Source of the DNA: a virus | Lineage: Duplodnaviria; Heunggongvirae; Uroviricota; Caudoviricetes | Direction: 5' to 3' (one strand) | Virus record (IMG/VR): IMGVR_UViG_3300020429_000539 | Location: 44,263 to 108,262 of that record | DNA: 64,000 bases | Shown here: piece after piece, positions 1 to 64,000 of the stretch | Layout of the letters: the number at the start of each line of letters is the position of its first letter | Numbering within the stretch: position 1 is the first letter of the stretch | The notes under the pieces: generated by a model | Seen by the model: the letters and a program-made list of their open reading frames with translations, nothing else | Database searches by the model: none | What the model was told of the DNA's origin: nothing | Position numbers and translations under genes: made by a program

Positions 1-701
1 GGATTATCGCCAACTTTGCCCACTCGCTGCTGAGCGGCATCAAGCAGGTCGCGAGCTTCGTCGATGGCTGCTTGCGTTGGGATATGTCCACCTTCGATGC
101 TAGCGCGTGTATAGTTGACTGCGCCTTGGTTCATTGCGTGCATGAGTTGCAGCGTTTGTGCATCAAACTTAGGCTTGGACTTGCGACTGGTCTTCTTCTT
201 TGTCTTTTTGCTGGCGGTTGCTGCATCATCAGCAGTAGCATCAGTATCCTTGTGGACGATGTTTTTGGCATCTGGCAAGCCGACATCACGCTTTGCGGCA
301 GGTCGCACGCGATAGCAGTCCTTGCCGGGCTTTCCACAGAGAACCTGCCGCCCTCCGATATCCTTGAACACTCCGCGACGGATGTTCTTAGATTCGCATT
401 GTTTGATGAATGCGTGAACCGCTTCTTCTTTTGACCCGCACTGCCAGAACTGAATGTCGCCCGTGGTGCCTGTTCTCCCCCATTGAAGATAGACATACCA
501 GGTATTGTTGATCTTGCTTTTGACAACAGCAGCGTGGTAGAACTTGTTGCTGTCTTTGCCGTCCTGATTGAAACAGCCGAAGTCAGCGATCATTGTGCCA
601 TCAAACTGACCATCCTTGAGAGCGGGTGGGCCGAAGCACTCAAAATCGTTGAGCGTATGACCTGATGGAAGTTCTTTGCGGCTGAGTTTTTTGACGGCCA
701 T
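1..701 (-). CDS. WGR-domain protein, probably PARP-like; runs off the window start
   Basis: Not in the ORF track because it is open at the edge. Manual translation from ATG 701 gives MAVKKLSRKELP...NQDGKDSNKFYHAAVV...WYVYLQWGRTGTTG (WGR motif), later HIPTQAAIDEARDLLD (similar to the start of a PARP regulatory domain). No stop to base 1. Confidence 0.7.
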   Translation of the reverse strand, partial: MAVKKLSRKELPSGHTLNDFECFGPPALKDGQFDGTMIADFGCFNQDGKDSNKFYHAAVVKSKINNTWYVYLQWGRTGTTGDIQFWQCGSKEEAVHAFIKQCESKNIRRGVFKDIGGRQVLCGKPGKDCYRVRPAAKRDVGLPDAKNIVHKDTDATADDAATASKKTKKKTSRKSKPKFDAQTLQLMHAMNQGAVNYTRASIEGGHIPTQAAIDEARDLLDAAQQRVGKVGDN

Positions 702-704
702 GAT

Positions 705-983
705 TTATCCTGTTGGGCGTCCACCCGTTTTCTCGTAGAACTCTTCGATGGACACGGTTGATTCGCTGCCAGTTCTGGTCATCCACATGCCGCCATCGGT
801 CATGACGCGATGGACTCCTGCTTTGGGCTTGCGTCCGTTGAATGGCTTGTAGTGGATGGTTTTGCAGCCTGTTCCGCTGCATCCATTGCAGATGACTGCC
901 GTGCCATCAGGCTCAGCAAACCCGCAATAAAGGCCAGTTCCTCCGCAATCGCGGCATTCAGTTTCAATCTTTTCCATGCTCAC
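705..983 (-). CDS. small DnaJ-type zinc-finger protein
   Basis: Two CxxCxGxG motifs (CRDCGGTG, CNGCSGTG). Confidence 0.7.
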   Translation of the reverse strand: MSMEKIETECRDCGGTGLYCGFAEPDGTAVICNGCSGTGCKTIHYKPFNGRKPKAGVHRVMTDGGMWMTRTGSESTVSIEEFYEKTGGRPTG

Positions 984-1017
984 ACCCTATGGGCCACGAA
1001 CGCAATCGTATGTGGCT

Positions 1018-1419
1018 TCAGTCGTATGGGTTGCCGTCTGAAAAGTGACTCTCATCGATAAGGGTATCGATGTCTTTACCCGTACCTTCCCCTTTTTCGG
1101 TCATGACCCACCCGTCGCTTGTTCTGCTGATCATGCCTTTTTCTTCGAGATCGTAACAGGTCAGCAAACGACCAATGCCAATAGCGAGTTTCTCGAATCG
1201 TTTCTCGCCATCGCTGTCAACGGGAGCATCAAGCGGCAGGTCATCACGTACGATGCGGTCGAGACCGTTGACAAGCGCCGCAGCGATAACACCGCTGGTT
1301 GTTACGGTTGTAGCGCTGTCGCCCAGCATGTTCTCCGCATCGCCGCGTAGCAGTTTGAGCTTGTTTTCGTTTTCGCGCGAATACGCGAAGAAATCAAAAC
1401 TGTCATCCAGTGGGTTCAT
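1018..1419 (-). CDS. hypothetical protein
   Basis: 133-aa ORF co-oriented with neighbours; SD-like AGAGGAAG upstream. Confidence 0.6.
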   Translation of the reverse strand: MNPLDDSFDFFAYSRENENKLKLLRGDAENMLGDSATTVTTSGVIAAALVNGLDRIVRDDLPLDAPVDSDGEKRFEKLAIGIGRLLTCYDLEEKGMISRTSDGWVMTEKGEGTGKDIDTLIDESHFSDGNPYD

Positions 1420-1455
1420 TGTCTTCCTCTCTTTTGACTTCCTGTCACCATCAGT

Positions 1456-1917
1456 TTATTCATCTGATGGTTTTTCAAGCTTTGGCCCTTCAAGTTGGTT
1501 GAAAGCTTCTGTCCATTCTTCGAATGTCAGGCCATAGATATTTAGGGTTTCTGAAAACTTGTTTGGAGGCGTGTGGCGGATGGAAAGCGCTGTTCCTGCG
1601 CAAGAGCTTGTGCTGTAGGTTACGCCCACGAGTCTGCGAGAATCGATGAGATGTCTTTTTTCTGAGACTTCGATTTTATCATTCGAAGCAGCAGGCATGA
1701 CAATCTCAATGGTGTATGGTTGATGAACTATCAGTTCGACACCTGTCTCAATTCGAAGGCGATTAGAGTGCAAAGAGTGCGAAGCAACAGCAGATATTCC
1801 CCAAATCATCAATGCTAAAGCAGCAATGCCAGCAGCTATCCATATCCGACCAGCCGTCAGTTCCGGCAATCGAATGATAGGCCGCAGGTTTCGCTTGAAT
1901 GATTGTGAGGTCTTCAT
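1456..1917 (-). CDS. hypothetical membrane-anchored protein
   Basis: Single N-terminal hydrophobic helix (IWIAAGIAALALMIWGI). Confidence 0.55.
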   Translation of the reverse strand: MKTSQSFKRNLRPIIRLPELTAGRIWIAAGIAALALMIWGISAVASHSLHSNRLRIETGVELIVHQPYTIEIVMPAASNDKIEVSEKRHLIDSRRLVGVTYSTSSCAGTALSIRHTPPNKFSETLNIYGLTFEEWTEAFNQLEGPKLEKPSDE

Positions 1918-1951
1918 CGTGTCATTATGCCATCAAAAACTGTTCACTTGA

Positions 1952-2278
1952 TTATTCTTCGCTTTTAGCAGGTGTGATGTCGATTTCGTCGCCAATGCGA
2001 TACGTAATAAATAGGTCAGGTAGAACTTCATGTCTGGTCACGACCTCGTATCCATGTCTGTTCTCGCCCGTAACCCAAAGAAGATAGACCTCTTCAGTGG
2101 ATTTGTAAATGCTATGACCAACATGCGTCTGTTGTGGAGGTAAATAATCTTTGCCTGTAACTACGCCAACATATGCTGGCTCTTGCATCCGAGCAGTCAG
2201 AATGGTCTGTTGCTGATTCTCTCCACAGCCGGTACAGAAGGCGGTGGTAAGAAGCAGTGCTGCAAAAATGCTTTTCAT
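1952..2278 (-). CDS. putative lipoprotein
   Basis: MKSIFAALLLTTAFCTGC signal peptide with lipobox-like Cys. Confidence 0.55.
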   Translation of the reverse strand: MKSIFAALLLTTAFCTGCGENQQQTILTARMQEPAYVGVVTGKDYLPPQQTHVGHSIYKSTEEVYLLWVTGENRHGYEVVTRHEVLPDLFITYRIGDEIDITPAKSEE

Positions 2279-2280
2279 AA

Positions 2281-2355
2281 CGCTCACGACAGGACTCGAA
2301 CCTGCGACTCGCTGGGCTTTAGAGGCCCCGGCTCTACCATCTGAGCTACGTGAGC
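2281..2355 (-). tRNA. amber suppressor tRNA (anticodon CUA)
   Basis: Cloverleaf GCTCACG/CGTGAGC, D arm GCTC/GAGC, anticodon loop CT-CTA-AA, T arm GCAGG-TTCGAGT-CCTGT. Confidence 0.8.
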
Positions 2356-2378
2356 ATAGGGCTAGTTCAGCCTATCCA

Positions 2379-2400
2379 ATTATAGGCCTTCAAGTTTCAC
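2379..2400 (-). promoter_or_regulatory. GTGAAA(G/C)-N9-11-TATAAT promoter upstream of the suppressor tRNA
   Basis: GTGAAAC-9 nt-TATAAT; the same motif recurs at several other gene starts. Confidence 0.5.
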
Positions 2401-2539
2401 CCGCTAGGAGCATTCCCGCTCCGATTTTTTGTCATCAATCTTCACCCAATTGTCAAAGTGGCAGCCGATATATTGAGCCTTCTCGCGTGGCACGGTCGCC
2501 ATGCGGAACGACTGTTCTTTTTATCAAGGGTATACAGCT

Positions 2540-4126
2540 ATGCCGAACGAAGAGAAAAATGTCTTCCAAGATGTTGCTCTGGAACACAGCGGGACCAAGA
2601 TCACGCTGCCGAGCATTCCCCGTCCCATGACCACACAGGAAGCTCGCGAGGCCCTGTACGAAATCGAGCAAGACCTTGAGACCGAGGTTATGCTCAACCA
2701 CGAAATCGAGTGCTTTCCGCTCGACGGCGCTGTGGCATTCGCTCGCGCTCTTCTGAAGAGGTACGGGCATCCCATCGGCACGAAGACGCCCCCGAAGCAT
2801 ATGTTTGATTCGGCGAAGCCGCCGACGCTCGTGACCGTTCCCATCTCCGCAACGGAGAAGATTCAGGTTCCGTGGGGTTCCGTGAAGGTTCCCAACATGA
2901 CGGGCCGTTTCGAGACGATGACGCCTGGTAACCCTGCCTCGGGTCCGAAGTTCATCATCGGCGGCGAGATTCTCAAGAAGCACGAGAAAGAATCGCAGGC
3001 CATCGCTGCTCTGACCGAGGAGTTGCTTGCGAGCAACTCGATCTACAAGGGCAAGGCGATTCGTGTCAGCTTCGAATACATCCGCGATGAGCGACCCTTC
3101 GACCCGTCGCTTGATTCGCCGACGTTCATCGATACTTCCAAGGTCCGTCCCGAATCGCTCATCTTCCCCGACGAAACGGCCAAGCTCATCGAGCAGGGTC
3201 TTTTCACTCCCATCAAGAGCGCCGATTCGTTCCGTCAGTACGGCATTCCGCTGAAGCGCGGCGTGCTTCTGACTGGTCCCTACGGCTGTGGCAAGACGCT
3301 GACGGCGAACGTGACCGCGAAGCTCTGCGAGGACAATGGCTGGACGTTCCTGTACCTGAAGGATGTCCGTGACCTTGTGCTGGCGCTCAAGTACGCCAAG
3401 CTCTACTCGCCGTGCGTTATCTTTGCGGAGGATGTTGACAAGGCAGTCGGTCACGACCGAAGCAACGAGGTCAATGCCATCCTCAACACGCTCGATGGTG
3501 TTGATTACAAGGACCAGGAAATCCTGACCATCGTGACGACCAACCATGCTGAGAACATCAGCAAGGCGATGCTCCGCCCCGGTCGTCTCGATACGGTCGT
3601 TCCCGTGCTGCCGCCTGACCAGTCGGCGGCTGAACGCCTCATCCGCTTCTACGGCGGCAAGCTGCTGTCGCCTGACATCGACATTTCGGCTGCTGCGAAG
3701 GCTCTCCAAGGCCACATCCCTGCCACTATCCGCGAGTGTGTGGACCGCTCGAAGAGCATCGTGATTGCTCGCGAACTCGCGGAGCATGGCAAAGCGGAAA
3801 TCGAGGGCAAGGTTACTGCTCAAGACCTGCAAGACTCGCTCGCCGGCATGAAGCCTCACATGGAACTCATGGAGGGCGCGAAGGCCAATGGCCCCTCGAT
3901 GATGGAGGCTGGTCTGAACGCTTTCGGACAGGCCGTGGGTGCTGGTGTTGGCCTCGCCATTCACTCGCAGATGAATGGGCTTGGCAAGGCTGTTACTCTG
4001 CCGCCTGAACTGATGGGCCTTTTGACAGGACGGGCGATGCAGGGCTGGACGCAGCCTGGTACCGGCTTCACTCCTGCTGAAGGCGAATCTGCGGAAGAAC
4101 CTGCCGAGGCTTCGGCTGAGGCCTAA
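2540..4126 (+). CDS. AAA+ ATPase
   Basis: Walker A GPYGCGKT, Walker B VIFAEDVD, second region of homology TTNH...AMLRPGRLD. Confidence 0.9.
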   Translation: MPNEEKNVFQDVALEHSGTKITLPSIPRPMTTQEAREALYEIEQDLETEVMLNHEIECFPLDGAVAFARALLKRYGHPIGTKTPPKHMFDSAKPPTLVTVPISATEKIQVPWGSVKVPNMTGRFETMTPGNPASGPKFIIGGEILKKHEKESQAIAALTEELLASNSIYKGKAIRVSFEYIRDERPFDPSLDSPTFIDTSKVRPESLIFPDETAKLIEQGLFTPIKSADSFRQYGIPLKRGVLLTGPYGCGKTLTANVTAKLCEDNGWTFLYLKDVRDLVLALKYAKLYSPCVIFAEDVDKAVGHDRSNEVNAILNTLDGVDYKDQEILTIVTTNHAENISKAMLRPGRLDTVVPVLPPDQSAAERLIRFYGGKLLSPDIDISAAAKALQGHIPATIRECVDRSKSIVIARELAEHGKAEIEGKVTAQDLQDSLAGMKPHMELMEGAKANGPSMMEAGLNAFGQAVGAGVGLAIHSQMNGLGKAVTLPPELMGLLTGRAMQGWTQPGTGFTPAEGESAEEPAEASAEA

Positions 4127-4170
4127 ATAAGCCTCTCTCTTCCCACTCAGCTTCGGCTGAGTATACCCTG

Positions 4171-4205
4171 GGGCCGTCCTGCTTCGTGCAGGCGGCCCTT
4201 TTTTA
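4171..4205 (+). terminator. intrinsic terminator after the AAA+ gene
   Basis: GGGCCGTCCTGC-TTCGT-GCAGGCGGCCC followed by a T tract. Confidence 0.75.
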
Positions 4206-4799
4206 TAGGTGCCTGTTCTTTGAAACGCATACAAAGTCTGCTCTCTGTAAGACCTGTTCTTTGTGCGATTTTTCAACTATAAAGCATATCTCTAGTAGCT
4301 TTCTCCATACGTTGATATCTGCAATAGTCATATGTAGATGGTTGCCGTCTTTATCGACAAAATAGCTTTGTCTGGTCGAAATAGCGAATACAAACTTGTC
4401 TGCATTAATGCGAGATAAAGCATCGAGTGTTTGCATGACCTTATCAGGCCAAACATGCTCCATGACATCCATTGATACAAGATAGTCAAATCTTTCGTTG
4501 CCAAGGATTTTTGGCATTTCGGTCATGCTGCAATGAATGAATCTGCCGGTTAGGTTTTTATCATTGTTGTTGTGATCGATGACGTATTTTGATACGTCAC
4601 AACCTACGTAGTCTTTACATATTTCATTAACTAAACCCCACCCGCACCCTGCGTCTACAACTTTCGAATCTCTTTTCAATCCAGCCCAATGAAGGACTCC
4701 TGGCATACCTTTGTCTACTCTTCTCTTTGGGGCTGGTCCATAAGAATTGGCATAGAGCCAACTGTATCGTTTATCTTCTGTTTTCTCCCAGTTCTGCAT
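4203..4799 (-). CDS. class I SAM-dependent methyltransferase
   Basis: Motif I VVDAGCGWG; later VSMDVMEH. Confidence 0.8.
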   Translation of the reverse strand: MQNWEKTEDKRYSWLYANSYGPAPKRRVDKGMPGVLHWAGLKRDSKVVDAGCGWGLVNEICKDYVGCDVSKYVIDHNNNDKNLTGRFIHCSMTEMPKILGNERFDYLVSMDVMEHVWPDKVMQTLDALSRINADKFVFAISTRQSYFVDKDGNHLHMTIADINVWRKLLEICFIVEKSHKEQVLQRADFVCVSKNRHL

Positions 4800-4806
4800 T
4801 TAGCTT

Positions 4807-5019
4807 TTATCCTAGAGTCAATATGTAGTTGGTGAAAATGACCATCGCAGCTTCGATAGCATCTGTATCGAGAGTGGTCATGTTGAGTTTGAAACTGATT
4901 TGACCATCGGATGCGGTTTCAATGATTGCTGTTGCATTGCTAGAAGCTTGAAATGTTTCTAGCGATACTTCGCTGAATTCGTTGTTGCCGTCATTGAAAT
5001 CAAAATATTGCATTGGCAT
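4807..5019 (-). CDS. hypothetical protein
   Basis: Short ORF in the - strand run. Confidence 0.45.
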   Translation of the reverse strand: MPMQYFDFNDGNNEFSEVSLETFQASSNATAIIETASDGQISFKLNMTTLDTDAIEAAMVIFTNYILTLG

Positions 5020-5063
5020 GAAAAAAGCCTCCCACCTGCTATTCAGCAAGGGGAGGCTTTTTC
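5020..5063 (-). terminator. intrinsic terminator downstream of the tmRNA/endonuclease unit
   Basis: On the - strand: AAGCCTCCC...GGGAGGCTT followed by a T tract. Confidence 0.65.
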
Positions 5064-5070
5064 CTTCAAG

Positions 5071-5085
5071 TGGAGCGCGGGGGAT
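5071..5085 (-). repeat. duplicated 3' end of tmRNA
   Basis: ATCCCC-CGCGCTCCA versus tmRNA end ATCCCCTCGCGCTCCA (5909-5924), a one-nt indel. Confidence 0.55.
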
Positions 5086-5855
5086 TATCCGATTTTTTCG
5101 ACTACTTCTGCTTCAATAATATACATGCCCCATTCTCCGCTATTTGATTTTGCCGATATTCGATATGTACCATCATAAGGGTGTGGAATGGCCTGAAATT
5201 CTTCGTCAGGTTCAAAGGTTCTAGTCATATCAGGACAGTCTGCTGTATCTATTCTATTGCTTGATTCAACAAATTGAGTGATACGTTGTTCAACAAATTT
5301 TACCCTTACAGATTGGCTTGCGGTAGTCATTAAGCAAAATCGAACCAAATCAAAATCATCTAAACATTGGCGACCAATATTGGCTATATACGAAACAAAT
5401 CGAACATTGCCTTGAATATAACCTTTTTTATGATCAATTCTATCCAAACTTGCTCTGTAAACAATATTAAAATCGTCCCAACCCTCAGTACTGCGAGGCA
5501 ATAATAGCTGATGTGATGTTATCGGGCACTTGCCTTCTTGCTTATCCCAAAGCTGCTTGAGATATTCAGGAGTTAAATTCGTAGAGCCCTTTTTTGATGC
5601 TCTATCTCTTGCTCTAGCTACAAACCAACGAAACGGGGTAAACTCGTCTCGGGTTCTGCCTTTTCTGAGGTTATCAGGTCTTGGTTTTATAGCCGGATTT
5701 TCTTGGGCAGCTATTTTAGCTGAACAACTGCGGCTACAGAAGTGACGAGAATTTCTTCTCTGAGTTCGATTGAACTCAGAAACACTCTTATTAAATTTCT
5801 TGCCGCATGCGGCGCAGGTTGCTTGTGTATATGACATACAATCACATACAAGCAA
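5085..5855 (-). CDS. HNH/His-Me finger homing-endonuclease-like protein with N-terminal zinc finger
   Basis: CxxC...FCSRSC finger; ASLDRIDHKKGYIQGNVRFVSYIAN, typical of phage His-Me endonucleases. Confidence 0.75.
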   Translation of the reverse strand: MLVCDCMSYTQATCAACGKKFNKSVSEFNRTQRRNSRHFCSRSCSAKIAAQENPAIKPRPDNLRKGRTRDEFTPFRWFVARARDRASKKGSTNLTPEYLKQLWDKQEGKCPITSHQLLLPRSTEGWDDFNIVYRASLDRIDHKKGYIQGNVRFVSYIANIGRQCLDDFDLVRFCLMTTASQSVRVKFVEQRITQFVESSNRIDTADCPDMTRTFEPDEEFQAIPHPYDGTYRISAKSNSGEWGMYIIEAEVVEKIG

Positions 5856-5908
5856 ACGACGGAGGCCTCCTTCTTTTAGATGGAAGCCACCGTCGTTTTT
5901 GTGATAAA

Positions 5909-6258
5909 TGGAGCGCGAGGGGATCGAACCCTCGTGTCGGTCTGGTTCAGAAGAGACATCTACGAGCGTAGCTGCTGATTTAGCTTTTCATCAATCCTGC
6001 CAGCAGCGGCATGATTTTCAGAGCATCCCATTTGATCTCGATAGTTCGTCCTAGGGAATCGAACGCGCTATCTATCCGAAGTTCATCCACTCCCCAATCA
6101 TCGGAGTCATCGGGTCGTGGGCAGGCTGATTAGGCAGCCATGCGGAGGGTGTTGCTGTTGGCAACTAATTTTCGCATACCTTTTTACGAGGCCAGAGCAT
6201 GCTTCCTCGACTCGCAGTCTTCCACCTACACCATCCGGTCGAAAACCAAATGCGCCCC
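5909..6258 (-). ncRNA. ssrA: tmRNA (tag peptide ANSNTLRMAA)
   Basis: 5' GGGGCGCATTTGGTTTTCGAC, 3' T arm GAGGGTTCGATCCCCTCGCGCTCCA, about 350 nt; tag ORF GCC AAC AGC AAC ACC CTC CGC ATG GCT GCC TAA after AATTAGTT. Confidence 0.9.
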
Positions 6259-6280
6259 AAGTTGTCAAAGAGGTATGAGC

Positions 6281-6309
6281 AGTCTAGTCGCTCAAGGAGC
6301 CTTTGTCAA
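6281..6309 (-). promoter_or_regulatory. sigma70-type promoter of tmRNA
   Basis: TTGACA-17 nt-TAGACT immediately upstream of ssrA. Confidence 0.65.
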
Positions 6310-6569
6310 GCAGTATCGGCATCAGTCTTGTCGTAAAAGATGAACTGCACTCCATTTTCTACAACATCCTCGACCCAGCAGTCTTTTCCAAGGCCATTGA
6401 AGTCGAAGAGCGTGTTCGCGGTGACTTGAACGACTGCAAAGCGTCCATGACCCATAGGCTCTTCTGAGAGCTTCAGGACGGCTTCTCGCGAATCGCAAAC
6501 CATGAATGGCGTGAGATGAAACGTATCCGTTTCATGATTCTCTGATATGGACAGAACAATATAGAGCAT
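6306..6569 (-). CDS. hypothetical protein
   Basis: 87-aa ORF in a tight - strand run. Confidence 0.55.
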   Translation of the reverse strand: MLYIVLSISENHETDTFHLTPFMVCDSREAVLKLSEEPMGHGRFAVVQVTANTLFDFNGLGKDCWVEDVVENGVQFIFYDKTDADTA

Positions 6570-6577
6570 GATTGAGC

Positions 6578-7036
6578 CTAGCGAATACCTGTGCTGATAC
6601 CACCGAAATCAACGCAAACAAGTCTTTGACCAATAATTCCGCAGTTGATAGGATGAAAGTCGCCGCCCATTCCCAGCTTGAGAAGCTTGTTTTCTAGGTC
6701 ATTTGCCTGGTTCTGCCAGATTTTGTCTTTGTAGTGAACCTTGCGCGCAATCTGTGTTTCGTATCCATACAGAGTGTCTGGGTATTTAGAGGTCTTTGTC
6801 CTTCGATAAATGACGACAAGACGCTTACCGACCTTTGGAGCCAAGCCTTTGCTGGCAGCGAGCTTTTGAGACCTATATGCATGTTCGGCTTCATCTTGCT
6901 CGTGGTATACCTTGATGCCGAACTTACTGGACTTAGAGAGACGGAAAAACATCGCTTCTGCTCCGGAAGCGGTTTTGTTTCCGACGAGCGATATCACATC
7001 ATAATTGGGGAGCTTTCTTCTGGTTTGCTTTGGCAC
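6578..7036 (-). CDS. minimal protein-kinase-like (PKL fold) protein
   Basis: GIKVY lysine strand, GLAPKV, GDFHPIN catalytic loop, VCVDFG. Confidence 0.65.
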   Translation of the reverse strand: MPKQTRRKLPNYDVISLVGNKTASGAEAMFFRLSKSSKFGIKVYHEQDEAEHAYRSQKLAASKGLAPKVGKRLVVIYRRTKTSKYPDTLYGYETQIARKVHYKDKIWQNQANDLENKLLKLGMGGDFHPINCGIIGQRLVCVDFGGISTGIR

Positions 7037-7101
7037 TTGTAAATCCTGATTCGTCCTTTTGCGGTTTCGACAGGATTCTACATCAAAGTTGTTTCACTTG
7101 C

Positions 7102-7266
7102 TCATTTCCCGAGCAAGAACCACAGAATAGCGCCAATCAGCGGGAAGAAGAAAACAAGCACACACCACAGGACTTTTGCGCCTGTCGTTGCTTCGCTTGA
7201 AATGATATCAATGATCACGAAGACCAAAATCAGAAACCAAATAAAGCTCAAAATACCGCTAAGCAT
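7102..7266 (-). CDS. small two-helix membrane protein (PLDc N-terminal-like)
   Basis: Below the ORF-track cutoff: MLSGILSFIWFLILVFVIIDII...AKVLWCVLVFFFPLIGAILWFLLGK. Confidence 0.65.
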   Translation of the reverse strand: MLSGILSFIWFLILVFVIIDIISSEATTGAKVLWCVLVFFFPLIGAILWFLLGK

Positions 7267-7912
7267 GAGAATGCTCCTCTCGTTTGTGGTTCAATGACGG
7301 GTCAATAAATCGAACCGCCTCAGCGACTTGTTCTTCTAGCGGCTCTGCAATGCCCTCGTAGATGAAGTTTGCCATTTTTCGAACATACAGTTCGGGTTTT
7401 TCAGTCATGTTGTTGAAGTTGACCCACAGCGCAGGCGGTTTGAAGTTCTCAAGGACCAAGGCTCGACATTCTCGAATCGTATCCTGCATACTGATGATAT
7501 TCGCGACATCGTTACGACCCCATTTATTTGCAGCGCTCCGGGCCGCAGCCAGTTCATTGCGCTCAACACAGATAACTCGCCAATCTTGAGGAATCGAGTC
7601 GTAAATCAAGTCGAACTTGACGCTGAGTCTCGGGTCTTTAAGGCCCCATAACCGATTTGTGTCAGCACGTTCAAACAGATATTCCTTGAAGTTTATCAAG
7701 TCCTGGTCTAATTTGTCTTCATCTTTGAGCGAAGAGAGATTGTCAATCCAGGTACCGAGTCGAATATCTTCGTAGTGTCCGCGAGGATTCGTAGGATGAG
7801 GACCACGAGTTCTTTTACCCATCGAGCAACCGAGATGGTGTAAAACTCCAGCGACAGCAGATGTTCCGCTGCCATGGACACCAAGCACGATGATACATCT
7901 TGACCTGCTCAC
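7259..7912 (-). CDS. sulfotransferase family protein
   Basis: IIVLGVHGSGTSAVA (PAPS-binding loop) and WGLKDPRL. Confidence 0.75.
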   Translation of the reverse strand: MSRSRCIIVLGVHGSGTSAVAGVLHHLGCSMGKRTRGPHPTNPRGHYEDIRLGTWIDNLSSLKDEDKLDQDLINFKEYLFERADTNRLWGLKDPRLSVKFDLIYDSIPQDWRVICVERNELAAARSAANKWGRNDVANIISMQDTIRECRALVLENFKPPALWVNFNNMTEKPELYVRKMANFIYEGIAEPLEEQVAEAVRFIDPSLNHKREEHSHA

Positions 7913-7919
7913 TATGTCT

Positions 7920-8372
7920 TTATCGTCCTACGAGATTTGATTCTTCAACCGCAAGCTCATCGCATCGCTCGTTTTCAGGATGACCGTTATGGCCTCGTAT
8001 CCAGTTGAACTCAAGCGTGTGTTTTGTTTTGAGCGCGTCGAGAAGCTTCCAAAGCTCTTGATTTTTGACAGGTTTCTTGTTTGCTGTTTTCCACCCTTTT
8101 TTCTTCCAGTTCTCAAGCCATTCTTCGAGCCCTTTGAGAACGTAGGTTGAATCAGAGTGAACGCGAACAAGACATGATGACTCAAGGGACTGGAGCCCCT
8201 GAATGACGGCCATAAGTTCCATTTGGTTATTGGTGGTGTCAGGCATTCCGCCCGACAACACCGTTTCAGTTCCATCCTGTGCTTTCAGGATACATGCCCA
8301 ACCACCGTTACCGGGATTGCCCTTGCACGCCCCATCGGTATACAGGTCTATTTCTGGTATCGCATCGCTCAT
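7920..8372 (-). CDS. rnhA: ribonuclease HI
   Basis: YTDGACKGNPGNGGW, TTNNQMEL, VHSDS, WIRGHNGHPENERCD. Confidence 0.95.
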   Translation of the reverse strand: MSDAIPEIDLYTDGACKGNPGNGGWACILKAQDGTETVLSGGMPDTTNNQMELMAVIQGLQSLESSCLVRVHSDSTYVLKGLEEWLENWKKKGWKTANKKPVKNQELWKLLDALKTKHTLEFNWIRGHNGHPENERCDELAVEESNLVGR

Positions 8373-8397
8373 CGACGCATTATACCATCGCTACCTT

Positions 8398-9582
8398 TCA
8401 CTTGTTTTCTTCGTAGTCTTCGATAAGCTCTTCCAGACTTTCGAATACTTTAGCGTTTTCATTTTTGTCTGGTAGTGTTGGGCCGATTGGTGGGAGCAAC
8501 TCGTTCTTGACCGCGTACTTGATCATCTCGTCGTAGACTTCTTGAAGGTTTTCTGCGAGAGGACCAAAGGTGATTGAGTTGGTAGGAACTCCGGTCAGAA
8601 TCCTTACGATACTGTGCGATATTTGAAACTTGTAACCGTAGCGAAGACCATCTTTGATGAGAACATTGGCGAGTCTTTCTGGTAACCATGTTCTCCAGTC
8701 AGGCACGTCTCGAACATCTACTCTATTGCCATCTGCATCTCGGTAGCCGCGATTTTCCATACGAAGGCAGGGGCCGGCGAGGTCTTCTATATGGGCTCCT
8801 GTTGCATCGCTATGAATATCAGGATTTGACCGTTGCCAGAAAGTCTCTAGCGCAAGCATAGGAAACTTGAACCACCATGGGGCGTTCATGTGGGGCTTAG
8901 GCTCGCCATAAATATTGCGACCCTGTATGGCTTTGATGCTTTGAATCAATGAGAGGAAGTAATAGTTGGGATGGTCAGGCCCGTAAACATCAGGTGGACC
9001 ATATGAGGCATCAAAACCTATCTCAATGTTTGGAGCTTTGAGCGCTGGCTCAATTGAGTGAAAAAGAACACTGAGCCACTCGTCTATTTTTCCTTCATCA
9101 AGCAATGGCTTGATATCAGGGTCGTATCGAAGCGTGCCAAAGTAGCAAAGAAACACTACATCAGGATAGTTTTCGTAGATTTCGGCAATACGCTCATAGA
9201 AGTGTTCGTAAGCAAAGGTCTGACCGTTTCGTTTGGCTTCAAGCAAAGCATCATAGGACATAGGCTCGCCCGTTCTGCCAGTTTTTCCGTGAGGAAGATG
9301 AATATGGAATCGTTTGACGCCTTTCTTGATTGAAGGCATAATGTATGTATCAAAAAACCAGTTGTAGCCGCTTTCTGGTATGCCCCATCCCATATTCCTA
9401 GTTTCAGGATTAGGCAGCGCAGAAGAGACGCTCCACATCGCGTAGAAGTTTTCTTCGAACTGCTGGTATGTATAATCGGGATGCCCAGTATATTCGGGAG
9501 CCTTGGGCACGGCTAGCTTAGCGGCAGATTGAGCCGAAAGAGTTTTGTTTACAAAAGTCGAGGTTATTTTTGCGTTTTGCAT
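8398..9582 (-). CDS. hypothetical protein, paralogous to 36550-37467
   Basis: 394-aa ORF; shares GVKRFHIHLPHGK, IGFDA and YGEPKP-like motifs with 36550-37467. Confidence 0.6.
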   Translation of the reverse strand: MQNAKITSTFVNKTLSAQSAAKLAVPKAPEYTGHPDYTYQQFEENFYAMWSVSSALPNPETRNMGWGIPESGYNWFFDTYIMPSIKKGVKRFHIHLPHGKTGRTGEPMSYDALLEAKRNGQTFAYEHFYERIAEIYENYPDVVFLCYFGTLRYDPDIKPLLDEGKIDEWLSVLFHSIEPALKAPNIEIGFDASYGPPDVYGPDHPNYYFLSLIQSIKAIQGRNIYGEPKPHMNAPWWFKFPMLALETFWQRSNPDIHSDATGAHIEDLAGPCLRMENRGYRDADGNRVDVRDVPDWRTWLPERLANVLIKDGLRYGYKFQISHSIVRILTGVPTNSITFGPLAENLQEVYDEMIKYAVKNELLPPIGPTLPDKNENAKVFESLEELIEDYEENK

Positions 9583-9708
9583 AAGGAAGTCTCCTAAAAG
9601 AGTTATCCTTATAATTCAACGCCAGGTATATTTTCCTCCTGTTAGGTGAGAATAATACCTGTTGAACAGCTTTCAGCTTTATACAAGCTGTATTTTATTT
9701 TGCGAAAA

Positions 9709-9755
9709 CAGGGCAGGAGGGACTCGAACCCCCGACATTCGAATTAGAAGTTCGG
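9709..9755 (-). pseudogene. 3' half of a split tRNA-Arg(UCU)
   Basis: CTAA-TTCGA-ATGTC-GGGGG-TTCGAGT-CCCTC-CTGCCCT-G; the acceptor strand pairs with the 5' half at 10611-10645. Confidence 0.8.
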
Positions 9756-9962
9756 CCACTTGAAAGATGGTAGAGTGTTATTTTGTAGAACTTTTATGGT
9801 TTCTTGTTCTTTGTTTATATGCACACTAAATTTAAGTTGCCTTCGATGCTTTGTCGTAGTAGATAGATAGATATAAAGATAATCTTTACAGACTTCTACT
9901 TTTTCAATGGCTTCAGGATTAACCGAAAAGCCTCTATTTTCAATAGGTATCATTATGGTCAT
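9744..9962 (-). CDS. hypothetical protein inside the split-tRNA insertion
   Basis: 72 aa; start overlaps the HNH stop, and its TAA lies in the anticodon loop of the 3' half. Confidence 0.5.
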   Translation of the reverse strand: MTIMIPIENRGFSVNPEAIEKVEVCKDYLYIYLSTTTKHRRQLKFSVHINKEQETIKVLQNNTLPSFKWPNF

Positions 9963-10477
9963 TCCAATACTCCCTGTGGGTTATGTAATTCAGCATGACA
10001 ATTGCGACAAACTAGGTCGCATTTGGCAAGCTCTTTGTCAATATCTACCTGTTTTCTGGTTCGTAGCTTGTTCCATTGGAACTCTTTTGTACTGCCATTT
10101 CTATGATGAAACTCAAGTGCAGCATAGTTCTTATTATATCCACAAATCGAGCAGCCTCCCCCTTTTTGTTTGATGGCTTCAATTTTTCGCTTTTGCCACC
10201 TTTCAACGCAGTATGCATTAAAGCAGGATTTGCAATAAGAGAGCAATCTATTTGTTTTTCCCTTAGTATTAAATTGGTCAAACGATTTTTCTTCTTTACA
10301 TCTGGCGCATGTTTTTGTAGTATTTGATATTCTATGTATCTGTTTTGTATTATGTTCCCCAAAAGGAGAACATTGAAGACAGTATTTTCTGTTTTGGAGG
10401 TTTCTTTTTTTGTCATCTACTACAATAGACGCTGGTATATTTTCACCGCAATTGCGACACTGGTTAGCCATAAGCAT
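9959..10477 (-). CDS. HNH endonuclease
   Basis: Several CxxC fingers; ALEFHHR...KCDLVCRNCHAELH. Confidence 0.85.
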   Translation of the reverse strand: MLMANQCRNCGENIPASIVVDDKKRNLQNRKYCLQCSPFGEHNTKQIHRISNTTKTCARCKEEKSFDQFNTKGKTNRLLSYCKSCFNAYCVERWQKRKIEAIKQKGGGCSICGYNKNYAALEFHHRNGSTKEFQWNKLRTRKQVDIDKELAKCDLVCRNCHAELHNPQGVLE

Positions 10478-10537
10478 TCTCCTTGAATACTTATTGCTAG
10501 CCTAACCGGATAATACCTTTATGTCTAATCTAGAAAA

Positions 10538-10610
10538 TAGGTCCACTGGGATTCGAACCCAGAATATCGGTTTAGAAGACCGATGTGATATCCGGTTTCA
10601 CCATAGACCC
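10538..10610 (-). tRNA. tRNA-Arg(UCU), replacement copy
   Basis: GGGTCTA/TGGACCT acceptor; TCGGT-CTTCTAA-ACCGA anticodon arm; CTGGG-TTCGAAT-CCCAG T arm. Confidence 0.85.
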
Positions 10611-10645
10611 AAATCCGACGCTCTGTCCAACTGAGCTACTGCCCC
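10611..10645 (-). pseudogene. 5' half of the split tRNA-Arg(UCU)
   Basis: GGGGCAG-TA-GCTC-AGTTGGACA-GAGC-G-TCGGA-TTT, ending at anticodon position 34. Confidence 0.8.
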
Positions 10646-10650
10646 GTGGG

Positions 10651-11676
10651 TTAGGCTTTTGCTGTCTGCTTGACTTGTTCAGCCACCCATTGATAGGTCA
10701 AGGTCATTCCTTCTCGTGTAGAAATACTAGGCGACCACCCAAGAACCTTTTGAATCAGTGTGTTATCGCTTGCCCTGCCGTCTGCGCCTGTTGCGCCCTC
10801 AACATGCTGCTTTTCGATGTTTTTGCCAGCGATTTCAGCAACAAGGTCAACAAACTCATCAATTGTGTATATCTCGTCTGAGCCGATATTGATAGGCTCA
10901 TGAAAATCAGAGCGAGTCAATCGCCAAATGCCTTCAATAGCGTCTGCGATGTAGCAGAAGGTTCGTCGTTGTTTTCCGTCTCCCCAGACTTCAATGCTGC
11001 CAGATTCTCCCTCGACTTCAGCAACCTTGCGAGAGATAGCAGCAGGCACCTTTTCTCTGCCACCTGTCCAGGAGCCGTGAGGACCGTAGATAGCATGGAA
11101 TCGGGCGACATAGACAGGAATGCCGTGGTCTTCCATAAAGTTGAGGCACATGCGTTCGCTAAACAGTTTCTCCCAGCCGTATCCGTCTTCAGCTTCGGCA
11201 GGATACGCCATGTCTTCGGTTAGCCCCTTGCCATTATCAAGGTCAGTTTTCTTGTTGCCGTAGATGCAGGCTGAGCTTGCGTAGAAATATTTGTTGGGCT
11301 TATGAATTCGGGCGCATGCATCGAGCAGGTGGGTATTGATGAGGACGTTGAGCATGCAATCGGCCTTGTAGTCGGTGATAAAGCCGATACCGCCCATGTT
11401 ACAGGCGAGATTGAAGACCTCTTCTGGTTTGATTTGCTCGATGATGCGGTCGCAGTTTTCTCGTAGGGTCAGGTCGGTGTTATCGATATTATGGACTCGA
11501 CCTGAGGTATCGGCTTGCCACCACTCATCGAGAGGCTTTATGTCTACCGCAGCAACGCGGAAGCCTTTGTTTACCAGAAACTTGACAAGGTGGCCTCCGA
11601 TGAATCCACCTGCTCCGCAGACGAGGGCATCGTATGTATTAAACATGGGTTCGTTCGCCTCTGTTAAATCTTCCAT
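10651..11676 (-). CDS. NAD-dependent nucleotide-sugar epimerase (GDP-mannose 3,5-epimerase-like)
   Basis: LVCGAGGFIGGH Rossmann motif; YASSAC; YGWEKLFSE (YxxxK). Confidence 0.9.
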   Translation of the reverse strand: MEDLTEANEPMFNTYDALVCGAGGFIGGHLVKFLVNKGFRVAAVDIKPLDEWWQADTSGRVHNIDNTDLTLRENCDRIIEQIKPEEVFNLACNMGGIGFITDYKADCMLNVLINTHLLDACARIHKPNKYFYASSACIYGNKKTDLDNGKGLTEDMAYPAEAEDGYGWEKLFSERMCLNFMEDHGIPVYVARFHAIYGPHGSWTGGREKVPAAISRKVAEVEGESGSIEVWGDGKQRRTFCYIADAIEGIWRLTRSDFHEPINIGSDEIYTIDEFVDLVAEIAGKNIEKQHVEGATGADGRASDNTLIQKVLGWSPSISTREGMTLTYQWVAEQVKQTAKA

Positions 11677-11790
11677 CTGTGTTCCTAAGAATAACTGATT
11701 TTGGGTTCACTCTCAAGGAGTTCTTGTACGAATTTGTATTTATAAGTGTCACTTGGTGTACCACCTCATTGCTAAAAGGAGAAAGCATAG

Positions 11791-12144
11791 ATGCCCAAGC
11801 ACACTAAAGGTTTTATCGGCGGTCTTATCGGTTTTGGCCTAGGCCTTGTTGTATCGTTTTCGCTTACGGTTGCTGTTCGCAGCGCTTACAACCACGCAAC
11901 GGCTGAGTTCGATGATAGTCGAGAAATCGACACTATCGGCATGGCTTATCGCTCTCTACTCAATATGCCTGAATACACAGCAAGCGTGCCGTTTGTTGAA
12001 GTAGACATTGACTCAAATGGGGAAACTGTTTATTGCGCAACAAAGCTATCGCATGCTGTTCTACCTGTTATAGAAGAAGGCTCTAAAGAGGGTTGCTGCG
12101 GTTCTGATTGTGGTAATTGCATCGCAGTTGAATGCAGGCAATAA
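11791..12144 (+). CDS. hypothetical membrane-anchored protein
   Basis: AAAGGAG SD; N-terminal TM helix; Cys-rich C-terminus; followed by a hairpin and T tract. Confidence 0.6.
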   Translation: MPKHTKGFIGGLIGFGLGLVVSFSLTVAVRSAYNHATAEFDDSREIDTIGMAYRSLLNMPEYTASVPFVEVDIDSNGETVYCATKLSHAVLPVIEEGSKEGCCGSDCGNCIAVECRQ

Positions 12145-12195
12145 CACATTCTTTTTCTACTCCTTACCTAACCGTAAGGAGTCGTTTTATTTGCT

Positions 12196-12513
12196 TTAAT
12201 TACTGGTCTTTTTGGAATTTGCTTTTCTTGCAGCAATCCGTTTTTCTTCTCTGATGACCATAACTGCGCCTGCAATCATATGAGCGATTCCCCACAAGCA
12301 GACGCCACCAGCAATGGTATAAGCCATCAACTCGGATGCGGTTATCATCGCGACCAGAGGCATGGTCGCTGTAGCGCAAAGAATGAGCAATGCGCCAAAG
12401 CAAAAGTTCTCAGCATGGCTGTGATAGAAGTTGCGAAACACAGGTCCAACGACGTACCAGTGAATAGGCTTCGTCCAGTTGGGCATTCTCATGATAAATG
12501 ATGAAATTGACAT
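12196..12513 (-). CDS. small membrane protein
   Basis: Two hydrophobic helices; AAGGAG SD and promoter motif upstream. Confidence 0.6.
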   Translation of the reverse strand: MSISSFIMRMPNWTKPIHWYVVGPVFRNFYHSHAENFCFGALLILCATATMPLVAMITASELMAYTIAGGVCLWGIAHMIAGAVMVIREEKRIAARKANSKKTSN

Positions 12514-12567
12514 ACATGCTCCTTATGGGGCATTATATCATGCTTTAGCTTTCACCTGTATAAGATT

Positions 12568-13038
12568 TTAGTTATCTGATTCCAAACGACCTGTTCGGCC
12601 TTTGAGCTTGGCAAGCTTCGATTCGATATTACGAACTTTAGAATCTATTGCCATACCTTGTTCAATAATATTGACAACAGACCTCATGGATTCGGCTATG
12701 TCGTCTTTAACGATATAGTCGGTAAGTCCAAGCTTCATGGCCGTGACAGCTACATTTTCATTGCCTTTACCTGTGAACATTACGATAGGAGTAAGGTCAT
12801 CTCTTTTGCGAACAGCCTTGATGATTTCTAAACCAGATTCGCCTGGTAAGATGTAATCAAGTATGTAGCAATCAAATCCATTTTTGTGAGCTTCAATATG
12901 CGCAAGAGCATCTTCTGCATTATTAAATCTAACAATATCTGCATCGATAATGCTGTTTAGGTTTCGCTCGATACTCATAAAATCTACATCATCGTCTTCG
13001 ACGACCATGAGTCTATAACTGTTCTTATTTTCTGTCAT
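12568..13038 (-). CDS. response regulator (receiver domain)
   Basis: MVVEDD, ILDYILPGESG (phospho-Asp), MFTGKG, YIVK. Confidence 0.9.
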   Translation of the reverse strand: MTENKNSYRLMVVEDDDVDFMSIERNLNSIIDADIVRFNNAEDALAHIEAHKNGFDCYILDYILPGESGLEIIKAVRKRDDLTPIVMFTGKGNENVAVTAMKLGLTDYIVKDDIAESMRSVVNIIEQGMAIDSKVRNIESKLAKLKGRTGRLESDN

Positions 13039-13444
13039 TTGGAACCTCACAAATAGACCAATAAGCATTGATAGTCTTGAGTATATCAACAAAGTCATCA
13101 AACTGTAGGGGTTTGATGACATAACCTTGTATACCTGTATCGTAGGCTGTGTCTTTGTCTGATTCTTCCGTAGATACTGTCATTACGATAACAGGTACTT
13201 TGTTGTACTCGGGATGGCTTCTGAGTAGCTTAAGAAACTCATGACCTCCCATCTGAGGCATGCTGAGGTCTAAGAAAATAATGATTGGATGCTCGATTTC
13301 GCCGCTTGTCAATATTTGCCAAGCCTCTGCTCCATCCTTGGCGCGTATAATAGGATTAATGATATTGATTTTTTGAAGAGAACGCTCGACATTCATGAAG
13401 TCAACGTCGTCATCTTCAATGACAAATATATTAAATCTCCTCAT
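13025..13444 (-). CDS. single-domain response regulator (Rcp1-like)
   Basis: VIEDD, FLDLSMPQMGG, VMTVS, YVIKP. Confidence 0.9.
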   Translation of the reverse strand: MRRFNIFVIEDDDVDFMNVERSLQKINIINPIIRAKDGAEAWQILTSGEIEHPIIIFLDLSMPQMGGHEFLKLLRSHPEYNKVPVIVMTVSTEESDKDTAYDTGIQGYVIKPLQFDDFVDILKTINAYWSICEVPNDRK

Positions 13445-13445
13445 A

Positions 13446-15026
13446 CTATCTCTCTCTCTTGGGCCAGGTGAAGTAAAAGGTACTTCCTTTACCTATTTGT
13501 GAAGAAACTCTAACGTTTCCTCCGAGTTGTGTTACAATTCTTTTGACAAGAGCGAGGCCAACGCCTACACCTTCTCCATCATCTTTAGGTGTTAGTTTAC
13601 TGAACATATCAAAAATCTTGTCATGGAACTTTTTATCGATTCCTTTGCCATTATCTTTGACATAAAACTCATAGAACTTTTCATTATCGCTACAGCCTAT
13701 TTTAATTGACGGTACTTCAGAATCGTTGTATTTTATAGCATTATCAACAAGATTGGATATTACCTGGGTAAAACGGGTTTGGTTGCCATAGATTACAGGC
13801 ATATTTTTGACATTGAACTCAGCGTTTCGACCTATCATTCCAATAACATTTTGGATCGCTTCTTGAGTATCGAACTCCTCTACTTCTGTGTCTTGCCTCC
13901 CGATGCGAGAGTATTCGAGCAGCCCATCTATTAGTTTCTGCATACGACCAGTTCGTTCGCGTAGTAGTCCGAGTTTGTGAGCTATATCTGGATCTATTGC
14001 TGTGCCTATATCCTCGGCGATCCATTGAGATAGATTGTCTATACCTCGTAGCGGCGCTTTCAAGTCATGAGAAATAGCATAAGCAAATGATTCAAGTTCT
14101 TGATTAGATTGTAGAATATCAGATTTGATATCTAGCATATCTTGGTCGCTTTGTTTTTGATCAGTTATATCAATAACTTCTACAATAAAATGCAGGTTTT
14201 TACCCTGTCTATCACGTATCATACTAACAGTTATTTCTACCCAAACAATATGTCCGTTTTTGTGTATATATCGCTTTTCAAGCGTGTAGTTATCTATTTT
14301 ATTATCTATCGTCTGTTGAACGAGATAAAGGTCTGTGTTAAGGTCATCTTTGTATGTTATGTCCTGAAAAGTCATATTCATCAGTTCAGATTCATCATAA
14401 CCCAAAATTTCATATAGTCTTGGGTTAGCCTTGATAAATCGGCCATCAAGAGCAACGTGGCATTTGCCTATTCTGGAATATCGGAATAGATTTTCTAGCA
14501 GGTCTCTTTCTGTTTTTGCTTTTTTTAGGGCTTGGATGCCCTCTGGCATTAGTTTAGCAGTTACCGCAAAAGCTATTAGCGAAATGATGGCTGTAAAAGT
14601 ATGCCATAAAGCAAGAAACCTGTAAATAGGCCAGTAAAAAATGGATGCATCTATTGCGTGACCAACGCCGCAAAGCATAATAAACAGGGCGAACAGCCAT
14701 AGCACTCCATTATATGATGAGCCTTGATTGCGTATGTAGTAAATAATAAGAGCAGATATTGCTATATAAGCTAAGCTAGTCGCTATATTGGCGCAGATAA
14801 AGAGCCAGCCTGTGAAGGCTGACCAGTTACCACAATTCCATCTTGCAGGATAATCAGATGTATCGAATAGTTTAGCGATGAACCATCCGTTATTGTCTGA
14901 TGCTGCGTAACTTACGCACAGGTCACAATCGTTAGCCTTTTCGGATATTGTCGATTGTGCAATAGACAAGCTTGCAGATGATATCGCTAATACGAGACAA
15001 GCAAAAACAAAGGCTTTTTTGAACAT
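13446..15026 (-). CDS. membrane sensor histidine kinase (TM sensor, PAS, HisKA, HATPase)
   Basis: H box FAYAISHDLKAPL; N box NLVDNAIKY; G boxes VKDNGKGI and GVGVGL; PAS-PAC segment; ETR1-like TM motif FIMLCGVGH. Start moved to ATG 15026 because the longer ORF overlaps a tRNA. Confidence 0.9.
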   Translation of the reverse strand: MFKKAFVFACLVLAISSASLSIAQSTISEKANDCDLCVSYAASDNNGWFIAKLFDTSDYPARWNCGNWSAFTGWLFICANIATSLAYIAISALIIYYIRNQGSSYNGVLWLFALFIMLCGVGHAIDASIFYWPIYRFLALWHTFTAIISLIAFAVTAKLMPEGIQALKKAKTERDLLENLFRYSRIGKCHVALDGRFIKANPRLYEILGYDESELMNMTFQDITYKDDLNTDLYLVQQTIDNKIDNYTLEKRYIHKNGHIVWVEITVSMIRDRQGKNLHFIVEVIDITDQKQSDQDMLDIKSDILQSNQELESFAYAISHDLKAPLRGIDNLSQWIAEDIGTAIDPDIAHKLGLLRERTGRMQKLIDGLLEYSRIGRQDTEVEEFDTQEAIQNVIGMIGRNAEFNVKNMPVIYGNQTRFTQVISNLVDNAIKYNDSEVPSIKIGCSDNEKFYEFYVKDNGKGIDKKFHDKIFDMFSKLTPKDDGEGVGVGLALVKRIVTQLGGNVRVSSQIGKGSTFYFTWPKRER

Positions 15027-15106
15027 AACTCTCATTTCTAGAAGTGAATTCGTACACAGAATTCTTCTAGACAGAAAGTATAAAACCTTGTTATTGTTGT
15101 CGGAAA

Positions 15107-15178
15107 TCCGCCCGGAGGGATTCGAACCCCCGGCCAATTGGTTAAAAGCCAACTGCTCTACCGCTGAGCTACGGGCGG
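15107..15178 (-). tRNA. tRNA-Lys(UUU)
   Basis: Canonical cloverleaf; GTTGG-CTTTTAA-CCAAT. Confidence 0.9.
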
Positions 15179-15185
15179 CTAATGA

Positions 15186-15443
15186 TTATGCTGCGCTGTC
15201 AAGAACCTTCTCGCCAGCAAGCTGCCTGCGAATCGCAAAAATGAGAGCGTCAACCTGCTCGCTGGTCAGCCTCTTGTTGTCCTTCGTGCGAACAAAGACC
15301 GGCAGATGTTTGACAAGCTCTTCCTCTGTCACGAGGGCATTGATTTCGTCTTCCGAAAGAGACTGCGCCGCTGCCCTAGCCTGATTGGCGCGCTCAATCT
15401 TTTCTGCTCTACGTCTTTCCATTTCTTGACGGTCCATTTTCAT
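15186..15443 (-). CDS. hypothetical protein
   Basis: 85 aa; ATGA overlap with the upstream ORF. Confidence 0.55.
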   Translation of the reverse strand: MKMDRQEMERRRAEKIERANQARAAAQSLSEDEINALVTEEELVKHLPVFVRTKDNKRLTSEQVDALIFAIRRQLAGEKVLDSAA

Positions 15444-15655
15444 TCGATTTCCTTTATGAGACGTTCAAGCTCTTCTTCCGCTGCTTTCATCGCGTCATCG
15501 CATTCATTGTAGTAATCAAGCATGACGCCAGTATCGCCAACGATGACGTTTGCTGTCCAGCCTTTTTTATCTAGAAACACACCTGCCCCGCGAAACTCGG
15601 TGCCTGTTTTCCAAGTGTCATCTCGTTCATCGAATGACCATTTATGATCGCTCAT
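15440..15655 (-). CDS. hypothetical protein
   Basis: 71 aa; ATGA overlaps on both sides. Confidence 0.55.
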   Translation of the reverse strand: MSDHKWSFDERDDTWKTGTEFRGAGVFLDKKGWTANVIVGDTGVMLDYYNECDDAMKAAEEELERLIKEIE

Positions 15656-16098
15656 TCTTTAGGCTCAATGCTGACAACCTTACCGATACCATCGTATTCG
15701 ATGATAACGTATTCGTCAATAGGAAAAGGCTTTGAATACAGCCCGTCGAAGTCATGGTGTCTGCCATCTTTGAAATGGATACGAGTAAACTTATTGGACT
15801 GATGGGTGATATGAATGCGAATACCCGGCTTCGGGTCACCATTTTCGTCCCTGTCATCTTCAAACGGGTCAGGACGGTTAAGCTGTTCAACATGCGAGAT
15901 TGTGCCTTCGATTGTATATCGCTCAGCCTTGAGGATTGCAGCCTGTTCTTCCATATGCTCTGAAATGGCTTTTGGAATAACGGCAATCATAGTGATCAAG
16001 AGCGATATAATCGCAAGTGTCATGACCATGCAACCAATTGCCTCAACGATGCTGCCGTCAAAATCGTCGCTATCGCTTTTCGGCCTGATTGACTTCAT
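15652..16098 (-). CDS. hypothetical membrane-anchored protein
   Basis: 148 aa with one TM helix. Confidence 0.55.
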   Translation of the reverse strand: MKSIRPKSDSDDFDGSIVEAIGCMVMTLAIISLLITMIAVIPKAISEHMEEQAAILKAERYTIEGTISHVEQLNRPDPFEDDRDENGDPKPGIRIHITHQSNKFTRIHFKDGRHHDFDGLYSKPFPIDEYVIIEYDGIGKVVSIEPKE

Positions 16099-16353
16099 TG
16101 TGTTCCGCCGCTATGCGGCAGACAGGGCAGGGGTTCGCCTAGTCAACAGGGCTTCGCCTTTGTCCTGAATGCCTTTTCGCCAGATGACGACAGCAGCAAA
16201 GCCTGTGACAGCCGCGTAAGGGCAGATGGGAGCCAAAGCTGCTGATGCCAATAGAGCGATTCCGAGTGATGCTTTTCGAGTAATCTGTGTCATTTTTGAC
16301 CTCCTGCCATTATATCGGCAAGAAGCTTTCACCCGTAACACTATTCACTCGAT

Positions 16354-16815
16354 TCAACAACAAGGCACGGGGCCATCGATTCGCTGAAACTTTCTGCCTT
16401 GAGGAATTTGAAAGGCTTGAATCAGGTCCACAACGTCCATGGAGTTGATGAAACCATCGAGGTTGTAGTCATATTCATTGCTGTAGTAGTAAAATAGGTC
16501 TTCTGAAGTCAGCACGCCATCCATGTTCAGGTCAGCAGGGTGATACGTCCAGGTAAGTGCTATTTCTGCGCGATTGGGTTCGTTCCTGTCATCCGGCTCT
16601 TCAAGAATGCGAATGTCGTACTGTCTGTTCAAATTAAGAGCGAGAACAATCTCAGAATCAAAGCAGGTAGGGTATTGCCAATCAAGGCAATCAGAGGTAG
16701 TTAGTTCGCCAAAGATGACTGTTCCTGCCCAGACTTCACGAGCAGGAGGTATAACCTCGGCAACTTCTGCGTTACGAAACGACAAACCCGCGATGGTCAC
16801 GAGTATTTCAATCAT
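16354..16815 (-). CDS. protein with C-terminal dockerin/EF-hand-like repeats
   Basis: PADLNMDGVLTSEDL and YDYNLDGFINSMDV (two DxNxDG Ca-binding loops). Confidence 0.65.
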   Translation of the reverse strand: MIEILVTIAGLSFRNAEVAEVIPPAREVWAGTVIFGELTTSDCLDWQYPTCFDSEIVLALNLNRQYDIRILEEPDDRNEPNRAEIALTWTYHPADLNMDGVLTSEDLFYYYSNEYDYNLDGFINSMDVVDLIQAFQIPQGRKFQRIDGPVPCC

Positions 16816-17116
16816 CGCCTGGTTGCTTCTGTGATTCACGGATGCGTTTGGCGGGGTCTTCAACAGACCTCTTCATGACTTCTTTGACGACATCACGGAG
16901 GCTCATCGGCTTACCTGCCTCGTCAAAGGCAACAGCTTCAGGATTCTTGCGCTTCAGTTCTTCGGCGTTATGACGGCCAGTTTTGAAGAGGCCTTCATCG
17001 AGAAGCTTTTTGAAGCGGGCTTCATGCCGTCTTTGGTCTCTATCAAGCTTATTGTAGAGGACTGCGATACCTGCGCCAACGGCAGTTGCGGTCCAGATGA
17101 TCTGCTTCAATCCCAT
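16808..17116 (-). CDS. hypothetical membrane-anchored protein
   Basis: AAGGAG SD; N-terminal hydrophobic helix. Confidence 0.55.
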   Translation of the reverse strand: MGLKQIIWTATAVGAGIAVLYNKLDRDQRRHEARFKKLLDEGLFKTGRHNAEELKRKNPEAVAFDEAGKPMSLRDVVKEVMKRSVEDPAKRIRESQKQPGDD

Positions 17117-17180
17117 TGGTCTGCTCCTTTTCCTTGCATTGTAGCACGGTTTGATTATTCACCTGAATCATGAAGCTACG

Positions 17181-17543
17181 CTACCAGATGCCCCAATGAG
17201 CGTCAGTCTCAACATCAGGCTTGAGTTCAACCATGTCTAGTTTGTCTGCAAGGATTTGCTTAAGGCCGTATTGAGTGCCGAAGGGAGGTAGTTCATCGAG
17301 TTCATCTTGGGCCTGGTCCCATTCTTCTTCGGTTATCTTACCGGCTTCTTTTTTGGCGAAAAGCTCATTGCATTTTTCGCGATAAACAGCATAATCACGG
17401 TCATACTGTTTTTCGATTGGCTCGATGATCGCACGAAGTTCTTCTTCTGTGTATTTCTTAGTAGAAGCCATCCAGAACTCTTGCTCATAGGTAATAAACC
17501 TGTAGAGATAGATTGGGTTTCCATCTTTATCGAAGAAAAACAT
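17181..17543 (-). CDS. hypothetical protein
   Basis: GGAGG SD six nt before ATG 17543; promoter motif upstream. Confidence 0.55.
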   Translation of the reverse strand: MFFFDKDGNPIYLYRFITYEQEFWMASTKKYTEEELRAIIEPIEKQYDRDYAVYREKCNELFAKKEAGKITEEEWDQAQDELDELPPFGTQYGLKQILADKLDMVELKPDVETDAHWGIW

Positions 17544-17591
17544 GAGGGCCTCCACGTACATACTATCGATCATTTCTTTCACTTGCAACAG

Positions 17592-18248
17592 CTATAGGCC
17601 GCGTCTAGAAGCATGCAAATCGCATTTTATCGAGTCGTGAACGTACCAGTCTTCAATGCCTGCGTCAAATGCCAACCTATATCCATTCATGACCAATATA
17701 CCGTAGATCGAACTTCTTTGAACGTGTTTGCATCTGTGCGAGATAGTTATTGTTCCAAAGGTATACCTGTTAAAATCTAATGATTCGAGAACCTCAACTT
17801 CAGCGCCTTCTATATTGAGACTAAGATATTCAATGAAATCTGGAGCCTTGTTTTCTTCAAGTAGTTCCATAAGGCAAACAGTCTTTACCGTATCATGAAC
17901 TATTTCTCGTTCTTCATCGAGGCCGCGTATGCTGTTGGCATTGAAATATCTCTCAAAGGCGCTACAGCGGTTATCCTGGTTATGAAAATCTATCAAAAAC
18001 TCTTCCTCGACATCTGATGCTTTACCAAGGGCTCGATGGTCTGTGCAGCAGAACCGATTTTTGTTGATGAGGTCAAAAGCGGGACTCGGTTCGATGAGAA
18101 TACCTGTCCAGCCATGTTTTTCGAGAATAAAAGTATTTGACAAACTGGTTCCGTCGCTTGCTCCTGCTTCTACAAAGAAACCGCTGTTTTTGCGGTTATA
18201 GACGGTTTGGAAAACCCATGAATCTTGTCCCAATTTACTTGTTAACAT
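17592..18248 (-). CDS. FkbM-family methyltransferase
   Basis: SKLGQD, FFVEAGASDG...SNT, ILIEP, LSLNIEGAE. Confidence 0.85.
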   Translation of the reverse strand: MLTSKLGQDSWVFQTVYNRKNSGFFVEAGASDGTSLSNTFILEKHGWTGILIEPSPAFDLINKNRFCCTDHRALGKASDVEEEFLIDFHNQDNRCSAFERYFNANSIRGLDEEREIVHDTVKTVCLMELLEENKAPDFIEYLSLNIEGAEVEVLESLDFNRYTFGTITISHRCKHVQRSSIYGILVMNGYRLAFDAGIEDWYVHDSIKCDLHASRRGL

Positions 18249-18331
18249 TCTCCAGTTGTCCTGTCGAAGGTATTTCGGACTTTTTTCGCTATTATTTGGA
18301 TACCATCTTACCGAATAGGAGACCTTCTAAA

Positions 18332-18631
18332 ATGAAACCAGAACAGATAATTCAGTCCCTTATGGGCCTGCTCATCCTTGTCCTCAGCGGCCTTTTTACA
18401 TGGTCGCTTGGCCGCATCAATGACCTTAATGATGATGCCGCTGCTTTACGCACGGAGATTGCTCTGATGCAGCAAACCCTCGAAGCTATTAAGGACAATA
18501 GCGAGGCTGATACAAGTCAGAACGTGCAACTAAGTAAACAATGGCGAATTGTTAGCACGCACAAGGACTGGATTAATGACCTTCGTGCAAGAGAAGGTCT
18601 GCCTATTGTTAGCTGGCCTCCGCTAGACTAA
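18332..18631 (+). CDS. membrane-anchored coiled-coil protein
   Basis: AGGAG SD; N-terminal TM helix followed by a heptad-rich region. Confidence 0.5.
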   Translation: MKPEQIIQSLMGLLILVLSGLFTWSLGRINDLNDDAAALRTEIALMQQTLEAIKDNSEADTSQNVQLSKQWRIVSTHKDWINDLRAREGLPIVSWPPLD

Positions 18632-19551
18632 AATACCTGGTCAAACACGAAGTCAGGAAACAAGTTTTGTTGAACCGTTCTTGGTATACGCTCATAGGCG
18701 TTTGTCAGGAACGGTTGCGATAATACGTAGTTTCTATTTACAGCCGAAAGTCGGCGAAAGTATTCTTCCGGTGTAAGACTGTTGCAGATGTTGAAGATGT
18801 CTTCTTCATCTTTAGCAAAGAGGATACCATCAGTATCAAAGAAGTCTCCGATGTTTGGACATCCAATATAGATTGGTATGGTTTTCGTACAAAAGCAATC
18901 GATGATTTTCTCTGTAAAGTAGTCCTTCTCGATGCTGTTTTCCAGGGTAATCGAGAACATGGCTCTGAACAGTTTATTCTTAGCTTCATCTCTTGTATGT
19001 ATGCTTGGTAGCCCAAAGTCATTCTTCATTGGCTTTCGTGAGCTATTGTAGAAGTGTTTGGGCGTAGATATCCTGTCTTGGTCGTTCCAGATGATATGAC
19101 GCATAAGCTGAAGAGGAGAATCTGTTTTATTCGTGCAAACGAACGATACAGCAAACTGCTTATCAAATGACCTGTATCTTGAAGAGAATGACTTGGGTAT
19201 AAAAGAGTACGCGCTGAGTGTGTGGATGCAGTTCGGAATCTTCCCTACAACACGTTCATCAAAATCAAAAACATAGCTGAGTTTGTGATGATTTTCTTTG
19301 ATGAAATCGGGGTATTCATCAGACTTGATGGTTGTCTTTTTGTCTCCATCCAGGATGGTAATGACTTTATAAAGTTGAGGTTCGCAGCTATAATATCCAA
19401 CTGTAACAATGCCTCTCTTCGCTCGGTCTTCTACTTCTGCATCCGATGGAAAGCGCAAGATAAAAGCTTCAACAGGCTTTGGAGTCAGGCATTCCTGTTC
19501 GACAACGTTCTTGTCGCTATACCAGGTACAATGTAGAGGATAAAGCTTCAT
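18628..19551 (-). CDS. glycosyltransferase family 10 (fucosyltransferase-like)
   Basis: FSITLENS...DYFTEKIIDCF...TIPIYIG, the GT10 alpha-1,3-fucosyltransferase motif. Confidence 0.85.
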   Translation of the reverse strand: MKLYPLHCTWYSDKNVVEQECLTPKPVEAFILRFPSDAEVEDRAKRGIVTVGYYSCEPQLYKVITILDGDKKTTIKSDEYPDFIKENHHKLSYVFDFDERVVGKIPNCIHTLSAYSFIPKSFSSRYRSFDKQFAVSFVCTNKTDSPLQLMRHIIWNDQDRISTPKHFYNSSRKPMKNDFGLPSIHTRDEAKNKLFRAMFSITLENSIEKDYFTEKIIDCFCTKTIPIYIGCPNIGDFFDTDGILFAKDEEDIFNICNSLTPEEYFRRLSAVNRNYVLSQPFLTNAYERIPRTVQQNLFPDFVFDQVF

Positions 19552-20168
19552 TCAGGCAGAAACCAATCTTCAAACTCGACTTGTTTTTCAAGCCTGTATC
19601 CATGCTGATGCATGAACTTTCTTACACCATCTCTGTTATCGGCTATATGGTTGTGTTCTATAGTCAGAGCCCCGAACTTCCTGCGAGAGAAATCGCATCC
19701 TTCGAGGCATGCAAGTTCAGCGCCTTCGATGTCAAGACTCATGTAATGAATATAATTTGGCGCATCAAAGAGTTCCAGAACAGCTTCAAGAGTCTGACAG
19801 ATAACAGTAATTGGCTGAATATCTGAGTTTTCAAATTCAGGAAAGAGTTCTTGAACTCGATTGATTTCTTCAAATGAGTTATAGCATCTATGACCTCTTA
19901 TAGAAACATCTAGAAACTCGCGCATACCACATTTTGCATCAACAGCCACGTTGATAACCTTGCAGTTACGGGTTTCTTTTAGATATTCATACAAAGAAGG
20001 GGTAGGCTCTATGCATATGCCATCCCAGCCTAATCGCTCTAGATTATAGGTATTGGAGTAAACAATAGGATCGTATGCTCCTACATCGAGGTAGTAGCCA
20101 TTGGTGACGCCAGGAAATACCTGTTCGATTATCCATTGGTCTTGAAGTAGTTGGCCTTTGTATTCCAT
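19548..20168 (-). CDS. FkbM-family methyltransferase
   Basis: QDQWI, YYLDVGAYD...SNT, GICIEP, MSLDIEGAE. Confidence 0.85.
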   Translation of the reverse strand: MEYKGQLLQDQWIIEQVFPGVTNGYYLDVGAYDPIVYSNTYNLERLGWDGICIEPTPSLYEYLKETRNCKVINVAVDAKCGMREFLDVSIRGHRCYNSFEEINRVQELFPEFENSDIQPITVICQTLEAVLELFDAPNYIHYMSLDIEGAELACLEGCDFSRRKFGALTIEHNHIADNRDGVRKFMHQHGYRLEKQVEFEDWFLPE

Positions 20169-20184
20169 GCGCTACCTCATCAAG

Positions 20185-20270
20185 CGGAAGGTGGGGGAAT
20201 CGAACCCCCAAGGGCTATGAACCCATGCTGGTTTTCAAGACCAGTTCCTAAGCCAATTCGGGTACCTTCC
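20185..20270 (-). tRNA. tRNA-Ser(UGA)
   Basis: CTGGT-CTTGAAA-ACCAG with a long variable arm. Confidence 0.9.
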
Positions 20271-20275
20271 AATAA

Positions 20276-20359
20276 CGGAGAGCAGCGGGGTCGAACCGCA
20301 AGCTTTAACACTCCAACCGCTTTCCAAGCGGTGCCCGTCGCCGTTCGGGATTACTCTCC
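20276..20359 (-). tRNA. tRNA-Ser(GGA)
   Basis: ACCGC-TTGGAAA-GCGGT with a long variable arm. Confidence 0.9.
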
Positions 20360-20659
20360 AAGAGTTTTCTTATACAACTTATGCGCTATGATATCAGATG
20401 TTAGCATCATGCATCCACAACAATCATCGCCGCATTTGTCCCAATCATCGTGTTGAACAATACCGGCTTTTCTGCCTATTTTATGAATAGTGTCGTCTAT
20501 ATTCTTAAGATGGTTGTAGTCCATCCGTAGTTTGCGAATTTCTTCGCGGAGTTCTTTTGCCTCTTTTTGAAGTTCAACATAGTCATCAAGAATCGAGCCC
20601 AAAATACTTTGTAGCTCTTGTTTGAATGGCTCGGATTCTTTTAGACTACTGCTATTCAT
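20351..20659 (-). CDS. hypothetical coiled-coil protein
   Basis: 102 aa; ATGA overlap with the upstream gene. Confidence 0.55.
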   Translation of the reverse strand: MNSSSLKESEPFKQELQSILGSILDDYVELQKEAKELREEIRKLRMDYNHLKNIDDTIHKIGRKAGIVQHDDWDKCGDDCCGCMMLTSDIIAHKLYKKTLGE

Positions 20660-21168
20660 GTCAGGTCTTCGATTTTAGTATCGGATGTTGCGTTTTTGAC
20701 GAGTCCGATTGCATGCTCGGCATCGGCTTTGTTCTTGTAGCCATCGCCAGAGTTTGCGATGATGCGACCGTTCTTGGCTCGTAGACGCCAGCGGAACTCG
20801 CCAGAAGCATCCTTGTATATCTCAAACTCGCGAGGCGAGCCAGTTTCGCAGTTACACCCCTTGGCGCAAGTTTTTTCGGCTTTAGGAACCGGATTCTCAA
20901 CTGGCGGAACAGGAAAATCCGTTCCACCAAATTCGCCAGCGCCATCAAAACCATAGTCTCCCATTGTCTTCTCCTTTTCATCTGAACGGAAGGCAGAGGG
21001 CACGATCCTCAACGGTCTTTCACGTCCACCTGTTTTCGAAACAGGGCCGGAACCAGCTTCCGGTTTACCTTCCATATGCTTGCTCGTCCTGAGAACGAGC
21101 ATAGCAATAAAAGTGGCAAATAAGAACCCGATTGTGATTCCGATACCTACGAGTAGAACTGCGTCCAT
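20656..21168 (-). CDS. YegP/DUF1508-domain protein
   Basis: C-terminal FEIYKDASGEFRWRLRAKNGRIIANSGDGY...AEHAI. Confidence 0.8.
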   Translation of the reverse strand: MDAVLLVGIGITIGFLFATFIAMLVLRTSKHMEGKPEAGSGPVSKTGGRERPLRIVPSAFRSDEKEKTMGDYGFDGAGEFGGTDFPVPPVENPVPKAEKTCAKGCNCETGSPREFEIYKDASGEFRWRLRAKNGRIIANSGDGYKNKADAEHAIGLVKNATSDTKIEDLT

Positions 21169-21222
21169 AAAACCGCCTTCCGTATTCGGATAGTATCGGC
21201 TTTCGTAGAATATCGCTTGAGC

Positions 21223-21970
21223 TTATTCACTCAGACAATCGAGGTTGCCTTTCATCACTTCTTTGATGTTGCGAGTCTTTCGACCTGTTCTGTGGTCTGT
21301 TACTCGGTTCTGCAAGAAGTTGTACGTCCTTGCTTTCCCTGACCTTGAACCTCCACCAATTTGTTCCTGACGCCTTTCGTTATGCTGAGAATGCCTTTTT
21401 TCTTCTTCAAGGCTCGCAACACGCGAAGCGAGGATTTCCATGGCTTTTTGTTTGTTCTGATGCTGCGACCGGCCATTGATGAACACTTGAAGACCTGTTG
21501 GCTTGTGGGTCATCCGAACAGCCGAATCCGTTTTGTTCTGATGCTGACCACCTGGCCCACTTCCTCCTTGGGTCTTGATTTCGAGGTCGCTTTCCCTCAG
21601 GTACGGTGCCTGTGCCTTGAGGATAGGCATGACCGCAACACTGACCGTTGAGGTATGCTTTCTACCTCCCCCATTCTTGGGGCATCGTTGAACAACGTGC
21701 TTGCCGCCTTCGTTTTGGAACGCTTGCCAGACGCCGCGACCCTTGACTTCGAAGGCAAACCAGCCGTAGTCCGTTGACAGGAGTTCTGTTTTGAATCCAC
21801 GATTGGCTGCATAGGTCAGGTACATAGACCCAAGAGTTTCAACGAAGTCTTTCGAGTCATCGCCACCTTCGCCAAAGCGAATTTCAACGATAATCGCTGA
21901 GGGGTCAAAGACGCTCCTGACCTCGTTGCTTGACCTGCTGTTTGTTCATACGCTTGCTTTTCTTACCCAT
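21223..21970 (-). CDS. class I peptide chain release factor lacking domain 1, translated via a +1 frameshift (about 248 aa)
   Basis: GPGGQHQNKTDSAVR (GGQ motif), RTYNF, RVTDHR. A 21-codon first frame ends AGGAG-CGT-CTT-TGA-C; the +1 frame continues DPSAIIVEIRFGEGG. Confidence 0.85.
21904..21918 (-). promoter_or_regulatory. RF2-type programmed +1 frameshift site
   Basis: Internal SD AGGAG, 3-nt spacer, CTT TGA C, the same geometry as bacterial prfB. Confidence 0.85.
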
Positions 21971-22199
21971 AGCCATCTCCTTTACGTTTTGGGCACTCTT
22001 CAACACCGCCTAAAGAGGGGGCGGCGATATGCAGACCTCGGAATAGGGCTCAACGGGCTCCCCCAAATAGGAAAACTTGCCCGTTTTGCCAGAAAAAACC
22101 TTTCCCCTCGCTTGCGGCCTTTCATTCACTTGCTATGCTCTGTCAAGATGGGCAACGCTGTGTTGCTCAGAGGAAGCATTCAGTTCAAGGAACCGAATC

Positions 22200-22937
22200 A
22201 TGAAGAAGCTTTTTTCGACCATCGCTCTCGCTTCGTTCGCTGGCCTCTCTGCCGGACAGCAGGTCAGTTTCACTGCGGCAAGCGCCGGGTCCGTGCAGGC
22301 GGGCTGCGCTTTGCCCAACCCCATCACTGTCGCTGCTTGCTGGGAGTGTTTTCAGGATCTTCTCGATGACTGCGACGATGACAACCCCAACGATGACCGT
22401 CGTCAGGCGTGCTACGACGGGGCCAACAACTTCTTTACCTGGTGCCTCGGTCGCGTTCCGGCGGCTACGCCGAACTCGCCTCGTCGCACCGGCCTCAATC
22501 CCGACCTGAATCTCCACGAGTCGTTCGACATCCGTGGCGACATGCAGTACGAGATGTTCGTGCCTGCGGGCACCGAGGCCGATGACATCGCCGTGTTCAT
22601 CCGCTACTTCGACGGCAACGAGAGTCGGCAGGTTCGTCTCGACGAGACTGAGTTCTTCGTTTTCGACCAGACCGGCGTCGAGGACTTCTTCTTCTTCATC
22701 GTCATCGATACCAACCTCGATGTCAGCGCTTCGAGCAGCGTCGGCGTCATCACGGGCATCGAGTCGGACTCGGGCACCATCGACTACGCTTTCGCTCTGT
22801 CGGCTGATGTCATCGATTCGTTCGACATCAACGGCGATGGCGTGTTCGATAACTTCGACCGCATCGAGGCGATGACTCAGTTCTCTCGTGGGGAACTGGA
22901 CCACGCGGCTCTGACTCGCATCTTGCACGCTGACTAA
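22200..22937 (+). CDS. secreted protein with C-terminal dockerin/EF-hand-like motif
   Basis: Signal peptide MKKLFSTIALASFAGLSAG; Cys-rich N-region; FDINGDGVFDNFD; GC-rich codon usage; terminator at about 22965-22991. Confidence 0.65.
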   Translation: MKKLFSTIALASFAGLSAGQQVSFTAASAGSVQAGCALPNPITVAACWECFQDLLDDCDDDNPNDDRRQACYDGANNFFTWCLGRVPAATPNSPRRTGLNPDLNLHESFDIRGDMQYEMFVPAGTEADDIAVFIRYFDGNESRQVRLDETEFFVFDQTGVEDFFFFIVIDTNLDVSASSSVGVITGIESDSGTIDYAFALSADVIDSFDINGDGVFDNFDRIEAMTQFSRGELDHAALTRILHAD

Positions 22938-23001
22938 ACCAGCGTCTTCTTCTTTCTTCCTTGAGCGTCGGCAGCAATGCCGGCGCTTTTTCATGCGCAA
23001 A

Positions 23002-23085
23002 CGGAGAGCAGCGGAGTCGAACCGCAAGCTTTGACACTCGCATTCCTTAGCAGGGAAGCCCCGTCGCCGTCAGGGTTTACTCTCC
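23002..23085 (-). tRNA. tRNA-Ser(GCU)
   Basis: TTCC-CTGCTAA-GGAA with a long variable arm. Confidence 0.85.
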
Positions 23086-23102
23086 ATGATTCCTATTTGT
23101 AA

Positions 23103-23174
23103 CTGAGGAGGCAAGGCTCGAACTTGCATTTCCGGGTTCAGAGCCCGGCGTCCTACCAATTAGACGACTCCTCA
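23103..23174 (-). tRNA. tRNA-Gln(CUG)
   Basis: CCGGG-CTCTGAA-CCCGG. Confidence 0.9.
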
Positions 23175-23181
23175 AAATAAA

Positions 23182-23252
23182 CAGGGACAAAGGGATTCGA
23201 ACCCCTAATACTTGGACCAAAACCAAGCGTGTTACCGTTACACCATGTCCCT
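23182..23252 (-). tRNA. tRNA-Gln(UUG)
   Basis: CTTGG-TTTTGGT-CCAAG. Confidence 0.9.
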
Positions 23253-23254
23253 AG

Positions 23255-23325
23255 CAGGGCGACTGGGACTCGAACCCAGAATAAGGGTGTCAAAGACCCT
23301 TGTGTTGCCATTACACTACCGCCCT
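23255..23325 (-). tRNA. tRNA-Gln(UUG)
   Basis: AGGGT-CTTTGAC-ACCCT. Confidence 0.85.
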
Positions 23326-23598
23326 AGCGGAAAATCAAACAGGTATTCACTTGCCAAAGAGGTACACGAAAACAAGACCTAATCTCTCGACTAGGCCTTG
23401 GACAGGTCTCAACTCAGTTCTGAACTGGGGTCAGTTCATGGAGCGAGAGCGCAAGGCCAGCCGAAGCTCGAAGAGCTTTGTGAGGACTGACTTTGCTGCT
23501 GTTGCATCAACATGAACGCGGTTCTCCGTGCCCCATTATACCACCGAACGAGGCTCTTTCCTTCTAAATCGGCGAAAAATCTTCCCAACGTGAGAAAT

Positions 23599-23793
23599 TC
23601 ACTCAGTTTTGATGGGGATTCGAGGATATTGCAGGTGGTGCGCTGCTATTTCTTGGCTCGGGTCAAGGTGAAACAGCAAGTCCAATAAATGCCCAACAGC
23701 ATCTTCATGGGCATCATTTTCAATGCAATACTTGAGAGCATCAAGCTTCTTTTGCATTGTAAGAACAGGTACGCCATTTTGGGTGTCATTCAT
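23599..23793 (-). CDS. hypothetical protein
   Basis: 64 aa directly after the deoxyribosyltransferase-like gene. Confidence 0.45.
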   Translation of the reverse strand: MNDTQNGVPVLTMQKKLDALKYCIENDAHEDAVGHLLDLLFHLDPSQEIAAHHLQYPRIPIKTE

Positions 23794-23795
23794 GT

Positions 23796-24353
23796 TTATC
23801 TCTTGATTGGCTTTTTGAGAATCGCCTTCGCTGCCAGTGAAACATCTTCAACGACATCATCAAGCTTGAGTCGCAGTTTGACTCGCGGGTCATACAGCCC
23901 AATCTGTTGCTCCAAATCGAACCTGCGAGAGTAATCAGGGTCGCATCCAACAAAGACCCACGGAAACTCGCCATCTGTTTGAGATGAGTTCTCAGAGAAA
24001 GCGTAGTCTCGTCCTCTTCCAAGAAACGTGCCAAGCTCGAAGAGCGCAATCGGGCAGACCGTTTCTTTCGGAAACCAGAACAATACGAGACGACATGCTC
24101 GCAAATGCTCGAACTCCCATTGAATTTGTGCAGCAGCCTCGTGTCCTGACTTGGCAAGGTCAACGCCCTCTCGCCGGGGATTGACGACATACAGAGAGGT
24201 CTCATCGAGAAGTTTTTTGGCTGCTTCTTTCTGCCAGTTCTGAGTGCCTGAGATTCCGCCAGCTAAGAAGACGGCTTCTCGACCAGAGTTATAAAAGTCG
24301 CGGATAGGAAGAACCTTCGGTGACTCGATATAACGTTTGTCTATGATCGTCAT
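23796..24353 (-). CDS. nucleoside 2-deoxyribosyltransferase-like protein
   Basis: VFLAGGI...NWQ, VNPRR, QIQWEFEHL, FWFP...CPIALFELG. Confidence 0.8.
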   Translation of the reverse strand: MTIIDKRYIESPKVLPIRDFYNSGREAVFLAGGISGTQNWQKEAAKKLLDETSLYVVNPRREGVDLAKSGHEAAAQIQWEFEHLRACRLVLFWFPKETVCPIALFELGTFLGRGRDYAFSENSSQTDGEFPWVFVGCDPDYSRRFDLEQQIGLYDPRVKLRLKLDDVVEDVSLAAKAILKKPIKR

Positions 24354-24676
24354 ATTATTTTCAATTCCATTAAGGAGAAAACACTGGAAGCAATAAAAAA
24401 CACTATTCCCAGAAATCCTATAAAGCCTTTGATCTGTACTTCATAACGTGGTTTTTCTTTTGGAAAGCAATCTCTAATATACACTCCAATTGGTGTGGTT
24501 AGTCCTCTAAATAATAAAGCAAACAGAACAAGCAAAATCGGCAATGCATCCATTTTTTGAGATGGAGGAGATGTAAGTGTCCCACCTTTTGTAGTCCAAG
24601 TCATAACTATCAGTAATACTGCAACAAGAGCCGAAGGCATTGCATCATGCAACCATAAATTACTTAAATCTTTCAT
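24350..24676 (-). CDS. small membrane protein
   Basis: Three hydrophobic segments; AT-rich. Confidence 0.5.
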   Translation of the reverse strand: MKDLSNLWLHDAMPSALVAVLLIVMTWTTKGGTLTSPPSQKMDALPILLVLFALLFRGLTTPIGVYIRDCFPKEKPRYEVQIKGFIGFLGIVFFIASSVFSLMELKII

Positions 24677-24684
24677 TATCTACC

Positions 24685-25839
24685 TCACGGGAAGAGAATT
24701 GCGTCCCTCACGTTGTCGATTTCCAACAGGTACATCACGAGTCGGTCGATACCGATGCCCATGCCGCTTGTTGGGGGCATTCCATACTCAAGAGCTTCGA
24801 TCAACCCATCATCAGCGCCTTCTGGTTTGCCTTCAAATCGTTCGCGCTGTTCGTCTGCTGTGTGAACCTCTTGGAAAGCGTTGGCAATCTCAAAGCCCCT
24901 GCCAAAGACCTCAAACCTATCAGCCTTGCCGTCTGGTCGGGCCTTGCAGAGCGGAGTCTGCTCAAGCGGTTGCCCAACGACGAAGCAGAGTTCCTGCATA
25001 TGCTCGTCGAAGTCTTCGCCATACTTCGCAACGAGGTCATCATACTCGTAGGTTGGCATGTCAGGACACTTGCCGGTCAAATGATGAATCAGGTCGATGA
25101 ACAGGTCTCGCATGTCTTCGATTGCGCCGTTTGACTTGTACATCTCGACCATCGTAAACTCAGGTCGGTGTGTGCGGTCAACGCCTTCGTTGCGGAAGAC
25201 ACGCCCAATCTCAAAGACGCTTGGGAAGCCTGCGATGATGGCCTTTTTGAGAGGGACTTCGAGAGCAATACGGAGATATTTGTCTCGGTTCTCTGCGTTA
25301 TGATGCGTCACGAATGGCTGTGCATTCGCTCCTGTGGGTCGGTCGCTCAGAAGCGGAGTCTCGACCTCCATGAACGCATGGACATCCTCAAGACGCCGGC
25401 GAATCTCACGGATGATTCGGCTACGCATCATGAGGTTGTGCGACTGGTCAGGATTGGCAATCAGATGAGCATATCGCTTGTGATGGATATACTCAGGATT
25501 CTCGATGCCGTGATACTTGTCGGGCCGACCGCCGTTGCATTCAGCGAGCAGCGTGTATTCTTCTGCCCAAACGGTATGTTCGCCCTTCTTGGTCTTGCCC
25601 GTTGTACCGTGAACAGAGATGATGCTCCACATCGGCGGCGGGTCCATTTTGCCACGCAAGCCAACCTGAATCGAATCGGCTGCGTCACGGATGACGACAA
25701 ACGTCAGTTTTCCGAATGTCCGCACAAAAACAACACGACCGACAACTTGAACAAATTCATCATCTCCGAGATGGTTTGCCCAAGTAATTCTAGTGTTGCC
25801 CTTGGTGTCGAGCATTTCTCCCCAGTCTATTCTATTCAT
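24685..25839 (-). CDS. lysS: compact class II lysyl-tRNA synthetase
   Basis: OB-fold (RTFGKLTFVVIRD), motif 1 FMEVETP, motif 2 FRNEG...HRPEFTMVEMY, motif 3 PPTSGMGIGIDRL. Confidence 0.9.
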   Translation of the reverse strand: MNRIDWGEMLDTKGNTRITWANHLGDDEFVQVVGRVVFVRTFGKLTFVVIRDAADSIQVGLRGKMDPPPMWSIISVHGTTGKTKKGEHTVWAEEYTLLAECNGGRPDKYHGIENPEYIHHKRYAHLIANPDQSHNLMMRSRIIREIRRRLEDVHAFMEVETPLLSDRPTGANAQPFVTHHNAENRDKYLRIALEVPLKKAIIAGFPSVFEIGRVFRNEGVDRTHRPEFTMVEMYKSNGAIEDMRDLFIDLIHHLTGKCPDMPTYEYDDLVAKYGEDFDEHMQELCFVVGQPLEQTPLCKARPDGKADRFEVFGRGFEIANAFQEVHTADEQRERFEGKPEGADDGLIEALEYGMPPTSGMGIGIDRLVMYLLEIDNVRDAILFP

Positions 25840-26261
25840 TACAGTGTCGCCGGGTGACTAAAAGGGATGGGGTTGCCGTCAGGATCAACAGAGACCATCG
25901 TGACATGCGCCGTTGTAACTTCCTCGGTCACGTTTGTATCATAGCGCATGACTTCAACACAGACCTCAATAGAGACGCTTTTTGTTCCTGTTTTTTCTGT
26001 TCGGGTATAAAGGCTTACGGTGTCGCCCACCCGAATAGGTCGTTTGAAATCGACTCTATCGAAACAGGCAGTTACCCATTTATGCATTCCATGCCTGCGA
26101 GCCTCGACGAATGCGGCTTCGTCGATCATGCTTAGTACGATACCTCCAAAGACTGTGCCGTACATATTGGTATGCAGAGGCCTCATGACCTGGCGAATAG
26201 CGCAAGACCAGTCTTGACCTTTTTCGATTGCTCGACTAAGACGCGGAGAAGGTGTCATCAT
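25839..26261 (-). CDS. acyl-CoA thioesterase (hotdog fold, YciA-like)
   Basis: PLHTNMYGTVFGGIVLSMIDEAA, VDFKRPI. Confidence 0.85.
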   Translation of the reverse strand: MMTPSPRLSRAIEKGQDWSCAIRQVMRPLHTNMYGTVFGGIVLSMIDEAAFVEARRHGMHKWVTACFDRVDFKRPIRVGDTVSLYTRTEKTGTKSVSIEVCVEVMRYDTNVTEEVTTAHVTMVSVDPDGNPIPFSHPATL

Positions 26262-26294
26262 GTAAGCATGATATCATAATGAGCTTTCACTTGA

Positions 26295-26925
26295 TTATCG
26301 AATAGCGAGCATCAGTCTGTCAATACCAACCGCGAAGCCGATTCCTTCATTATAGCTGCCGCCGCCAAGGACTTGCTTCTGGGCTCCCAGAGAGTTGACG
26401 CTTGCTTCAAAACCGTCATCGACGTAATACGCCAGGCCACGTTTGACCTGACTCGACCATTCGTAGTCTGCGCCGATTCGTTCAAGCATCGCCTTTCCAA
26501 GCGATTCAAGCTCGGCACGAGCAGCTTCAGGATCCCGAGGATTGAGCCATTCAATACCGAACTGAGTGAACTCGCGGTAACGACCCGCCTGTGGCTGTTC
26601 GTATCGCCAGCATCGCGTTTCGTACCAGAGTTTTACGTCTTTACGGGTTCCGAGCTTCTTGGCGAGAAGCTGAACCGTTGCTGTGCCTTCAGGACGGAGG
26701 CAGAGTTCTCGCCCTCCACGGTCCTCGAACACGTACATCTGTCCGAGAATCTCTTTTCCTGCCTTGTCTTCGTAGATTTTAGCAGGCTCGATGAGGGGAA
26801 GCATGATTTCATCGAAACCTTGCTTCTCAGCCGTTTCAGCGAGAGAGTTGATGAAGACGCCTCCGCAGCTTGGCTTCATCGCCAACGAGGAGTCGCGTTC
26901 CCTTTGCTTGCTGTTCCAATCGCAT
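26295..26925 (-). CDS. hisS: minimal histidyl-tRNA synthetase (catalytic core only), requiring a +1 frameshift after codon 24 (about 209 aa)
   Basis: Frame 0 MRLEQQAKGTRLLVGDEAKLRRRL; +1 frame INSLAETAEKQGFDEIMLP, LCLRPEGTA, RYEQPQAGRYREFTQFG, KRGLAYY, GGGSY, GFAVGIDRL. Confidence 0.85.
26850..26864 (-). promoter_or_regulatory. putative His-codon-gated +1 frameshift site
   Basis: GGAGG-CGT-CTT-CAT-C, the same geometry as the release-factor site, with CAT (His) in place of TGA. Confidence 0.7.
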
Positions 26926-26937
26926 GACTTTCTCCTT

Positions 26938-29900
26938 TTAGAATAGTCTAAACTGAACTTTTACAATTTTACTCTTGAAATTTGGGTTGTTAGGGTCAAA
27001 GTACCTGGCTTTGATAACAGTGTTATCAACACCAGTCAAGTTTTGAAATACCCTAAACGGTCCTGTATACAGCTTACTCTTACTCGTTGGATTTCTGTTG
27101 TTTGTCGTATAACGAATTTCTTGCCCTCTAGGTATGGCTCCAAAGTCAATCGTAACAGGCCCTCTAATTTGAGGGTTGCCTATACTCTTCTCCAGAAGAG
27201 GGTCAACTCCTGCTCGTGCAGAAGAAATGCCTCTGATGTTGACTGTAGGAGTAGAATTATTACTGGAGATTAAAGACAAGGGTCTACGTGGTCTACTGTT
27301 ACCTGCGTCAGGCTCCGGCTCAGGGTCAGGCGTAACTATAATAGTAGGAGCCCCATCGACTGCTCCTATAGCGGAAGTTGCATCGTATACTATCGCGTTT
27401 CCGTATATATCAACAGGTCGGCGGAATCCTGCTCCGTGGAAATAGAGTCTATTGTCAACAACAGATACGGGCTCATAATTGCTTCCAAGGGTGATTTCGC
27501 CTGTAGAGGTCCAGTCGCCTCTTTCGGTTCCTGATATGAAGTGATTATTGTTGATTGCAACTTCATTACCATCATCGTTCATTTGTAAAAAGATAGAATC
27601 GAGAATGGCGCAGTTAATTTCTGTTTCATCACCAAATGCAAAATTGCAACCAATGTGCGTAACAGCGTCCCAAACAACATGCTCTTTCTTGGTGTTCCAT
27701 TGCGTTTGCGCCGAACCAACTCCGTCATGATCTATGATAACATTTACGATAGCTGTATTGCGAGTTGTATCGTTTGCTGCATTATTATCAAACCAAGGTT
27801 GAGGATTAGCTTCAGTGCTAGAGAAGTAGTAAGAATCATAGTTTCCGCTTAAGATGCCTTCGTGATAATGATCAACAATTTTTAGGTAGCCATCTGCGGT
27901 GCTGCTAGGTATATCTTCAGAAACAGTAATAGTTGTATTCGTGGAAAATGATATATTTGATACAGTGTAGAAGCCATCATTTCCTGTGCTACCTTTGATC
28001 TCGATTTGGCGACCAACGACAATATCGTCAGTTAAGTCTGTATCATTTACGGTAAAAGTGTCAGCAGCGGTAGAAACCGCATCAACTGAATATCGACTAT
28101 CAGTAATAAATTGTCCTGAATCTGCATGCGCAACAATATAAGTCCATACCACATCAGATGATGCAAGCAACTCTGCTGTGTCATCGGGGTCCTCTACATC
28201 GATAGTGAATCCATCGCTATCAACGCCGCTTGTAACAATGTCCCAAAGATTATCAGAGTCTAACGAAGCAGAAGCAGCGTTGACAACTCGCAGTTTTTCA
28301 CCAGCAAAGCCGCTCCCGTATAATGTGGGACTACCAGAGAAAGCTATTCTTGTTTTACCAGCTTCAGGAGTATCGGCTGTTACGCTGCTAATGGTTAGTG
28401 TGTTTTCTAGACTTTTTCTCTGTTTAAAGTCCTGTGTAGGGCGGAAAAGACAATATCCCATACCATAAGAACCTGGATGGTTTTGAGAGACATAGATAAT
28501 AGAGTCAAAAGAGGCCACTACCTTTTGACCATATATACAAGAAGCGCCTGTAGGGCCAAGATAGTTGTCCCAGTACCCACCTATCAGGGTGCATCTTTGG
28601 CCTTCATTGCCACGGAGCATCTGTTGTGTGACTTCTCCGTCACGATAGCCATAAGTAGGCCCTGTTGCTCCATTGCTATCAACCCAGCTACAGTTGATAA
28701 AAGTTGTTACGCTTGGTATTCTGAGACTGCCGTCTACTGTGCTATCTTGAATATCTTCTACAAATACAACAGTTGTTGATCCGCTAGATTCGCTAAGCGT
28801 GTCTATGGTCCACCAACCTGTTTTGCCTGTAGAAGACGTGAGATAAACTCTATCGCCAGGAGCAAGAACATTTGTTAGGTCGGAGGCAACTGTTACAGAA
28901 TCATTAGCTGTTGAAACTGCCGTTATAGTATAATTGATTAATGAACCGTAATAATATGCAATGTCATCGGTTCTGAATTCTATATTCTTAAAGAAGATAC
29001 GCTGTAGCTTAGGCCTAAATAAATTCTCTTTACCCGGGCCACCAACAATAATATCGCCTAAAGATTTTCCATTTGCAGGTTCTACAAGAGTAGGTCGAGA
29101 AAGAATGTTATTAGAGCCAGATTCAGAAGTCGGCCAAGTGAAACTGCCTCCTGCATCAGACAGAATAATCGCCTCATTTTCTTCAGCATCTCGCAGTGCA
29201 TCGAATAGAGTATCAGCATCAACATGCGAAACAGAAGTTCTTGTTGAGTACAAGTCTCCAACGCTGCCAGCATTAGGATTGAATGTAACAGTAAACTTGA
29301 CTACGCGATTTAGGCCATTAATAGGGACGATATTAACAAATATGTCTACATCTCCCTGTAATGGACTTGCTTCAGACAGATCAATGGTAGCCTTGTAACC
29401 CCATAAAGTATCAATTCCTTCATTGATCAAATCAGAATGAATCGGTATGTTATTGTCATCTGTTACTAAGCCAGTGGTTTGCGTATAAATGCGTTTCTTT
29501 GTGCCTTCGCAATAAAAGTCTACATATGCAATACCGCCTGGGTCTTCTGTTCCTGCTGGAACAAATACGTCTAACGTGTTACTCTCAGTATAGAGCCAGG
29601 AACCATAGGCCGCAATCCAAGGGCGTCCAAATACTCTGTATGAGAATCCGGAGCCTTCAGCAGTGGAGCTTTCCGTGGGAACTGCTTCACCTCCACCACC
29701 ACTATTGCTGTATCCTGAGCCTCTTGAGCCATCCCAATCATCATGAGGCGAGATAGTCCTTGTTTCGCTCGTATCGCGCAGTGTAAAGGTAAACGTGTGG
29801 GTATAGTCTGCGAGTTCGCTGCTTGATATTGTTAGCGTGCCTGATTGGCTATCGCCGTTGGAGCCAGACGTTGTAAGAGCAATGATGAGATCATCTTCGC

Positions 29901-30798
29901 TTCCTGATGACAGCGATGATGGCAAGTCTGTGTCTATGGAGATATCGCCAGAGACAGATGTAGAAATACTTGTCAAATCGGCGTCACCTGTATTCTTGAA
30001 CCGCAAACGCGATTTGTATGAACCACCAAGTTCTATATTGCCAAGATTTAGAGATCCTGCCGATGTAAGAGAGTTGTTATCAATCCATTCAAGAACAATA
30101 GTAGGAGTAGGCGATTCAAAGAGATTAGAGTCGTTCCATACAGGGTTGCCTTGCCATCCGAGGGTATCAAAGTCTACGCTATCTCCGCCCTTGTCAGTAG
30201 CCGTATTCAGTCCATCTACAAAGTTATAGAATGCAACTTTTCGCCCGCTGCTGCGCTCGGTCGAAATATCGATAACGCTGTTGAATTCATTTGTGTATGC
30301 ATCGCCAGATCCAGCCACAAAACTTGAGATTTCGTCTGATGTAAACTTTCTGTCTAACCAAATAACTTGGTGAATTTCGACATCAAGGCTTGTAGTAGAA
30401 GCACCAGATGTAAGATTTGCTCCGGTGTTTTCTATATTTGACAACGCTGTGTCTGTATCAAATGCAGATGTTGAGTTGATGAACGCGCGGCTCACATTCC
30501 CGCTTGTATCAAAATCGCCTACGATGACATAGTTACCGTTTGATGCAGCCGGACCTGTAAGAGTAACAGTGCCATTCGATTCTGTAAAAAACTGAACCCA
30601 AAAGGTTCCAGTTTGAATCTTAACTGCAAAGTGATTGTTTGATGTATTGAAAATTTCAGACGAACCAGAAGTAAAGTCTGTGATTTTAAATGCGATGGCA
30701 AATCCCATAGCCGCTGCATTTTGAACAGTGGTCGATTGTGTCGAAGAGCGGTCTCGTGTCGCTGCACCATCAGTTTTTGCAGGATAACTTCTTGCCAT
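26938..30798 (-). CDS. large multidomain surface or virion protein (LamG-like, Ig-like, internal repeats, C-terminal FN3-associated domain)
   Basis: 1286 aa, Ser/Thr/Asp-rich; LGNIELGG...FKNTGDADL Ig-like motif; repeated Y.I.AVSTA.D..TV...G units; C-terminal IRYTTNNRNPT..SKLYTGPF. Confidence 0.65.
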   Translation of the reverse strand: MARSYPAKTDGAATRDRSSTQSTTVQNAAAMGFAIAFKITDFTSGSSEIFNTSNNHFAVKIQTGTFWVQFFTESNGTVTLTGPAASNGNYVIVGDFDTSGNVSRAFINSTSAFDTDTALSNIENTGANLTSGASTTSLDVEIHQVIWLDRKFTSDEISSFVAGSGDAYTNEFNSVIDISTERSSGRKVAFYNFVDGLNTATDKGGDSVDFDTLGWQGNPVWNDSNLFESPTPTIVLEWIDNNSLTSAGSLNLGNIELGGSYKSRLRFKNTGDADLTSISTSVSGDISIDTDLPSSLSSGSEDDLIIALTTSGSNGDSQSGTLTISSSELADYTHTFTFTLRDTSETRTISPHDDWDGSRGSGYSNSGGGGEAVPTESSTAEGSGFSYRVFGRPWIAAYGSWLYTESNTLDVFVPAGTEDPGGIAYVDFYCEGTKKRIYTQTTGLVTDDNNIPIHSDLINEGIDTLWGYKATIDLSEASPLQGDVDIFVNIVPINGLNRVVKFTVTFNPNAGSVGDLYSTRTSVSHVDADTLFDALRDAEENEAIILSDAGGSFTWPTSESGSNNILSRPTLVEPANGKSLGDIIVGGPGKENLFRPKLQRIFFKNIEFRTDDIAYYYGSLINYTITAVSTANDSVTVASDLTNVLAPGDRVYLTSSTGKTGWWTIDTLSESSGSTTVVFVEDIQDSTVDGSLRIPSVTTFINCSWVDSNGATGPTYGYRDGEVTQQMLRGNEGQRCTLIGGYWDNYLGPTGASCIYGQKVVASFDSIIYVSQNHPGSYGMGYCLFRPTQDFKQRKSLENTLTISSVTADTPEAGKTRIAFSGSPTLYGSGFAGEKLRVVNAASASLDSDNLWDIVTSGVDSDGFTIDVEDPDDTAELLASSDVVWTYIVAHADSGQFITDSRYSVDAVSTAADTFTVNDTDLTDDIVVGRQIEIKGSTGNDGFYTVSNISFSTNTTITVSEDIPSSTADGYLKIVDHYHEGILSGNYDSYYFSSTEANPQPWFDNNAANDTTRNTAIVNVIIDHDGVGSAQTQWNTKKEHVVWDAVTHIGCNFAFGDETEINCAILDSIFLQMNDDGNEVAINNNHFISGTERGDWTSTGEITLGSNYEPVSVVDNRLYFHGAGFRRPVDIYGNAIVYDATSAIGAVDGAPTIIVTPDPEPEPDAGNSRPRRPLSLISSNNSTPTVNIRGISSARAGVDPLLEKSIGNPQIRGPVTIDFGAIPRGQEIRYTTNNRNPTSKSKLYTGPFRVFQNLTGVDNTVIKARYFDPNNPNFKSKIVKVQFRLF

Positions 30799-30873
30799 AG
30801 GATACCTTTCTAGAACTCGGTATCAGTATATTCTTTATTGTTTTCAGAATACCTTTAGGCGTCGAAGCCAAAA

Positions 30874-30903
30874 TTGACCAGGTCGGATTCGAACCGACTA
30901 CCT
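30874..30903 (-). pseudogene. 3' part of a split tRNA (CAU)
   Basis: AGGTA-GTCGG-TTCGAAT-CCGAC-CTGGTCA-A; the acceptor strand is complementary to TGACCAG at 31519-31525. Confidence 0.8.
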
Positions 30904-31347
30904 GGATTTAGCCCAGCCAAATTGCTTAGCTGTTTTTCGCATATGACAGTTGGCACAGCGAAGTTCGCATTTGGCAATTTCTTTTTCAATCGTAGACCAT
31001 GAGTAGCACTGTGAGATCATTACAGATATAATCTCTTTCTTCTTTCCGCGAACATGGTCAAAGTGTAAAACAACAGGATCATTTTCTCCGCAATCCACAC
31101 AAGCTTTGCCAGAAAGGTACTCTATAAGCTTGTTTCTGTTAGATTCAATTTGTTTCTTAGAATGCCGTCTAGCTCTATCTTTGTAGATTTCTTTGTTTTC
31201 TTCGTAGTGTTTTTTAGAAGCTTGATTTGTGCAACTTCTACATCGAGAATGATATAGCTTTCTTTTCTTATCTTTGAAATTGAACTCTTTGGTAGACTTC
31301 GTTTTTTGACATCCAGAACAAGTTTTTGTATCCATGATTACCTCCAA
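30898..31347 (-). CDS. HNH endonuclease
   Basis: CxxC fingers; CVDCGENDPVVLHFDHVRG...KCELRCANCHMRK. Confidence 0.9.
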   Translation of the reverse strand: MEVIMDTKTCSGCQKTKSTKEFNFKDKKRKLYHSRCRSCTNQASKKHYEENKEIYKDRARRHSKKQIESNRNKLIEYLSGKACVDCGENDPVVLHFDHVRGKKKEIISVMISQCYSWSTIEKEIAKCELRCANCHMRKTAKQFGWAKSR

Positions 31348-31487
31348 GGATACTTTTCTTGCAAAGACTTGAATGTCTTTCTTTTATTTTGAATCTACAA
31401 AGAAGTAATAGGGCTACTCGGATTCGAACCGAGAACCTCGGAATTATGAGTTCCTTGCTCTGCCGTTGAGCTATAACCCCACGCGCA
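30904..31487 (-). mobile_element. HNH cassette carrying a replacement tRNA(CAU), inserted in a tRNA(CAU) gene
   Basis: Bounded by complementary tRNA pieces; contains an intact CAU tRNA and an HNH gene. Confidence 0.7.
31409..31480 (-). tRNA. tRNA(CAU), Met or Ile2; replacement copy
   Basis: GGAA-CTCATAA-TTCC; CTCGG-TTCGAAT-CCGAG. Confidence 0.85.
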
Positions 31488-31525
31488 TTATGAGTCGGGC
31501 GCTTAGCCGCTCAGCGCACTGGTCA
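31488..31525 (-). pseudogene. 5' part of the split tRNA(CAU)
   Basis: TGACCAG-TGCGCTGAGCGGCTAAGCG-CCCGA-CTCATAA-T, then breaks off. Confidence 0.8.
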
Positions 31526-31580
31526 AAAAGAAAGAGGCTTTCGCCTCTTTCTATGTTATCGTTTTTGTATTTTTAGAACT

Positions 31581-31922
31581 CTACCAGTCAATGAGTTCTT
31601 TTAGGCGTTCATTTGAGACGAATCGTTTCCATTTACCTGCTTTTATTTGAACAACGTCTTTTCCATCGGTTGTCGTTGTATGAGTCTCTTGCTCATCCCA
31701 TTGGTAGATAACAAATACGCCATCTTTGGTTTCTTCAAAGGTATAGTTGATAGAATAAACTTGAGGATATTCTTTATGGAAGTCTCCTCTTACCTCTTGA
31801 AGAACGACGGCCTGGTCTCCTGCTCTCGTGGCGTCAAAATGGGGATTGTCATAGCTGATGTCTGTCGCCTTCTGACAACCAGCAAGACAAAGGACTAGAA
31901 TGGTGGGGATTAGGTATTTCAT
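31581..31922 (-). CDS. putative lipoprotein
   Basis: MKYLIPTILVLCLAGC lipobox. Confidence 0.7.
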   Translation of the reverse strand: MKYLIPTILVLCLAGCQKATDISYDNPHFDATRAGDQAVVLQEVRGDFHKEYPQVYSINYTFEETKDGVFVIYQWDEQETHTTTTDGKDVVQIKAGKWKRFVSNERLKELIDW

Positions 31923-31973
31923 ACCTGGTACTTCGGTATGAACTTACCCCAATCCTCTGTTTCAAAGATTAAA

Positions 31974-32063
31974 CACTCCCGGAAGGATTCGAACCCTCAA
32001 CCACGGCCTTCGATGGCCTAAACCGGATAGAAGCCGGTTGCTCTACCATTGAGCTACGGGAGC
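31974..32063 (-). tRNA. tRNA-Arg(UCU) with a long variable arm
   Basis: ACCGG-CTTCTAT-CCGGT followed by GGCC-ATCGAA-GGCC. Confidence 0.75.
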
Positions 32064-32067
32064 AAAA

Positions 32068-32142
32068 CAACCCCACTAGGATTCGAACCTAGAACCTTCT
32101 GTTTAGGAAACAGACGCTCTGTCCTTATTGAGCTATGAGGTC
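32068..32142 (-). tRNA. tRNA-Arg(CCU)
   Basis: TCTGT-TTCCTAA-ACAGA. Confidence 0.85.
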
Positions 32143-32152
32143 AACAATCAAA

Positions 32153-32225
32153 CAGCCCTACCTGGAGTCGAACCAGGGCCGCATCCTTCGCAGGGATGTA
32201 TTCTATCCAATTAAACTATAGGGCT
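32153..32225 (-). tRNA. tRNA-Arg(GCG)
   Basis: CATCC-CTGCGAA-GGATG. Confidence 0.8.
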
Positions 32226-32228
32226 AAA

Positions 32229-32420
32229 TCAGTATCCATCGCCGCGTTCATAGTGACGATGAGACTTGCTGGGAGACCTGCTACCGCATACAGGACACTT
32301 TCTGCCAGGCGTAACAATATACCTGTCGCAGCCAAAGCACCAGTTGCTTTTACCTGCTCGACGAGGCCGCTGCGAAACATGCCTGTTTCGTTCCCAATCT
32401 TGTCTATCGTTCTTCTTCAT
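32229..32420 (-). CDS. small zinc-ribbon protein
   Basis: WCFGCD...KCPVCG. Confidence 0.55.
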   Translation of the reverse strand: MKKNDRQDWERNRHVSQRPRRAGKSNWCFGCDRYIVTPGRKCPVCGSRSPSKSHRHYERGDGY

Positions 32421-32422
32421 AA

Positions 32423-32548
32423 ACTCGCCGTCAGGATTCGAACCTGAAACTCCCCATTAGCAGTGGATAACCGTCAAACTATCGACTCCGAAGAGTAAGG
32501 CAGTGCCCAACGATGTTTTTTGGCGTTTTACCATTAAACTACAGCGAG
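32423..32548 (-). ncRNA. tRNA-shaped RNA containing a permuted Y-RNA-like module
   Basis: Acceptor CTCGCTG/CGGCGAG, D and T arms intact; insert CCTTA-CTC-TTCG-GAG-TCGATAG...GGTTATC. Confidence 0.7.
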
Positions 32549-32581
32549 AATAAATAGCTCCCATCTATTGACGAGAGCAAA

Positions 32582-32656
32582 TAGTCCCTGTCGGACTCGA
32601 ACCGACGACCTCTTGCGTGTCATGCAAGCGCTACTGGCCAACTGAGCTAAGGGACT
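32582..32656 (-). tRNA. tRNA-Val(GAC)
   Basis: CTTGC-ATGACAC-GCAAG. Confidence 0.85.
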
Positions 32657-32662
32657 GTAAAA

Positions 32663-32740
32663 CACAGGCGAAGGGACTCGAACCCCCATGTGTCCAAATT
32701 AACCTTTCTACTGGTTCGAAGCCAGAGGGTATACGCCTGC
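32663..32740 (-). tRNA. rearranged tRNA-like RNA with an Arg(UCG) anticodon arm and no normal D arm
   Basis: Acceptor GCAGGCG/CGCCTGT; CTGG-CTTCGAA-CCAG directly after TATACC; T arm GGGGG-TTCGAGT-CCCTT. Confidence 0.55.
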
Positions 32741-32746
32741 AACTAA

Positions 32747-32818
32747 ATCCCCCTCCCGGATTCGAACCGAGTTATCTGGCATACGAGGCCAGCGCATCTC
32801 CTACTATGCTTAGAGGGA
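32747..32818 (-). tRNA. tRNA-Thr(CGU)
   Basis: CTGGC-CTCGTAT-GCCAG. Confidence 0.8.
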
Positions 32819-33322
32819 ATCAACTTGAAACCACCAGAACGAATCGACTAAGTTCTGAGGTTTACCAAGCATCTCATCAACAGCCTGAACGAGGCCAGGC
32901 CACGTATCATTGTAGTCATGACCGCATATGATGCCACCCGATTTCAGCTTGGGCAGCCAAATAGAGACTTGTTCTTTCGTAGGCTCATAGTGATGGTTTG
33001 TGTCCACCATTACAAGGTCTATACTTGCATCATCAAAACTCTTGACAGCCTCAATGCCATCTTGTTCGATAATCGTAGCCGCGAAACCGCTCTGTCTAAA
33101 CCACTCGAAGAACGTGTTTCGTATCGTACGGTGCTGATGCAACCTCCAATCATCGATGCCAAAGAGCAGATTGTTGTTTTCTGCACAAACAGGTAAGATA
33201 TAGCTAAACGAACGACCTAGATATAAGCCAAACTCAACAATAACTCCATTGCGTATGTTTTGAACGAGGCCTGCATAAGCCTGTCCTTCTGCTTCTGAAA
33301 ACCATCCATAGGGTCGTTCCAT
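32810..33322 (-). CDS. class I SAM-dependent methyltransferase (Methyltransf_24-like)
   Basis: IVEFGLYLGRS, IDLVMVDTNHHY, LKSGGIICGHDY. Confidence 0.85.
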   Translation of the reverse strand: MERPYGWFSEAEGQAYAGLVQNIRNGVIVEFGLYLGRSFSYILPVCAENNNLLFGIDDWRLHQHRTIRNTFFEWFRQSGFAATIIEQDGIEAVKSFDDASIDLVMVDTNHHYEPTKEQVSIWLPKLKSGGIICGHDYNDTWPGLVQAVDEMLGKPQNLVDSFWWFQVDSL

Positions 33323-33360
33323 GTCTATGTTTTCAGAAGAAACGCAATAAAGCCTCTAAA

Positions 33361-33463
33361 TCCGGCAGCGGGAGTCGAACCCGCAACTCAGGTTGTCAAG
33401 ACCTGACAGACGGGGCACGGTGGCACATAACCGTCACGGCTTTACCTATTAAGCTACACCGGC
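33361..33463 (-). tRNA. tRNA-like RNA with a UGA (Ser) anticodon arm and an about 30-nt insert after the D arm
   Basis: TCAGGT-CTTGACA-ACCTGA; insert GACGG-TTAT...CCGTC between the D and anticodon arms. Confidence 0.55.
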
Positions 33464-34176
33464 ATGTTTGCCTGATAGCCAAGAAACTCAACCACTTCTT
33501 TATCTAGCAGAGAAGATAGTAGGTCCAGTGTCTTGCCATCGAAGCATGATAGGTATTGCTGTTGAGTGTACCATTCCGTGCCATCGAACCGCTCATTAGA
33601 TTCGATGCCATTTGTACCAACAATACCCTTGACAGTATATCGGCTATCAGCGTATTCCAAGCCAAATCGTTCTAGCTGAGAATCGTAATCCAATAACCAA
33701 TCTTCGTAGCGTATGAATACGCTATTTCTTTTTCCTCTCGCCCACTCTATCCATCCGCGATAGAGCCTATTCCATCGCAGAGCGAAGTCGATTGCGTCTT
33801 CTTCTCTGATATGTCTTACAGAGTATTTGAATGATTGAGCATAGGGCTTTTCATATAGCTTTTCTCGATAGTTGATGAAGCTGACGCAAGAAGCGAATGG
33901 ATTCTTGGCAACGAACACATATCGTATTCGGTTGCTCAAATAGGCGATGGTCATTTCAGGGGTTACGGAGTTTTCTAGTTTTTTCGCGTACCTGCGTGAC
34001 GACCAGTCTGGGTCCCAAGAACGGCTCGATGTGTCGATTTCATTCGGTATCGGGCCGTGCTTCCATCCAAACAGGTTCTTCAAACATTTGACGTTTTTGA
34101 AGCTGTTTGAGAGGATGATATCGGTGAGGTTGGTGCCTGACCTCTGTATGCCATATGTCTTGACGTAGATGGTCAT
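33454..34176 (-). CDS. sulfotransferase-like protein
   Basis: YGIQRSGTN, FVAKNPF, FIRYED. Confidence 0.7.
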   Translation of the reverse strand: MTIYVKTYGIQRSGTNLTDIILSNSFKNVKCLKNLFGWKHGPIPNEIDTSSRSWDPDWSSRRYAKKLENSVTPEMTIAYLSNRIRYVFVAKNPFASCVSFINYREKLYEKPYAQSFKYSVRHIREEDAIDFALRWNRLYRGWIEWARGKRNSVFIRYEDWLLDYDSQLERFGLEYADSRYTVKGIVGTNGIESNERFDGTEWYTQQQYLSCFDGKTLDLLSSLLDKEVVEFLGYQANMPV

Positions 34177-34192
34177 ACTCGTTTATCGGAAA

Positions 34193-34263
34193 ATCCCCCT
34201 GCCGGATTTGAACCGACACTACTTGAGTACAAAACAAGCGTGCTGCATTGACACTAAGAGGGA
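34193..34263 (-). tRNA. tRNA-Thr(UGU)
   Basis: CTTG-T-TTTGTAC-T-CAAG; T arm GTCGG-TTCAAAT-CCGGC. Confidence 0.7.
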
Positions 34264-34267
34264 GACA

Positions 34268-34572
34268 TCAGTCCAATATCTCTGATTGGTCTGGTTGGGA
34301 TGGCTGAGACTTATTCAACTGTTCGTATCTTTCTCGCTGCGCTTTTTCTTTGATAGATTGCTTGAGCGTACGAACCTCATCATCAGTCATCCATTCTTTC
34401 ATGCTTTTCATGTATGAAGACAGTTCATTAGCAGATTGTAAATTGATTAGCTTTAGCCAACCATGGTTTTCTCTGATTTCGAACAAATATTCTTGCCAAA
34501 AATCATCGTAAGCTATATTGTTTCTTACAAAAGGAACACAATCTTTTGTTCGATGGTCTGCTTCATACATCA
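34268..34572 (-). CDS. hypothetical protein
   Basis: MMYEADHRTK... (start trimmed to avoid the tRNA; 5' end approximate). Confidence 0.5.
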
Positions 34573-34587
34573 TGTACCTTTCTAGAA

Positions 34588-34660
34588 AGCCTGCGAGAGG
34601 ACTCGAACCCCCGACCGGAGCTTTACAAAAGCTCTGCTCTACCAACTGAGCTACACAGGC
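34588..34660 (-). tRNA. tRNA-Thr(UGU)
   Basis: GAGCT-TTTGTAA-AGCTC. Confidence 0.9.
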
Positions 34661-34667
34661 AAAAACA

Positions 34668-34758
34668 GAATGAGTAAGTTATGCAGATAGGCTCGTGGGA
34701 GTCGAACCCACAGCGCCGAAGCGCCTACATCAGGTAACCTAAAAGCTTCGACTCATTC
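34668..34758 (-). ncRNA. Y-RNA-like RNA with a tRNA T-arm minihelix
   Basis: Terminal stem GAATGAG/CTCATTC; GTCGAAG...GGTTAC; 3' CTTAC; internal GTGGG-TTCGACT-CCCAC. Confidence 0.7.
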
Positions 34759-34998
34759 GTTTTTCTTTTTCAGTTTATCGACCATTTCTTGAGCGGAGCC
34801 AATCAATGCGCCGATGGCGCTTAGATGTTCAGGGAAAGGATGCTGACCGTTGCTAGAGGCATGGTAATCTTGAAGCATACCTCCAAAATGCTTTTCAGCG
34901 CGGTCTATAACTCCCTGCCAGTGCTTGATTATTGCTGATTGGCTTTCGCTCATAACTGTATGTTCTTCAGGTTGCCAAGGGTAACGTGATATCCCCAC
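34753..34998 (-). CDS. hypothetical protein
   Basis: Short ORF whose stop overlaps the Y-like RNA start. Confidence 0.45.
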   Translation of the reverse strand: MGISRYPWQPEEHTVMSESQSAIIKHWQGVIDRAEKHFGGMLQDYHASSNGQHPFPEHLSAIGALIGSAQEMVDKLKKKNE

Positions 34999-35339
34999 GG
35001 TTTCTTGGGCAATCCCAGTTCTTTTCTGATTTCATCAAGGCGAGGACATTGAACGTCAATCCAAAATGACCTGCCATCTGTATCGACCTTCGGCTCGAAG
35101 GTAAACCACACGACCTCGTTGTCATACGGTTTCATCTCATCGAGTCCTACTACTCGGCTGTCCTTTTCTCCCGCGAGAAACGTGATGTGACAGCCGTTCA
35201 TTGGAAGTTGCCACGGCATTCCACGTTTGGATTGAAACCAGTTGTAGTAGGCTGCGAAGTCATCGCATACGTCAACGCCATACCAGCCAGGCTTTTGCCC
35301 TGTGCGTTTGATATCGATGTGTCCGTATGCTTGAAGCAC
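34950..35339 (-). CDS. 2H phosphoesterase family protein
   Basis: Two HxT motifs: GCHITFL and GYHVTLG. Confidence 0.75.
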   Translation of the reverse strand: MLQAYGHIDIKRTGQKPGWYGVDVCDDFAAYYNWFQSKRGMPWQLPMNGCHITFLAGEKDSRVVGLDEMKPYDNEVVWFTFEPKVDTDGRSFWIDVQCPRLDEIRKELGLPKKPWGYHVTLGNLKNIQL

Positions 35340-35374
35340 GAACCATTATAGGCTTTTGATGCTTCACTCGAAAG

Positions 35375-35450
35375 TAGTCCCGAGAGGACTTGAACCTCCA
35401 CATGACCCTGGGTGTAAACCAGGCGCTCTGGCCAATTGAGCTACGGGACC
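35375..35450 (-). tRNA. tRNA-Val(UAC)
   Basis: CCTGG-TTTACAC-CCAGG. Confidence 0.9.
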
Positions 35451-35475
35451 AAATGCGCCCGAAGGCGCTTGTGTG

Positions 35476-35817
35476 TTAGAGTTTATCTATCTGGCAGTCA
35501 GATGCAACAACATGGTTGCGAACCTGAATGTCAGATATGTCTGCGTTATCTGCGATATGAACCTTCGAGAAGCAGCAGCATTCTCCGTAAGGGTCATATG
35601 GGTCTACTGCGCCGCAACAGTATGGGTCATACGGATCGTATGGATCATACGGATCTCCGTCGTGACATGCGCAGCCGTTTGTATGGTTTTCTACGACGAA
35701 ACAAAGGCCGTAGACGTTGCAGAGCTTGTTGTATTGCACGAGGAATGCTTCGATTTGCTGTGGTGTTGCCATAAGATGTTTTCTCCTGTAAAAGCGAATC
35801 AGATGGTTGCTGTTCAC
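35476..35817 (-). CDS. Cys-rich small protein with DPY tandem repeats
   Basis: CHDG(DPY)4CCGAV(DPY)2GECCCF. Confidence 0.5.
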   Translation of the reverse strand: MNSNHLIRFYRRKHLMATPQQIEAFLVQYNKLCNVYGLCFVVENHTNGCACHDGDPYDPYDPYDPYCCGAVDPYDPYGECCCFSKVHIADNADISDIQVRNHVVASDCQIDKL

Positions 35818-35862
35818 TTATGAGGAAACGTCGAGGCAAACCTTTGTTGCGTCTCAAATAAA

Positions 35863-35947
35863 TTGGGCCGACAGGACTCGAACCTGCATAGGACTTTTCG
35901 TCCCCCGATTATCAGTCGGGTGCTTAACCAATTCAGCGCACGACCCA
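35863..35947 (-). tRNA. tRNA-Ile(GAU) with a long variable arm
   Basis: CCCGA-CTGATAA-TCGGG followed by GGAC-GAAAA-GTCC. Confidence 0.8.
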
Positions 35948-35955
35948 AACTAAAG

Positions 35956-36027
35956 TCCACCTAGCAGGACTTGAACCTGCGACACATCGGTTATCAGCCG
36001 ATTGCTCTGCCACTGAGCTATAGGTGG
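35956..36027 (-). tRNA. tRNA-Ile(GAU)
   Basis: ATCGG-CTGATAA-CCGAT. Confidence 0.9.
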
Positions 36028-36031
36028 GAAA

Positions 36032-36104
36032 CTCCCCGAGCAGGGCTCGAACCTGCGACACGGTGGTTAACAGCCACCCGCTCTACCAACTGAGCTATCG
36101 GGGA
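36032..36104 (-). tRNA. tRNA-Asn(GUU)
   Basis: GGTGG-CTGTTAA-CCACC. Confidence 0.9.
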
Positions 36105-36107
36105 AAC

Positions 36108-36228
36108 AGAACAGATAAGGGGTTAGCATTGGCGTTTTTACCCCCAGCATTTCTTGCTTCACAGACAAGCGCTTTGGGCATTTTGAATAAGGATCAAAGT
36201 GATAACCAAAAACTATTCGACCTGTTCT
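36108..36228 (-). ncRNA. Y-RNA-like RNA (linear type)
   Basis: Stem AGAACAGG/TCTGTTCT; GTCGAATAG...GGTTATC; 3' CCCTTA. Confidence 0.7.
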
Positions 36229-36232
36229 AAAA

Positions 36233-36315
36233 AGACTGGTGTGGGATTCGAACCCACGTAGGGGACATGCCCCGCAGGTTAACAGCCTGCCGCTTAACCG
36301 CTCAGCCAACCAGTC
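36233..36315 (-). tRNA. tRNA-Asn(GUU) with a long variable arm
   Basis: GCAGG-CTGTTAA-CCTGC followed by GGGG-CATGT-CCCC. Confidence 0.8.
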
Positions 36316-36319
36316 AAAC

Positions 36320-36434
36320 TTGCAAGTAAGGGAGTGGTAACGGAAATGCCCCCAAAGGGCGCTTCCCCATGAGTTGTGAAAGCGGGGAAGATAAGAGTCG
36401 AACTTACAGATAACCGTCGCCTATCGACTTGCAA
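36320..36434 (-). ncRNA. YrlA-like Y RNA (Ro stem, T arm, loop-closed acceptor-like stem, D-like arm)
   Basis: TTGCAAG/CTTGCAA stem; GTCGATAG...GGTTATC; GTAAG-TTCGACT-CTTAT; CTTCCCC/GGGGAAG closed by a loop; CCCTTAC. Confidence 0.75.
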
Positions 36435-36549
36435 ATATCTTATTTGCCTAGGGAAAACACCTGATTGTTATACAGTAATGGATATTCCTAAAGGCTCTGA
36501 AGCCTAGCAATCTCAACTAGAAACACGAGATTGTTTTGAAAGGGAATCA

Positions 36550-37467
36550 ATGACACGAAACTGTATGACTTTCAACTGTAGACCAGGCTTCAGCCATTGG
36601 GACCAAAATCTAGGACTAAACCGAAGATGGGCCTCAGATGACGAGGATTTGTTTCCATGGCTTGAGGACAACTTAGATGCCGCGTTTGACGCGGGTATCA
36701 GAGAGTTCAAGTTCCAACTACCAACAGGTAAATACCGTTGGGAAGTCGAGCAGCCCTTCGTGATGGCCTCTCGTTTTCCTGTAGGAAGACTCAAGAACTT
36801 GGAGGCCCTCTTTGGTAAGTATCGTTCTCAAGACGCTGATGTCACCTTTACAGTCCGTTCTGGCTTTTGGTTCTCTCACTACGATGATACAACAGGAGAT
36901 GTTATCTCGAACAGAGGCAGCAAGGCTTACTGGCCTATCAACGCACAGTCCGAAACAGATGAAGACTTTGACCGTGCTATGGATTACTTGGCCGGTCTCG
37001 TCGAAGGGCTGAATCCAACCTTTGACGCCATTGATTTTGACGCTTTGTGCTGGCTTGGCTGGGAGAAGACTTCCGTTGTTCTTGAAGCTCTCAACGAACG
37101 ACTAAACTTCCGTTACATAGGCGGAGAGTTGCCTGGTCCTTACGCTTTTAAGAATGGCTCCAACGAAGAGTGGTTTGATGTTGTTGAGAACTTTATGCCA
37201 GAGAAAACTCGCTGGTCTATAAAGGGCATTCATAGGCTCAATAACCGAATGCACCGCAATCCTCGTGTCTGGGTCTTTGACAATGAAAAGACAGATGAGA
37301 TTGTGAGGGCTGGTGTCAATATCGACTATTGGTCAGGTAGCTACCAAGATAGCATCGGAGACAAGCTTGTTGACAAATCAAGTCGCATCATCAATGCTAA
37401 GGCTGTTCGCATTAGTTCCGCGAGGGTAAGCGGTTCTATAAGGAACGTTGCTCGTAAGCGATTGTAA
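36550..37467 (+). CDS. hypothetical protein, paralogous to 8398-9582, on the opposite strand within the tRNA array
   Basis: 305 aa; GIREFKFQLPTGK, AIDFDA, YIGGELP motifs. Confidence 0.6.
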   Translation: MTRNCMTFNCRPGFSHWDQNLGLNRRWASDDEDLFPWLEDNLDAAFDAGIREFKFQLPTGKYRWEVEQPFVMASRFPVGRLKNLEALFGKYRSQDADVTFTVRSGFWFSHYDDTTGDVISNRGSKAYWPINAQSETDEDFDRAMDYLAGLVEGLNPTFDAIDFDALCWLGWEKTSVVLEALNERLNFRYIGGELPGPYAFKNGSNEEWFDVVENFMPEKTRWSIKGIHRLNNRMHRNPRVWVFDNEKTDEIVRAGVNIDYWSGSYQDSIGDKLVDKSSRIINAKAVRISSARVSGSIRNVARKRL

Positions 37468-37468
37468 A

Positions 37469-37540
37469 TACCCCGAGAGGGATTCGAACCCCCGACAAAG
37501 TGGTTAAGAGCCACCTGCTCTGCCGCTGAGCTACCGAGGT
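37469..37540 (-). tRNA. tRNA-Lys(CUU)
   Basis: GTGG-CTCTTAA-CCAC. Confidence 0.9.
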
Positions 37541-37544
37541 AAAA

Positions 37545-37620
37545 GTGGGTTGCCAGAGATTCGAACTCTGAAGACTCCTGGGTAAGAACCAGGTGCTTTA
37601 CCTAATAAGCTTGCAACCCA
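37545..37620 (-). tRNA. tRNA-Lys(CUU)
   Basis: CCTGG-TTCTTAC-CCAGG. Confidence 0.85.
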
Positions 37621-37625
37621 TGAAA

Positions 37626-37699
37626 CGAGGATGAAGGGATTCGAACCCTCAGTCGCCAGATCGACAATCTGGTGCATTAACCGATTATGCTACATCCCC
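37626..37699 (-). tRNA. tRNA-Asp(GUC)
   Basis: CCAGA-TTGTCGA-TCTGG. Confidence 0.9.
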
Positions 37700-37710
37700 A
37701 AAGATGAAAG

Positions 37711-37794
37711 TGGGCCAGACAGGATTTGAACCTGCGCATGTCGCCGGGTTTCAACCGACCGCTCTACCATTGCTTGCGCTTGAGCTACTGACCC
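37711..37794 (-). tRNA. tRNA-Phe(GAA) with an enlarged D loop
   Basis: D loop AAGCGCAAGCAATGGTA (contains a GC-GCAA-GC mini-hairpin); anticodon loop TTGAAAC. Confidence 0.7.
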
Positions 37795-37890
37795 TTTTCT
37801 GGTGGGTTGCAACCCACCAGAGCCCACTTGTCTGCGTTATTTATACTCGTCAAGTGGTCCCACGAGTACGGCCAACCGGCAGCCGTTAAG

Positions 37891-37973
37891 GGTGATCGAC
37901 GGGATTCGAACCCGCATTGTCGTTGCCGACCCTGGACCACAACCAGGTGCATTACCAATCTGCCACGACCACC
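37891..37973 (-). tRNA. tRNA-His(GUG) with a long variable arm
   Basis: Encoded G-1 and C73; CCTGG-TTGTGGT-CCAGG followed by GTCG-GCAA-CGAC. Confidence 0.8.
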
Positions 37974-37979
37974 ATCTAA

Positions 37980-38139
37980 AGACAGGTATCCGCAACTTGA
38001 AGGACCAGAGGAACGGTCGTTTACTCGACGCCTCCGCTCTTGGCTACCCTTCGGGCAAGGGTTCCCGTTTACGCTCACGAGTTCGCTAACGGTTCACCTA
38101 TTGCTTTTGTATAGCGCTGAGCCTCCTGCGCTACTGTCT
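37980..38139 (-). ncRNA. candidate long-hairpin RNA (6S-like?)
   Basis: Nested complementary segments AGACAG/CTGTCT, GGAGG/CCTTC, GAAC/GTTC, CGTT/AACG, ACTCG/CGAGT around an A-rich bubble; fills the gap between two tRNAs. Confidence 0.35.
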
Positions 38140-38144
38140 GAAAG

Positions 38145-38216
38145 GGTGACTGACGGGATTTGAACCCGCATAAGACTGCTTCACAAGCAGTTGCATTACC
38201 AATCTGCCACAGCCAC
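38145..38216 (-). tRNA. tRNA-His(GUG)
   Basis: ACTGC-TTGTGAA-GCAGT; C73. Confidence 0.85.
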
Positions 38217-38218
38217 AA

Positions 38219-38292
38219 TGCCGATAGCAGGACTTGAACCTGCGCTGACGGAGCTTATGAGACTCCCGCTCTACCAACTGAGCTATACCGGC
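38219..38292 (-). tRNA. tRNA(CAU), Met or Ile2
   Basis: GGAG-T-CTCATAA-G-CTCC. Confidence 0.85.
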
Positions 38293-38296
38293 TACT

Positions 38297-38450
38297 GTTA
38301 GAACTTCCCGTAAGCGGGATCCTGTTTTATCCCATCATTTCTCTAGCGGCCCTTACCCGACCATCATTGCGTCACACCCGCGCTCCGGTCTGTTTAGGTT
38401 GCTACCTCTGCGGTCCAAACGGCTGTTTAGGCCTCCCCCATTCGCGAAGT
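38297..38450 (-). pseudogene. 3' part of a split RNase P RNA
   Basis: GAGAAATGATGGG...ACAGGATCCCGCTTAC-GGGAAGTTCTAAC; supplies the P2, P4 and P1 strands complementary to 39936-40011. Confidence 0.75.
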
Positions 38451-38454
38451 GCAG

Positions 38455-38769
38455 CTATACAAGCTGCGAAACGAGATTTCTCGCCAAATCTATGTCATCC
38501 GCATTCAGCATGCGATTGTTTGGCTCGGAAATGAGTAGAACCTTTTCTACTTCCCAGCAGTTATATGCATCCCAATCCCAACCATCATGAGATATTGAAG
38601 AAACGCCTTCATAAGGAGTTGCATTGCCGATGATGAGCATTTTTGGTATAGCAGAACCATCATTCTTGAGGTATATTATCATACCGGGCTGTAGCCCATG
38701 CAGTCGGATAAAATCCCCAAGCATAACTTTTGTCTTCGACAGGTCATGTATGATTTGAGTTTCCATCAT
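38455..38769 (-). CDS. hypothetical protein inside the RNase P insertion
   Basis: 104 aa with a TGAAAGG SD-like sequence upstream. Confidence 0.55.
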   Translation of the reverse strand: MMETQIIHDLSKTKVMLGDFIRLHGLQPGMIIYLKNDGSAIPKMLIIGNATPYEGVSSISHDGWDWDAYNCWEVEKVLLISEPNNRMLNADDIDLARNLVSQLV

Positions 38770-38782
38770 TGCCTTTCATTTA

Positions 38783-39044
38783 TTGGAAAAGAAATAAGCT
38801 CATAGCCAGGGTTCTGTTTCAACCTCTTCATTTATCTCATTCCGAAGAATGGCAAGCGTTTATAGCCTGCTGCCCGCTACCCGCCGGATCGTGCTGCTCA
38901 CCCACTACGGCCTATATGCGGTTAGTCCCTCGGTAGTCCAAACGGCTTATTCAGCCTCCTACCTTGTTAGCAGTGGACCCCTGAACTTCCTCACCAACAT
39001 GGTTTTCCCTTGCGGCGCGAAGAGTCGGCCCATTCCTTTTCCAA
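38783..39044 (-). ncRNA. rnpB: compact RNase P RNA (intact inner copy)
   Basis: 17-bp P1 (TTGGAAAAGGAATGGGC/GCTTATTTCTTTTCCAA); P2 CTCTTC/GAAGAG; P4 GAGGAAGTTCAGGG/ACAGAACCCTGGCTA; AGATAAATGA joining motif. Confidence 0.8.
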
Positions 39045-39889
39045 TTCCTTTGATAACACCTATTAGAACAGAAATAACGACTATTGGTTTCGGTGTCGTA
39101 TTCTACTCCGCATTCTTTACACTTGCGGCCTTTGTAACTCTGCTTAACGATTGAATCCCATTTGTAAGCGAAACAAGACAGAGGACAAGGGCCTATGAAT
39201 TCAAAGAACTCGAAAACACTTCGATTCGGAATCAATATCCTGTTTCTTTGGGCTACGGAAGACTCTACTCCTACTCCTTCGAGTTTGCCCGTCAAGATAT
39301 GCAAGCTTTCACTGTTAAAACTATCTGTGCAAAGCCAAATGCCTCGTTCATTATCAAGACTCCCATCTCCGAGAAACCAATGCAAGGCAGTTAAGGGCTT
39401 CATTGACAAATCTTGAGGCACTTGTTTGCCTTCAGTTGTATACCAGACATTGTGAAGCAATGTCATCGTGGGGCTGTTTCTGGTCCGAAGATAGAATGCT
39501 TTTTTGCAATGAACTTTTCGACCTAGTATTGATGACTCATGAGCTTTCCGACTAGATTTGCGAAGAGGGAAGGACAATGAGTCTGATAGGAAATCACTAT
39601 ACTCCTCATGGATTGAGGCGTGTATTAGTTGGTAGTTCTTTGCCCGGCTTGATTTACTAATACATCCGTCAGATAGTAAAAGACCATTCAGTATTTCTTG
39701 GTCTTCTTGATTCAGTTCGAAGGTATTTTCGGCTTGTATCTTAGCAAACCTGCAATCTTTGCTGCAAAACTTTGTAGCCTTGTCTTTGCGGGCAAGGAAA
39801 GATGTTGAGCAAGATTCACAAGACCTTTCAATAAACTGATGATTACCGTCAGTCCAATGACCAAACTCTGTTTTTCGTAGTTTCCCCAT
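38951..39889 (-). CDS. LAGLIDADG homing endonuclease with zinc-finger termini
   Basis: ILNGLLLSDGCI and ALHWFLGDGSL motifs; CxxC...FCS fingers at both ends; own TATAAT about 25 nt upstream. Confidence 0.85.
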   Translation of the reverse strand: MGKLRKTEFGHWTDGNHQFIERSCESCSTSFLARKDKATKFCSKDCRFAKIQAENTFELNQEDQEILNGLLLSDGCISKSSRAKNYQLIHASIHEEYSDFLSDSLSFPLRKSSRKAHESSILGRKVHCKKAFYLRTRNSPTMTLLHNVWYTTEGKQVPQDLSMKPLTALHWFLGDGSLDNERGIWLCTDSFNSESLHILTGKLEGVGVESSVAQRNRILIPNRSVFEFFEFIGPCPLSCFAYKWDSIVKQSYKGRKCKECGVEYDTETNSRYFCSNRCYQRNWKRNGPTLRAARENHVGEEVQGSTANKVGG

Positions 39890-39935
39890 TGTATTATCCT
39901 TTCTATCAGATATTATACATACAAAGGGGAGAACT

Positions 39936-40011
39936 CCTTCTTGCAGTCCCGACTTTCCTCTCGTCCGTATGGAATCAGTGACGGATAGAGCGATGGGTCG
40001 GAAGTTCTAAC
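39936..40011 (-). pseudogene. 5' part of the split RNase P RNA
   Basis: GTTAGAACTTCC (P1), CCCATC (P2), a P3 hairpin and GAGGAAAGTCGGGAC (P4). Confidence 0.75.
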
Positions 40012-40027
40012 CAGTTTATCTCGAAAA

Positions 40028-40151
40028 AGCCTGCGTCAGGATTCGAACCTGAACAACCTCTGTTGCAAAGAGATAACCTTCTATCCATCGACTCCAAGGA
40101 GTAAGGGGCGGCAGAAGACCGTTTAGCATGCTACCATTACATCACACAGGC
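40028..40151 (-). ncRNA. tRNA-shaped RNA containing a permuted Y-RNA-like module
   Basis: Acceptor GCCTGTG/CGCAGGC; insert CCTTA-CTC-CTTG-GAG-TCGATGG...GGTTATC, then CTCT-TTGCAAC-AGAG; T arm TCAGG-TTCGAAT-CCTGA. Confidence 0.7.
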
Positions 40152-40153
40152 AT

Positions 40154-40378
40154 TCAATCAGTTTTTGCTTTATGACCGCAGTTGCGGCAGCAAATCGTTT
40201 TGTTTGTATGCCCCACGTTGCAGTCGGGACAGTAAATGAAACCGTATTTTTCACGAAGCTTCATAGCTCTTTCGTGACTTGCTCGCAGTCTTTCTTTCCA
40301 TGCGGGCGAATCCCAATCTTCTTCGTAAGGCCAATCTGCTGGTCGTTTCCAGCCAGGATTTCTGAGTCTGTCATTCAT
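40154..40378 (-). CDS. small zinc-finger protein
   Basis: MNDRL...YCPDC...CCRNCG; start trimmed to avoid the RNA gene. Confidence 0.5.
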   Translation of the reverse strand: MNDRLRNPGWKRPADWPYEEDWDSPAWKERLRASHERAMKLREKYGFIYCPDCNVGHTNKTICCRNCGHKAKTD

Positions 40379-40391
40379 GACAATCTCCAAA

Positions 40392-40511
40392 AGCGCCGAG
40401 CAGGACTCGAACCTGCAACCCACAATGGATGTTAACCGTTGCTCTTCGGCTTCGAAAAGCAAGTTGACGAGGACGGTGGAAATTGTTGCTCTACCATTGA
40501 GCTACCGGCGC
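40392..40511 (-). ncRNA. tRNA-shaped RNA whose anticodon loop is replaced by a permuted Y-RNA-like module
   Basis: Acceptor GCGCCGG/CTCGGCGC; anticodon stem ACAAT/ATTGT encloses CTTG-CTT-TTCG-AAG-CCGAAG...GGTTAAC. Confidence 0.7.
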
Positions 40512-40516
40512 TAAAC

Positions 40517-40945
40517 TTACCAACTGACCGTAAAGGCGAGTTTGCCTTTGTGAGACTCAAGGAAGTCGATGACTTCTTGTTGGCTGGTGACGCTGTAGGC
40601 AGTCTTGTTCTCGTGTCCGAGAGCTTCTTTGACCTTGGCAATCAACTCGTCATCAATCTTAACGAACTCTTCTCCTTCGTTGATGATCTCAGAGATGGCT
40701 CCAACAGGATCAGGAATGAAGGTTTTGTTGTCTTCGAACAGAGCCGCTTTTAGCCAGGAAACTTCGCCAACCCAGACGTTCGGAAGAGAAGAGATAATGG
40801 AGTAACTATCCATTTCTTCGTCTCTATTCCTGTTGCGGTCTAGGTTGAAGTACTTGGAGCCGAGGGTTCCGCTGAAGAAGTCTTCAAAGACAGCTTCTTC
40901 AACTTCTCCTTCAGCGAAGACATGGATATGCAAATCTGCTGCCAT
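40517..40945 (-). CDS. hypothetical protein
   Basis: 142 aa; AAGGAG SD. Confidence 0.65.
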   Translation of the reverse strand: MAADLHIHVFAEGEVEEAVFEDFFSGTLGSKYFNLDRNRNRDEEMDSYSIISSLPNVWVGEVSWLKAALFEDNKTFIPDPVGAISEIINEGEEFVKIDDELIAKVKEALGHENKTAYSVTSQQEVIDFLESHKGKLAFTVSW

Positions 40946-40964
40946 TGTTGTTTCTCCTTGTAAG

Positions 40965-41052
40965 TGGGAGAGACAGGAATCGAACCTGCAAAGACTTACT
41001 TTGATGCGGGACGTTTACAGCGTCCTGGGCTCACCACCTGCCCAACTCTCCC
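40965..41052 (-). tRNA. tRNA-Tyr(GUA)
   Basis: GGACG-CTGTAAA-CGTCC; long variable arm. Confidence 0.85.
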
Positions 41053-41057
41053 AAAAG

Positions 41058-41140
41058 TCCACCGGGAGGGACTCGAACCCCCAAACCCGAAAGGGAACAG
41101 ATTTACAGTCTGTCTGCGTTACCAATTTGCATACCGATGG
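41058..41140 (-). tRNA. tRNA-Tyr(GUA)
   Basis: ACAGA-CTGTAAA-TCTGT; long variable arm. Confidence 0.9.
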
Positions 41141-41143
41141 AAA

Positions 41144-41216
41144 AGCCATCACAGAAGGAATCGAACCCTCGCCTCTTCCCTATCGTGGAAGTGTGCCCAT
41201 TTACACCATAGATAAC
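41144..41216 (-). pseudogene. degenerate tRNA
   Basis: CTTCC-ACGATAG-GGAAG arm with a non-canonical loop; T arm present; acceptor disrupted. Confidence 0.4.
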
Positions 41217-41372
41217 TACCGTCTTTTCCGGTTGTCACAGGTCTTTCCCTTGTCTCTTGCTTACTGCATATGAACTGATCAGGTTCAGGGAAGCAATCGG
41301 CCTAAGTTTACCGACCCTCTTTCTATCTCGGGGTGTTGCCCAAGATAAAGGCGTGTGGGTTATACCTTGAAG

Positions 41373-41446
41373 TGGAAGCGACGAGATTCGAACTCGCAAT
41401 ACTCTTGGTTGCAAACCAAGCGCTTTACCTGATAAGCTTCGCCCCC
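41373..41446 (-). tRNA. tRNA-Ala(UGC)
   Basis: CTTGG-TTTGCAA-CCAAG; G3:U70. Confidence 0.9.
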
Positions 41447-41450
41447 ATAA

Positions 41451-42251
41451 TCAGTGCGGATTGACCCAGTGTTGCAATCCGTCTTCTGTCATTCTTTCTC
41501 CGTATTCGGTTTGAATCCATTGACGGAAAGGAAGATTGGCTATACAAGTCCAACCCCAATCTCGAAAAAGGTTTTCTATGCTCGTATGAATCGATTCGCT
41601 GTGCGTTCCGATGAGAACTCTGCGAACTCGCTTCATGCTCTGTTTATGTTGTTCAAAGAGGCCTTTTTCGCCGCTTTGGATGTCGCAATCAAGGAGGTCT
41701 ACAGTTCCGTGCCTCTCAATGATTTCTGTCAGGTCTATTCTTGGATAAGCAAGCCCTTTCATATAGCAATTGTTGATATATCCAACCAAGACTTCATGGT
41801 TTAGTTGTTGATAGTCGTCGAGTTTGTTTTCAACAAACGTTCTTATGAGAGCCTTGAGCGAGTCGGGATGACTTTCAATACTCGTAATTCTCATGGGCAA
41901 GTTTTTATGTTGCTTGTTTGCTTCACAAGCAAATGCTTCCCACCGACCTTGATAGGCCCCTAGCTTTATCAGAGAGTAGTTCTTTTCTGCGCTGAGGATG
42001 GACTGTAGTAGCGCGACATATTCGTAGTAATCGTCGCAGTTGGCATACCGAGGGCTCTTGCTAACCTGTCTTATAGCTTTAGTAACGTATTTGTAGTGGA
42101 TCTCTTTTTCTATCAATGGGAAAGACGATTGAAGAAACTTAGAACCAAGAAAGTTTGTGATCCATGTCTCATCTTCTTTGTATCCGTCTTGACGGAAGCT
42201 AGCAAAGCAAGGATCGATATTGTCGTAGGGTATGTTGTTGAAAAACTTCAT
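41451..42251 (-). CDS. FkbM-like methyltransferase
   Basis: LIKLGAYQGRW, ITSIE, VDLLDCDIQSGE, VLIGTHS. Confidence 0.65.
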   Translation of the reverse strand: MKFFNNIPYDNIDPCFASFRQDGYKEDETWITNFLGSKFLQSSFPLIEKEIHYKYVTKAIRQVSKSPRYANCDDYYEYVALLQSILSAEKNYSLIKLGAYQGRWEAFACEANKQHKNLPMRITSIESHPDSLKALIRTFVENKLDDYQQLNHEVLVGYINNCYMKGLAYPRIDLTEIIERHGTVDLLDCDIQSGEKGLFEQHKQSMKRVRRVLIGTHSESIHTSIENLFRDWGWTCIANLPFRQWIQTEYGERMTEDGLQHWVNPH

Positions 42252-42270
42252 ACCCGTTTATCGACCGAAG

Positions 42271-42343
42271 TGGAGTTAAGGAGATTCGAACTCCTGGCCT
42301 ATTGCATGCCATGCAATCGCTCTACCAACTGAGCTATAACCCC
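42271..42343 (-). tRNA. tRNA-Ala(GGC)
   Basis: ATTGC-ATGGCAT-GCAAT; G3:U70. Confidence 0.9.
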
Positions 42344-42348
42344 ATAAG

Positions 42349-42423
42349 TGGAACAGGTCGGATTTGAACCGACGACACGCGGTTCTTCAGACCGCTGCTA
42401 CTACCAGGCTGAGCTACTGTTCC
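42349..42423 (-). tRNA. tRNA-Phe(GAA)
   Basis: GCGGT-CTGAAGA-ACCGC. Confidence 0.9.
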
Positions 42424-42431
42424 ATAGTAAG

Positions 42432-42504
42432 TGGAGCCAAGGAGACTCGAACTCCTAACCCTTTGCTTGCAAAGCAAATGCGCTACCAGTTGCGCCATGG
42501 CCCC
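42432..42504 (-). tRNA. tRNA-Ala(UGC)
   Basis: TTTGC-TTTGCAA-GCAAA. Confidence 0.9.
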
Positions 42505-42634
42505 AAAATCCTGAAACAAAGCGTTCAACAAGACTGTCATGCAAGACCCGCCAAGGCGCAAGCATCGTCCTTTGTATCTAGTGCCTGTTTCAGCCTTGCT
42601 CTCTTGAGTATTGGCGTACTCTCAACAAGGGAAA

Positions 42635-42708
42635 CATCCCGAGAGGGATTCGAACCCCCAACAACAAGATTCGTAATCTTGCGCTCTGTCCAGTTGAGCT
42701 ACCGGGAT
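42635..42708 (-). tRNA. tRNA-Arg(ACG)
   Basis: CAAGA-TTACGAA-TCTTG. Confidence 0.9.
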
Positions 42709-42711
42709 AAT

Positions 42712-42800
42712 AAACAGGTAAGGGGTGAGTATCGGATATGCCTTTCGGCAGGTTTGATTACAATTCAAAGTTGATAACCGATGGTCTCTTCGACCTGTTT
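42712..42800 (-). ncRNA. Y-RNA-like RNA (linear type)
   Basis: Stem AAACAGG/CCTGTTT; GTCGAAG...ATCGG-TTATC; CCGAT...CCCTTAC. Confidence 0.7.
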
Positions 42801-42803
42801 GAA

Positions 42804-42876
42804 CGAGGATGACGGGACTCGAACCCGCACTCTTCGGATAGACAATCCGCTGCATTGCTCTTTATGCTACATCCCC
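42804..42876 (-). tRNA. tRNA-Asp(GUC)
   Basis: CGGA-TTGTCTA-TCCG. Confidence 0.85.
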
Positions 42877-42896
42877 AATAGTAAGTCAGAAATAAA

Positions 42897-42968
42897 AGCT
42901 CCCTACAGGAATCGAACCTGTGACCCTATCGTACCAAGATAGTGTGTTACCACTAGCACCAAGAGAGC
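42897..42968 (-). tRNA. tRNA-Thr(GGU)
   Basis: CTATC-TTGGTAC-GATAG. Confidence 0.9.
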
Positions 42969-43090
42969 GTAAGCCGTGGCGCTTTCGCGCACACGGCGAT
43001 GAGACTTACTGATTACTCGCTATTCACTTGTCAAAGATGCTGGAACTTTCGACCCATCCGAGCCTAGGTTCCTATGAATTTGCATTCAAA

Positions 43091-43161
43091 TGCGAGATAA
43101 GAGATTCGAACTCTTGAGAACTGCTTGGAAGGCAGTCATGTTACCACTACATCAATCTCGC
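43091..43161 (-). tRNA. tRNA-Gly(UCC)
   Basis: ACTGC-CTTCCAA-GCAGT. Confidence 0.9.
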
Positions 43162-43165
43162 AAAG

Positions 43166-43251
43166 TGGGCCGCACAGGATTCGAACCTGCAATGGAGCTT
43201 TCGCTCGCCGGATTAAAAGTCCGATGCCTTCAACCGTTCGGCCAACGACCC
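43166..43251 (-). tRNA. tRNA-Lys(UUU) with a long variable arm
   Basis: TCGGA-CTTTTAA-TCCGG followed by GAGC-GAAA-GCTC. Confidence 0.8.
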
Positions 43252-43319
43252 ATAGTGTTCCTATTGGGTCGCATATGTTTTCGTCTGTGCATCATAGTTT
43301 CTTTTCCTTTCACCTTCAA

Positions 43320-43391
43320 AGACCGCCTCCGGACTCGAACCGGAATGTAGTGGATTTGCAATCCACACCCTAACCATTCGGGCAGACGGCC
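43320..43391 (-). tRNA. tRNA-Cys(GCA)
   Basis: GTGGA-TTGCAAA-TCCAC; U73. Confidence 0.9.
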
Positions 43392-43401
43392 AAGCTATCA
43401 A

Positions 43402-43474
43402 AGAGGTAGACGAGATTCGAACTCGCGGACTTCTCGTTGGCAACGAGACGCTAAACCAACCTAGCTCCTACCTC
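43402..43474 (-). tRNA. tRNA-Gly(GCC)
   Basis: TCTCG-TTGCCAA-CGAGA. Confidence 0.85.
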
Positions 43475-43485
43475 ATATTGTCAAA

Positions 43486-43558
43486 CACGGCGGAGAGGAT
43501 TCGAACCTCTTCATTTCGGATTTGGAATCCGAACGCAACTCCAGTGTGCTTCCGCCGC
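43486..43558 (-). tRNA. tRNA-Trp(CCA)
   Basis: TCGGA-TTCCAAA-TCCGA. Confidence 0.85.
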
Positions 43559-43572
43559 AACTGGTTGTCAAA

Positions 43573-43643
43573 CTGCTCGACCTGGATTTGAACCAGGGAT
43601 ACTTGATTCAGAGTCAAGCGTGTTGCCGCTACACTATCGAGCA
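43573..43643 (-). tRNA. tRNA-Gln(CUG)
   Basis: CTTGA-CTCTGAA-TCAAG. Confidence 0.9.
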
Positions 43644-43645
43644 AT

Positions 43646-43675
43646 AAAAAAGCCCCGAGCTTTTGCTCAGGGCCT
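43646..43675 (-). terminator. attenuator-type terminator directly upstream of the tRNA array
   Basis: GGCCCTGAGC-AAAA-GCTCGGGGCT followed by a T tract. Confidence 0.75.
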
Positions 43676-43703
43676 TGGTGGTTTTTTCTGTTTGCTTTAC
43701 GGG

Positions 43704-43850
43704 TTAGCCGTTACGCTCCCTCAAGCTCGCAGGTCCACCAAGACCCTTCGTACCGCATCCATTGGCATCATACCAGCGACGCATAAACGCATCGACAGCA
43801 TGCTGCTTGGCTGTGGTCGTAATGGTTTTGGTGAACTGTCTCATGGTCAT
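43704..43850 (-). CDS. putative leader peptide (48 aa)
   Basis: MTMRQFTKTITTTAKQHAVDAFMRRWYDANGCGTKGLGGPASLRERNG; its GGGTCTTGGTGG segment is complementary to the terminator 5' arm. Confidence 0.55.
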   Translation of the reverse strand: MTMRQFTKTITTTAKQHAVDAFMRRWYDANGCGTKGLGGPASLRERNG

Positions 43851-44080
43851 TCTTTCGTGAGGCGACACGCCTCGGTTCATCATTCTACTTGCGAGGGTTG
43901 ATTATTCCTCCCTCGTCTTGAACTTTTCGGCCACAATTCTTCGTGGTCATCAGTATTTCACACCGTTTTCCCAAAGTCAAGCGCGGAAAGGGAAAATTCT
44001 GCCCCTTTTTTCGAGCCGTTGGACGGCGATGAGAGGATTCTACCAATCCTATGTGGCACTTGCAAGGAATCTGCGGATTT

Positions 44081-45637
44081 TCAGACCACGGCGAGGGCAT
44101 CCGCGACAGGATACAGGGTCAACGGTCCCGAAATCTCATGACCTGTCAGAATAGGAAGACAAGGCCCCAGGTTTTGATACGATTTCAGGTTCCATTTTTG
44201 CTGAAGTCTGGTCGTTCCTTCGGGACAGATGGGATGAAGCAGCGCTGCTGCAATCTGAATCATCTGAACGGCGCAGACCATGCACCAGTCAAATTTCTCT
44301 TGAGATTCAGGGTCATTTTGCTTCGCGAGCTTCCACGGTTCCATATCACTCAGAAGCTTGTTTGCATCATTGATGACAATGTTTGCCCTGCGCACGAGCT
44401 TAGGGATATTCAAGTTTCGCGCATCTTTACCAGATTTGACGAGTTGCTTGAGAGCAGAGAATCCACCCGTCGCAGTTTCGATGTAGTCAGGAAAGTCGCT
44501 TTCTGGTCGAACGAGTTTATTGTCTCGATATGTCTCGATGAGTTTGCCCACACGGTTGACAAGATTTCCGAAGCCTTTCGCGAGATTGGAGTTATAAAGG
44601 GCAAAGACTTCTTCCGCATCGAAGTTGGCGTCAGAGGCTCCCCATGGACCTTGAGCGGCCAAATAATAGCGGATACCATCGATACCAACTTGCTCAGCGA
44701 GTTTCTTAAGGCCTTCGATACTCACGAAGTTGCTGCTGCTCTTACCCATCTTGCGCTGGTCATGAACCCAAAAGCTATGAGCATGAATCCGTTCAGGCAA
44801 AGGCAAGTCAAGCGCGATAAGCAGCGCGGGCCACACAACAGCATGGAACCACAGGATATCCTTGGCGATAATATGTGTCGGAGGCCAGATTTCTTCTGTC
44901 TGCTTACTGTTTTTATCGCTCAATGCGCTGATGTAGTTGAACAGCGCATCAATCCACACGTAGACAACCTGTTCTGGTTCGCTGGGCAGAGAAATGCCCC
45001 AACTACCGTCAGGCACTTTTCTTGTAATCGGAATGTCGTTGATCTCGCCTTCAAGGCGCTTGATAACTTCGTTGCGCCTCTGTTCTGGCGTGATAAAGTC
45101 GGGCGTTGACCTGACATGGGCAAGGATGGCTTCGCGGTATTTGCTCAGCTTGAAAAACCAGTTCTTTTCTTTTCGGCGTTCGAGAGGCCTGTCGGTAATA
45201 GGGCACTTGTAGTCAGATTTTTGAGCAGCATGTTCGGTCACGTATTCTTCTTGGCCAGCGTTATACCACCCCTCGAAGTCATCCTCATAGACATCTCCCT
45301 TACCAATAAGGTACGAGACATGAAGAATTACTGTCTCTCTGTGACGGCGTTCAGTCGTGCGAATGAAATCATCGTTTCTGACTCCAAAGGCTGCAAAGGC
45401 ATCACGGAAGTTCTGAGCGTGCGTATCGCACCATTCTTCAACAGGCACTCCTGCTGAGATAGCTGCCGCTTTCACTTTGTCCGCATGCTCGTCCGTACCT
45501 GTGACGAAATGGACTTGTTCATCAGCATACAATCGCAGCGCCCGCGCAGCGATATCGGCCATCAGGGTCGTGTAGATATGACCGATGTGCGGGTTTGCGT
45601 TGACGTAATAGATGGGGGTCGTGAGGTATTTCGTCAT
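44081..45637 (-). CDS. metG: methionyl-tRNA synthetase
   Basis: TTPIYYVNANPHIGH (HIGH), YVWIDAL, AKDILWFH, KMGKS. Confidence 0.95.
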   Translation of the reverse strand: MTKYLTTPIYYVNANPHIGHIYTTLMADIAARALRLYADEQVHFVTGTDEHADKVKAAAISAGVPVEEWCDTHAQNFRDAFAAFGVRNDDFIRTTERRHRETVILHVSYLIGKGDVYEDDFEGWYNAGQEEYVTEHAAQKSDYKCPITDRPLERRKEKNWFFKLSKYREAILAHVRSTPDFITPEQRRNEVIKRLEGEINDIPITRKVPDGSWGISLPSEPEQVVYVWIDALFNYISALSDKNSKQTEEIWPPTHIIAKDILWFHAVVWPALLIALDLPLPERIHAHSFWVHDQRKMGKSSSNFVSIEGLKKLAEQVGIDGIRYYLAAQGPWGASDANFDAEEVFALYNSNLAKGFGNLVNRVGKLIETYRDNKLVRPESDFPDYIETATGGFSALKQLVKSGKDARNLNIPKLVRRANIVINDANKLLSDMEPWKLAKQNDPESQEKFDWCMVCAVQMIQIAAALLHPICPEGTTRLQQKWNLKSYQNLGPCLPILTGHEISGPLTLYPVADALAVV

Positions 45638-45738
45638 GAAGCCATTATAGCCTCTTGAACCTTCACCAGAAAAACCCCTCCGCCACGGTCGGCAAGAGGG
45701 GTGTTAAGGGGGCAACCAGAAGAGCCATTTAGCTCAGA

Positions 45739-46056
45739 TTACCAGTTCTCGGCTTCGCCATCGCAACAGATTCCGTCGCCACCGCCGTCGTCATGGAACT
45801 CGCGGACACGGATATCCAGGTCATCGGGCTCCCAGGCTTCAGCGCCTTGGAGCTTGACAATCTCCTGGTAAGCGCGAAGGGTGGCTGCTCGACGGCTGGT
45901 TGCAAAAACGGTCTTGGGGCCATAGACGATGTTGCCATCGTCTTCGCGCATGACCTTCTGGTCTTCTCCATCCTGAGTGTTCGTGGTCATGCGAACCGAG
46001 CGAGGACGATGGATTGCGATGACTTCGAAGGGCTGCTTTTTGCGGGGTCGTGCCAT
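45739..46056 (-). CDS. hypothetical protein
   Basis: 105 aa; AAGGAG SD. Confidence 0.6.
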   Translation of the reverse strand: MARPRKKQPFEVIAIHRPRSVRMTTNTQDGEDQKVMREDDGNIVYGPKTVFATSRRAATLRAYQEIVKLQGAEAWEPDDLDIRVREFHDDGGGDGICCDGEAENW

Positions 46057-46133
46057 GGTTTGTGGCTCCTTTTCTTGCAGCTACCTTAGCTGCGGGTTAT
46101 GAATTAGGGGTTGCTCCCCCTCTAATTTGGTTC

Positions 46134-46904
46134 TTACCAATCTTCCTTTTCGCCTTCGGGCATTCCCTCAAACTCCATTTGGAAACTTTGCAGGTTTGCA
46201 CGAACGACTTGAGGAACGGGATGCTTACGCAGCATCTTTGTAAAGCCCGTCACGAGCAGCGTAGCTGCGAGCGATGAGCAATGGCTGGTTGCTCGTGTCG
46301 TGCAGGTTTCAGGCGCAGCCTCATTCTGAGGAAACCAACGCTCATTCCACGCTTCACGACTGGCATCATCATACACGAAATGAGCTTCACACGATTCGGC
46401 TCCCATTCTTGCCTCTGCAAAAAGCCGAACCTTGTTTTCACTTGCTGCTTCGAAAACTTGCTTTCTCACTTCCATATTATCGACACAGCAGAAAATCCAA
46501 TCCGCGTCTTCGATGTGTTCAGGTTCAAAGGCGATGTCATGGATGTTGAGTTCGAGACCAGGATTGATTCGCTCGACCATGCCCTTGAGCGCGTCAACCT
46601 TTTTGATTCCGATTTCGTCCTCGAACCACCCCTGCGGCCCTAGATTCTCGCCGCTGACCTCATCGAGGTCCACGAGGGTCATCCCTTCGACGCCGATTTG
46701 GGCAAGCTGAAGAGCCGCCTGGCGGCCCACAGCGCCCGTGCCGATAATGGCGACGTTTGCTCGCATCAGAGCCTTTGGCGGAATGATACCTGAAAATCGA
46801 GTCATCCTTGCAGGGGCCGACTGATGAACTCGCTGAACGACCTCGGCGGCTTCAGGCTTGACTTCAACCGCCGCTGCTTGTGTTGCTTCTGTTTTTGCCT
46901 TCAT
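46134..46904 (-). CDS. ThiF/E1-like ubiquitin-like-protein activating enzyme
   Basis: VAIIGTGAVG, VDLDEVSGENL..Q, CCVDNMEVR, EARMG; distal Cys in PETC. Confidence 0.9.
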   Translation of the reverse strand: MKAKTEATQAAAVEVKPEAAEVVQRVHQSAPARMTRFSGIIPPKALMRANVAIIGTGAVGRQAALQLAQIGVEGMTLVDLDEVSGENLGPQGWFEDEIGIKKVDALKGMVERINPGLELNIHDIAFEPEHIEDADWIFCCVDNMEVRKQVFEAASENKVRLFAEARMGAESCEAHFVYDDASREAWNERWFPQNEAAPETCTTRATSHCSSLAATLLVTGFTKMLRKHPVPQVVRANLQSFQMEFEGMPEGEKEDW

Positions 46905-46907
46905 CAG

Positions 46908-48521
46908 TTACCCCTTAACTGCGTCTTCGTCGAACTCTTCGATTTCTTCTGATTCATCCCAGGCTTCAGCTTCGGTATCTTCTTCTTCCTCCTCGTCTTC
47001 CCATTCGCCCTCTTCTTCTTCGGAAGCTTCAGGTTCTTCTTCTTCGTCTTCGTCTTCGTCTTCGTCTTCGTCAGAGTCTTCTTCGCCCTCTTCTTCGTCA
47101 GAGTCTTCTTCTTCCGATGTGTCTTCCTCATCAGAGTCATCTTCATCATCGAAGTCCGTTGAGCCATAGGCTTCTTGGACAACATCGATGCGATCGACTG
47201 ACTCGCTTCCGTTTTCTCCTCGCCACAACGCTTCGAGCATCATCTCGTTTTCTGCGAGTTCGAGGGAGATAGCAGTGGGGTCTTTTGCTCGTGCTTTGAG
47301 GCGAATGAGGTCTGGATCCGAGAGACCGTAACGGTCGCGAATTGCTTCCCAATCGATATCGCCTTCTTCATCCATGAAAGCAATAAACCACCAACGATGG
47401 TCGGTCGTGTCGTAGAACTCTCCTCGGTTTGGGTCGAGTTCAATGCGTCCAGGGTGGCGAAAGTCACGGGAGTTTTCCTCCCCCTCCTCAAGCCATCTTT
47501 TCAGAGCCTCATCATCGCATTCATCGAGTTCATCGAAAAGGCGGTCATCGACTCGCCCTCCACCGCTTCGCCTCTTCTCTTGTTCAAGCGGACTCGGGTC
47601 GTTCTTTCGATTCACACCATTGCCACTGAGATTTGTGCGACCCATTCCCTCCCAACTATGAAAACCTGCGCCGGTACCTCCCCTGTAAGCGCCCGTGTAA
47701 GGCTTGACTTTCGGAGGCGGAGGAATAATGACGCATTTCTCATGCTCTTCGATCCATTCTTCGAAGGGCAGCTTTGACATGATGCGAGCATCAAGCTGGT
47801 CAAAGTCGATAGCGGCTCGGTTTTGTCCTTCCATAGCCTCGACCATGACCTTCAGCGGAATGTCAATCCACATCGGCCTCTGAACACGTTCGCCGCGCGT
47901 AATGTTGCCATCAAAGTCTTCCTCTTCTTCGTAAAGACCCGATGTTTTGACGCGCATGGTTGCTGTGATTGCGCCTTCAACAGCGCGGATAAGCATAATG
48001 TGCCAATCCATCGTGGCAAAATGCTCATCGAAATAGTGCCTGTCTTCTCCGCTGGGGTATGCAGAGTTGCCGGGATGCTTGTGCCACCAAATACGGCTGC
48101 ATTGCGCAGCTTGCAACCCGTCTTTCGTTTGTTCGGCGATGAAGTCTGCAAGGCCATCATCATCGAACTCAATGTGGCCGGGCGTGCAGGTAGCCTTGAC
48201 CATCTTGATATCGGTAACGTGCAGCGGATCATTGCTCTCCGTAATACACATACCGCCAATCTCGACTTTGCTGAGACGAGAGATATAGACGAGCTTCAGC
48301 CAAGGAAGCTGGTCAAACGTCAAGCATGCGCCATCGCCATCCTTCTTAATAACAACACGGCGAGGGTCGATCTTCTCAGCTTCGGTCGGTTCCCTCTTTG
48401 GGGTTTTGACCGTGACGATGCTTTTGCTGCCTGTTTTTTGACTGGGGTCGTAGACGCTACCTCCCGGCGTGATGATTCTGGGCGGAAGAGGGTTTGTCGT
48501 ATCAAGTTTCTTGGCTTTCAT
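46908..48521 (-). CDS. JAB/MPN metalloprotease with a long acidic tail
   Basis: VEIGG (catalytic Glu) and WWHKHPGNSAYPSGED (HxH-x7-S-x2-D); E/D-rich C-terminus. Confidence 0.85.
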   Translation of the reverse strand: MKAKKLDTTNPLPPRIITPGGSVYDPSQKTGSKSIVTVKTPKREPTEAEKIDPRRVVIKKDGDGACLTFDQLPWLKLVYISRLSKVEIGGMCITESNDPLHVTDIKMVKATCTPGHIEFDDDGLADFIAEQTKDGLQAAQCSRIWWHKHPGNSAYPSGEDRHYFDEHFATMDWHIMLIRAVEGAITATMRVKTSGLYEEEEDFDGNITRGERVQRPMWIDIPLKVMVEAMEGQNRAAIDFDQLDARIMSKLPFEEWIEEHEKCVIIPPPPKVKPYTGAYRGGTGAGFHSWEGMGRTNLSGNGVNRKNDPSPLEQEKRRSGGGRVDDRLFDELDECDDEALKRWLEEGEENSRDFRHPGRIELDPNRGEFYDTTDHRWWFIAFMDEEGDIDWEAIRDRYGLSDPDLIRLKARAKDPTAISLELAENEMMLEALWRGENGSESVDRIDVVQEAYGSTDFDDEDDSDEEDTSEEEDSDEEEGEEDSDEDEDEDEDEEEEPEASEEEEGEWEDEEEEEDTEAEAWDESEEIEEFDEDAVKG

Positions 48522-48540
48522 AAGTTCTCTTTTCTGTTTG

Positions 48541-50295
48541 TTATGCCAGCATCACGCCTTGATTATCTTCGAGAGTACCTCTCCAAGCAGGCGACTGGTG
48601 CAACCAATCAGGCAGGTAATAGCCATTTGTTGCTCCTCGCTCATACTTGTTACTCAGGTACGACATGAGATTCTGCATTTGGTCTTTCTTTTCTCGCGAC
48701 CAGTTTCGCAGAAGATTTCCACGCGATCCAAAGTTAGTCGTATCATCAAGCAGAGCGAGGTCAAGCATGCACATGGCAACCCACCGACCGTCTTGCAGTT
48801 CAACAATGTCATCGGGATATTGAATCTGCTTATTATTTCCATCCATCTTGCGACCAGCGATGCCTGAGATTTCGCAAACCGCGACATTTGCGGGATGAAT
48901 CTTCTGCTGACTCAGAACGCTTGTAAATGCTGCCGGGTCGGTGGCAGGCATCGGGTCATGGCCTTCAGCATGCAAGAAGGCATCGCGGTGATAAATGACT
49001 CCATCGTGTTCAATCGAGTCATCTCCGCCTTTGATAACGTTTTGACCTGTGACAGGGCATCTTGCAACAAGCTCTTTCTTGACCTGGATATCCCTGCCCT
49101 TGACTCGGACAATCTGTGCATCTCTTTGAGACATCCACTCGTTACTGATGGCACACTTGATTTCGCAATCAGGCCAACGCTGAATGCTGTACATTCCATG
49201 CTCTTTGGCATCGCTGAGAAGCGTTTCGATAGTCTTGAAAACATCGAACACGCGACCCTCTTTGACAGACCCGCCGAGTTCAACATCAGCGTTGCCCAAA
49301 CAGATATGATTGCCTCTCATAACATGAGGGTGCTGCCTGCCGTCATCAGACAACTTCGGATTTGTGTATTTCGCAGAAAATTCAACGCCCTGGTAGGGGT
49401 TCCAGTAGATTTTAGCGCTGCTGAGAGAAAGGCGATGCTTCTTGTTTTTGGTTTCGAGAATTTTGGCAGGAATCTCGACAACCAATTGGATTGCCTTGTC
49501 CTTGCCTTTGACCTCGACATTATCGATACCGTAGTTATTGATGAGGGCGACCATCTGCCTGGCAAGACGGAACTTCATATCGCCATCGTTATCCACAGAC
49601 ATGACTTCAATAATCATGCCATCTTCAAGATGACGGCGAGTCGTGTCGAGCAAGTAAGAGGATTCCTGACAAGAACGCGCTGCCTTGTCTGTCTCCCGAT
49701 ATAGGCTACGAAACTTCTTGCGAAACTCCTGTTCGAGTTCATCAAACTCATTGAACTCTTCTTCGTTTTTGATTCTTTCTTGCGCGGCATGAAACTCATC
49801 CATGAGCGCTTGGAGCTTCCCTCCGAGCCCGTCAATGCGCTTGATGGCTTCTTCGACGGTTTTGAAATCTGGTTTCAAAGAGTCACGCCGACGCCGATGG
49901 GTGACGCCCTTGTAGACCAGAGCAGCCATTTTCTGTGCTTTCTCGATGACAGCTTTTTTGTCGGCTGCATCGCCAGCGATAGCTTCTGTAGTGAGTTTTT
50001 CGATTGAAGCTGCATCGAGTTCGACTGCTACTGCTTGCGCCATTTCGCTAGCCTCCGGGTCTGTTGTCCAATCGTAATCCTCATGATCAGCGTCAACTGG
50101 TTCATGAGGGTTTGCTCTAAAAGTGGTCCAGGTAACCTTTCTGGCTCTTCCAAGTATATCAAAAAGATTACCCGCTTCTGTTGTTGTTCCGTATGCCGCC
50201 CCTCCTGTTGTTGTGGCTGCTGCCACTACGTCTGTCCACGTAATCGTGGTTGCGCCAGTTGTATCGTTGGCATTGAGACGATAGTTGAGCGGCAC
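48541..50295 (-). CDS. multidomain protein with a prokaryotic E2-like domain
   Basis: Coiled-coil N-half; QHPHVMRGNHICLGN matches the E2 HP-x-C active-site signature; sits between the Ubl and JAB genes. Confidence 0.7.
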   Translation of the reverse strand: MPLNYRLNANDTTGATTITWTDVVAAATTTGGAAYGTTTEAGNLFDILGRARKVTWTTFRANPHEPVDADHEDYDWTTDPEASEMAQAVAVELDAASIEKLTTEAIAGDAADKKAVIEKAQKMAALVYKGVTHRRRRDSLKPDFKTVEEAIKRIDGLGGKLQALMDEFHAAQERIKNEEEFNEFDELEQEFRKKFRSLYRETDKAARSCQESSYLLDTTRRHLEDGMIIEVMSVDNDGDMKFRLARQMVALINNYGIDNVEVKGKDKAIQLVVEIPAKILETKNKKHRLSLSSAKIYWNPYQGVEFSAKYTNPKLSDDGRQHPHVMRGNHICLGNADVELGGSVKEGRVFDVFKTIETLLSDAKEHGMYSIQRWPDCEIKCAISNEWMSQRDAQIVRVKGRDIQVKKELVARCPVTGQNVIKGGDDSIEHDGVIYHRDAFLHAEGHDPMPATDPAAFTSVLSQQKIHPANVAVCEISGIAGRKMDGNNKQIQYPDDIVELQDGRWVAMCMLDLALLDDTTNFGSRGNLLRNWSREKKDQMQNLMSYLSNKYERGATNGYYLPDWLHQSPAWRGTLEDNQGVMLA

Positions 50296-50301
50296 TTCGA
50301 A

Positions 50302-50526
50302 TCAGGCTCCAGCGAGTTTCGAGCGGGCGAAGGTCAACCTATCGCCTTCGCCAAGTTCCTGGTTGAAGTTTGCGACCTTGTTCTCGTTCACGCGGACGTT
50401 GTAGTTGTCAGGCGTGAAGTTTGGCTTCTTGCGGTCGATGTATCCCTGAATCGTTGTGCCGGCAGGCACGTTGACTCGACGGGTGGTTCCTCCATGGTCC
50501 ACATCGCAAACGTTGATCACGGGCAT
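50302..50526 (-). CDS. ubiquitin-like (beta-grasp) protein
   Basis: 74 aa; VNVPAGTTI...VRVNE...LGEGDRLTF; C-terminus KLAGA. Confidence 0.8.
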   Translation of the reverse strand: MPVINVCDVDHGGTTRRVNVPAGTTIQGYIDRKKPNFTPDNYNVRVNENKVANFNQELGEGDRLTFARSKLAGA

Positions 50527-50575
50527 GGGTATTGCTCCTTTGCTTTCGGGCGACTATTAGCCCAGGTTAAGGGTC

Positions 50576-51371
50576 TCAGAAATCATCATCAAAATCAAAA
50601 TCAAATTCATCATCGTCGTCGTCTTCATAGTAGTCATCTTCGTAGTAATCATCTTCATCTTCATCTTCATCTTCATCTTCATAGGCGGCATCTGCCATTT
50701 CTTCTCTGTATTCATCGTTCCAGAAAAGAGGTTCAGGTTTCTTTGCTGCCTCTGCTCGCGTTATACCTGGCGGAGCATCAAAGTCTTCGATGTCGTCATC
50801 GTTATCGTTGTCGCTATCGCGTTGGCCGTTTGCGCCGTTCGCGTCGGCGTCGCCTAAGTCGGTCGTCACCTTTTTTTTTTTTGATTCCCTCGAAGAAACC
50901 TGTTTCAGGCTCTTTCGCGATGACATCGCAAATGATTTGGTAAGCTTCGCCAAGCTGGTCTCGCAGCGATTGACGGTACTCATCCGAGTACACCCCATTG
51001 TCATATGGAGTCTTGGCTTCGGGTTTTTCAATCCAGTTCAGAATAACGCTTGCGAGTTCGATGGCATGACGAGACTGAATGGTATCATCATACATGCCCC
51101 AATGCTGAAGTAGAGTTCTAAATAGATGAGAGTCAAGAATGAAAACGACTGGCTTCTCATCTCCGATACGAATAGCCAATCGCGAATGTGAACGAGAAAT
51201 ATGACAGTATTGTGCGCTTACTTTCAGGTCGCTGATAACCTTATTAGCGCGCTTACCTGCCTCAACGTGGTCAATAACCGCGTCGCCATGGCCTCCCTGC
51301 CCTCGACTGTTATAGGGAAGGTAAGCAGGATTGATTTGTCCGATTGTCTGCGATGTTGCAAGTGCAGTCAT
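50576..51371 (-). CDS. hypothetical protein with an acidic tail, frameshifted at an A12 tract
   Basis: ORFs 50814-51371 and 50576-51031 join in frame if one A of the run at 50871-50882 is removed. Confidence 0.5.
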
Positions 51372-51412
51372 GTTTTATGTCCAAGAGGCTTCGGTTTTCG
51401 AACAAGCAAATC

Positions 51413-52324
51413 TTACAGCAAGCTAGTTTCACTTGCAAGGCGTTGAATAGCTCGGTCTTTTGCCTTGAGTTCAATATCAAAATCAACCTCATGGCCGAAG
51501 CTATTGGGTGAACCAACTGGATAGTCTGCGTGCTTGCGAAGCAAGGGCTGACCAGGCATCGTTTCGCAATAATGAAACAATGGACGGGCATTTTTCCAAG
51601 TCGGCAAGCAAGCCTCGAAAGCCTCTTGCTCGCTCATACCACCGTCGTTGCAGAGATGATGCAAATTGTCGAAGGTTACGGGAACGCCAACAATCGGGTA
51701 GAAGATGTTGATAAGGTTGCGAACGCTCCACACTCCCTTGTCTTCATTCTCGACTGTTAAGCGGCTCGTGACAGACTCATCGCATCGTGCGAGATTGTCG
51801 CGAAACAGTGTAGCGATGTCTTCCAGATTGCCCGATGAGCGGTTGACATGGATATTGATAGGAGCTTCGTGCGAGCGTTCAGCGCCGAGTTGGTCCATGA
51901 ACCACCCGTGATGATTGAGTTCTGTAATCGTGCGATCAACAGACTCGTCGTTGAGGCTGGCAAGAACATTGAACTGGTCTGGATGACAAGAGATGCGGAG
52001 GTTGTTTGCTTTTTTCAACTCGCGACACTGAGCAAAAAGTTCTCGAAGTTCATCGGCGTTATCGAGTTCGTCAAAAACAATACCTGCATCTGGGTGAGTC
52101 ATCAGAGGAAAGATACTGCTGCTAACTCGGTATGTCCAGCCCTCATTCACGCATTGTTGCATGATGGCGTAAATGACCCGAAGATTACCCGCATATCGTT
52201 CTGTTAAAATAGAAAGGCTCTCGTCACGGGGGAGCGACGAGAACCTTTTGAATGTCATCGTTTGAAAGCGATGACCTTTATCTTGCAGAGTAGCTGAGAT
52301 GCAGCAGAGGCCGTATCGGTTCAT
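51413..52324 (-). CDS. uvsE: UV damage endonuclease (UvsE/UvdE)
   Basis: RYGLCCI, YRVSS, SCHPDQF, INIH, LTVENED, VTFDNLHH. Confidence 0.9.
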   Translation of the reverse strand: MNRYGLCCISATLQDKGHRFQTMTFKRFSSLPRDESLSILTERYAGNLRVIYAIMQQCVNEGWTYRVSSSIFPLMTHPDAGIVFDELDNADELRELFAQCRELKKANNLRISCHPDQFNVLASLNDESVDRTITELNHHGWFMDQLGAERSHEAPINIHVNRSSGNLEDIATLFRDNLARCDESVTSRLTVENEDKGVWSVRNLINIFYPIVGVPVTFDNLHHLCNDGGMSEQEAFEACLPTWKNARPLFHYCETMPGQPLLRKHADYPVGSPNSFGHEVDFDIELKAKDRAIQRLASETSLL

Positions 52325-53396
52325 CCCGCCATCATAAGCTCTTCTTCATTCACCTGATACTCTGGGAAAGTGCCTGGGATGCGAAGTTCAACACGAGTCT
52401 TGATTTTTCGCATTGCAGAGATAATAACCTGACGAATGCGTTCTTTGGTCATCTTGTTTCGATGGAGTTCACGACTGACCATCTCTGCAATCTGTTCGAG
52501 CGTATATCGTTCTTCATTTGCGTATCGCAGAATGAACGACAACCTTTCTTCAGGAGTCAGTGTTGGGCAGGAAATACCGATACCAGTCGGCTTCTCGTTG
52601 AGCATGGCATAGACAATGGTGATTGCATCAGGTTCGATATGCCCAAGCATATCTGGTCGAGGACCAAGACCGATTCCTCTGTCATCATCGCCATCAACAA
52701 TTTGATTGATGAACTCGATGTCTTCGCCTTCGCGAGCCAGCGACGAAGCGACTTTGAACCTGCTGGCAATTTTGCTTTCTCTCATCGAGAGACGCCGCAT
52801 ACTATTGAAGGCAGCATTGAAGAAGTACGTGCTGAACTTGAAACCGTACTTCGCGTTGAAGTTGTCGATTGACCTCAGCATTGAGGCAAGGCATTCTGAC
52901 CATCGCTCTTGAGCATCAAGGTTCTGTGCGTGCCCTTTTTGGTAGAGCTTCTTTGACGCAGCAAAAACCAGGCCAAGGTTGAAGAGCGTGATCTGTTCGC
53001 GCGCATGCATGAACTTGCGGTAGTGCCTGAGGATTCTACGGCGCTCATTGTAGTCAGGTTCTCGCTTTTCTTCGATGCATCGTTGTTGGATTTTGTAGAG
53101 CATCTTGCGATGCCAGTTCATATGAAGAAAAACTTCATATGAAGAAAAACGGCCTGTTCTTCATCTTTGGTCAGCAGTTCAAGTTCGATTGACTTGACAT
53201 CGCTTTCGTCAAAGTCTCCCAACATGGCATGAGCCCATGTCCAAACAGGTTCTTTTTCCAGCGGATACTGCTTATGCGAAAAGTTGGCGCTATCGAATTC
53301 CTCATGGTCGATAAACTTGATCTCGCGGCTAAGAAAAGAGTCAAGAAAATCAGACTCCTGCGAGGAAGGAGCCATTGAGGTCTTTGTGCTGGTCAT
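52321..53396 (-). CDS. sigma70-family sigma factor, interrupted by a 17-bp tandem duplication
   Basis: Region 1.2-like LLTKDEEQ in ORF 53118-53396; region 2 NLGLV...FNAKYGFKFSTY; region 4 YTLEQIA...TKERIRQ. Removing 17 bp gives one 352-aa ORF. Confidence 0.8.
53117..53150. repeat. 17-bp perfect tandem duplication
   Basis: (ttcatatgaagaaaaac)x2 at 53117-53133 and 53134-53150. Confidence 0.95.
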
Positions 53397-53403
53397 GTTT
53401 GCC

Positions 53404-54327
53404 TTAGTGTTCTGTGTGCATGCGAGCTTCAACTTCTCGCAATGCCTTTTCGGTTTGCCGTGTCTCATCATCAAACGCGATGTCGATGGCCTTGTCTTTG
53501 ATGTCTTGCCATGCTGTATGGTCTTTGATGTCGTGCGGGTCGTAGACAGGGCAAGGCTGATCGAGAACAATGGTTGCGCCAGGACATTCATCATACTTGC
53601 CTTCCCAGTGGCGGAACTGAGACAGCGCGAGCATGCGTTCGCTGACATAAATCGCTTCGTTGAGTTCGTGCGTAACAATAATGACTGTGTAAGGCGGGTC
53701 CAATCCTTCTTCAATGGCCTTACGGTTTTCTTCTCCCATTTCCAGAAGCATACGATTTGACCTGGCTCGTGTTGCTTCATCGAGCGCACTAAACGGCTCA
53801 TCCATGAGGATGATTTTGGGCTTGTTGATCATCACTTGCGCGATAGCCACGCGCTGCTTCATGCCGCCGCTGAGAGCCTTCGGATAGCGGTCGCGAGCGT
53901 GGGCGATGCCGAACCGCTCCAGCAGTCTCTCGGCCTCTCTGATATGCTCTCGACGCTTCGGGAGCCAACTCCAAGGCGTGAGCCAACGGCTGAAGATGCT
54001 CGACTGCGCCAACTGAGGAGCGAGGGCGATGTTCTTAACGGATGTCAGGTGCGGCATGAGGTCATAGTTCTGTGGCACGATGCCAACGAGACCTGATGGG
54101 CCTGTAACCTTTTGAAGCTTTCCCTCGTTGTTCTGAACCAGAATCTCACCTTCTGTTGGGTCTTCGATTCCGAGCAACAGACGGAAGAGAGTAGACTTAC
54201 CGCAACCACTGGGACCGACGAGCGAGGTAATAGAACCAGGCATCAAGTCAAAGTTGATGTCATGTAGAACCTGTGTGTCACCGTAATCCTTGTGGACGCC
54301 TCGAAAGCTGACGATTGGGGTACTCAT
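53404..54327 (-). CDS. ABC transporter ATP-binding protein (NitT/TauT-like)
   Basis: GPSGCGKST, LSGGMKQR, LMDEPFSALD, VTHE. Confidence 0.95.
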   Translation of the reverse strand: MSTPIVSFRGVHKDYGDTQVLHDINFDLMPGSITSLVGPSGCGKSTLFRLLLGIEDPTEGEILVQNNEGKLQKVTGPSGLVGIVPQNYDLMPHLTSVKNIALAPQLAQSSIFSRWLTPWSWLPKRREHIREAERLLERFGIAHARDRYPKALSGGMKQRVAIAQVMINKPKIILMDEPFSALDEATRARSNRMLLEMGEENRKAIEEGLDPPYTVIIVTHELNEAIYVSERMLALSQFRHWEGKYDECPGATIVLDQPCPVYDPHDIKDHTAWQDIKDKAIDIAFDDETRQTEKALREVEARMHTEH

Positions 54328-55346
54328 GAGTGGCCTCCTTCCGAGAACCATGGGCAGTGGATTTTCTGCGCGCCTCGAAGAAGAAGGGTCAATCCAAACG
54401 CGAACGCTGCAAGAATAATCAGGTATGGGTAGACGATGTTCATTGCCAAGAGTCTTGATTGCAAGCGAAGCTGATAGCCAAAACCAGCATCGGCAGCAGC
54501 CCATTCAGCAGCAATGAGAAAAATAATGGTTGGCCCAATCGCGGCGATGGCAGCGCGATAGGCATATGGGATGGTTTGAGGAACCACGATGCTCATGATG
54601 ACATCCAGGTGGCTGCCATACATCGTATATCCCTTCTGCAATCGCTGACGAGGAATATCTCTCACGCTCTGCATGATGGTTGTTGCATAGTGCGGAATCA
54701 CGCCGAATGCGATGAGGCCGACGAACAACGGTTCGTATTTGATGAACCAGAGCTTTTGCTCTTTTGTGCCGAGCAGAGCGAAGAAGACAGCAAGAGCAGC
54801 GGTAGGGGCGATGTACTTCGCTAGAGCAAGCGGAGGCGTCAAGAGAGCTTCGATACTACGGAAACATCCCATCAAGAGACCGATGAAGAAGCCAAAGAAG
54901 CAAGACACGATCAGCGACTCGTAGAATCGGCTGAATGATGCTTTGGCGTCGTCATAAAGCATGATATCAGATGGGTATTTCTCATGAGCCGCAGCTTTCC
55001 ACACGCGAAGCTGGTCGGCTGGCATATCGGCTTCCCATGACTCTCGCGATTGAGACTCATCATCCCACTTTTCAAACGGCTTGTTGCGTGCAGCCTGCCA
55101 TTCTTCAAACTCGCTGTCGATATACCGTTGACGACGGCGCTCAGTGCGACCTGAAATCGTTGTCATGCTCTTGATGCCATCAAGAAGCTGAATATGATTG
55201 GGGATGGTAGTGTTCTTGGGGTTTTTCTTGTGCGCGCTATACGAGAGCCAAGAGTATCCGCCGATGAGCAGCGTGATACCAATGAGCATAAGAATCCATC
55301 GTCTCTTGATGGGGATTGGTTCCCGTATCATTCGCATTTGGGCCAC
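54324..55346 (-). CDS. ABC transporter permease
   Basis: Multiple TM helices; AAEWAAADAGFGY C-terminal motif. Confidence 0.85.
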   Translation of the reverse strand: MAQMRMIREPIPIKRRWILMLIGITLLIGGYSWLSYSAHKKNPKNTTIPNHIQLLDGIKSMTTISGRTERRRQRYIDSEFEEWQAARNKPFEKWDDESQSRESWEADMPADQLRVWKAAAHEKYPSDIMLYDDAKASFSRFYESLIVSCFFGFFIGLLMGCFRSIEALLTPPLALAKYIAPTAALAVFFALLGTKEQKLWFIKYEPLFVGLIAFGVIPHYATTIMQSVRDIPRQRLQKGYTMYGSHLDVIMSIVVPQTIPYAYRAAIAAIGPTIIFLIAAEWAAADAGFGYQLRLQSRLLAMNIVYPYLIILAAFAFGLTLLLRGAQKIHCPWFSEGGHS

Positions 55347-55447
55347 CCTTCGTAGCAGTTATCGAAACAAGAAAGCACGCCCTGCCCTGTAAGACAGGGC
55401 GCGCTGTAGGAGACATTGGGAACAACAAGTCCCCGTCCTACGAAGGG

Positions 55448-56533
55448 TCAGTTCTTGCTGAGGTACAGCGTGATGTACTGCGGGTCGAAATCGAGGTCAA
55501 GCCCCGCCGAGCCGTTGATGGGATTGCCGTTGATACCGATGTTGGGAACATTCTCCACGACATCGTATTCCTCGGCCCACTTCGTCACGGTCTGCATGAT
55601 GACGCTCAGGTTCTCGACGGCAGGCGTGGACGGAATGTCGCGGCCAGCCATGAAGAGAATGCTCTCGTCGGGGTTCGAGAAGAAGCGGGTTTGGCGGCAG
55701 ACAGTTCGCATATCGCCGACACCCAGGTTACTGAACCTCTCGCCGAGGGCGATGTAGGTGTCGTCTTGAACATCGATGTCGCTGTCGGTCATGCGCTCGG
55801 TGACGGCATAGAAAGCGTTGGCGATGCACGCAGCCGCGCGGTCTCCGCCCTCGCGCTCAAGAGCGCTATTGGTCGCCACCACCGAGTCGATGATCTGGTT
55901 CTCGATGAGAGTCGAATCGAACATGACGCGAAGATTGGGATTGGTGTTGAGCGTCTGAAGCAGGTAGGGGTTCCAGAGCATGCCCGCCTGAATCTCGCCG
56001 CTGCTGAGCTTCTGAGCCGTTGTCTCGGGCGGAGAGTTTGCCCAGTCGTAGTCGTCTGCGTCCTCGCCCTGAGCCGCGAGGCCTTGTGTGAAGGTGTACT
56101 GCTGAACAGAAGCATCGAAGCCGTAGACCGTGTGGTTTCGCAGGTCATCGAAGCTCGTAATGCTCTTGTCCACGACAAGGGCATCAGCGCCGTAGCTGTT
56201 GCTCGTGGGCAGCACGATGGTCGAGGGAATGCTCTGGGCGGGAATCAGCGCGTCGCCAGCGACCAGACAGACGAAATCGAGGTCGCCAGAGCCGTAGAGC
56301 GTCATGCAGGTGTCATAGTCCACCTGAGCGAGCGTGATGTCCACGTTCCACTTGCGCTCCAGCGAGCCCATCTGTCCCTCCTCGCCGTTGATCAGCCCCA
56401 TTTCTTCGGCAACGCCGAAGGCGGACCATGACGGGTACTCGCTCCATCCGAGCGAGAAGACAGGAGCATTCTGTGCCTGAGCCGCACCCGCGAGAGCGAG
56501 GGAGGCAACGATAGCGAGGTTCTGAATCTTCAT
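55448..56533 (-). CDS. ABC transporter substrate-binding protein
   Basis: Signal peptide; FSLGWSEYPSW; SYGADAL; AGMLWNPY; NitT/TauT-type. Confidence 0.8.
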   Translation of the reverse strand: MKIQNLAIVASLALAGAAQAQNAPVFSLGWSEYPSWSAFGVAEEMGLINGEEGQMGSLERKWNVDITLAQVDYDTCMTLYGSGDLDFVCLVAGDALIPAQSIPSTIVLPTSNSYGADALVVDKSITSFDDLRNHTVYGFDASVQQYTFTQGLAAQGEDADDYDWANSPPETTAQKLSSGEIQAGMLWNPYLLQTLNTNPNLRVMFDSTLIENQIIDSVVATNSALEREGGDRAAACIANAFYAVTERMTDSDIDVQDDTYIALGERFSNLGVGDMRTVCRQTRFFSNPDESILFMAGRDIPSTPAVENLSVIMQTVTKWAEEYDVVENVPNIGINGNPINGSAGLDLDFDPQYITLYLSKN

Positions 56534-56588
56534 GATGCGTTCTCCGTGAGGGTAAGGGATTGCTGATTGTAAACCTGTTGTCGTGTGA

Positions 56589-57425
56589 TTACGACTTGTT
56601 TTCTTCGCCGATCGAAACTTCGGTTTCAGCCGTGCCGAGGTCGAGTTTTTCGGCGGGAGCCTGCTTCTTCTGACCTTCGAAGATGAAGGCGTCGAAGTCA
56701 GAAGTTGCCACATCGCTCTTGCCGGCAGAGATAAGCTCCATTTCGAGCGCTGCGACATCGGTGCCTGCCATCTCCGAAGAGATGCTTGCCTTGGCAGCGG
56801 CCTTGTTGCGAGCTTCTCGCAAACGAGTCAGGTCGTTCTCGGTCTTGTCATCGCTGATACCGTTGAGAGTATCGTTGATCTTCTTGTCGAATGCAGCCGC
56901 GCGAACATCAGCCACGGCATCCTTCGACTCGTCCTTGAGCTTCTGGATCTCCGTCTTCATCTGGCGCAGCCGCGCCTTGTGGTTCTTGATTTCCTGCTCA
57001 TCCTTGCGGATGGCGTCTTCGAGGTCGGCGATTCGCTCTTCCTTCTCAACCAGCGTGTGCGAGCGGTCGATTGCTGCCTGTCGAAGTTCCTGGTACTTCT
57101 CATCAGTGCGGAGCGCTTCTTCATCGAAGCCGAGTGCTTCGGCACGCTCCTTGGCCTTGATCTTCGCGCCGTTGATGATATCGCGAAGCTTGGTCGCGTC
57201 GCCGTTGAGTCGTTCGAGGCGAGCCATCTTCTCGTTTTTGGACTCGACCTTGGATGCAACAGCATCCATGTAGTCTTGGGCATGCTTGGTTTTCTCTTCG
57301 ACTACCTTCTGGTAGCCGCCTCGCATGGCGTCAGGATTGGTGTAAAGAGCATCGGCTGCCTTGTCGAGTTTGCCGACCAGCAGATATCCGATTGCTCTGA
57401 AAACTCGTTTGATTGCGCGGAACAT
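56589..57425 (-). CDS. PspA/IM30 (ESCRT-III-like) family protein
   Basis: MFRAIKRVFRAIG amphipathic N-helix followed by a long coiled coil. Confidence 0.7.
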   Translation of the reverse strand: MFRAIKRVFRAIGYLLVGKLDKAADALYTNPDAMRGGYQKVVEEKTKHAQDYMDAVASKVESKNEKMARLERLNGDATKLRDIINGAKIKAKERAEALGFDEEALRTDEKYQELRQAAIDRSHTLVEKEERIADLEDAIRKDEQEIKNHKARLRQMKTEIQKLKDESKDAVADVRAAAFDKKINDTLNGISDDKTENDLTRLREARNKAAAKASISSEMAGTDVAALEMELISAGKSDVATSDFDAFIFEGQKKQAPAEKLDLGTAETEVSIGEENKS

Positions 57426-57451
57426 GGTGTACTCCTTCGTAAGACTTGGGG

Positions 57452-58174
57452 TCAGGCGGTGCCAACTTGCAGTTCGGCCATTTCTTCTTGGGTTCGACGA
57501 ATCGCGACCAGTTTGTCAGACAATGACGACCGTAGCTCGTCGGTGGCGTCGAGGTCATTATCTCCGGTCACAGATATCACCTGTAAGCCACTGATGATGT
57601 TGCTCATCTCGTTCACGGTGATTTCGACATCGGCAATCAGCCGTTCACGACGCTCTAGGATGGGTTGCTTGGCCTCCGAACCAATCAGACTATCTGCGGT
57701 CGCCTTGAGGGTCAGAGTTGTCTCAAGAGCCCTCACGCTATCCGCAAAGAGGTCTTCCACCCCAGCGATAATGCTCCCCGCTGCTCTGGCGCACGTTTGA
57801 TCATTCGAGCAAGAGGAGAATGTTTGACGCAGACGACGCATGTTTCGGAGAAGAGATTGCGTTCGCGGGTCTCTGTCGTTCGCAAGACGACTGTCAAGTT
57901 CATCAAGGCGGATGCGCTCTTCTCGCTCCGCATGCAATTTGAGTTTGTCGATAACTCGTTGCTTGACTCCGTTTGAAGTCATTTGCTTGAGGAAAATGCC
58001 AAAGGACACAGCAATAAACGCTGCTCCAATAAGACCTGCCACAAGACCCTTGAGACTCAATCCCCAAGCGAACAAAAGAATGGTTGCGCCAATGGCGAAT
58101 GGTCCAAGAACAGTCCAAGAGGTGATAACCTCCCACATCAGCTTTTTCTTGATTGAGTCGCGGTCGTAGCTCAT
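57452..58174 (-). CDS. two-TM plus coiled-coil protein
   Basis: MSYDRDSIKK; two TM helices followed by a helical cytoplasmic domain. Confidence 0.65.
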   Translation of the reverse strand: MSYDRDSIKKKLMWEVITSWTVLGPFAIGATILLFAWGLSLKGLVAGLIGAAFIAVSFGIFLKQMTSNGVKQRVIDKLKLHAEREERIRLDELDSRLANDRDPRTQSLLRNMRRLRQTFSSCSNDQTCARAAGSIIAGVEDLFADSVRALETTLTLKATADSLIGSEAKQPILERRERLIADVEITVNEMSNIISGLQVISVTGDNDLDATDELRSSLSDKLVAIRRTQEEMAELQVGTA

Positions 58175-58181
58175 GGTGTTC

Positions 58182-59795
58182 TCAATACGGCTCCTGCGCG
58201 ACGATGAACATGACAGATGACGAACCACCTGAACCGTTCTGCGTTGCGGCGATGTGCCTGATTCGGTTCTCGTGAATGCCCATGCTCTGCAAGCGATTTG
58301 CCACAGTCTCGGCTCGTGCTTGCGCTAGTTCGAGATTGGCCTTATTAATGGCTTCAATGTCTTCGTCGCTTGCGTCTGGCGAAGGTGGGACGTAAGCTGC
58401 GCTGCCAACAACCTGAATGTAGTAACGAGGGAACGATTTCAGCTTATCCACCAGAGAGCGGAGATCACGCTCGGCTTGAATATGAAGCGTTGATTTGCCA
58501 CGACCAAAGCTGATAGGCTTTGCTTGAAACTCGCCCACAGCAATCAGACGGTCCCATTCGCTGTCTTGCAGTTTACGAAGCTGGTCAACCCCACGAATAG
58601 CCTCCATTTGCATGCTGCTGTTGAGGTCGCCAAGCGTAGCAGGGCCAGTTACGACGCTAACGGCGCGTCCGGGGTGAAAATCTTCGCGTCGCAGTTCGGC
58701 AAGAATCTGATCGAAGTAGAGCAGGTTAGTCTGACCCGCGATACTGTTGCTACGAGGCATCTTGCCTGTCGCGACAAGGACACGGAGAATGTTGCGAATC
58801 ATGTCTTCAATATGGTCAAGACCACCCGTCTCGTGCCGAGGCAGCAGACCAAAGTGAGCGTAGTTTTCAAGCGTATTTTTCCACACGATGCCGTTGACGA
58901 TGTTGTTGGCGCTTTCATCAGAAAGCTTGTCGCCGAGAATTTTGGCATCATCAATGACAAGCTGTTGAAGTCCGTTTGTTTTGGACTGGTACGTGTATTG
59001 GGCTCGCAGGTACGCTTCTGCAACGTCCTTTACGAGTTCGTAGTTGCTGGTAATCAAGTCGCGTCGGACGACAATGACATCAACAATAAAACCCTTGACA
59101 TTTGCGGAAGTTATGAGGCTGTGGATGCCATCGATTTCGAGAGCTTTGGAAACCCACGGCTCCCACATCGCGACGGCAACAGGTTCTCCACGGCTACCGC
59201 GAAGCTTCGAGAAAAGCTCATCGGGGCTGTCTGCTCCTTCGAACCAGTTTTCCGACAAACGAGGCAGGTTGAAGTTCGCTACCATCGTTCGAGGAAGGAA
59301 CTCGGCGGGCGAGTTGGAAATCCCCCAGATGCGAGCATTAGGGTTGTTGAGGTCTTGGATATTGCCGATTGAGTCTTGCCATGCAAGAATAGCATCTGCG
59401 CCCTGCGTTTCATCGCCAACAAGAATGATGCTTGCAGGGAGTTCTCCAAGCTCGTAACAGTTCGTGATAAAGGAATCGAGCGTAAAGAATGCGAAGTCGG
59501 CCTTGCCGTCACGGAGAGCTTTGATACGAGCCTTCGTGTCTGCCTGGTCATCTTTGAACGACATTTTGATGCCGCTGTCTCGGAGGTTGGCAGCAAACTC
59601 AGGAGAACGAGCAACTGCGTACCCGCTGAAACCATCGCCCCACCAAGTCAGTTCATGCTCATACTTGGTATTGGAGCCTGTTTGTTCGAGTTTGTCGCGA
59701 TTGATTTGCGGCATCACAACAAACTTGATGACCACAGCCACGACAATCGCGATGACCAACCAGATCGAAACTGCAATGATTGGACCCTTCTTCAT
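58182..59795 (-). CDS. membrane-anchored substrate-binding-domain plus OmpA-like fusion
   Basis: N-terminal TM; DGFSGY, DETQGADA, MWEPW; C-terminal NLELAQARAETV OmpA-like motif. Confidence 0.75.
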   Translation of the reverse strand: MKKGPIIAVSIWLVIAIVVAVVIKFVVMPQINRDKLEQTGSNTKYEHELTWWGDGFSGYAVARSPEFAANLRDSGIKMSFKDDQADTKARIKALRDGKADFAFFTLDSFITNCYELGELPASIILVGDETQGADAILAWQDSIGNIQDLNNPNARIWGISNSPAEFLPRTMVANFNLPRLSENWFEGADSPDELFSKLRGSRGEPVAVAMWEPWVSKALEIDGIHSLITSANVKGFIVDVIVVRRDLITSNYELVKDVAEAYLRAQYTYQSKTNGLQQLVIDDAKILGDKLSDESANNIVNGIVWKNTLENYAHFGLLPRHETGGLDHIEDMIRNILRVLVATGKMPRSNSIAGQTNLLYFDQILAELRREDFHPGRAVSVVTGPATLGDLNSSMQMEAIRGVDQLRKLQDSEWDRLIAVGEFQAKPISFGRGKSTLHIQAERDLRSLVDKLKSFPRYYIQVVGSAAYVPPSPDASDEDIEAINKANLELAQARAETVANRLQSMGIHENRIRHIAATQNGSGGSSSVMFIVAQEPY

Positions 59796-59809
59796 CGCGA
59801 GCGCCTCCC

Positions 59810-60757
59810 TTAGTGGCCGAGAATCGAAACAATGACGATGATGAACACGACCACGACTACCAGTCCGATGACAACAAACGTCATCACGCCCGTTGACGGC
59901 GGTGTCGCCTGCTGTTGAGGTTGTTGCTTCTGTGCAACACGCTCTCGTTCTTGTGCAGTAAGACTGGTAGCGGCGCTAGTAGGGCGAGGAGCCTCTGTTC
60001 CGATTGGATGATTCGGAGGATTCGACAAGCGCTGGATAAACGCCGTGGCTGCTTCATCTGAAAGGGGCGCGATCGTGTCGAAGTAGAACTGCGCATCCTC
60101 TGGCGAGCCTCCGCTGACTTCAGCCGTCAAAGAGGCGGAGATTGCTTTTGACAGGTCACCGGCGTTCCGAGCAAGACGATAGTTTGTGGCCGCTGTCTTG
60201 AGCGACGCATCTTCGTCCATGTCGAGCCCGATGACATTGCAAATGATACCACGCTCAACAATCTCAGGCGTATACCGTTTGACGAGACGCTGCTCGTTGC
60301 CTCGGTCAGCTTCGCCATCGGTCAACACCAGCAAGGTGTAGCTCTTGCCATCATTGTGTTGTTCTTGGCGAATATCCATCAGGCGGTCTGCCCCTCGCTT
60401 CAGGTATGTCCCAAGGGGCGTGCCGCCATCGGGCGAGAGCCGGGCAACAGCAGCTTCAAGCTTGGCGTGGTCGAGCTTCGAGAAGTCGTAGACCCAACCA
60501 TTGTTACCTGCATTTGCGCCGAAAACCAGCAGGCCAAGATTGGTGTTTTCAGGAAGTTGCCGCGTGACTTCGAGCAGGGCTTCGACAGCAACATCCCATT
60601 TGGTTCTGTTGCGGTCGCTTGTGATGGGCCTGTCCATCGAGCCGCTGCCGTCAAGAACGACGATGTAGTTCTCGACCTGCCTTGTGGTTCCGACTTGCGC
60701 GATGGCTTGCGTTGCGAGCGCCGTGACCGTCGCAATGAGAACGAGAGCGTATCTCAT
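59810..60757 (-). CDS. secreted or membrane vWA-domain protein
   Basis: MIDAS VVLDGSGSM, GGTPL, VLTDGE; C-terminal TM. Confidence 0.9.
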   Translation of the reverse strand: MRYALVLIATVTALATQAIAQVGTTRQVENYIVVLDGSGSMDRPITSDRNRTKWDVAVEALLEVTRQLPENTNLGLLVFGANAGNNGWVYDFSKLDHAKLEAAVARLSPDGGTPLGTYLKRGADRLMDIRQEQHNDGKSYTLLVLTDGEADRGNEQRLVKRYTPEIVERGIICNVIGLDMDEDASLKTAATNYRLARNAGDLSKAISASLTAEVSGGSPEDAQFYFDTIAPLSDEAATAFIQRLSNPPNHPIGTEAPRPTSAATSLTAQERERVAQKQQPQQQATPPSTGVMTFVVIGLVVVVVFIIVIVSILGH

Positions 60758-60790
60758 GGTTTTCTCCTTTGTCTGGTATGTATGCGACGA

Positions 60791-62704
60791 TCAGAAATCG
60801 AAGTCAGATGCTTCCATGGCCTCGGCCTTGACACGCACGATACGGAACTCGACCCGCATGTTCTCTCCCGCCTGAGCAGGATTGCGAGGCTTGGCGATAA
60901 TGGGCTCGCCAATACCGACGCTCTGAGCGTACAACTGTGATTCGTCGAAAATCAGGTTACGCTCACGCGCCATGTCACGAATGGTATTGATGACGTTTTC
61001 AGCGCGCTGAAGCGCAAGACCGTTGGCTCGTTGCATGCGAAGAACAGGATTGAATTCTTCCGTATTGCCTGTGCGAGGGTGAGGTCCAGTCCATGCGCGG
61101 AAAGAACCACGGTCGATGAGTTCGATGATCTTGTTGGTATCCGTCAGGTCAAGCGGACGGCCACCCATGAAGTATCGAGTGCCTGTTCCCTCGCCTCGCG
61201 TTGTGATCTTGCCGTTGTTGATACCGGCGATGACCATATCGAACAGAGTGCGAGTTGGGTCGCTATGACCACGCACAACGATGGCAGCATTGCCAAAACC
61301 AGCGGCAGTATCAATGACGCGCTGAAACGTGTCTTCATACTGTTCGATGGGAAACTCAGTTTGATCAGGGTCGAAGTAGATGACGAACGTTTCAACAGTC
61401 CGCTGATTCAACTGACCAGTGTTGAGGGCTTCGATATCGTCAGCAACAGCTTCCGCGTTGAACCGTGCGGTTCGCTGCACGTTGGTCTTGTTGAGATAGG
61501 AGAGGAACGCATCGCTTCCGTAGTCGAGCGAGGCGCTACGAAAATCCTGCCAGTTGCTCACGATGCCGCGCGTCTCAACCATTTCTCGCGAACGACTGTT
61601 GTAGGAGCCGATACCGTTCGGGTTGTTCGGCTCGTTCATGAACGCGACCTGACCGTTGTAACCAAGGAAGGTACAGTCGAGCAGAAGGCCGTGAGCATCT
61701 TCTTCGAGCGTGGGAAGGTTGTCAGCGCCATAGATGTCCTGAGCCATCTGCATCAGCGCCATGTAAGGCTTGCTGCCGCGAGACTGGTAATCTTTGCGCA
61801 TGTCGATGATTTCTTCGCATGCACGAAGGTAGCCGCGAGCGAAGTCTTGGCAGAGTTCGTAGTTGTCGTTGAGGAAATCAGAACGAACGAACACGCCATC
61901 AAGAATCGAACGAGAAAACTCGGCTGTCGAGACGACGACGCGAGCGCCACGAATCGTACCCTCAGCGCCGTTGCCCGTATTCTGCAAACCGCTCGTCAGT
62001 CCAATCATTTCGGGCGTAACAACGCAGACCCAATCGGCATCAGGATTTGACCTGAATGCAGCAGCGGGACCGTTGTCGCCCATGATGTCATCGACCCAAG
62101 TGATGTTGATGTCGGACCACTTGCCAGGTCGCATGTTGCCCGAACCAGGAGGGTCTTCAACACGGGCGTTCTGAAGCGTGTCCCAAATCAAACCCTCGTG
62201 CGGCCCACCGCGCTGAAGGATACCCGAAGTTCCGATGATATCGGAAATCGTCTTGATCTTCGGATTGCGTGTAACGATGTGGTCGCCTTGCGAATAGGTC
62301 ATCGCAATAAGAAGGCGAGGCTGAATCCGAGGGTCATCGTTGAGCGAGTCAGAGAAAAGCGACGCCATTCGGTAGGTCATACGAATGAACGGCGTCTTGC
62401 CCGAGCGATAATCCTTGATTGCCTGAATCGGGTCATCGCCAGAGGTGAAGTTGATGTTGAGTCCGAGGTCGTCATAGATAGACCCGCTTTGAGTGGAAAG
62501 GCCACCGTTGGCGTGAAAGAAGCCGTAGTCGCCACCCCAGAAAATGAACTTGGCTTCGAGTGGGTCGGTGCTGCTGACCTCGCCGATGGGACTGTTGCCG
62601 ATGAGTTGGCTGTATGACTGTTGTGCGACAGCTTGAGCGCAGGTCATCGCAAGAGCGACGAACAACGCAAGCTTTCCAAGCGTGCTTCTCATGATTGTCT
62701 CCAA
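60791..62704 (-). CDS. substrate-binding-domain plus OmpA-like fusion
   Basis: Signal peptide; YSQGDH; C-terminal VRGHSD...NGLALQRAENV...NMRVEF. Confidence 0.75.
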   Translation of the reverse strand: METIMRSTLGKLALFVALAMTCAQAVAQQSYSQLIGNSPIGEVSSTDPLEAKFIFWGGDYGFFHANGGLSTQSGSIYDDLGLNINFTSGDDPIQAIKDYRSGKTPFIRMTYRMASLFSDSLNDDPRIQPRLLIAMTYSQGDHIVTRNPKIKTISDIIGTSGILQRGGPHEGLIWDTLQNARVEDPPGSGNMRPGKWSDINITWVDDIMGDNGPAAAFRSNPDADWVCVVTPEMIGLTSGLQNTGNGAEGTIRGARVVVSTAEFSRSILDGVFVRSDFLNDNYELCQDFARGYLRACEEIIDMRKDYQSRGSKPYMALMQMAQDIYGADNLPTLEEDAHGLLLDCTFLGYNGQVAFMNEPNNPNGIGSYNSRSREMVETRGIVSNWQDFRSASLDYGSDAFLSYLNKTNVQRTARFNAEAVADDIEALNTGQLNQRTVETFVIYFDPDQTEFPIEQYEDTFQRVIDTAAGFGNAAIVVRGHSDPTRTLFDMVIAGINNGKITTRGEGTGTRYFMGGRPLDLTDTNKIIELIDRGSFRAWTGPHPRTGNTEEFNPVLRMQRANGLALQRAENVINTIRDMARERNLIFDESQLYAQSVGIGEPIIAKPRNPAQAGENMRVEFRIVRVKAEAMEASDFDF

Positions 62705-62810
62705 GTGTTTTCGGACATACGCGGCCCTTCGTGGACAGTATGGTCTCAGCCCACCATTCTATGTGGGTTGAGCATCCTTATAGTATGCCACGGAGGTTTC
62801 ACCCGCAAGG

Positions 62811-63365
62811 TCAGCGCTTGCGGCCTCGGAGACGCGGTTGGGCAGCCTTAAGAGAGGCTTCGTCTGTTCGGTCGAGGATGGTGATACCGTCGATATGATC
62901 GATTTCATGCTGTGCGCAACGAGCAAGTAGGCCAGAGACCTGTTGCTCATGTTGTTCGCCATGCTCATCTTGCCAAATCAGCTTGCCGCGCAGCGGTCTT
63001 GAAACAGGAACACCAATACCAGGCAGGCTAAGGCATGCTTCTTCTGCCCTCACTGGCTCTGCACCATCTTCGGGCTCGAATGTAGGATTGATGAAGACCG
63101 CTACGTCACCAGGAGGATTCTCGCCTTCGGGATTATCGTAGCAGACAAAAACCCGCTGCATCCACGCGGTTTGCGTTGCAGCGAGTCCTAGTCCGTTGGG
63201 AAACGACTTGAGAACCTCTTTAAGCCGATTGACTCTTGCTCGCAGGTCATCATCGAAATCGACAACTTCTTCTGCTCGCTCTGACAAAGCTTCGTGAGGG
63301 TAAAGAACTACCCGAATGTCAGCTATTTTGGGATGCAATGATTTCTTTGATTTTGTCTTCGACAT
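62811..63365 (-). CDS. def: peptide deformylase
   Basis: GLGLAATQ, EEACLS, QHEIDHIDG. Confidence 0.95.
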   Translation of the reverse strand: MSKTKSKKSLHPKIADIRVVLYPHEALSERAEEVVDFDDDLRARVNRLKEVLKSFPNGLGLAATQTAWMQRVFVCYDNPEGENPPGDVAVFINPTFEPEDGAEPVRAEEACLSLPGIGVPVSRPLRGKLIWQDEHGEQHEQQVSGLLARCAQHEIDHIDGITILDRTDEASLKAAQPRLRGRKR

Positions 63366-64000
63366 CGCCTGTATACTCGCAGAATGAATAATCCGCCGCA
63401 AACTCTACATGAACGTCAAATATATAGCGCACGAATTCTGCACCCGTTACAAACTTGTACCTTGAATCGCCAGAAGCTTTCTTCTCGGCGATGATAGTAT
63501 CAAAATCTTTACCTGTTTCTTGATAAGTCTTCAAGAGATCAGGCGCAACGCCTTCGGTGCCTGTGTCTTGTTCCTTGTGGACTCGAAGCAACTGACCGCC
63601 CTCAACGTCTGTTGTTATTTCGCAGTTGTGGAAGACCATCTTCTCAATAGGGACAAGCCAACTGGGAACATTGAGACCTGCCTTGCCTCGAAGGGCATCT
63701 CCTATATCCTTACGATATTTGTCTTTAGCAAGTTCAACACAAAGGTCTTTTTGAAACTGCTCAATTAGGGCAGCGTCCGCCTCGGTCGCGTCATCGCTTG
63801 CAAAGGTTTCGCTGATAGCGGCCTTAATCTCTCCTATGGGAGAATCATCTTTAATATCAAACTTAAAGGTGGTATTCGGAGAACCAAGACCGCCCTTCAT
63901 TTTACCTTCGGTAATATGGAAATCCATTTCTAAGTTATCAGGTGTGGCTTTTGAGCTAAACGCAGAAACAATTTGCTCTGCGCACTCTTGAATCTTTTGT
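63319..64000 (-). CDS. hypothetical protein, open at the window end
   Basis: The frame stays open from 63927 to the end of the window. Confidence 0.55.
   Translation of the reverse strand, partial: QKIQECAEQIVSAFSSKATPDNLEMDFHITEGKMKGGLGSPNTTFKFDIKDDSPIGEIKAAISETFASDDATEADAALIEQFQKDLCVELAKDKYRKDIGDALRGKAGLNVPSWLVPIEKMVFHNCEITTDVEGGQLLRVHKEQDTGTEGVAPDLLKTYQETGKDFDTIIAEKKASGDSRYKFVTGAEFVRYIFDVHVEFAADYSFCEYTGDVEDKIKEIIASQNS

Follow-up and report, generated by a model that had tools for sequence, protein, structure and literature searches.

Homing-endonuclease cassettes that seem to occupy structural RNA genes of a marine phage by replacement

Three structural RNA genes of a marine phage are each split by an insert of 0.6–1.5 kb that contains a homing-endonuclease gene together with a diverged, intact copy of the same type of RNA as the gene it interrupts. 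The split genes encode a tRNA-Arg(UCU), a tRNA(CAU) and a compact RNase P-like RNA, and the endonucleases are of the HNH type in both tRNA genes and of the LAGLIDADG type in the RNase P-like gene. All three lie in the window analysed here, a stretch of 64,000 nucleotides from a 488,051-bp record with direct terminal repeats, and all cassette features are on the minus strand. This nested layout, in which outer RNA pieces surround an endonuclease gene and a same-type RNA, had been claimed in a preliminary description of the DNA and was borne out at all three loci. We consider it probable (about 0.6) that these are selfish cassettes acting at the DNA level, in which a homing-endonuclease gene is physically coupled to a working structural RNA gene of its own, and that the outer pieces are remnants. 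The cassettes thereby seem to occupy important RNA genes by replacement rather than by self-splicing.

The tRNA-Arg(UCU) locus contains the following features.

10611–10645, minus strand: 5' half of the outer tRNA-Arg(UCU), positions 1–34 (sequence; partial tRNA match by nhmmer, E 0.009; ARAGORN with the inner tRNA masked)
10538–10610, minus strand: inner intact tRNA-Arg(UCU) (ARAGORN; Rfam, 63.8 bits)
9959–10477, minus strand: HNH homing endonuclease ORF, 172 aa (phrog_2255, E 1.2e-44)
9744–9962, minus strand: 72-codon ORF inside the cassette (ORF listing)
about 9709–9747, minus strand: 3' half of the outer tRNA-Arg(UCU), approximately positions 35–73 (nhmmer, E 1.6e-4; cloverleaf when rejoined)

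The inner tRNA begins one base past the end of the outer 5' half, and when it was masked ARAGORN returned a single tRNA-Arg(tct) with an 863-nt insert at position 35, whose rejoined halves form a complete cloverleaf. The inner copy is 61% identical to its own outer gene and 73% identical to the tRNA-Arg beside a related HNH gene in another contig (L001), and relatives of the 172-aa HNH were found in phage tRNA arrays. The 72-codon ORF had no Pfam or PHROG match and no homologue in the loci retrieved.

At the tRNA(CAU) locus the cassette is more compact.

31487–31525, minus strand: 5' part of the outer tRNA(CAU), with acceptor, D arm, and 5' strand and loop of the anticodon stem (sequence; ARAGORN with masking)
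31408–31481, minus strand: inner intact tRNA(CAU) (ARAGORN; Rfam, 64 bits)
30898–31335, minus strand: HNH homing endonuclease ORF, 145 aa (phrog_2255, E 1.3e-32)
30874–30905, minus strand: 3' part of the outer tRNA(CAU), with T arm, acceptor 3' strand and a degraded anticodon stem strand (nhmmer, model positions 44–71)

Masked ARAGORN reported a tRNA-Met(cat) with a 571-nt insert, in which about 70 nt remain besides the tRNA and the ORF. The 145-aa HNH is 33% identical to the 172-aa enzyme, and its final codons and TAG stop fall within the outer 3' part. These were the only two kb-scale split tRNAs accepted genome-wide, the third such ARAGORN call being a false positive. The phage genome contains many duplicate tRNAs, several of its tRNAs carry 30–60-nt inserts near the anticodon, and it encodes an RtcB RNA ligase (349 bits).

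The third cassette splits the RNase P-like RNA gene.

39936–40011, minus strand: 5' piece of the outer RNase P-like RNA, with P1, P2, P3 and canonical CR-I GAGGAAAGTCGGG (sequence; aligns to the 5' part of uninterrupted relatives)
38951–39889, minus strand: LAGLIDADG homing endonuclease ORF, 312 aa, with CxxC-rich ends (PF03161, E 1.2e-17; phrog_11023, E 2e-30)
38787–39036, minus strand: inner complete compact RNase P-like RNA with variant CR-I GAGGAAGTTCAGGG and compensated P4 (Rfam RF00010; covariation in the family alignment)
38455–38769, minus strand: 104-codon ORF inside the cassette (ORF listing)
38297–38454, minus strand: 3' piece of the outer RNase P-like RNA, from just after P4/J4-5 to a CR-V-like motif and the P1 3' strand (sequence; alignment of relatives)

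The two outer pieces pair through a perfect 12-bp P1 and through P2, and jointly tile the full length of uninterrupted relatives, the 3' piece aligning to their 3' two thirds. The proposal that the outer halves form a complementary pair thus held for tRNA-Arg and the RNase P-like RNA and was less clean for tRNA(CAU), where 3 of the 5 anticodon-stem pairs form on rejoining. The inner RNA matches the RF00010 model over the model's full length at 53.2 bits (E 1.6e-13), under the gathering score of 100, and is overlapped for 86 nt by the 3' end of the LAGLIDADG ORF, the sole LAGLIDADG_2 match genome-wide. The 104-codon ORF had no Pfam or PHROG match.

The tmRNA locus, which had been suggested as a partial fourth case, conforms to that suggestion, with an HNH ORF followed by a repeat of the tmRNA 3' end.

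5906–6258, minus strand: intact tmRNA gene with tag ANSNTLRMAA (ARAGORN; Rfam RF00023, 101 bits)
5085–5855, minus strand: HNH-type endonuclease ORF, 256 aa, directly downstream of the tmRNA (phrog_3322 endonuclease, E 6e-17)
5068–5083, minus strand: 16-nt repeat of the tmRNA 3' end, with the acceptor 3' strand and part of the T arm (repeat search, 88% against 5906–5921)

The repeat is a displaced remnant of the tmRNA 3' end; a displaced 5' piece is absent from the locus. All three of the closest homologues of this HNH that were examined sit 45–80 nt after a tmRNA.

Since the record is a metagenome assembly with many similar short RNA genes, the layouts might have come from mis-joining tRNA or RNase P sequences of different phages. 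For the tRNA(CAU) and RNase P cassettes, however, Logan contigs from runs not flagged as source (X7 records 17, 23 and 24; X13 records 9 and 14) span all four junctions with 0 differences, which shows these two layouts to be real DNA. The phage was found in runs from 6 studies, and unrelated contigs in the assemblies of JGI, ENA and Logan show the same nested design. An assembly chimera is extremely improbable, being directly contradicted for the tRNA(CAU) and RNase P cassettes.

In these other contigs the recurrence is most detailed for RNase P. Besides the window, eight contig groups have a relative of the LAGLIDADG gene next to a mini RNase P RNA. In L004, L005, L006, L009, L010, L013 and L014 a mini RNase P-like RNA is found no more than about 300 nt from a homologue of the 312-aa ORF (34–52% identity). 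The cassettes of the window, L006 and L013 share a site just 3' of CR-I. In L006 both outer pieces, with complementary P1 and P2, flank an ORF, the endonuclease gene and the inner copy; L013 retains the outer 5' piece and the cassette, with the same junction as the others (AAGG|A); L014 has an inner copy and the outer 3' piece; and all that is left of the outer gene in L004 is a remnant. Nested tRNAs likewise occur in two metagenome contigs that carry a related HNH: in L078 the halves of a tRNA-Lys(UUU) flank an intact tRNA-Lys(UUU) and the HNH gene, with a 15-nt leader repeated ahead of the outer and inner tRNA, and in L072 the halves of a tRNA-Asp(GUC) flank the HNH gene and an intact tRNA-Asp(GUC). 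Across 80 metagenome loci with phrog_2255 HNHs, a tRNA was present within 2.5 kb in 69 and within 250 nt in 64. Each endonuclease family is thus tied to its own RNA type elsewhere. Most HNH-family loci are not nested (none of the viral-contig loci retrieved with relatives of the 145-aa HNH, about five of them in tRNA arrays, was nested), and free modules make up these loci as well as L005, L009, L010 and L058–L060.

The predominance of free modules would also suit a different origin, in which free-standing endonucleases repeatedly break the RNA-gene cluster and microhomology repair or segmental duplication occasionally copies an endonuclease-plus-RNA segment from the neighbourhood into a paralogue, leaving debris that redundancy makes tolerable and that has no homing of its own. 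Short repeats occur at the junctions, with TT(T) common to both ends of the tRNA-Arg cassette, CTGCA repeated at both ends of the RNase P cassette and the leader repeat of L078, while about 10 nt are imperfect at the tRNA(CAU) junctions; these unclean junctions in all three cases fit an initial illegitimate insertion as well as homing. SegB-dependent tandem repeats of a tRNA and truncated segB have microhomology at the repeat boundary (PMC13096335), and with so many duplicate tRNAs the loss of one copy should cost little. Against this origin, the inner and outer genes always share RNA type and anticodon, in at least six independent cases (Arg, CAU, Lys, Asp, and RNase P in 2–4 contigs), a match rarely expected from random pasting among ~40 different tRNAs. 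The identical RNase P insertion site in the window, L006 and L013 also speaks against it, as does the observation that the halves of an outer gene match one another and not the inner copy. We therefore regard by-products of break repair as an unlikely account of the cassettes.

The outer genes might instead still work as RNA, either because the insert is removed and the halves are joined or because P1, P2 and P4 let the RNase P pieces come together in trans, which would make the cassettes intron-like or creators of genes in pieces. M1 RNA can be reconstituted in vitro from fragments, and the outer RNase P pieces keep both the P1/P2/P4 complementarity and conserved motifs. If RNase P processed the inner tRNA-Arg, U34 would become the exact 3' end of the outer 5' half, the RtcB ligase could serve in joining, and the short inserts in other tRNAs hint at some RNA-level processing. 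However, neither ribozymes nor introns were matched by Rfam at E<=1 across the window or at E<=10 in a permissive search of the RNase P and tRNA-Arg regions, so no group I, group II or other ribozyme supports removal of the inserts. In the tRNA-Arg case no possible junction fits an intron-terminal G, and no bulge-helix-bulge motif could be drawn at the junctions as read from that sequence. The anticodon stem of the outer tRNA(CAU) is incomplete even on rejoining, the outer gene of L004 is a decayed remnant, and with a complete inner copy at hand there is no need of a functional outer one. Retained RNA-level function thus appears very unlikely. The earlier proposal of substitution rather than splicing fits these data, given a full second RNA copy in each insert, the lack of a ribozyme match in Rfam and the ~70 nt to spare in the tRNA(CAU) insert.

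An empty allele of the source phage was not found, as the contigs of four runs include none in which the flanks of a cassette are joined directly, a result to be read with the tendency of contigs to drop rare variants. At the level of the family, uninterrupted canonical mini RNase P genes that lack the LAGLIDADG gene occur in contigs of other huge phages (L044–L050), which are distant from the source phage and were retrieved with a search pattern that required canonical CR-I. Overall, the preliminary reading was supported in part: in its substitution logic, in its recurrence in other phage contigs and in the endonuclease–RNA linkage, and not as regards an empty allele of the source phage.

The intact RNase P copies adjoining an endonuclease gene all have a variant CR-I and the interrupted copies all have the canonical form. 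The changed CR-I/P4 of the endonuclease-linked copies is compensated on the opposite strand; between the classes the P4 column pair 68/283 is GC in 6, AU in 5 and CG in 3 sequences, and compensatory change was seen in 16 of 26 predicted pairs of the RNase P family alignment. Because the variant also occurs in L051 and L052, with no endonuclease in the retrieved flank, it may mark a lineage and not a change that confers immunity. On the replacement reading, the inner copies would be resistant and the enzymes would target the outer type of gene.

Under the replacement reading, endonuclease-plus-RNA modules would usually be free within the RNA-gene clusters of large phages, and the three modules here would have come to sit inside an older RNA gene of the same type, breaking the host copy in the anticodon loop (both tRNAs) or just 3' of the CR-I/P4 strand (the RNase P-like gene); a fourth would have replaced the tmRNA 3' end and left the old end behind. 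The endonuclease would cut uninterrupted outer-type alleles of co-infecting relatives, the outer pieces would act as homology arms, and repair of the cut gene would copy in the entire cassette, just as happens when introns home, while the cassette's own copy would escape cutting through its sequence differences near the site. No splicing would take place, and the phage would depend on the inner copy. The outer RNase P pieces are well preserved, yet the endonucleases are only ~50% identical between contigs, a combination that needs repeated recent invasions or residual function.

Several known systems share parts of this design. ClvR (cleave-and-rescue) is a synthetic, Cas9-based gene drive of diploid animals that works without homing. 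It likewise pairs destruction of the normal allele of an essential gene by a nuclease with a linked copy of that gene recoded to withstand cutting, whereas the logic proposed for the phage would be natural and would spread by homing during co-infection. In Aeromonas phage Aeh1, nrdA is split by mobE. This gene and the fractured genes with split inteins (PMC2677866) resemble the phage cassettes in having a homing-endonuclease gene between gene halves in phage or marine metagenome DNA; their halves function, as a protein complex or by trans-splicing, with no spare copy, whereas the cassettes carry a spare and function of their halves is unlikely. Group I introns with homing-endonuclease ORFs, which are known from tRNA and other genes of bacteria and phages (PMC3984707), also insert in the tRNA anticodon loop or the conserved core of a structural RNA and likewise probably spread by homing into uninterrupted alleles, but the cassettes have no detectable ribozyme, the tRNA(CAU) insert is too short for one, and a spare gene takes the place of splicing. 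Intronless homing is known from free-standing phage endonucleases (PMC2330249; PMC13096335; reviewed in PMC2988022), and those of the T4 SegB type cleave tRNA genes in related phages that lack the endonuclease and so favour transmission of the region in which they lie (PMC2330249). SegB too lies among phage tRNA genes, an arrangement that the free modules (L005, L009, L010, L058–L060 and most HNH loci) resemble; it is, however, a GIY-YIG enzyme located between genes, with no split gene and no duplicate of its target, while the phage modules use HNH and LAGLIDADG enzymes and lie within the gene they target, accompanied by a copy of its type. The closest parallels qualify the preliminary view that the architecture was undescribed, as the mobile endonuclease ORFs (mORFs) of fungal mitochondria (Allomyces macrogynus atp6; Glomus atp6, atp9, cox2 and nad3) arrive with a substitute for one end of the gene, while the original end stays in place as a leftover (PMC3630166). 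They place a LAGLIDADG or GIY-YIG ORF in the host gene, supply the displaced part in a diverged version of foreign origin, have a native remnant downstream, and retain function by replacement without splicing; the phage tmRNA locus, with its new 3' end, HNH gene and old 3' end, is their direct counterpart. Whereas mORFs replace in frame the 3' part of protein-coding organelle genes, the phage cassettes also involve HNH enzymes, are hosted by structural RNA genes and in three cases carry the whole gene, so that a gene is nested in a gene, and the RNase P case seems to be new.

The virus record is 488,051 bp long and carries direct terminal repeats; the window takes in its bases 44263-108262. 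The phage has been found in marine metagenomes of six studies. Within the window lie 42 tRNA genes and a tmRNA gene, on the minus strand throughout, and the genome as a whole carries ~70 tRNA genes, two of them with the anticodon CTA. The preliminary description had read several RNA genes here as broken by a homing endonuclease gene that travels with an intact replacement of the same RNA; the observation was confirmed, while the interpretation was only partly supported. In the first of these layouts (case 1), an outer tRNA-Arg(UCU) gene is interrupted by an inner, intact tRNA of the same type and an HNH endonuclease gene:

10645..10611, minus strand, 5' half of the outer tRNA-Arg(UCU), ending at U34
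10610..10538, minus strand, inner intact tRNA-Arg(UCU), beginning at the base directly after the outer half
10477..9959, minus strand, HNH ORF, followed by a 72-codon ORF
ending at 9709, minus strand, outer 3' half, matching the 5' half

When the inner tRNA was masked, ARAGORN called a single tRNA-Arg with an 863-nt insert, and the rejoined halves form a full cloverleaf, which bears out the described splitting of this gene. Inner and outer tRNA-Arg are only 61% identical. The order of parts is identical in a tRNA(CAU) gene (case 2):

31525..31487, minus strand, 5' part of the outer tRNA(CAU)
31481..31408, minus strand, inner tRNA(CAU)
31335..30898, minus strand, HNH ORF, with its stop codon inside the outer 3' part
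30905..30874, minus strand, outer 3' part

Here the nested layout stood as described, but the outer gene is imperfect, with only 3/5 pairs in the rejoined anticodon stem. The HNH proteins of cases 1 and 2 share 33% identity, and both belong to phrog_2255 (E 1.2e-44 and 1.3e-32, respectively). They keep the Cys/His metal and catalytic motif of HNH enzymes, with C79, C82, H94, C123, C127, C130 and H131 invariant in an alignment of 10 relatives.

The tmRNA locus had been viewed as a partial case of the same kind, and it holds up as such: downstream of the tmRNA gene (6258..5906) come an HNH-type ORF and then a 16-nt repeat of the tmRNA 3' end. In all three of the closest homologues of this HNH protein that were looked up, a tmRNA lies 45-80 nt upstream.

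Separately, inserts of 30-60 nt lie within or close to the anticodon arm of several tRNA genes, which ARAGORN (introns allowed) and Rfam called as long tRNAs, an example being a tRNA-Met(CAT) with a 48-nt insert. Such inserts could be scars of the cassettes or small inserts related to them. They lie at the following positions, G000 being the whole-genome record of this phage:

window 40392-40511, 40028-40151, 33360-33463, 32423-32546 and 37711-37794, tRNA genes with 30-60-nt inserts
G000 621-748 and 176900-177022, tRNA genes with 30-60-nt inserts

The third layout (case 3) involves an RNase P-like RNA gene, the outer copy of which is present as two pieces:

40011..39936, minus strand, outer 5' piece, P1-P3 and the canonical form of the conserved motif CR-I
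38454..38297, minus strand, outer 3' piece, the remainder to a CR-V-like motif and the P1 3' strand

Base pairing between the pieces is perfect over 12 bp in P1 and occurs in P2 as well, and in an alignment the pieces jointly tile the full length of uninterrupted relatives. Their assignment to one gene rests on this specific pairing and tiling, not on cofold energy, which was uninformative against shuffles (z -1.1 and -0.2). The insert between them begins with a LAGLIDADG ORF (38951-39889, minus strand; PF03161, 64.8 bits against a cut-off of 25; phrog_11023, E 2e-30); next come an RNase P-like RNA, complete at 250 nt, and a 104-codon ORF. The inner RNA (window 38787-39036) matches the full RF00010 model (E 1.6e-13) with most of the specificity domain absent; its score of 53.2 bits, like the 56 bits of the RNA at L004 (a locus on another contig), lies below the RF00010 (type A) gathering score of 100. 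With P1, P2, the tiling and the full-model match in place, the earlier account of an RNase P RNA split around a LAGLIDADG gene and an intact copy was upheld. Neither the 72-codon ORF of case 1 nor the 104-codon ORF of case 3 has a Pfam or PHROG match or a homologue in the fetched loci.

The last ~86 nt of the LAGLIDADG ORF are also the 5' end (P1-P3) of the linked RNA, and this stretch is conserved between contigs, which indicates that one sequence serves both protein and RNA:

window 38951-39036, overlap of ORF and RNA
L004 1379-1465, overlap of ORF and RNA
L013 around 2440-2507, overlap of ORF and RNA

The case 2 HNH ORF and the case 3 104-codon ORF both end in TAG, the stop codon read by the anticodon CTA of two tRNA genes (window 2280-2356; G000 40480-40552). 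Read-through of TAG would add 17 codons to the HNH ORF of case 2 and carry it across the 3' part of the outer tRNA.

Nested layouts of this type might be artefacts of assembly. For cases 2 and 3 a chimera was rejected, since contigs assembled from other runs span every junction of both with zero differences. A self-splicing intron was also rejected, as permissive Rfam thresholds yielded no intron family: group I and group II ribozymes gave no match at E<=1 over the window, nor did Intron_gpI at E<=10 over 9650-10700 and 38280-40060. None of the four registers possible at the case 1 junctions, which leave intron ends A, C, T and T, shows the group I pattern of a 5' exon U and an intron-terminal G. 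Between the flanks of these two junctions no 4-bp helix could be drawn by eye, as a bulge-helix-bulge would have (two 3-nt bulges and a 4-bp helix). The case 2 insert contains ~70 nt outside its tRNA and ORF. The lack of a detectable ribozyme or intron under these settings, together with a complete inner copy in each of the three inserts, supports the original proposal that function is kept by substitution rather than by splicing.

Relatives of the case 1 HNH protein on other contigs sit in tRNA arrays. At L001 the HNH gene neighbours a tRNA-Arg(UCU) with 73% identity to the inner copy of case 1. Among 80 metagenome loci bearing relatives of the HNH family, a tRNA lies within 2.5 kb in 69 and within 250 nt in 64, and two of the loci are independent nested cases with matching anticodons, of the kind that the preliminary description had suggested seeking in phage databases. 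In L078 a tRNA-Lys(UUU) 5' part is followed by an intact tRNA-Lys(UUU), the HNH gene and a 3' part whose acceptor strand is perfectly complementary. At L072 the order is tRNA-Asp(GUC) 5' part, HNH gene, intact tRNA-Asp(GUC) and 3' part. A third locus, L075, with a tRNA, an HNH gene and a 3' remnant, resembles the tmRNA locus. L078 was the only real split call spanning an HNH gene out of six ARAGORN split calls in the real loci (a reversed-sequence control gave two in 271 kb), and L072 was detected via partial-tRNA hits. A tRNA-Tyr call in the genome proved to be a false positive, as did the split calls in L015, L017 and L019. No nested tRNAs were found among the viral-contig relatives of the case 2 HNH protein.

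Two further loci carry rearranged tRNA sequence. At L067 (2303-2408), two tRNA halves with pairing acceptor strands lie 15 nt apart in permuted order, the 3' half ahead of the 5' half, immediately upstream of an HNH gene; this may be the trace of two overlapping events. At L115 (2378-3073), the tRNA-Arg(TCT) genes on either side of an HNH gene differ from each other, and two orphan T-arm remnants lie upstream, an arrangement that may reflect decayed or repeated invasion.

For the LAGLIDADG protein, 13 homologues were found in a large protein collection and nine places were fetched. L006 proved to be a full second nested example, with an outer 5' piece bearing canonical CR-I, an ORF, the endonuclease, a complete inner copy and an outer 3' piece that directly abuts the inner copy and whose P1 and P2 strands pair with the 5' piece; L014 is similar. 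L013 shares with the window the AAGG|A junction where the outer 5' piece stops and has a homologous cassette leader; its inner copy begins at the ORF end. At L004 the RNase P-like RNA is 218 nt long and overlaps the ORF, just upstream of which lies a CR-I-like remnant. L005, L009 and L010 have an endonuclease next to a single, un-nested RNase P-like RNA, and at L007/L008 (34%-identical LAGLIDADG protein) Rfam detects no RNase P-like RNA. At L005 and L006 the RNase P/LAGLIDADG module sits among genes of RNA repair, namely those for an RNA ligase (PF09414), a Tpt1-type 2'-phosphotransferase (PF01885), RNase T and RNase H.

Every intact copy adjoining an endonuclease has a changed CR-I (GAGGAAGTTCA, GAGGAACTTCA or GAGGTAAGCTC), and every interrupted copy has the canonical motif. 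A pattern search identified uninterrupted canonical genes with no LAGLIDADG gene nearby on five distinct huge-phage contigs, some with flanking tRNAs, as the outer gene of case 3 has. A second search identified L051 and L052, which carry variant CR-I with no nearby LAGLIDADG gene, so that the variant is not confined to endonuclease-linked copies. In an alignment of 14 phage sequences, CR-I and CR-V form P4 with a bulged U, supported by covariation; P4 covaries between the two CR-I classes and 16/26 predicted pairs show compensatory change. By this covariation, the RNAs of both classes look like working RNAs.

These RNAs belong to a compact family (~200-280 nt) in huge phages with the specificity domain mostly missing. 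Covariation within it is strong, although its members reach only 18-56 bits with the Rfam RNase P models, under the gathering scores. No description of the family was found in the literature:

window 38787-39036, member of the compact family
loci L004-L006, L009, L010 and L044-L052, members of the compact family

The preliminary description expected empty alleles in relatives. Uninterrupted canonical genes do occur in other huge phages, but no empty allele of this phage appeared in contigs of four runs: none held a joint that skips a cassette, a weak negative because contigs drop rare variants. Joints listed in those contigs were cross-matches with short sides at tRNA-like sequence. No close relatives were found in IMG/VR, a neighbouring 394-aa protein used as query returned no locus, and three DNA patterns specific to the RNase P copies or the cassette of the window matched no viral contig. 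Comparison with GenBank phages by blastn gave short tRNA and epimerase matches only.

Taken together, these loci show that endonuclease-plus-RNA modules are conserved units, some of which are lodged, at a recurrent site, in another gene of their own RNA type. The inner copies look functional. The main rival explanation is that the nested layouts are mere debris of repair; against this, inner and outer copies consistently match in RNA type and anticodon, and the RNase P insertion site is shared. It is less likely that the outer halves are rejoined at the RNA level; the well-kept outer RNase P pieces and the RtcB ligase that the phage encodes speak for this reading, but no positive sign of such rejoining was found. 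This RtcB RNA ligase is full-length (349 bits; G000:C1:133085-134212, outside the window) and may serve tRNA repair.

Under the replacement model, the enzyme would cut uninterrupted alleles, the outer pieces would act as homology arms and the entire cassette would be copied in, as in intron homing, with the inner copy providing function and escaping cutting. The split between the CR-I classes lends indirect support to selective cutting of the allele that lacks the enzyme. The first insertion may have been illegitimate, which fits the short repeats at the junctions (TT(T), CTGCA and a 15-nt leader in L078). A unit of tRNA plus segB has been documented to amplify in a SegB-dependent manner, and its repeat boundary shows microhomology (PMC13096335). 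We give somewhat less than an even chance (about 0.45) to the broader reading that large phages host a general class of replace-not-splice homing elements for structural RNA genes (tRNA, tmRNA and RNase P RNA), in which the endonuclease destroys the ordinary allele of a co-infecting relative and the linked copy, re-coded by compensated changes in the helix that the enzyme reads (RNase P P4, tRNA anticodon arm), both rescues function and is immune. On this reading non-coding RNA genes would be subject to a natural cleave-and-rescue drive, and phages would be contending with one another over the mini RNase P RNAs that they encode. The presumed enzyme/target pairs, each with a built-in resistant allele, would make the cleave-and-rescue idea directly testable in vitro.

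The cassettes, which involve three enzyme lineages within one genome, show a third way, besides introns and inteins, for a homing endonuclease to reside inside an important gene, namely by carrying a spare copy of it. They also account for peculiar half-tRNAs and for duplicated tRNA genes in annotated phage genomes. The claim that this architecture is not a described class survives in part: no literature report was found of a phage RNase P RNA gene linked to a homing endonuclease, but the logic of replacement is known from the mobile endonuclease ORFs (mORFs) of fungal mitochondria, which, on entering atp6, atp9, cox2 or nad3, bring a foreign C-terminus as replacement while the native one stays behind (PMC3630166). 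These mORFs are the nearest described class; among phage systems, T4 SegB with intronless homing comes nearest (PMC2330249). As with the mORFs, the endonuclease ORF and a diverged copy of the displaced part share one host gene, which retains its native part downstream. Unlike the mORFs, which make in-frame fusions in protein-coding organelle genes, the elements described here have phage tRNA, tmRNA and RNase P-like RNA genes as hosts, and in three cases the cassette carries the whole gene. Structural RNA genes of phages thereby join the few protein genes of fungal mitochondria in which this logic is known.

What the first reader, a model, noticed from the sequence alone, without database searches (positions are those of the whole stretch)
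9709..10645. tRNA-Arg(UCU) split exactly inside the anticodon by a cassette that begins with another tRNA-Arg(UCU)
Seen: the 5' half ends at U34, and the very next base is nucleotide 1 of an intact tRNA-Arg(UCU). HNH and a small ORF follow, then a 3' half starting C35-U36-A37-A38. Joining the halves gives a complete cloverleaf (GGGGCAG/CTGCCCT; TCGGA-TTTCTAA-TTCGA). Inference: insertion with replacement. Alternatively, RNase P cleavage of the inner tRNA would free the outer 5' half precisely at U34, so the outer tRNA might be re-ligated as a non-canonical intron.
Basis: partly seen in the sequence, partly recalled or inferred. Interest (0 to 1): 0.8.

Follow-up and report, generated by a model that had tools for sequence, protein, structure and literature searches.

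The report
Nuclease cassette splits and replaces tRNA-Arg
A selfish DNA-cutting-enzyme gene that travels with its own arginine tRNA gene has landed inside this giant marine phage's older arginine tRNA gene. The old gene is left as two dead halves and the cassette supplies the working copy, a layout that recurs in many phages but that I could not find in the literature.

Summary
On the minus strand a tRNA-Arg(UCU) gene is broken in its anticodon loop (5' piece 10645..10611, 3' piece 9750/9747..9709). The ~860-nt insert holds an intact tRNA-Arg(UCU), an HNH endonuclease gene and a 72-codon ORF. Joining the pieces gives a perfect cloverleaf (21/21 stem pairs). The pieces overlap by 3 loop bases, so the break cannot be pinned to 34|35.

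'Insertion with replacement' is supported.
- Two related phages have the same locus with only a decaying 5' stump plus the identical inner tRNA.
- At least five other phage loci carry homologous HNH genes with their own tRNA-Arg(UCU) inside another split tRNA-Arg(UCU). One is the cultured E. coli phage Bas92.
- In five sense-orientation loci (this window and four of those five) the last cassette ORF stops at U36-A37-A38 of the broken loop.
- In three of these loci the old tRNA can no longer be rebuilt.
- No ribozyme and no splicing endonuclease were found.

The re-ligation idea is not excluded for this phage but has no support (about 5%).

This scan already noted the same cassette type in at least eight other genomes, and sister cassettes in this genome. 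I found no published description. I class it as a new variant of free-standing homing endonuclease elements.

The parts
10611..10645 (-). Outer (old) tRNA-Arg(UCU), 5' piece: nucleotides 1-34 (acceptor strand GGGGCAG, D arm, stem strand TCGGA, loop TTT)
   Evidence: Sequence read. Pairs 7/7 with the acceptor strand of the 3' piece. Part of the 21/21 cloverleaf. Homologous stumps survive in L013 and L006.
10538..10610 (-). Inner (replacement) tRNA-Arg(UCU), intact. It has an unusual D loop (AAACCGGATAT), a TATTC variable loop, G1-U72 and A73.
   Evidence: Rfam tRNA 63.8 bits; ARAGORN. It is 72/72 identical in L006 and L013 while their flanks are 73-87% identical. It is the only canonical Arg(UCU) tRNA among the genome's 63 tRNAs. 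It resembles the cassette-borne tRNAs of L108 (86%) and E. coli phage Bas92 (75%).
10478..10537 (-). Spacer between the inner tRNA and the HNH gene. It keeps the motif AGATTAGA and the ribosome-binding site AAGGAG.
   Evidence: Most of the relatives folded have a hairpin (GRWTAGA ... TCTAWYC) here, and several have a second hairpin over the ribosome-binding site. In this window the fold is not better than shuffles (z +1.45), so the element is degenerate.
9959..10477 (-). HNH endonuclease gene: 172 codons from the first ATG, probably 170 from the ATG at 10471, which has better spacing to the ribosome-binding site. It has an N-terminal CxxC zinc-ribbon region and a C-terminal HNH motif.
   Evidence: PHROG 2255 'HNH endonuclease', E 1.2e-44. 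All invariant Cys, His and Asn columns of a 20-member alignment are present. There are 366 homologues; an identical protein is recorded on 46 contigs (57 index blocks, 24 contigs read). Pfam gave no hit at E 0.1.
9744..9962 (-). ORF72, a small orphan ORF that overlaps the HNH stop by ATGA. Its stop codon TAA (9746..9744) is U36-A37-A38 of the old anticodon loop.
   Evidence: Gene callers call it on independent contigs. Among 1.8 billion representative proteins it matches only itself, plus weak matches to repeats in giant T9SS surface proteins. It is absent from the cassettes of L020, L107, L023 and L026, where the HNH ORF itself ends at that TAA.
9709..9750 (-). Outer (old) tRNA-Arg(UCU), 3' piece: whole loop CTTCTAA (9750..9744), stem strand TTCGA, variable loop, T arm, acceptor strand CTGCCCT, G73.
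   Evidence: (partial tRNA match at 20.7 bits).
10533..10541 (-). Direct repeat CCT-A-TTTTC at the 3' end of the inner tRNA
   Evidence: In L006 and L013 the sequence runs from CCT of the inner tRNA straight into the G-TTTT flank of the old tRNA. This is the product expected from a deletion between this repeat and its partner.
9704..9712 (-). Partner direct repeat CCT-G-TTTTC at the 3' end of the outer tRNA
   Evidence: three-way alignment.

Best explanation
This is a free-standing homing-endonuclease cassette made of a tRNA-Arg(UCU) gene followed by an HNH nuclease gene, here with an extra small ORF. It inserted at the DNA level into the anticodon-loop region of the phage's resident tRNA-Arg(UCU) gene.

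The old gene is now two non-functional pieces. The cassette's own tRNA does the decoding.

Proposed cycle, inferred by analogy with characterised homing endonucleases:
1. In a mixed infection the HNH enzyme cuts cassette-free tRNA-Arg(UCU) genes in or near the anticodon loop.
2. The break is repaired from the cassette-bearing genome, using the tRNA pieces and flanks as homology. This copies the cassette in.
3. The phage tolerates the loss of its tRNA because the cassette brings a substitute that its own nuclease presumably does not cut.
4. The right end of the cassette is built so that the last ORF terminates at the TAA formed by U36-A37-A38 of any Arg(UCU) loop.
5. Later the nuclease gene decays or is deleted. 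This happened in two related phages by deletion between 9-nt repeats, leaving a 5' stump next to the replacement tRNA.

Shown here: the anatomy, its recurrence, the decay products, and that the cassette is less diverged than its surroundings.
Inferred: cleavage specificity, immunity of the inner tRNA, and the homing event itself.
For: 1. Anatomy and intactness of the inner tRNA and the HNH gene.

2. Same locus in relatives. L013 (87% flank identity) and L006/L008 (80%) carry [5' stump][identical inner tRNA][old downstream flank], with no HNH gene, ORF72 or 3' piece. The breakpoint lies between CCT-R-TTTTC repeats. Identities are inner tRNA 72/72, stump 69-80%, neighbouring non-coding DNA 73-90%.

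3. Recurrence. Four of five look-ups of individual close homologues found a tRNA-Arg(UCU) just upstream on the same strand; L109 had only a tRNA-like remnant. L020, L107, L023 and L026/27 have a split outer tRNA-Arg(UCU) with 6-7 of 7 complementary acceptor pairs around the cassette; L108 keeps only 4 of 7. The null rate is 1.2%. The cultured E. coli phage Bas92 has the antisense-HNH version with a 7/7 acceptor.

4. In all five sense-orientation loci the last cassette ORF stops at U36-A37-A38 of the outer loop.

5. In 84 loci, 23 of 78 HNH-adjacent tRNAs are Arg(UCU) against 7 of 141 non-adjacent ones (Fisher p 1.5e-6). HNH subclades cluster by tRNA type.

6. Mobility. L107 and L020 hold the cassette at one orthologous locus. 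Inner tRNA is 96% identical, the non-coding spacer 84% and the HNH gene 74%, but the flanking genes only 59-64%. Five other giant-phage records that hold HNH homologues (two of them with the split cassette) lack this locus's neighbouring gene.

7. The outer pieces of L023 match the inner tRNA of L026 (22/22 and 35/39). Our outer tRNA is 81% identical to the inner tRNA of L020 but 62% to our own inner tRNA. This fits serial replacement.

8. No group I or II intron signal.
Against: - No clean empty site was found, meaning an uninterrupted copy of this outer tRNA at this locus or anywhere else. Four pattern scans of viral contigs and metagenomes gave nothing or a chance hit.
- The nuclease's activity and target are untested.
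- Inner-tRNA and HNH similarities are not fully congruent. The closest HNH genes (L020, L107) carry a different inner tRNA type from ours, while L108, L031 and Bas92 share ours. The tRNA and the nuclease therefore do not always travel as one fixed unit.
- The higher conservation of the cassette could partly reflect selection on the tRNA rather than recent transfer.
- The left junction in this window, where the inner tRNA starts directly after U34, is cleaner than a random insertion would suggest and is unexplained.
Confidence: 0.8

Rival explanations
1. The outer tRNA is still made: a non-canonical intron. The whole region is transcribed. RNase P cutting at the 5' end of the inner tRNA releases the outer 5' half ending at U34. 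Another nuclease frees the 3' half at C35, and an RNA ligase joins them, so the phage has two tRNA-Arg(UCU) species.
For: In this window, and by eye in L107, the two pieces are complete and give a perfect cloverleaf. The inner tRNA starts directly after U34. The phage encodes a full-length RtcB ligase (349 bits) and a weak RNA-ligase-like match (25 bits, below cut-off). Other notes of this scan describe tRNA-shaped inserts in phage anticodon loops that may need such splicing; those are unchecked leads.
Against: - L020, L023 and L026 lack the 5' anticodon-stem strand; their best joins reach 17-19 of 21 pairs, with 2-3 of 5 in the anticodon stem.
- L006 and L013 lack the 3' piece altogether.
- The 5' stump evolves like non-coding DNA.
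- L107 has 18 nt between U34 and the inner tRNA.
- No structure or known cleavage signal lies before C35, which sits inside a stop codon.
- No ribozyme and no EndA family member were found.
- RNase P leaves a 3'-OH, whereas RtcB joins 3'-phosphate or cyclic-phosphate ends to 5'-OH (established enzymology).
Confidence: 0.05
2. The HNH gene is a bystander. The split arose by illegitimate recombination or duplication among tRNA genes. The HNH protein next to tRNA-Arg has another role, or targets a different site, and does not mobilise the tRNA.
For: No cleavage data exist. HNH and inner-tRNA phylogenies are not congruent. In many family members the HNH gene simply lies between intact tRNA genes with no visible split.
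Against: The same specific architecture surrounds HNH homologues at six or more unrelated loci, against about one expected by chance: a split Arg(UCU) gene, an ORF stop at U36-A37-A38 in the sense-orientation loci, and a replacement Arg(UCU) gene. Arg(UCU) is enriched eight-fold next to the HNH gene. In L006 and L013 the loss of the HNH gene coincides with the loss of the 3' piece.
Confidence: 0.1
3. Assembly artefact or chimeric contig that places unrelated tRNA pieces around an HNH gene.
For: Three short assemblies end within or just after the cassette's 3' junction, at window 9696, 9759 and 9846.
Against: The four contigs I aligned, from different projects and out of 24 that carry the identical HNH, include a 477-kb one and carry the identical arrangement. 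Runs of six studies hold the stretch. The layout recurs in unrelated phages, including a sequenced isolate.
Confidence: 0.01

Closest known systems
T4/T6 SegB, a free-standing GIY-YIG homing endonuclease in the phage tRNA gene cluster (PMC2330249; also PMC13096335). T5 F-TflI/II/IV in the T5 tRNA region are cited there.
   Same: A nuclease gene embedded among phage tRNA genes. It cuts tRNA genes of related phages that lack it, so that it and the neighbouring tRNA genes are preferentially inherited. The segB ORF's stop codon overlaps the next tRNA-Arg gene, as the ORFs here end inside tRNA sequence.
   Different: SegB is GIY-YIG, not HNH. It recognises the T-loop motif of many tRNAs. It lies between intact tRNA genes. 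It is not described as splitting a tRNA gene or as carrying a dedicated replacement of the tRNA it destroys.
Mobile endonuclease ORFs of fungal mitochondria that insert together with a replacement gene end (Allomyces atp6 type). Cited from my own knowledge and named in this scan's notes on the same genome.
   Same: The selfish nuclease gene breaks its target gene, brings a foreign substitute for the broken part, and strands the original piece downstream. No splicing is needed.
   Different: The target there is a protein gene and only its terminus is replaced. Here a whole structural RNA gene is supplied and both halves of the old gene are stranded.
Group I introns in bacterial and cyanobacterial tRNA anticodon loops, some with a homing endonuclease (tRNA-Leu(UAA); tRNA-fMet with I-Ssp6803I). 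Cited from my own knowledge.
   Same: An endonuclease-bearing insert in the anticodon loop of a tRNA gene. The 5' piece ends in U.
   Different: Those inserts are ribozymes that restore the tRNA at the RNA level. Here Rfam finds no intron, the insert does not end in G, and function is restored by a second gene.
Antisense-HNH tRNA-Arg(UCU) cassettes in cultured phages, for example Escherichia phage JacquesWildberger_Bas92 (PQ850610.1). GenBank annotates only 'HNH endonuclease' and 'tRNA-Arg'. This scan noted them before.
   Same: The HNH gene is 45% identical. The cassette tRNA has the same odd D loop and TATTC variable loop. The outer tRNA-Arg(UCU) is split, with a 7/7 acceptor match, and its 3' piece begins with the whole CTTCTAA loop.
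   Different: The order is [5' piece][HNH on the opposite strand][inner tRNA][3' piece], and the 5' piece is cut back to about nucleotide 22. In this window the tRNA comes first, the HNH gene is on the same strand, an extra ORF is present, and both old pieces are complete.

Membership tests
Free-standing homing endonuclease element | Encodes a nuclease of a homing-endonuclease family with an intact active-site motif | tested here: met
   PHROG 2255 HNH endonuclease, E 1.2e-44. Invariant CxxC pairs, HH, N and H are all present.
Free-standing homing endonuclease element | Presence/absence polymorphism at one locus among related genomes | tested here: inconclusive
   L006 and L013 lack the HNH gene at the same locus, but as a deletion derivative that keeps the cassette tRNA. 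No uninterrupted target allele was found.
Free-standing homing endonuclease element | Recurrent insertion in one conserved target sequence at otherwise unrelated loci | tested here: met
   Split tRNA-Arg(UCU) genes surround homologous cassettes in L020/L107, L023, L026/27 and Bas92, with a degraded case in L108. The right junction lies at the anticodon loop in each. The flanks are unrelated.
Free-standing homing endonuclease element | Element less diverged than its genomic surroundings (horizontal spread) | tested here: met
   L107 against L020: tRNA 96%, spacer 84%, HNH 74%, flanking genes 59-64%. This window against L013 and L006: inner tRNA 100%, flanks 73-87%. Selection on the tRNA is a partial confounder.
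Free-standing homing endonuclease element | The enzyme cleaves the element-free allele and this drives inheritance of the element | not testable with these tools
   Needs an in vitro cleavage assay and mixed infections.
Self-splicing group I / group II intron | Ribozyme core detectable; for group I, the insert ends in G | tested here: not met
   Rfam scan of 9300-11000 at E up to 10 found only tRNA matches plus noise. The last insert base before any of the equivalent joins is T or C.
Protein-spliced (archaeal/eukaryal type) tRNA intron | A splicing endonuclease (EndA family) is available, and exon ends are compatible with the ligase present | tested here: not met
   PF01974 is absent from the complete 488-kb genome while the archaeal controls ring. 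RtcB is present, but RNase P products are not its substrates (established enzymology). The host enzymes are unknown.
Integrase-mediated island in a tRNA gene | An integrase gene and a direct repeat of the tRNA 3' end at both borders | tested here: not met
   The insert holds only the tRNA, the HNH gene and ORF72. The borders are the two complementary halves of one tRNA, not repeated 3' ends.
Functional tRNA-Arg (inner gene) | Full cloverleaf above the Rfam threshold, anticodon UCU, Arg identity bases (A20, C35), and purifying selection | tested here: met
   63.8 bits against a gathering score of 29. GGA in the D loop and C35 read from the sequence (identity rules from established knowledge). 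72/72 identical in two diverged relatives. Aminoacylation is untested.

The most novel reading that the evidence does not exclude
In this phage, and in L107, the two complete pieces of the old tRNA may still be assembled into a working tRNA. RNase P processing of the nested tRNA would release the 5' half exactly at U34, a second cut would free the 3' half, and a phage or host RNA ligase would seal the anticodon loop. That would be a protein-dependent 'tRNA-guided' intron carrying a whole tRNA and a nuclease gene, which is unknown in bacteria and their viruses.
Probability: 0.05. Interest if true: 0.85.

Novelty: new variant of a known kind. Interest (0 to 1): 0.55.

Why it matters
Homing endonucleases normally avoid killing their host gene in one of two ways: they hide in a self-splicing intron or intein, or they sit between genes. 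This is a third way applied to a structural RNA: destroy the target gene and deliver a spare.

If the mechanism holds, these cassettes act as gene drives for particular tRNA alleles.
- That would explain part of how tRNA genes spread and turn over in phage genomes. The 'dead' tRNA of one phage is nearly the 'live' cassette tRNA of another.
- It would explain why stray tRNA halves litter phage tRNA clusters.
- It would explain why some phage tRNAs have odd shapes, since they must escape their own nuclease.

It also matters for annotation. tRNA finders report only the inner gene, and the halves are easily mistaken for split or intron-containing tRNAs.

Cultured E. coli phages carry a sister version, so the idea can be tested at the bench.

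Tried and rejected
- **Empty site.** Exact scans of viral contigs for the 5' piece, the 3' piece and the joined loop gave no hit or one chance hit in a coding region. The single metagenome scan, run with an inner-tRNA word, found only L013, L006 (as L014) and two chance hits.
- **Neighbour gene.** The 394-aa neighbour has no relative in viral contigs by pattern search. Its more distant homologues, L009 and L010, have no tRNA at the site.
- **Reads.** Three DNA runs and one metatranscriptome were available only as sparse Logan contigs. No contig bridged the junctions, and there was no empty-site or spliced joint. The one 'joint' had 104 foreign letters between its sides and looks like two neighbouring tRNAs of another organism. 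The result is uninformative.
- **ARAGORN on all possible joins** was too permissive to discriminate. I replaced it with a strict cloverleaf parser.
- **Weak protein searches.** Pfam did not recognise the HNH protein at E 0.1. A profile search of PDB sequences gave only marginal hits.
- **ORF72.** No PHROG or Pfam family. A search of 1.8 billion representative proteins gave only itself and weak repeat matches.
- **Other giant phages.** Five giant-phage records that hold HNH homologues lack the 394-aa gene. The locus orthologous to the L020 cassette site in this genome has no tRNA, so it is no use as an empty site.
- **Promoter and terminator scan** of the region was no better than shuffles.
- **Integrase island and BHB intron readings** were rejected; see the membership test.
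Full report
**Setting.** The window is bases 44263-108262 of a complete 488-kb marine phage genome with terminal repeats. The genome carries 63 tRNA genes and a tmRNA. Everything discussed here is on the minus strand, between an epimerase gene (11676..10651) and a 394-codon gene of unknown function (9582..8398).

**The observation.** Reading the minus strand gives this order:
- 35 nt that are nucleotides 1-34 of a tRNA (10645..10611)
- with no spacer, a complete tRNA-Arg(UCU) (10610..10538; Rfam tRNA 63.8 bits)
- a 59-nt spacer
- an HNH endonuclease gene (10477/10471..9959; PHROG 2255, E 1.2e-44, with every invariant catalytic and zinc-binding residue of the family)
- a 72-codon ORF overlapping it by ATGA (9962..9744)
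- the remainder of the first tRNA, ending at 9709.

Joining the two outer pieces gives a 74-nt tRNA-Arg(UCU) by ARAGORN, with 21 of 21 stem pairs in a strict cloverleaf parser.

There is one correction. The two pieces thus overlap by three loop bases, and four joins are equivalent. ORF72's stop codon is U36-A37-A38 of the old loop.

The arrangement is 100% identical in the four independent assemblies I aligned, the longest 477 kb, out of 24 contigs that carry the identical HNH. It is not an artefact.

**The same locus in relatives.** The neighbouring 394-aa protein has three homologues. The closest sit on metagenome contigs L006/L007/L008 (88% protein identity, about 80% DNA identity). A scan for an inner-tRNA word also found L013 (87% DNA identity). 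Both relatives have the epimerase gene, then a 35-nt stump homologous to our 5' piece, then a tRNA identical to our inner tRNA at all 72 compared positions. After that comes the G-TTTT flank that in our window follows the old tRNA. There is no HNH gene, no ORF72 and no 3' piece.

In our window the inner tRNA and the old tRNA both end in CCT-R-TTTTC. A deletion between these 9-nt repeats gives exactly the relatives' sequence. The stump is 69-80% identical between lineages, like the adjacent non-coding DNA (73-90%), while the inner tRNA has not changed. So in at least two lineages the old tRNA is dispensable debris and the inner tRNA is the gene kept. In our genome the inner tRNA is the only canonical tRNA-Arg(UCU).

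**The cassette elsewhere.** The HNH protein has 366 homologues at E below 0.001. I looked up five close ones individually. Four have a tRNA-Arg(UCU) 30-170 nt upstream on the same strand: L020, L023, L024 and L107. The fifth, L109, had only a tRNA-like remnant; L108 also has an upstream tRNA-Arg(UCU) beside a broken HNH gene.

- L020 and L107 (one orthologous locus in two diverged giant phages), L023 and L026/L027 also have the pieces of a second tRNA-Arg(UCU) around the cassette. Their acceptor strands pair at 6-7 of 7 positions.
- L108 is a degraded case with a broken HNH gene and 4 of 7 pairs.
- In a control with mismatched upstream and downstream regions, only 1.2% of pairs gave such a match.
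- In all five sense-orientation loci the last ORF of the cassette stops at the TAA that is U36-A37-A38 of the broken loop. Usually this ORF is the HNH gene itself; ours is ORF72, which looks like a later addition.
- The left junction varies: after nucleotide 34 in our window and in L107 (there followed by 18 nt), after about 26 in L020, about 24 in L026 and about 23 in L023.
- In those last three loci no single join rebuilds an anticodon stem; the best joins reach 17-19 of 21 pairs.

Following a lead from earlier notes of this scan, I checked the cultured Escherichia phage Bas92. It has a 45%-identical HNH gene on the opposite strand, between a 5' piece and a cassette tRNA with the same odd D loop as ours. 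A 3' piece follows that starts with CTTCTAA and pairs 7/7 with the 5' piece.

**Family-level pattern.** I examined 84 loci holding HNH homologues: 80 from viral contigs plus those above.
- Of 78 tRNAs within 100 nt of the HNH gene, 23 are Arg(UCU), against 7 of 141 tRNAs further away (Fisher p 1.5e-6). The loci are not fully independent.
- A FastTree phylogeny is poorly resolved but groups Arg(UCU)-linked, Met/Ile(CAU)-linked and Asn(GUU)-linked enzymes (0 of 500 label shuffles as clustered).
- A CAU-type cassette with the same logic exists in L068. Another lies in this very window at about 30874-31525; its HNH protein is 33% identical to ours and falls in the same PHROG.

**Evidence for mobility.**
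- Between L107 and L020 the inner tRNA is 96% identical, the non-coding spacer 84% and the HNH gene 74%, but the flanking genes only 59-64%. The cassettes therefore share a more recent ancestor than the genomes around them.
- Cassettes sit at unrelated loci.
- The dead outer pieces of L023 match the live inner tRNA of L026 at 22/22 and 35/39 positions.
- Our outer tRNA is 81% identical to L020's inner tRNA, but only 62% to our own inner one.
- This looks like serial replacement: the tRNA delivered by one cassette becomes the target of the next.
- One caveat applies. The nearest HNH genes to ours (L020, L107) carry a different tRNA type, whereas L108, L031 and Bas92 share ours. Nuclease and tRNA are sometimes re-assorted.

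**The splicing alternative.**
- Rfam finds no ribozyme.
- The insert does not end in G.
- The genome has no EndA-type endonuclease.
- It does encode RtcB. By established enzymology, however, RtcB joins 3'-phosphate or cyclic-phosphate ends to 5'-OH ends, which RNase P does not produce.
- An Rnl-type match is below threshold.
- RNase P should indeed cut between U34 and the inner tRNA, but that merely turns the stump into a discarded 5' leader.
- Nothing marks a cut before C35.
- The comparative data (three non-restorable cassettes, two loci without a 3' piece, and a stump that drifts) show that restoration is not a conserved property.
- Public reads were too sparse to test for a joined RNA.

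I give this reading about 5% for our phage.

**Mechanism proposed.** Shown here:
- a tRNA-plus-HNH module sits inside a broken tRNA gene of the same specificity
- this recurs in unrelated phages
- the module is younger than its flanks
- the ORF ends on a stop codon supplied by the invariant loop
- the module decays by deletion.

Inferred by analogy with SegB and other free-standing homing endonucleases (PMC2330249):
- the HNH enzyme cuts cassette-free tRNA-Arg(UCU) genes in co-infecting genomes
- repair copies the cassette in, using the tRNA pieces and flanks as homology
- the cassette's tRNA escapes cutting and keeps the phage viable.

Unexplained:
- why the inner tRNA abuts U34 without a spacer here
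- what ORF72 does
- what distinguishes immune tRNA alleles from susceptible ones.

**Comparison with what is known, and novelty.**
- Nucleases among phage tRNA genes are known: SegB, T5 F-TflI/II/IV, and HNH genes beside cyanobacterial tRNA arrays.
- SegB's ORF even ends in the next tRNA-Arg gene.
- Endonuclease elements that bring a replacement gene end are known from fungal mitochondria (my own knowledge).
- Six full-text searches found no paper describing a nuclease cassette that splits a tRNA gene and carries a whole replacement.
- This scan has noted the same cassette type in at least eight other genomes, and sister cassettes for tRNA(CAU), RNase P RNA and a protein terminus in this genome. 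My analysis was made independently and agrees with those notes.

I class the finding as a new variant of a known kind. It is a clear, well-preserved example in the sense orientation, with both old halves intact and with its own decay product visible in relatives.

Noticed in passing
L004, L034, L039, L049, L074, L091, L095, L100, L102 (HNH stop codon 8-11 nt inside the next tRNA): In nine HNH-family loci the ORF runs through the 5' acceptor strand of the next intact tRNA and stops at its conserved U8-A9-G/A10 (TAG or TAA). RNase P cutting at that tRNA's 5' end would remove the stop codon from the mRNA. The SegB paper proposes the same control for T4 segB.
   Followed up: partly
L020:2442-2500, L107:1143-1200, L026:1443-1500, L039, L034, L052, L074, L031; window 10478-10537: Most tRNA-Arg/HNH cassettes have a hairpin with co-varying arms (GRWTAGA ... 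TCTAWYC, containing a TTCTAA-like word) right after the cassette tRNA. Several have a second hairpin holding the ribosome-binding site. The copy in this window is degenerate (z +1.45). This could be an operator, a processing site or a translational control element.
   Followed up: partly
L023 and L026 (viral/metagenome contigs): The dead outer tRNA pieces of L023 are nearly identical (22/22 and 35/39) to the live cassette tRNA of L026. This suggests that cassettes invade tRNAs delivered by earlier cassettes.
   Followed up: partly
window 10611 and 10538, against L006:3004/3077 and L013: The base before the inner tRNA and its discriminator co-vary: T..A here, C..G in both relatives. This allows an 8-bp acceptor helix, and ARAGORN therefore shifts the gene by one base. 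It may be coincidence, because the G comes from the deletion junction, or it may affect RNase P site choice.
   Followed up: no
window 31973-32064 (minus strand): ARAGORN calls a 92-nt 'tRNA-Arg(tct)' with a long hairpin variable arm. This is not a normal class I Arg tRNA. It lies next to the tRNA-like RNAs that other notes of this scan link to Ro60/Y RNA.
   Followed up: no
window 30874-31525 (minus strand); L068: A second split-and-replace cassette for tRNA(CAU). Its HNH protein (30898..31347) is 33% identical to the Arg one (E 4e-13) and falls in the same PHROG. L068 shows the same CAU layout, with the ORF stop at U36-A37-A38 (CATAA).
   Followed up: partly
G000:C1:133085-134212 (L110), outside the window: The phage encodes a full-length RtcB RNA ligase (349 bits). 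No EndA-type splicing endonuclease was found in the genome.
   Followed up: partly
L016, L017, L018 (ends map to window 9696, 9759, 9846): Three independent short assemblies of this phage break off within or just after the cassette's 3' junction. This may hint at population heterogeneity there, but the available reads could not confirm it.
   Followed up: partly
L108 (1382-bp contig): A decaying relative of the cassette. The inner tRNA is 86% identical to ours. The HNH reading frame is interrupted near its N-terminus and ends 8 nt before the old loop. The outer acceptor strands pair at only 4 of 7 positions.
   Followed up: partly
window 9744-9962 (ORF72); P0125, P0126: ORF72 residues 8-48 weakly resemble (24% identity) a unit repeated up to nine times in 2100-2500-aa proteins that carry InlB B-repeat domains and a T9SS sorting tail. 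The meaning is unknown.
   Followed up: partly

Follow-up and report, generated by a model that had tools for sequence, protein, structure and literature searches.

A phage release factor of RF1 descent behind a putative prfB-type +1 frameshift gate

What does a frameshift gate sense when the release factor made behind it and the stop codon within it do not obviously match, and why would huge phages need a termination factor that is tightly gated? Both questions are raised by a gene in a 64,000-nt stretch of phage DNA (the window), taken from a complete virus record (488,051 bp, terminally repeated) in which it is the sole gene with an RF-1 domain. Autoregulatory recoding has its textbook example in the prfB frameshift. 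The gene described here quite probably encodes a small RF1-derived factor behind a prfB-type +1 frameshift gate, with an output that would rise as UGA termination falls.

Gene anatomy and genomic setting

The first-pass annotation had described a prfB-style Shine-Dalgarno/CUU-UGA-C +1 site after a 21-codon leader, with conserved sequence continuing in the +1 frame, and this anatomy was confirmed on the minus strand (Table 1). The leader peptide, MGKKSKRMNKQQVKQRGQERL, is basic and rich in K and R, and a second in-frame ATG at 21976 directly abuts the AAGGAG motif, giving poor spacing. Shine-Dalgarno-like motifs were found upstream of 135 of 323 long ORFs in the same genome, compared with 43 of 323 at a control position. 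Beyond the shift site the +1-frame ORF begins with DPSAIIVEIRFGEGG and reads on through the GGQ motif, and taking CTTT as a single step gives a 248-aa joined product (P0001). With its AGGAG-CGT-CTT-TGA-C arrangement, the 227-codon ORF in the +1 frame, and a cassette conserved among homologs, the locus has the makeup of a prfB-type +1 site.

Table 1. Features of the release-factor locus and related elements, in window coordinates
Feature	Position	Strand	Basis or remark
Release-factor gene region	21223-21970	minus	sequence reading
Shine-Dalgarno AAGGAG, serving the leader ORF	21977..21982	minus	6 nt before ATG 21970; read from sequence
Frame-0 leader ORF	21905..21970	minus	ATG 21970, 21 sense codons, then in-frame TGA 21907-21905
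Putative +1 frameshift cassette AGGAG-CGT-CTT-TGA-C	21904..21918	minus	sequence reading
Internal Shine-Dalgarno AGGAG	21918-21914	minus	part of cassette
E-site codon CGT	21913-21911	minus	part of cassette
Slippery P-site codon CTT	21910-21908	minus	part of cassette
Gate stop TGA	21907-21905	minus	part of cassette
+4 base C	21904	minus	part of cassette
Hairpin, 7 bp	21884-21900	minus	begins 5 nt past the gate UGA
+1-frame ORF, release-factor domains 2, 3 and 4 without domain 1	21223..21906	minus	227 aa, then TAA 21225-21223
GEGG motif, residues 12-15 of the +1 part	21862..21873	minus	11 codons past the shift site
Codon-recognition loop VQRCPKNGGGRKHTS, residues 72-86	21649..21693	minus	sequence and alignment
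GGQ peptidyl-tRNA hydrolysis motif, residues 119-121	21544..21552	minus	G119, G120 and Q121 invariant in alignment
Amber-suppressor tRNA(CUA)	2280-2356	minus	Rfam-confirmed

No canonical start codon (ATG, GTG or TTG) was found in the +1 frame between the preceding stop and GEGG; the first is Met28, downstream of the GEGG helix tip, which is conserved. An internal start at a non-canonical codon, or reinitiation, was rejected on this ground, and also because the nearest ATT lies 21 nt from AGGAG and because CTT precedes the stop in all 97 homologs that require a shift, a set itself found by a CTT-stop search. The pattern [AG]GG[AG]G-N3-4-CTT-stop occurs four times on the two strands of the 488-kb genome, with a long +1 ORF behind this copy only; this, together with conservation of the cassette in 97 of 136 unique homologs, excludes a chance origin. 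The hairpin past the gate had a z of -1.2 against shuffled sequences, which was not significant, and was not kept in relatives. An Rfam search of the release-factor region returned flanking tRNAs only.

The gene sits in a translation island, with tRNA-Ser and tRNA-Gln genes, a DUF1508 protein, a class II aminoacyl-tRNA synthetase and a HisRS-like gene as neighbors; on its upstream side it is flanked by three tRNA-Gln genes and an ORF without annotation. Adjoining these three tRNA genes, a sub-threshold match to the tRNA-Sec model was seen (window 23003-23085, minus strand; 26.9 bits, E 0.024). The phage encodes 64 tRNAs, including a tRNA-Leu(GAG) that reads CUU, as well as a tmRNA, and its only RtcB gene lies on the opposite strand about 67 kb away (genome 133085-134212). 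Two amber-suppressor tRNAs(CUA) were confirmed by Rfam at 56 bits each, one within the window (Table 1) and the other at genome 40480-40552 (L289:181-253). A putative opal-suppressor tRNA(UCA) of 71 nt (genome 176826-176896) was called by ARAGORN only and was rejected, with no Rfam match even at E = 1. It is adjoined by a tRNA (L288:2401-2523, genome about 176900-177022; Rfam 51 bits) that carries a 56-nt insertion in the anticodon region.

TGA was the commonest stop among the 372 coding-like ORFs of the phage (175 ORFs), followed by TAA (142), with TAG the rarest (55). Genome-wide stop recoding was tried and rejected: ORF coverage, 0.877 with code 11, became 0.885 when TAG and 0.887 when TGA was read as a sense codon, and a Pfam domain ran across the TAG in none of 10 TAG-joined ORF pairs. 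A codon-usage test found coding-like sequence past the stop for 9 of 55 genes ending in TAG, 11 of 142 in TAA and 7 of 175 in TGA, a weak signal for TAG. The phage is treated as standard-code. A UAG gate would presumably be read through by the phage's own suppressors, which may be a reason for UGA at this site, and an RF1 derivative that no longer read UAG would fit with amber suppression.

A domain-1-less RF1 body with an altered recognition loop

The body is an RF1-derived class-I release factor comprising domains 2–4, with GGQ intact and domain 1 lost. In comparisons with NCBIfam profiles it scored 243-245 bits against RF1, 177 against RF2, 76 against PrfH and 29 against ArfB, all under the family cut-offs (RF1, TIGR00019 and NF001859, 423 and 400; RF2, TIGR00020, 370; PrfH, TIGR03072, 167; ArfB, NF006718, 100). 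The body is thereby RF1-like and not RF2-like (245 versus 177 bits). Sequence comparison with the PDB gave the same order, with 180 bits for RF1, 126 for RF2 and 48 for PrfH, and Pfam found PCRF at positions 98-194 (last half only) and the RF-1 domain. The AF2 model (pLDDT 89) superposed on ribosome-bound RF1 with a TM of 0.79-0.81. That the phage factor is without domain 1, as noted at the outset, was borne out by the RF1 profile match, spanning positions 104-334 of 347, and by the alignment to T. maritima RF1, covering residues 88-315; the sequence upstream amounts to the 21-aa leader only.

Against the recognized families, the protein has the GGQ motif and the domain 2/3/4 fold of RF1, and is without the cut-off score, the domain 1, and the PxT followed by Glu of that family. 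It falls outside RF2 by score and by its lack of SPF, and outside ArfB by score and by the presence of decoding domains 2 and 4. An identity as PrfH was also rejected, since the score is far under the cut-off, the match is restricted to residues 95-181, and the defining upstream rtcB gene, adjacent and co-oriented, is missing. For codon reading, the protein keeps Gln73, His84, Thr85 and the GEGG helix tip. In RF1 and RF2 the equivalent helix tip contacts the first base of the stop codon. GEGG-x-D at the tip is a feature of the whole family, and G12, G14, G15 and D17 were invariant in the homolog alignment (A1).

The recognition loop is where the protein departs from RF1, with CPKNGGGRKHTS standing in the place of PxT-E. 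Relative to the RF1 pattern VQRVPxTExxGRxHTS, the loop is one residue shorter, has PKN for PxT, and is missing the next Glu; HMMER aligned it both ways, either with Thr replaced by Asn and Glu lost or with Thr itself lost. The loop does have neither PxT nor SPF, as first annotated, but the PKNG type is not confined to this phage, being present also in three further protein clusters at 96% to about 55% identity (P0002, 96%; P0003, 58%; P0124). As judged from these sequences, the PKNG loop is a conserved but rare minor variant. Wider PxN(D/G) variants recur in homolog classes A, B and C (see below). Degenerate DNA patterns used to find more PKNG or PxNG loops in IMG/VR gave 0 matches in one case and 15 in the other, all 15 being false positives in non-release-factor sequence.

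The replacement of PxT-E by PKNG suggests an altered specificity at the second stop-codon position, and Asn, being both a hydrogen-bond donor and acceptor, could relax discrimination of the second base. Broadened bacterial factors risk termination at UGG (PMC7530605). A further departure was seen in four short members of the family (P0023, P0125, P0131, and P0180), which have a deletion of the PxT tripeptide region (as in VQRESKGRMHTS); these are candidates for codon-independent release.

Conservation of the gate among homologs

Homolog DNA was gathered from IMG/VR, metagenomes and MAG contigs, huge phages included, and parsed by script, resulting in 136 unique genes. The first-pass annotation had set homolog conservation beforehand as the check on the site, with in-frame homologs as the mark of a sequencing error; 97 of the 136 genes were instead out of frame, each with a CTT-stop +1 cassette, for which two fixed positions were seen. 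The gate stop was TGA in 64 of these cassettes, TAG in 29 and TAA in 4, and the +4 base was C in 58. An independently assembled homolog whose protein is 96% identical (P0002) had the same +1-frame reading, SVFD, upstream, while the cassettes of P0003, P0216 and P0126 were inferred solely from the +1-frame N-termini of the called proteins.

Class A, the clade that holds the window gene (ML tree, SH-aLRT 97), comprised 36 genes, window included, in which the CTT-stop usually lies 12 codons before GEGG (11 in the window). The cassette takes the form xGT-CTT-T(GA/AG/AA), with TGA in 23 genes, TAG in 12 and TAA in 1, and 22 of the 36 have TGT or TGC as E-site codon. In class B (61 genes; TGA 41, TAG 17, TAA 3) the cassette is found about 37 residues later, past the first helix, as ...RRGL-stop. 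Class C (24 genes) needs no shift and has one or two in-frame stops, nearly all TGA and mostly at positions where relatives have Trp. The other 15 genes were ungated, having neither cassette nor in-frame stop; some clade members are of this kind, such as L001 with its direct ATG start. Shine-Dalgarno-like purine runs preceded the cassette in 19 of the 36 genes of class A and in 48 of the 61 of class B, and the absence of such an element from about half of class A counts against a prfB-like gate. No conserved downstream stimulatory RNA structure was detected in either class, the mean z being -0.66 in class A and -0.15 in class B, which was not significant; in this the family resembles prfB.

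The gate stop and the loop did not follow each other. No co-variation of gate stop with loop type was found across the family, and most relatives carry an RF1-type PPT loop together with a TGA gate. PxN-type loops were paired with a TGA gate in eight cases and a TAG gate in two (L024 and L165), which is no significant preference against roughly two-thirds TGA overall. Moreover, the gate stop flips between near-identical genes, from TAG to TAA (L003 and L004), from TGA to TAG (L064 and L083) and from TAG to TGA (L106 and L116).

Several loci showed further variation. In the class B loci L050-L099 and L123-L180 (e.g., L098:2088-2106 and L150:1594-1612), which belong to more distant phage relatives, the arrangement is Shine-Dalgarno-xGT-CTT-stop, with the Shine-Dalgarno-like run encoded by conserved Arg-Arg-Gly codons. 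Class C includes L049, L055, L060, L065, L067, L073, L100, L101, L125, L131, L134, L164, L169, and L173, with readings such as ...RVG*KVE and ...G*LT...; the in-frame stops could reflect either recoding of TGA as Trp or a readthrough gate. At L007:2880-2960 (on a contig shared with L062), tandem cassettes, AGGGGG-TGT-CTT-TAG-C and then AGGGGG-TGC-CTT-TAG-C, stand in successive frames, and the gene would need two +1 shifts in a row unless its second leader starts at TTG. In L042, a member of the class A clade, the +1 frame opens only at GTT-TGA-A (1976-2000), and GUU_U may be a variant slippery codon there.

Class A cassettes were also present on five MAG contigs, and these hold the nearest homologs of that class from the genome collection; L208, L210 and L212 were binned as Pirellulaceae, L209 as Obscuribacterales, and L211, a 546-kb contig, as Bacteriovoracaceae. 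The binning is a weak hint of planctomycete hosts, or of phage contigs binned with them. The mini release-factor gene was found inside phage tRNA arrays in about 24 of the 60 homolog loci scanned (e.g., L005, L024, L074, and L092), and in L005 a tRNA-Leu(GAG), the reader of the slippery CUU, is immediately upstream of it.

What the gate may sense, and comparison with known systems

From the cassette we infer that frameshifting takes place at this site. Translation would start at ATG 21970 and proceed through 21 codons, until Leu-tRNA is on CUU in the P site and UGA is in the A site. Termination at this point would yield a 21-aa dead-end peptide, and a +1 slip onto UUU would lead into the body of the factor, which has lost domain 1, the RF3/L11-side domain. 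As at bacterial prfB, the weak UGA-C context would favor the slip, as would base pairing between AGGAG, three bases upstream, and 16S rRNA. Output would then be set by the slowness of UGA recognition, such that less UGA termination activity in the infected cell gives more factor. By analogy with prfB, the shift is expected to respond to RF2 activity, output rising when UGA termination is weak. The best reading is that the gate ties synthesis inversely to termination efficiency at the gate codon, in this case host RF2 activity at UGA-C. Since the gate stop in the family can be TGA, TAG or TAA, and flips in near-identical genes, the gate may not be tied to one host factor. A rule by which the product reads its own gate codon fails, given the PPT loops with mostly TGA gates and the stop flips, unless the specificities differ from that of canonical RF1.

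Among other readings, a true prfB-like autoregulation is possible, although on balance unlikely. The PKNG loop would make the RF1 chassis UGA-reading, and the product would terminate its own leader, set its own level and supply UGA termination to a phage with TGA as its commonest stop (175 of 372 coding-like ORFs). The loop has the length and part of the sequence of that of RF2 (xPxx-GGGRKHTS versus SPFDSGGRRHTS), the window gate is TGA, P0002 and P0003 carry the VFD signature of CTT-TGA-C, and an Asn in the place of Thr might in principle tolerate either A or G as the second base. However, Gln73, the RF1-type third-base reader, is kept, only two independent lineages are informative with TGA being the majority gate anyway, PxN loops also occur with TAG gates, and PPT loops come mostly with TGA gates, so that gate and loop do not co-vary. 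The early proposal that the product reads UGA drew no support from the comparative data. A broader version has a distinctly low probability: the mini factors would have a shifted or broadened specificity, with the any-stop +1 gate serving as a termination-capacity homeostat for whichever stop is in the cassette. Here PKNG would read UGA, or UAA and UGA and not UAG, alongside the two amber suppressors, reshaping the cell's handling of stops without genome-wide recoding. It is just as doubtful that the cassette is a fixed attenuator that senses nothing and holds a low, roughly constant ratio of factor to leader, free release factor being toxic. Release-factor overexpression is toxic in bacteria (PMC12421855), and near-identical genes differ freely in whether the stop is TGA, TAG or TAA, as if any stop sufficed; yet TAA, which both host factors read, is rare (4 of 97), and this rarity together with the preference for a weak +4 C suggests a tuned competition with termination more than a brake. 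Promoter or ribosome-binding-site strength would also be a simpler control of level.

A stop-codon-independent rescue factor for stalled or damaged ribosomes, similar to ArfB or PrfH, with the UGA gate reporting translational distress, appears very unlikely. Like PrfH, the phage factor is without domain 1 (PMC1586002), its loop is altered, with the tripeptide wholly lost in the four short members, and the phage also has a tmRNA and an RtcB gene. Against this stand the PrfH score of 76 versus a cut-off of 167, with a match confined to the GGQ domain, the position of RtcB, distant, on the other strand and not adjacent upstream, and the conserved GEGG tip, Gln73 and His84-Thr85; rescue, as first suggested, was therefore left without specific support. 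A one-base indel in a decaying release-factor gene, or an assembly error, is scarcely credible. The view from a single genome cannot separate a mutation from a programmed frameshift, but the out-of-frame junction, with the same codon and CTT-stop, recurs in dozens of independently assembled genes at 45-56% identity, and the body is intact with all catalytic motifs present. Conservation of the gate at this scale rules out a sequencing artefact or pseudogene. The preferred reading, a gate that would couple synthesis of the factor inversely to termination at the gate codon, raises the prospect that a factor made only when host termination falters could serve as a regulatory part. In addition, the family is a natural set of loop variants (PxT, PxN, PKNG, and deletions) on one scaffold, usable for testing stop-codon discrimination.

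Literature searches for a frameshift-gated phage release factor found no published description. Recoded phages (Lak, Jade, Agate, and crAss-like; 10.1101/2021.08.26.457843; PMC7162821) are similar in being huge phages with their own termination factor, suppressor tRNAs and many other tRNAs; unlike them, the present phage is not recoded genome-wide, and in those reports RF1 and RF2 appear by name only, with truncation or frameshift unmentioned. PrfH (RF-H, with RtcB2), also a class-I release factor homolog, likewise lacks domain 1 and has a recognition loop that is non-canonical. Its gene directly follows an rtcB-like gene in the same orientation (PMC1586002), whereas the phage gene has no preceding rtcB, and the phage protein is only weakly similar to PrfH, in the GGQ domain only, and keeps the RF1-type decoding residues. 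Bacterial RF1 (prfA) is the best match in sequence and fold for domains 2-4, and GGQ and the VQR...HTS frame of the loop are common to both. The phage factor differs from it in lacking domain 1, in having PKN-G for PxT-E in a loop one residue shorter, in its GEGGxD tip compared to GTGGxE in RF1, and in a gene that needs a frameshift, there being no programmed shift in bacterial prfA (PMC12421855).

The closest parallel in gene layout is bacterial prfB. The E. coli site consists of a Shine-Dalgarno sequence, a 3-nt spacer, CUU, UGA and C (PMC12421855), and the phage site shares with prfB the Shine-Dalgarno sequence three bases before CUU, the in-frame UGA followed by C, the short leader ORF, the protein in the +1 frame and no need of a downstream RNA structure. 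In contrast, the phage body is RF1-derived and without domain 1, and the phage shift precedes domain 2, whereas that of prfB is inside domain 1. A 2025 survey of >12,000 bacterial genomes reported the frameshift as specific to RF2, with no RF1 counterpart and TAG never used; TGA was the gate stop in 98.6% of 8,164 genomes/genes (PMC12421855). TAG, never found in those 8,164 prfB genes (PMC12421855), is present in about 30% of the phage-family cassettes. The phage family thus puts what appears to be a prfB-type device on an RF1-derived, domain-1-less factor, at either of two gene positions and with each of the three stop codons.
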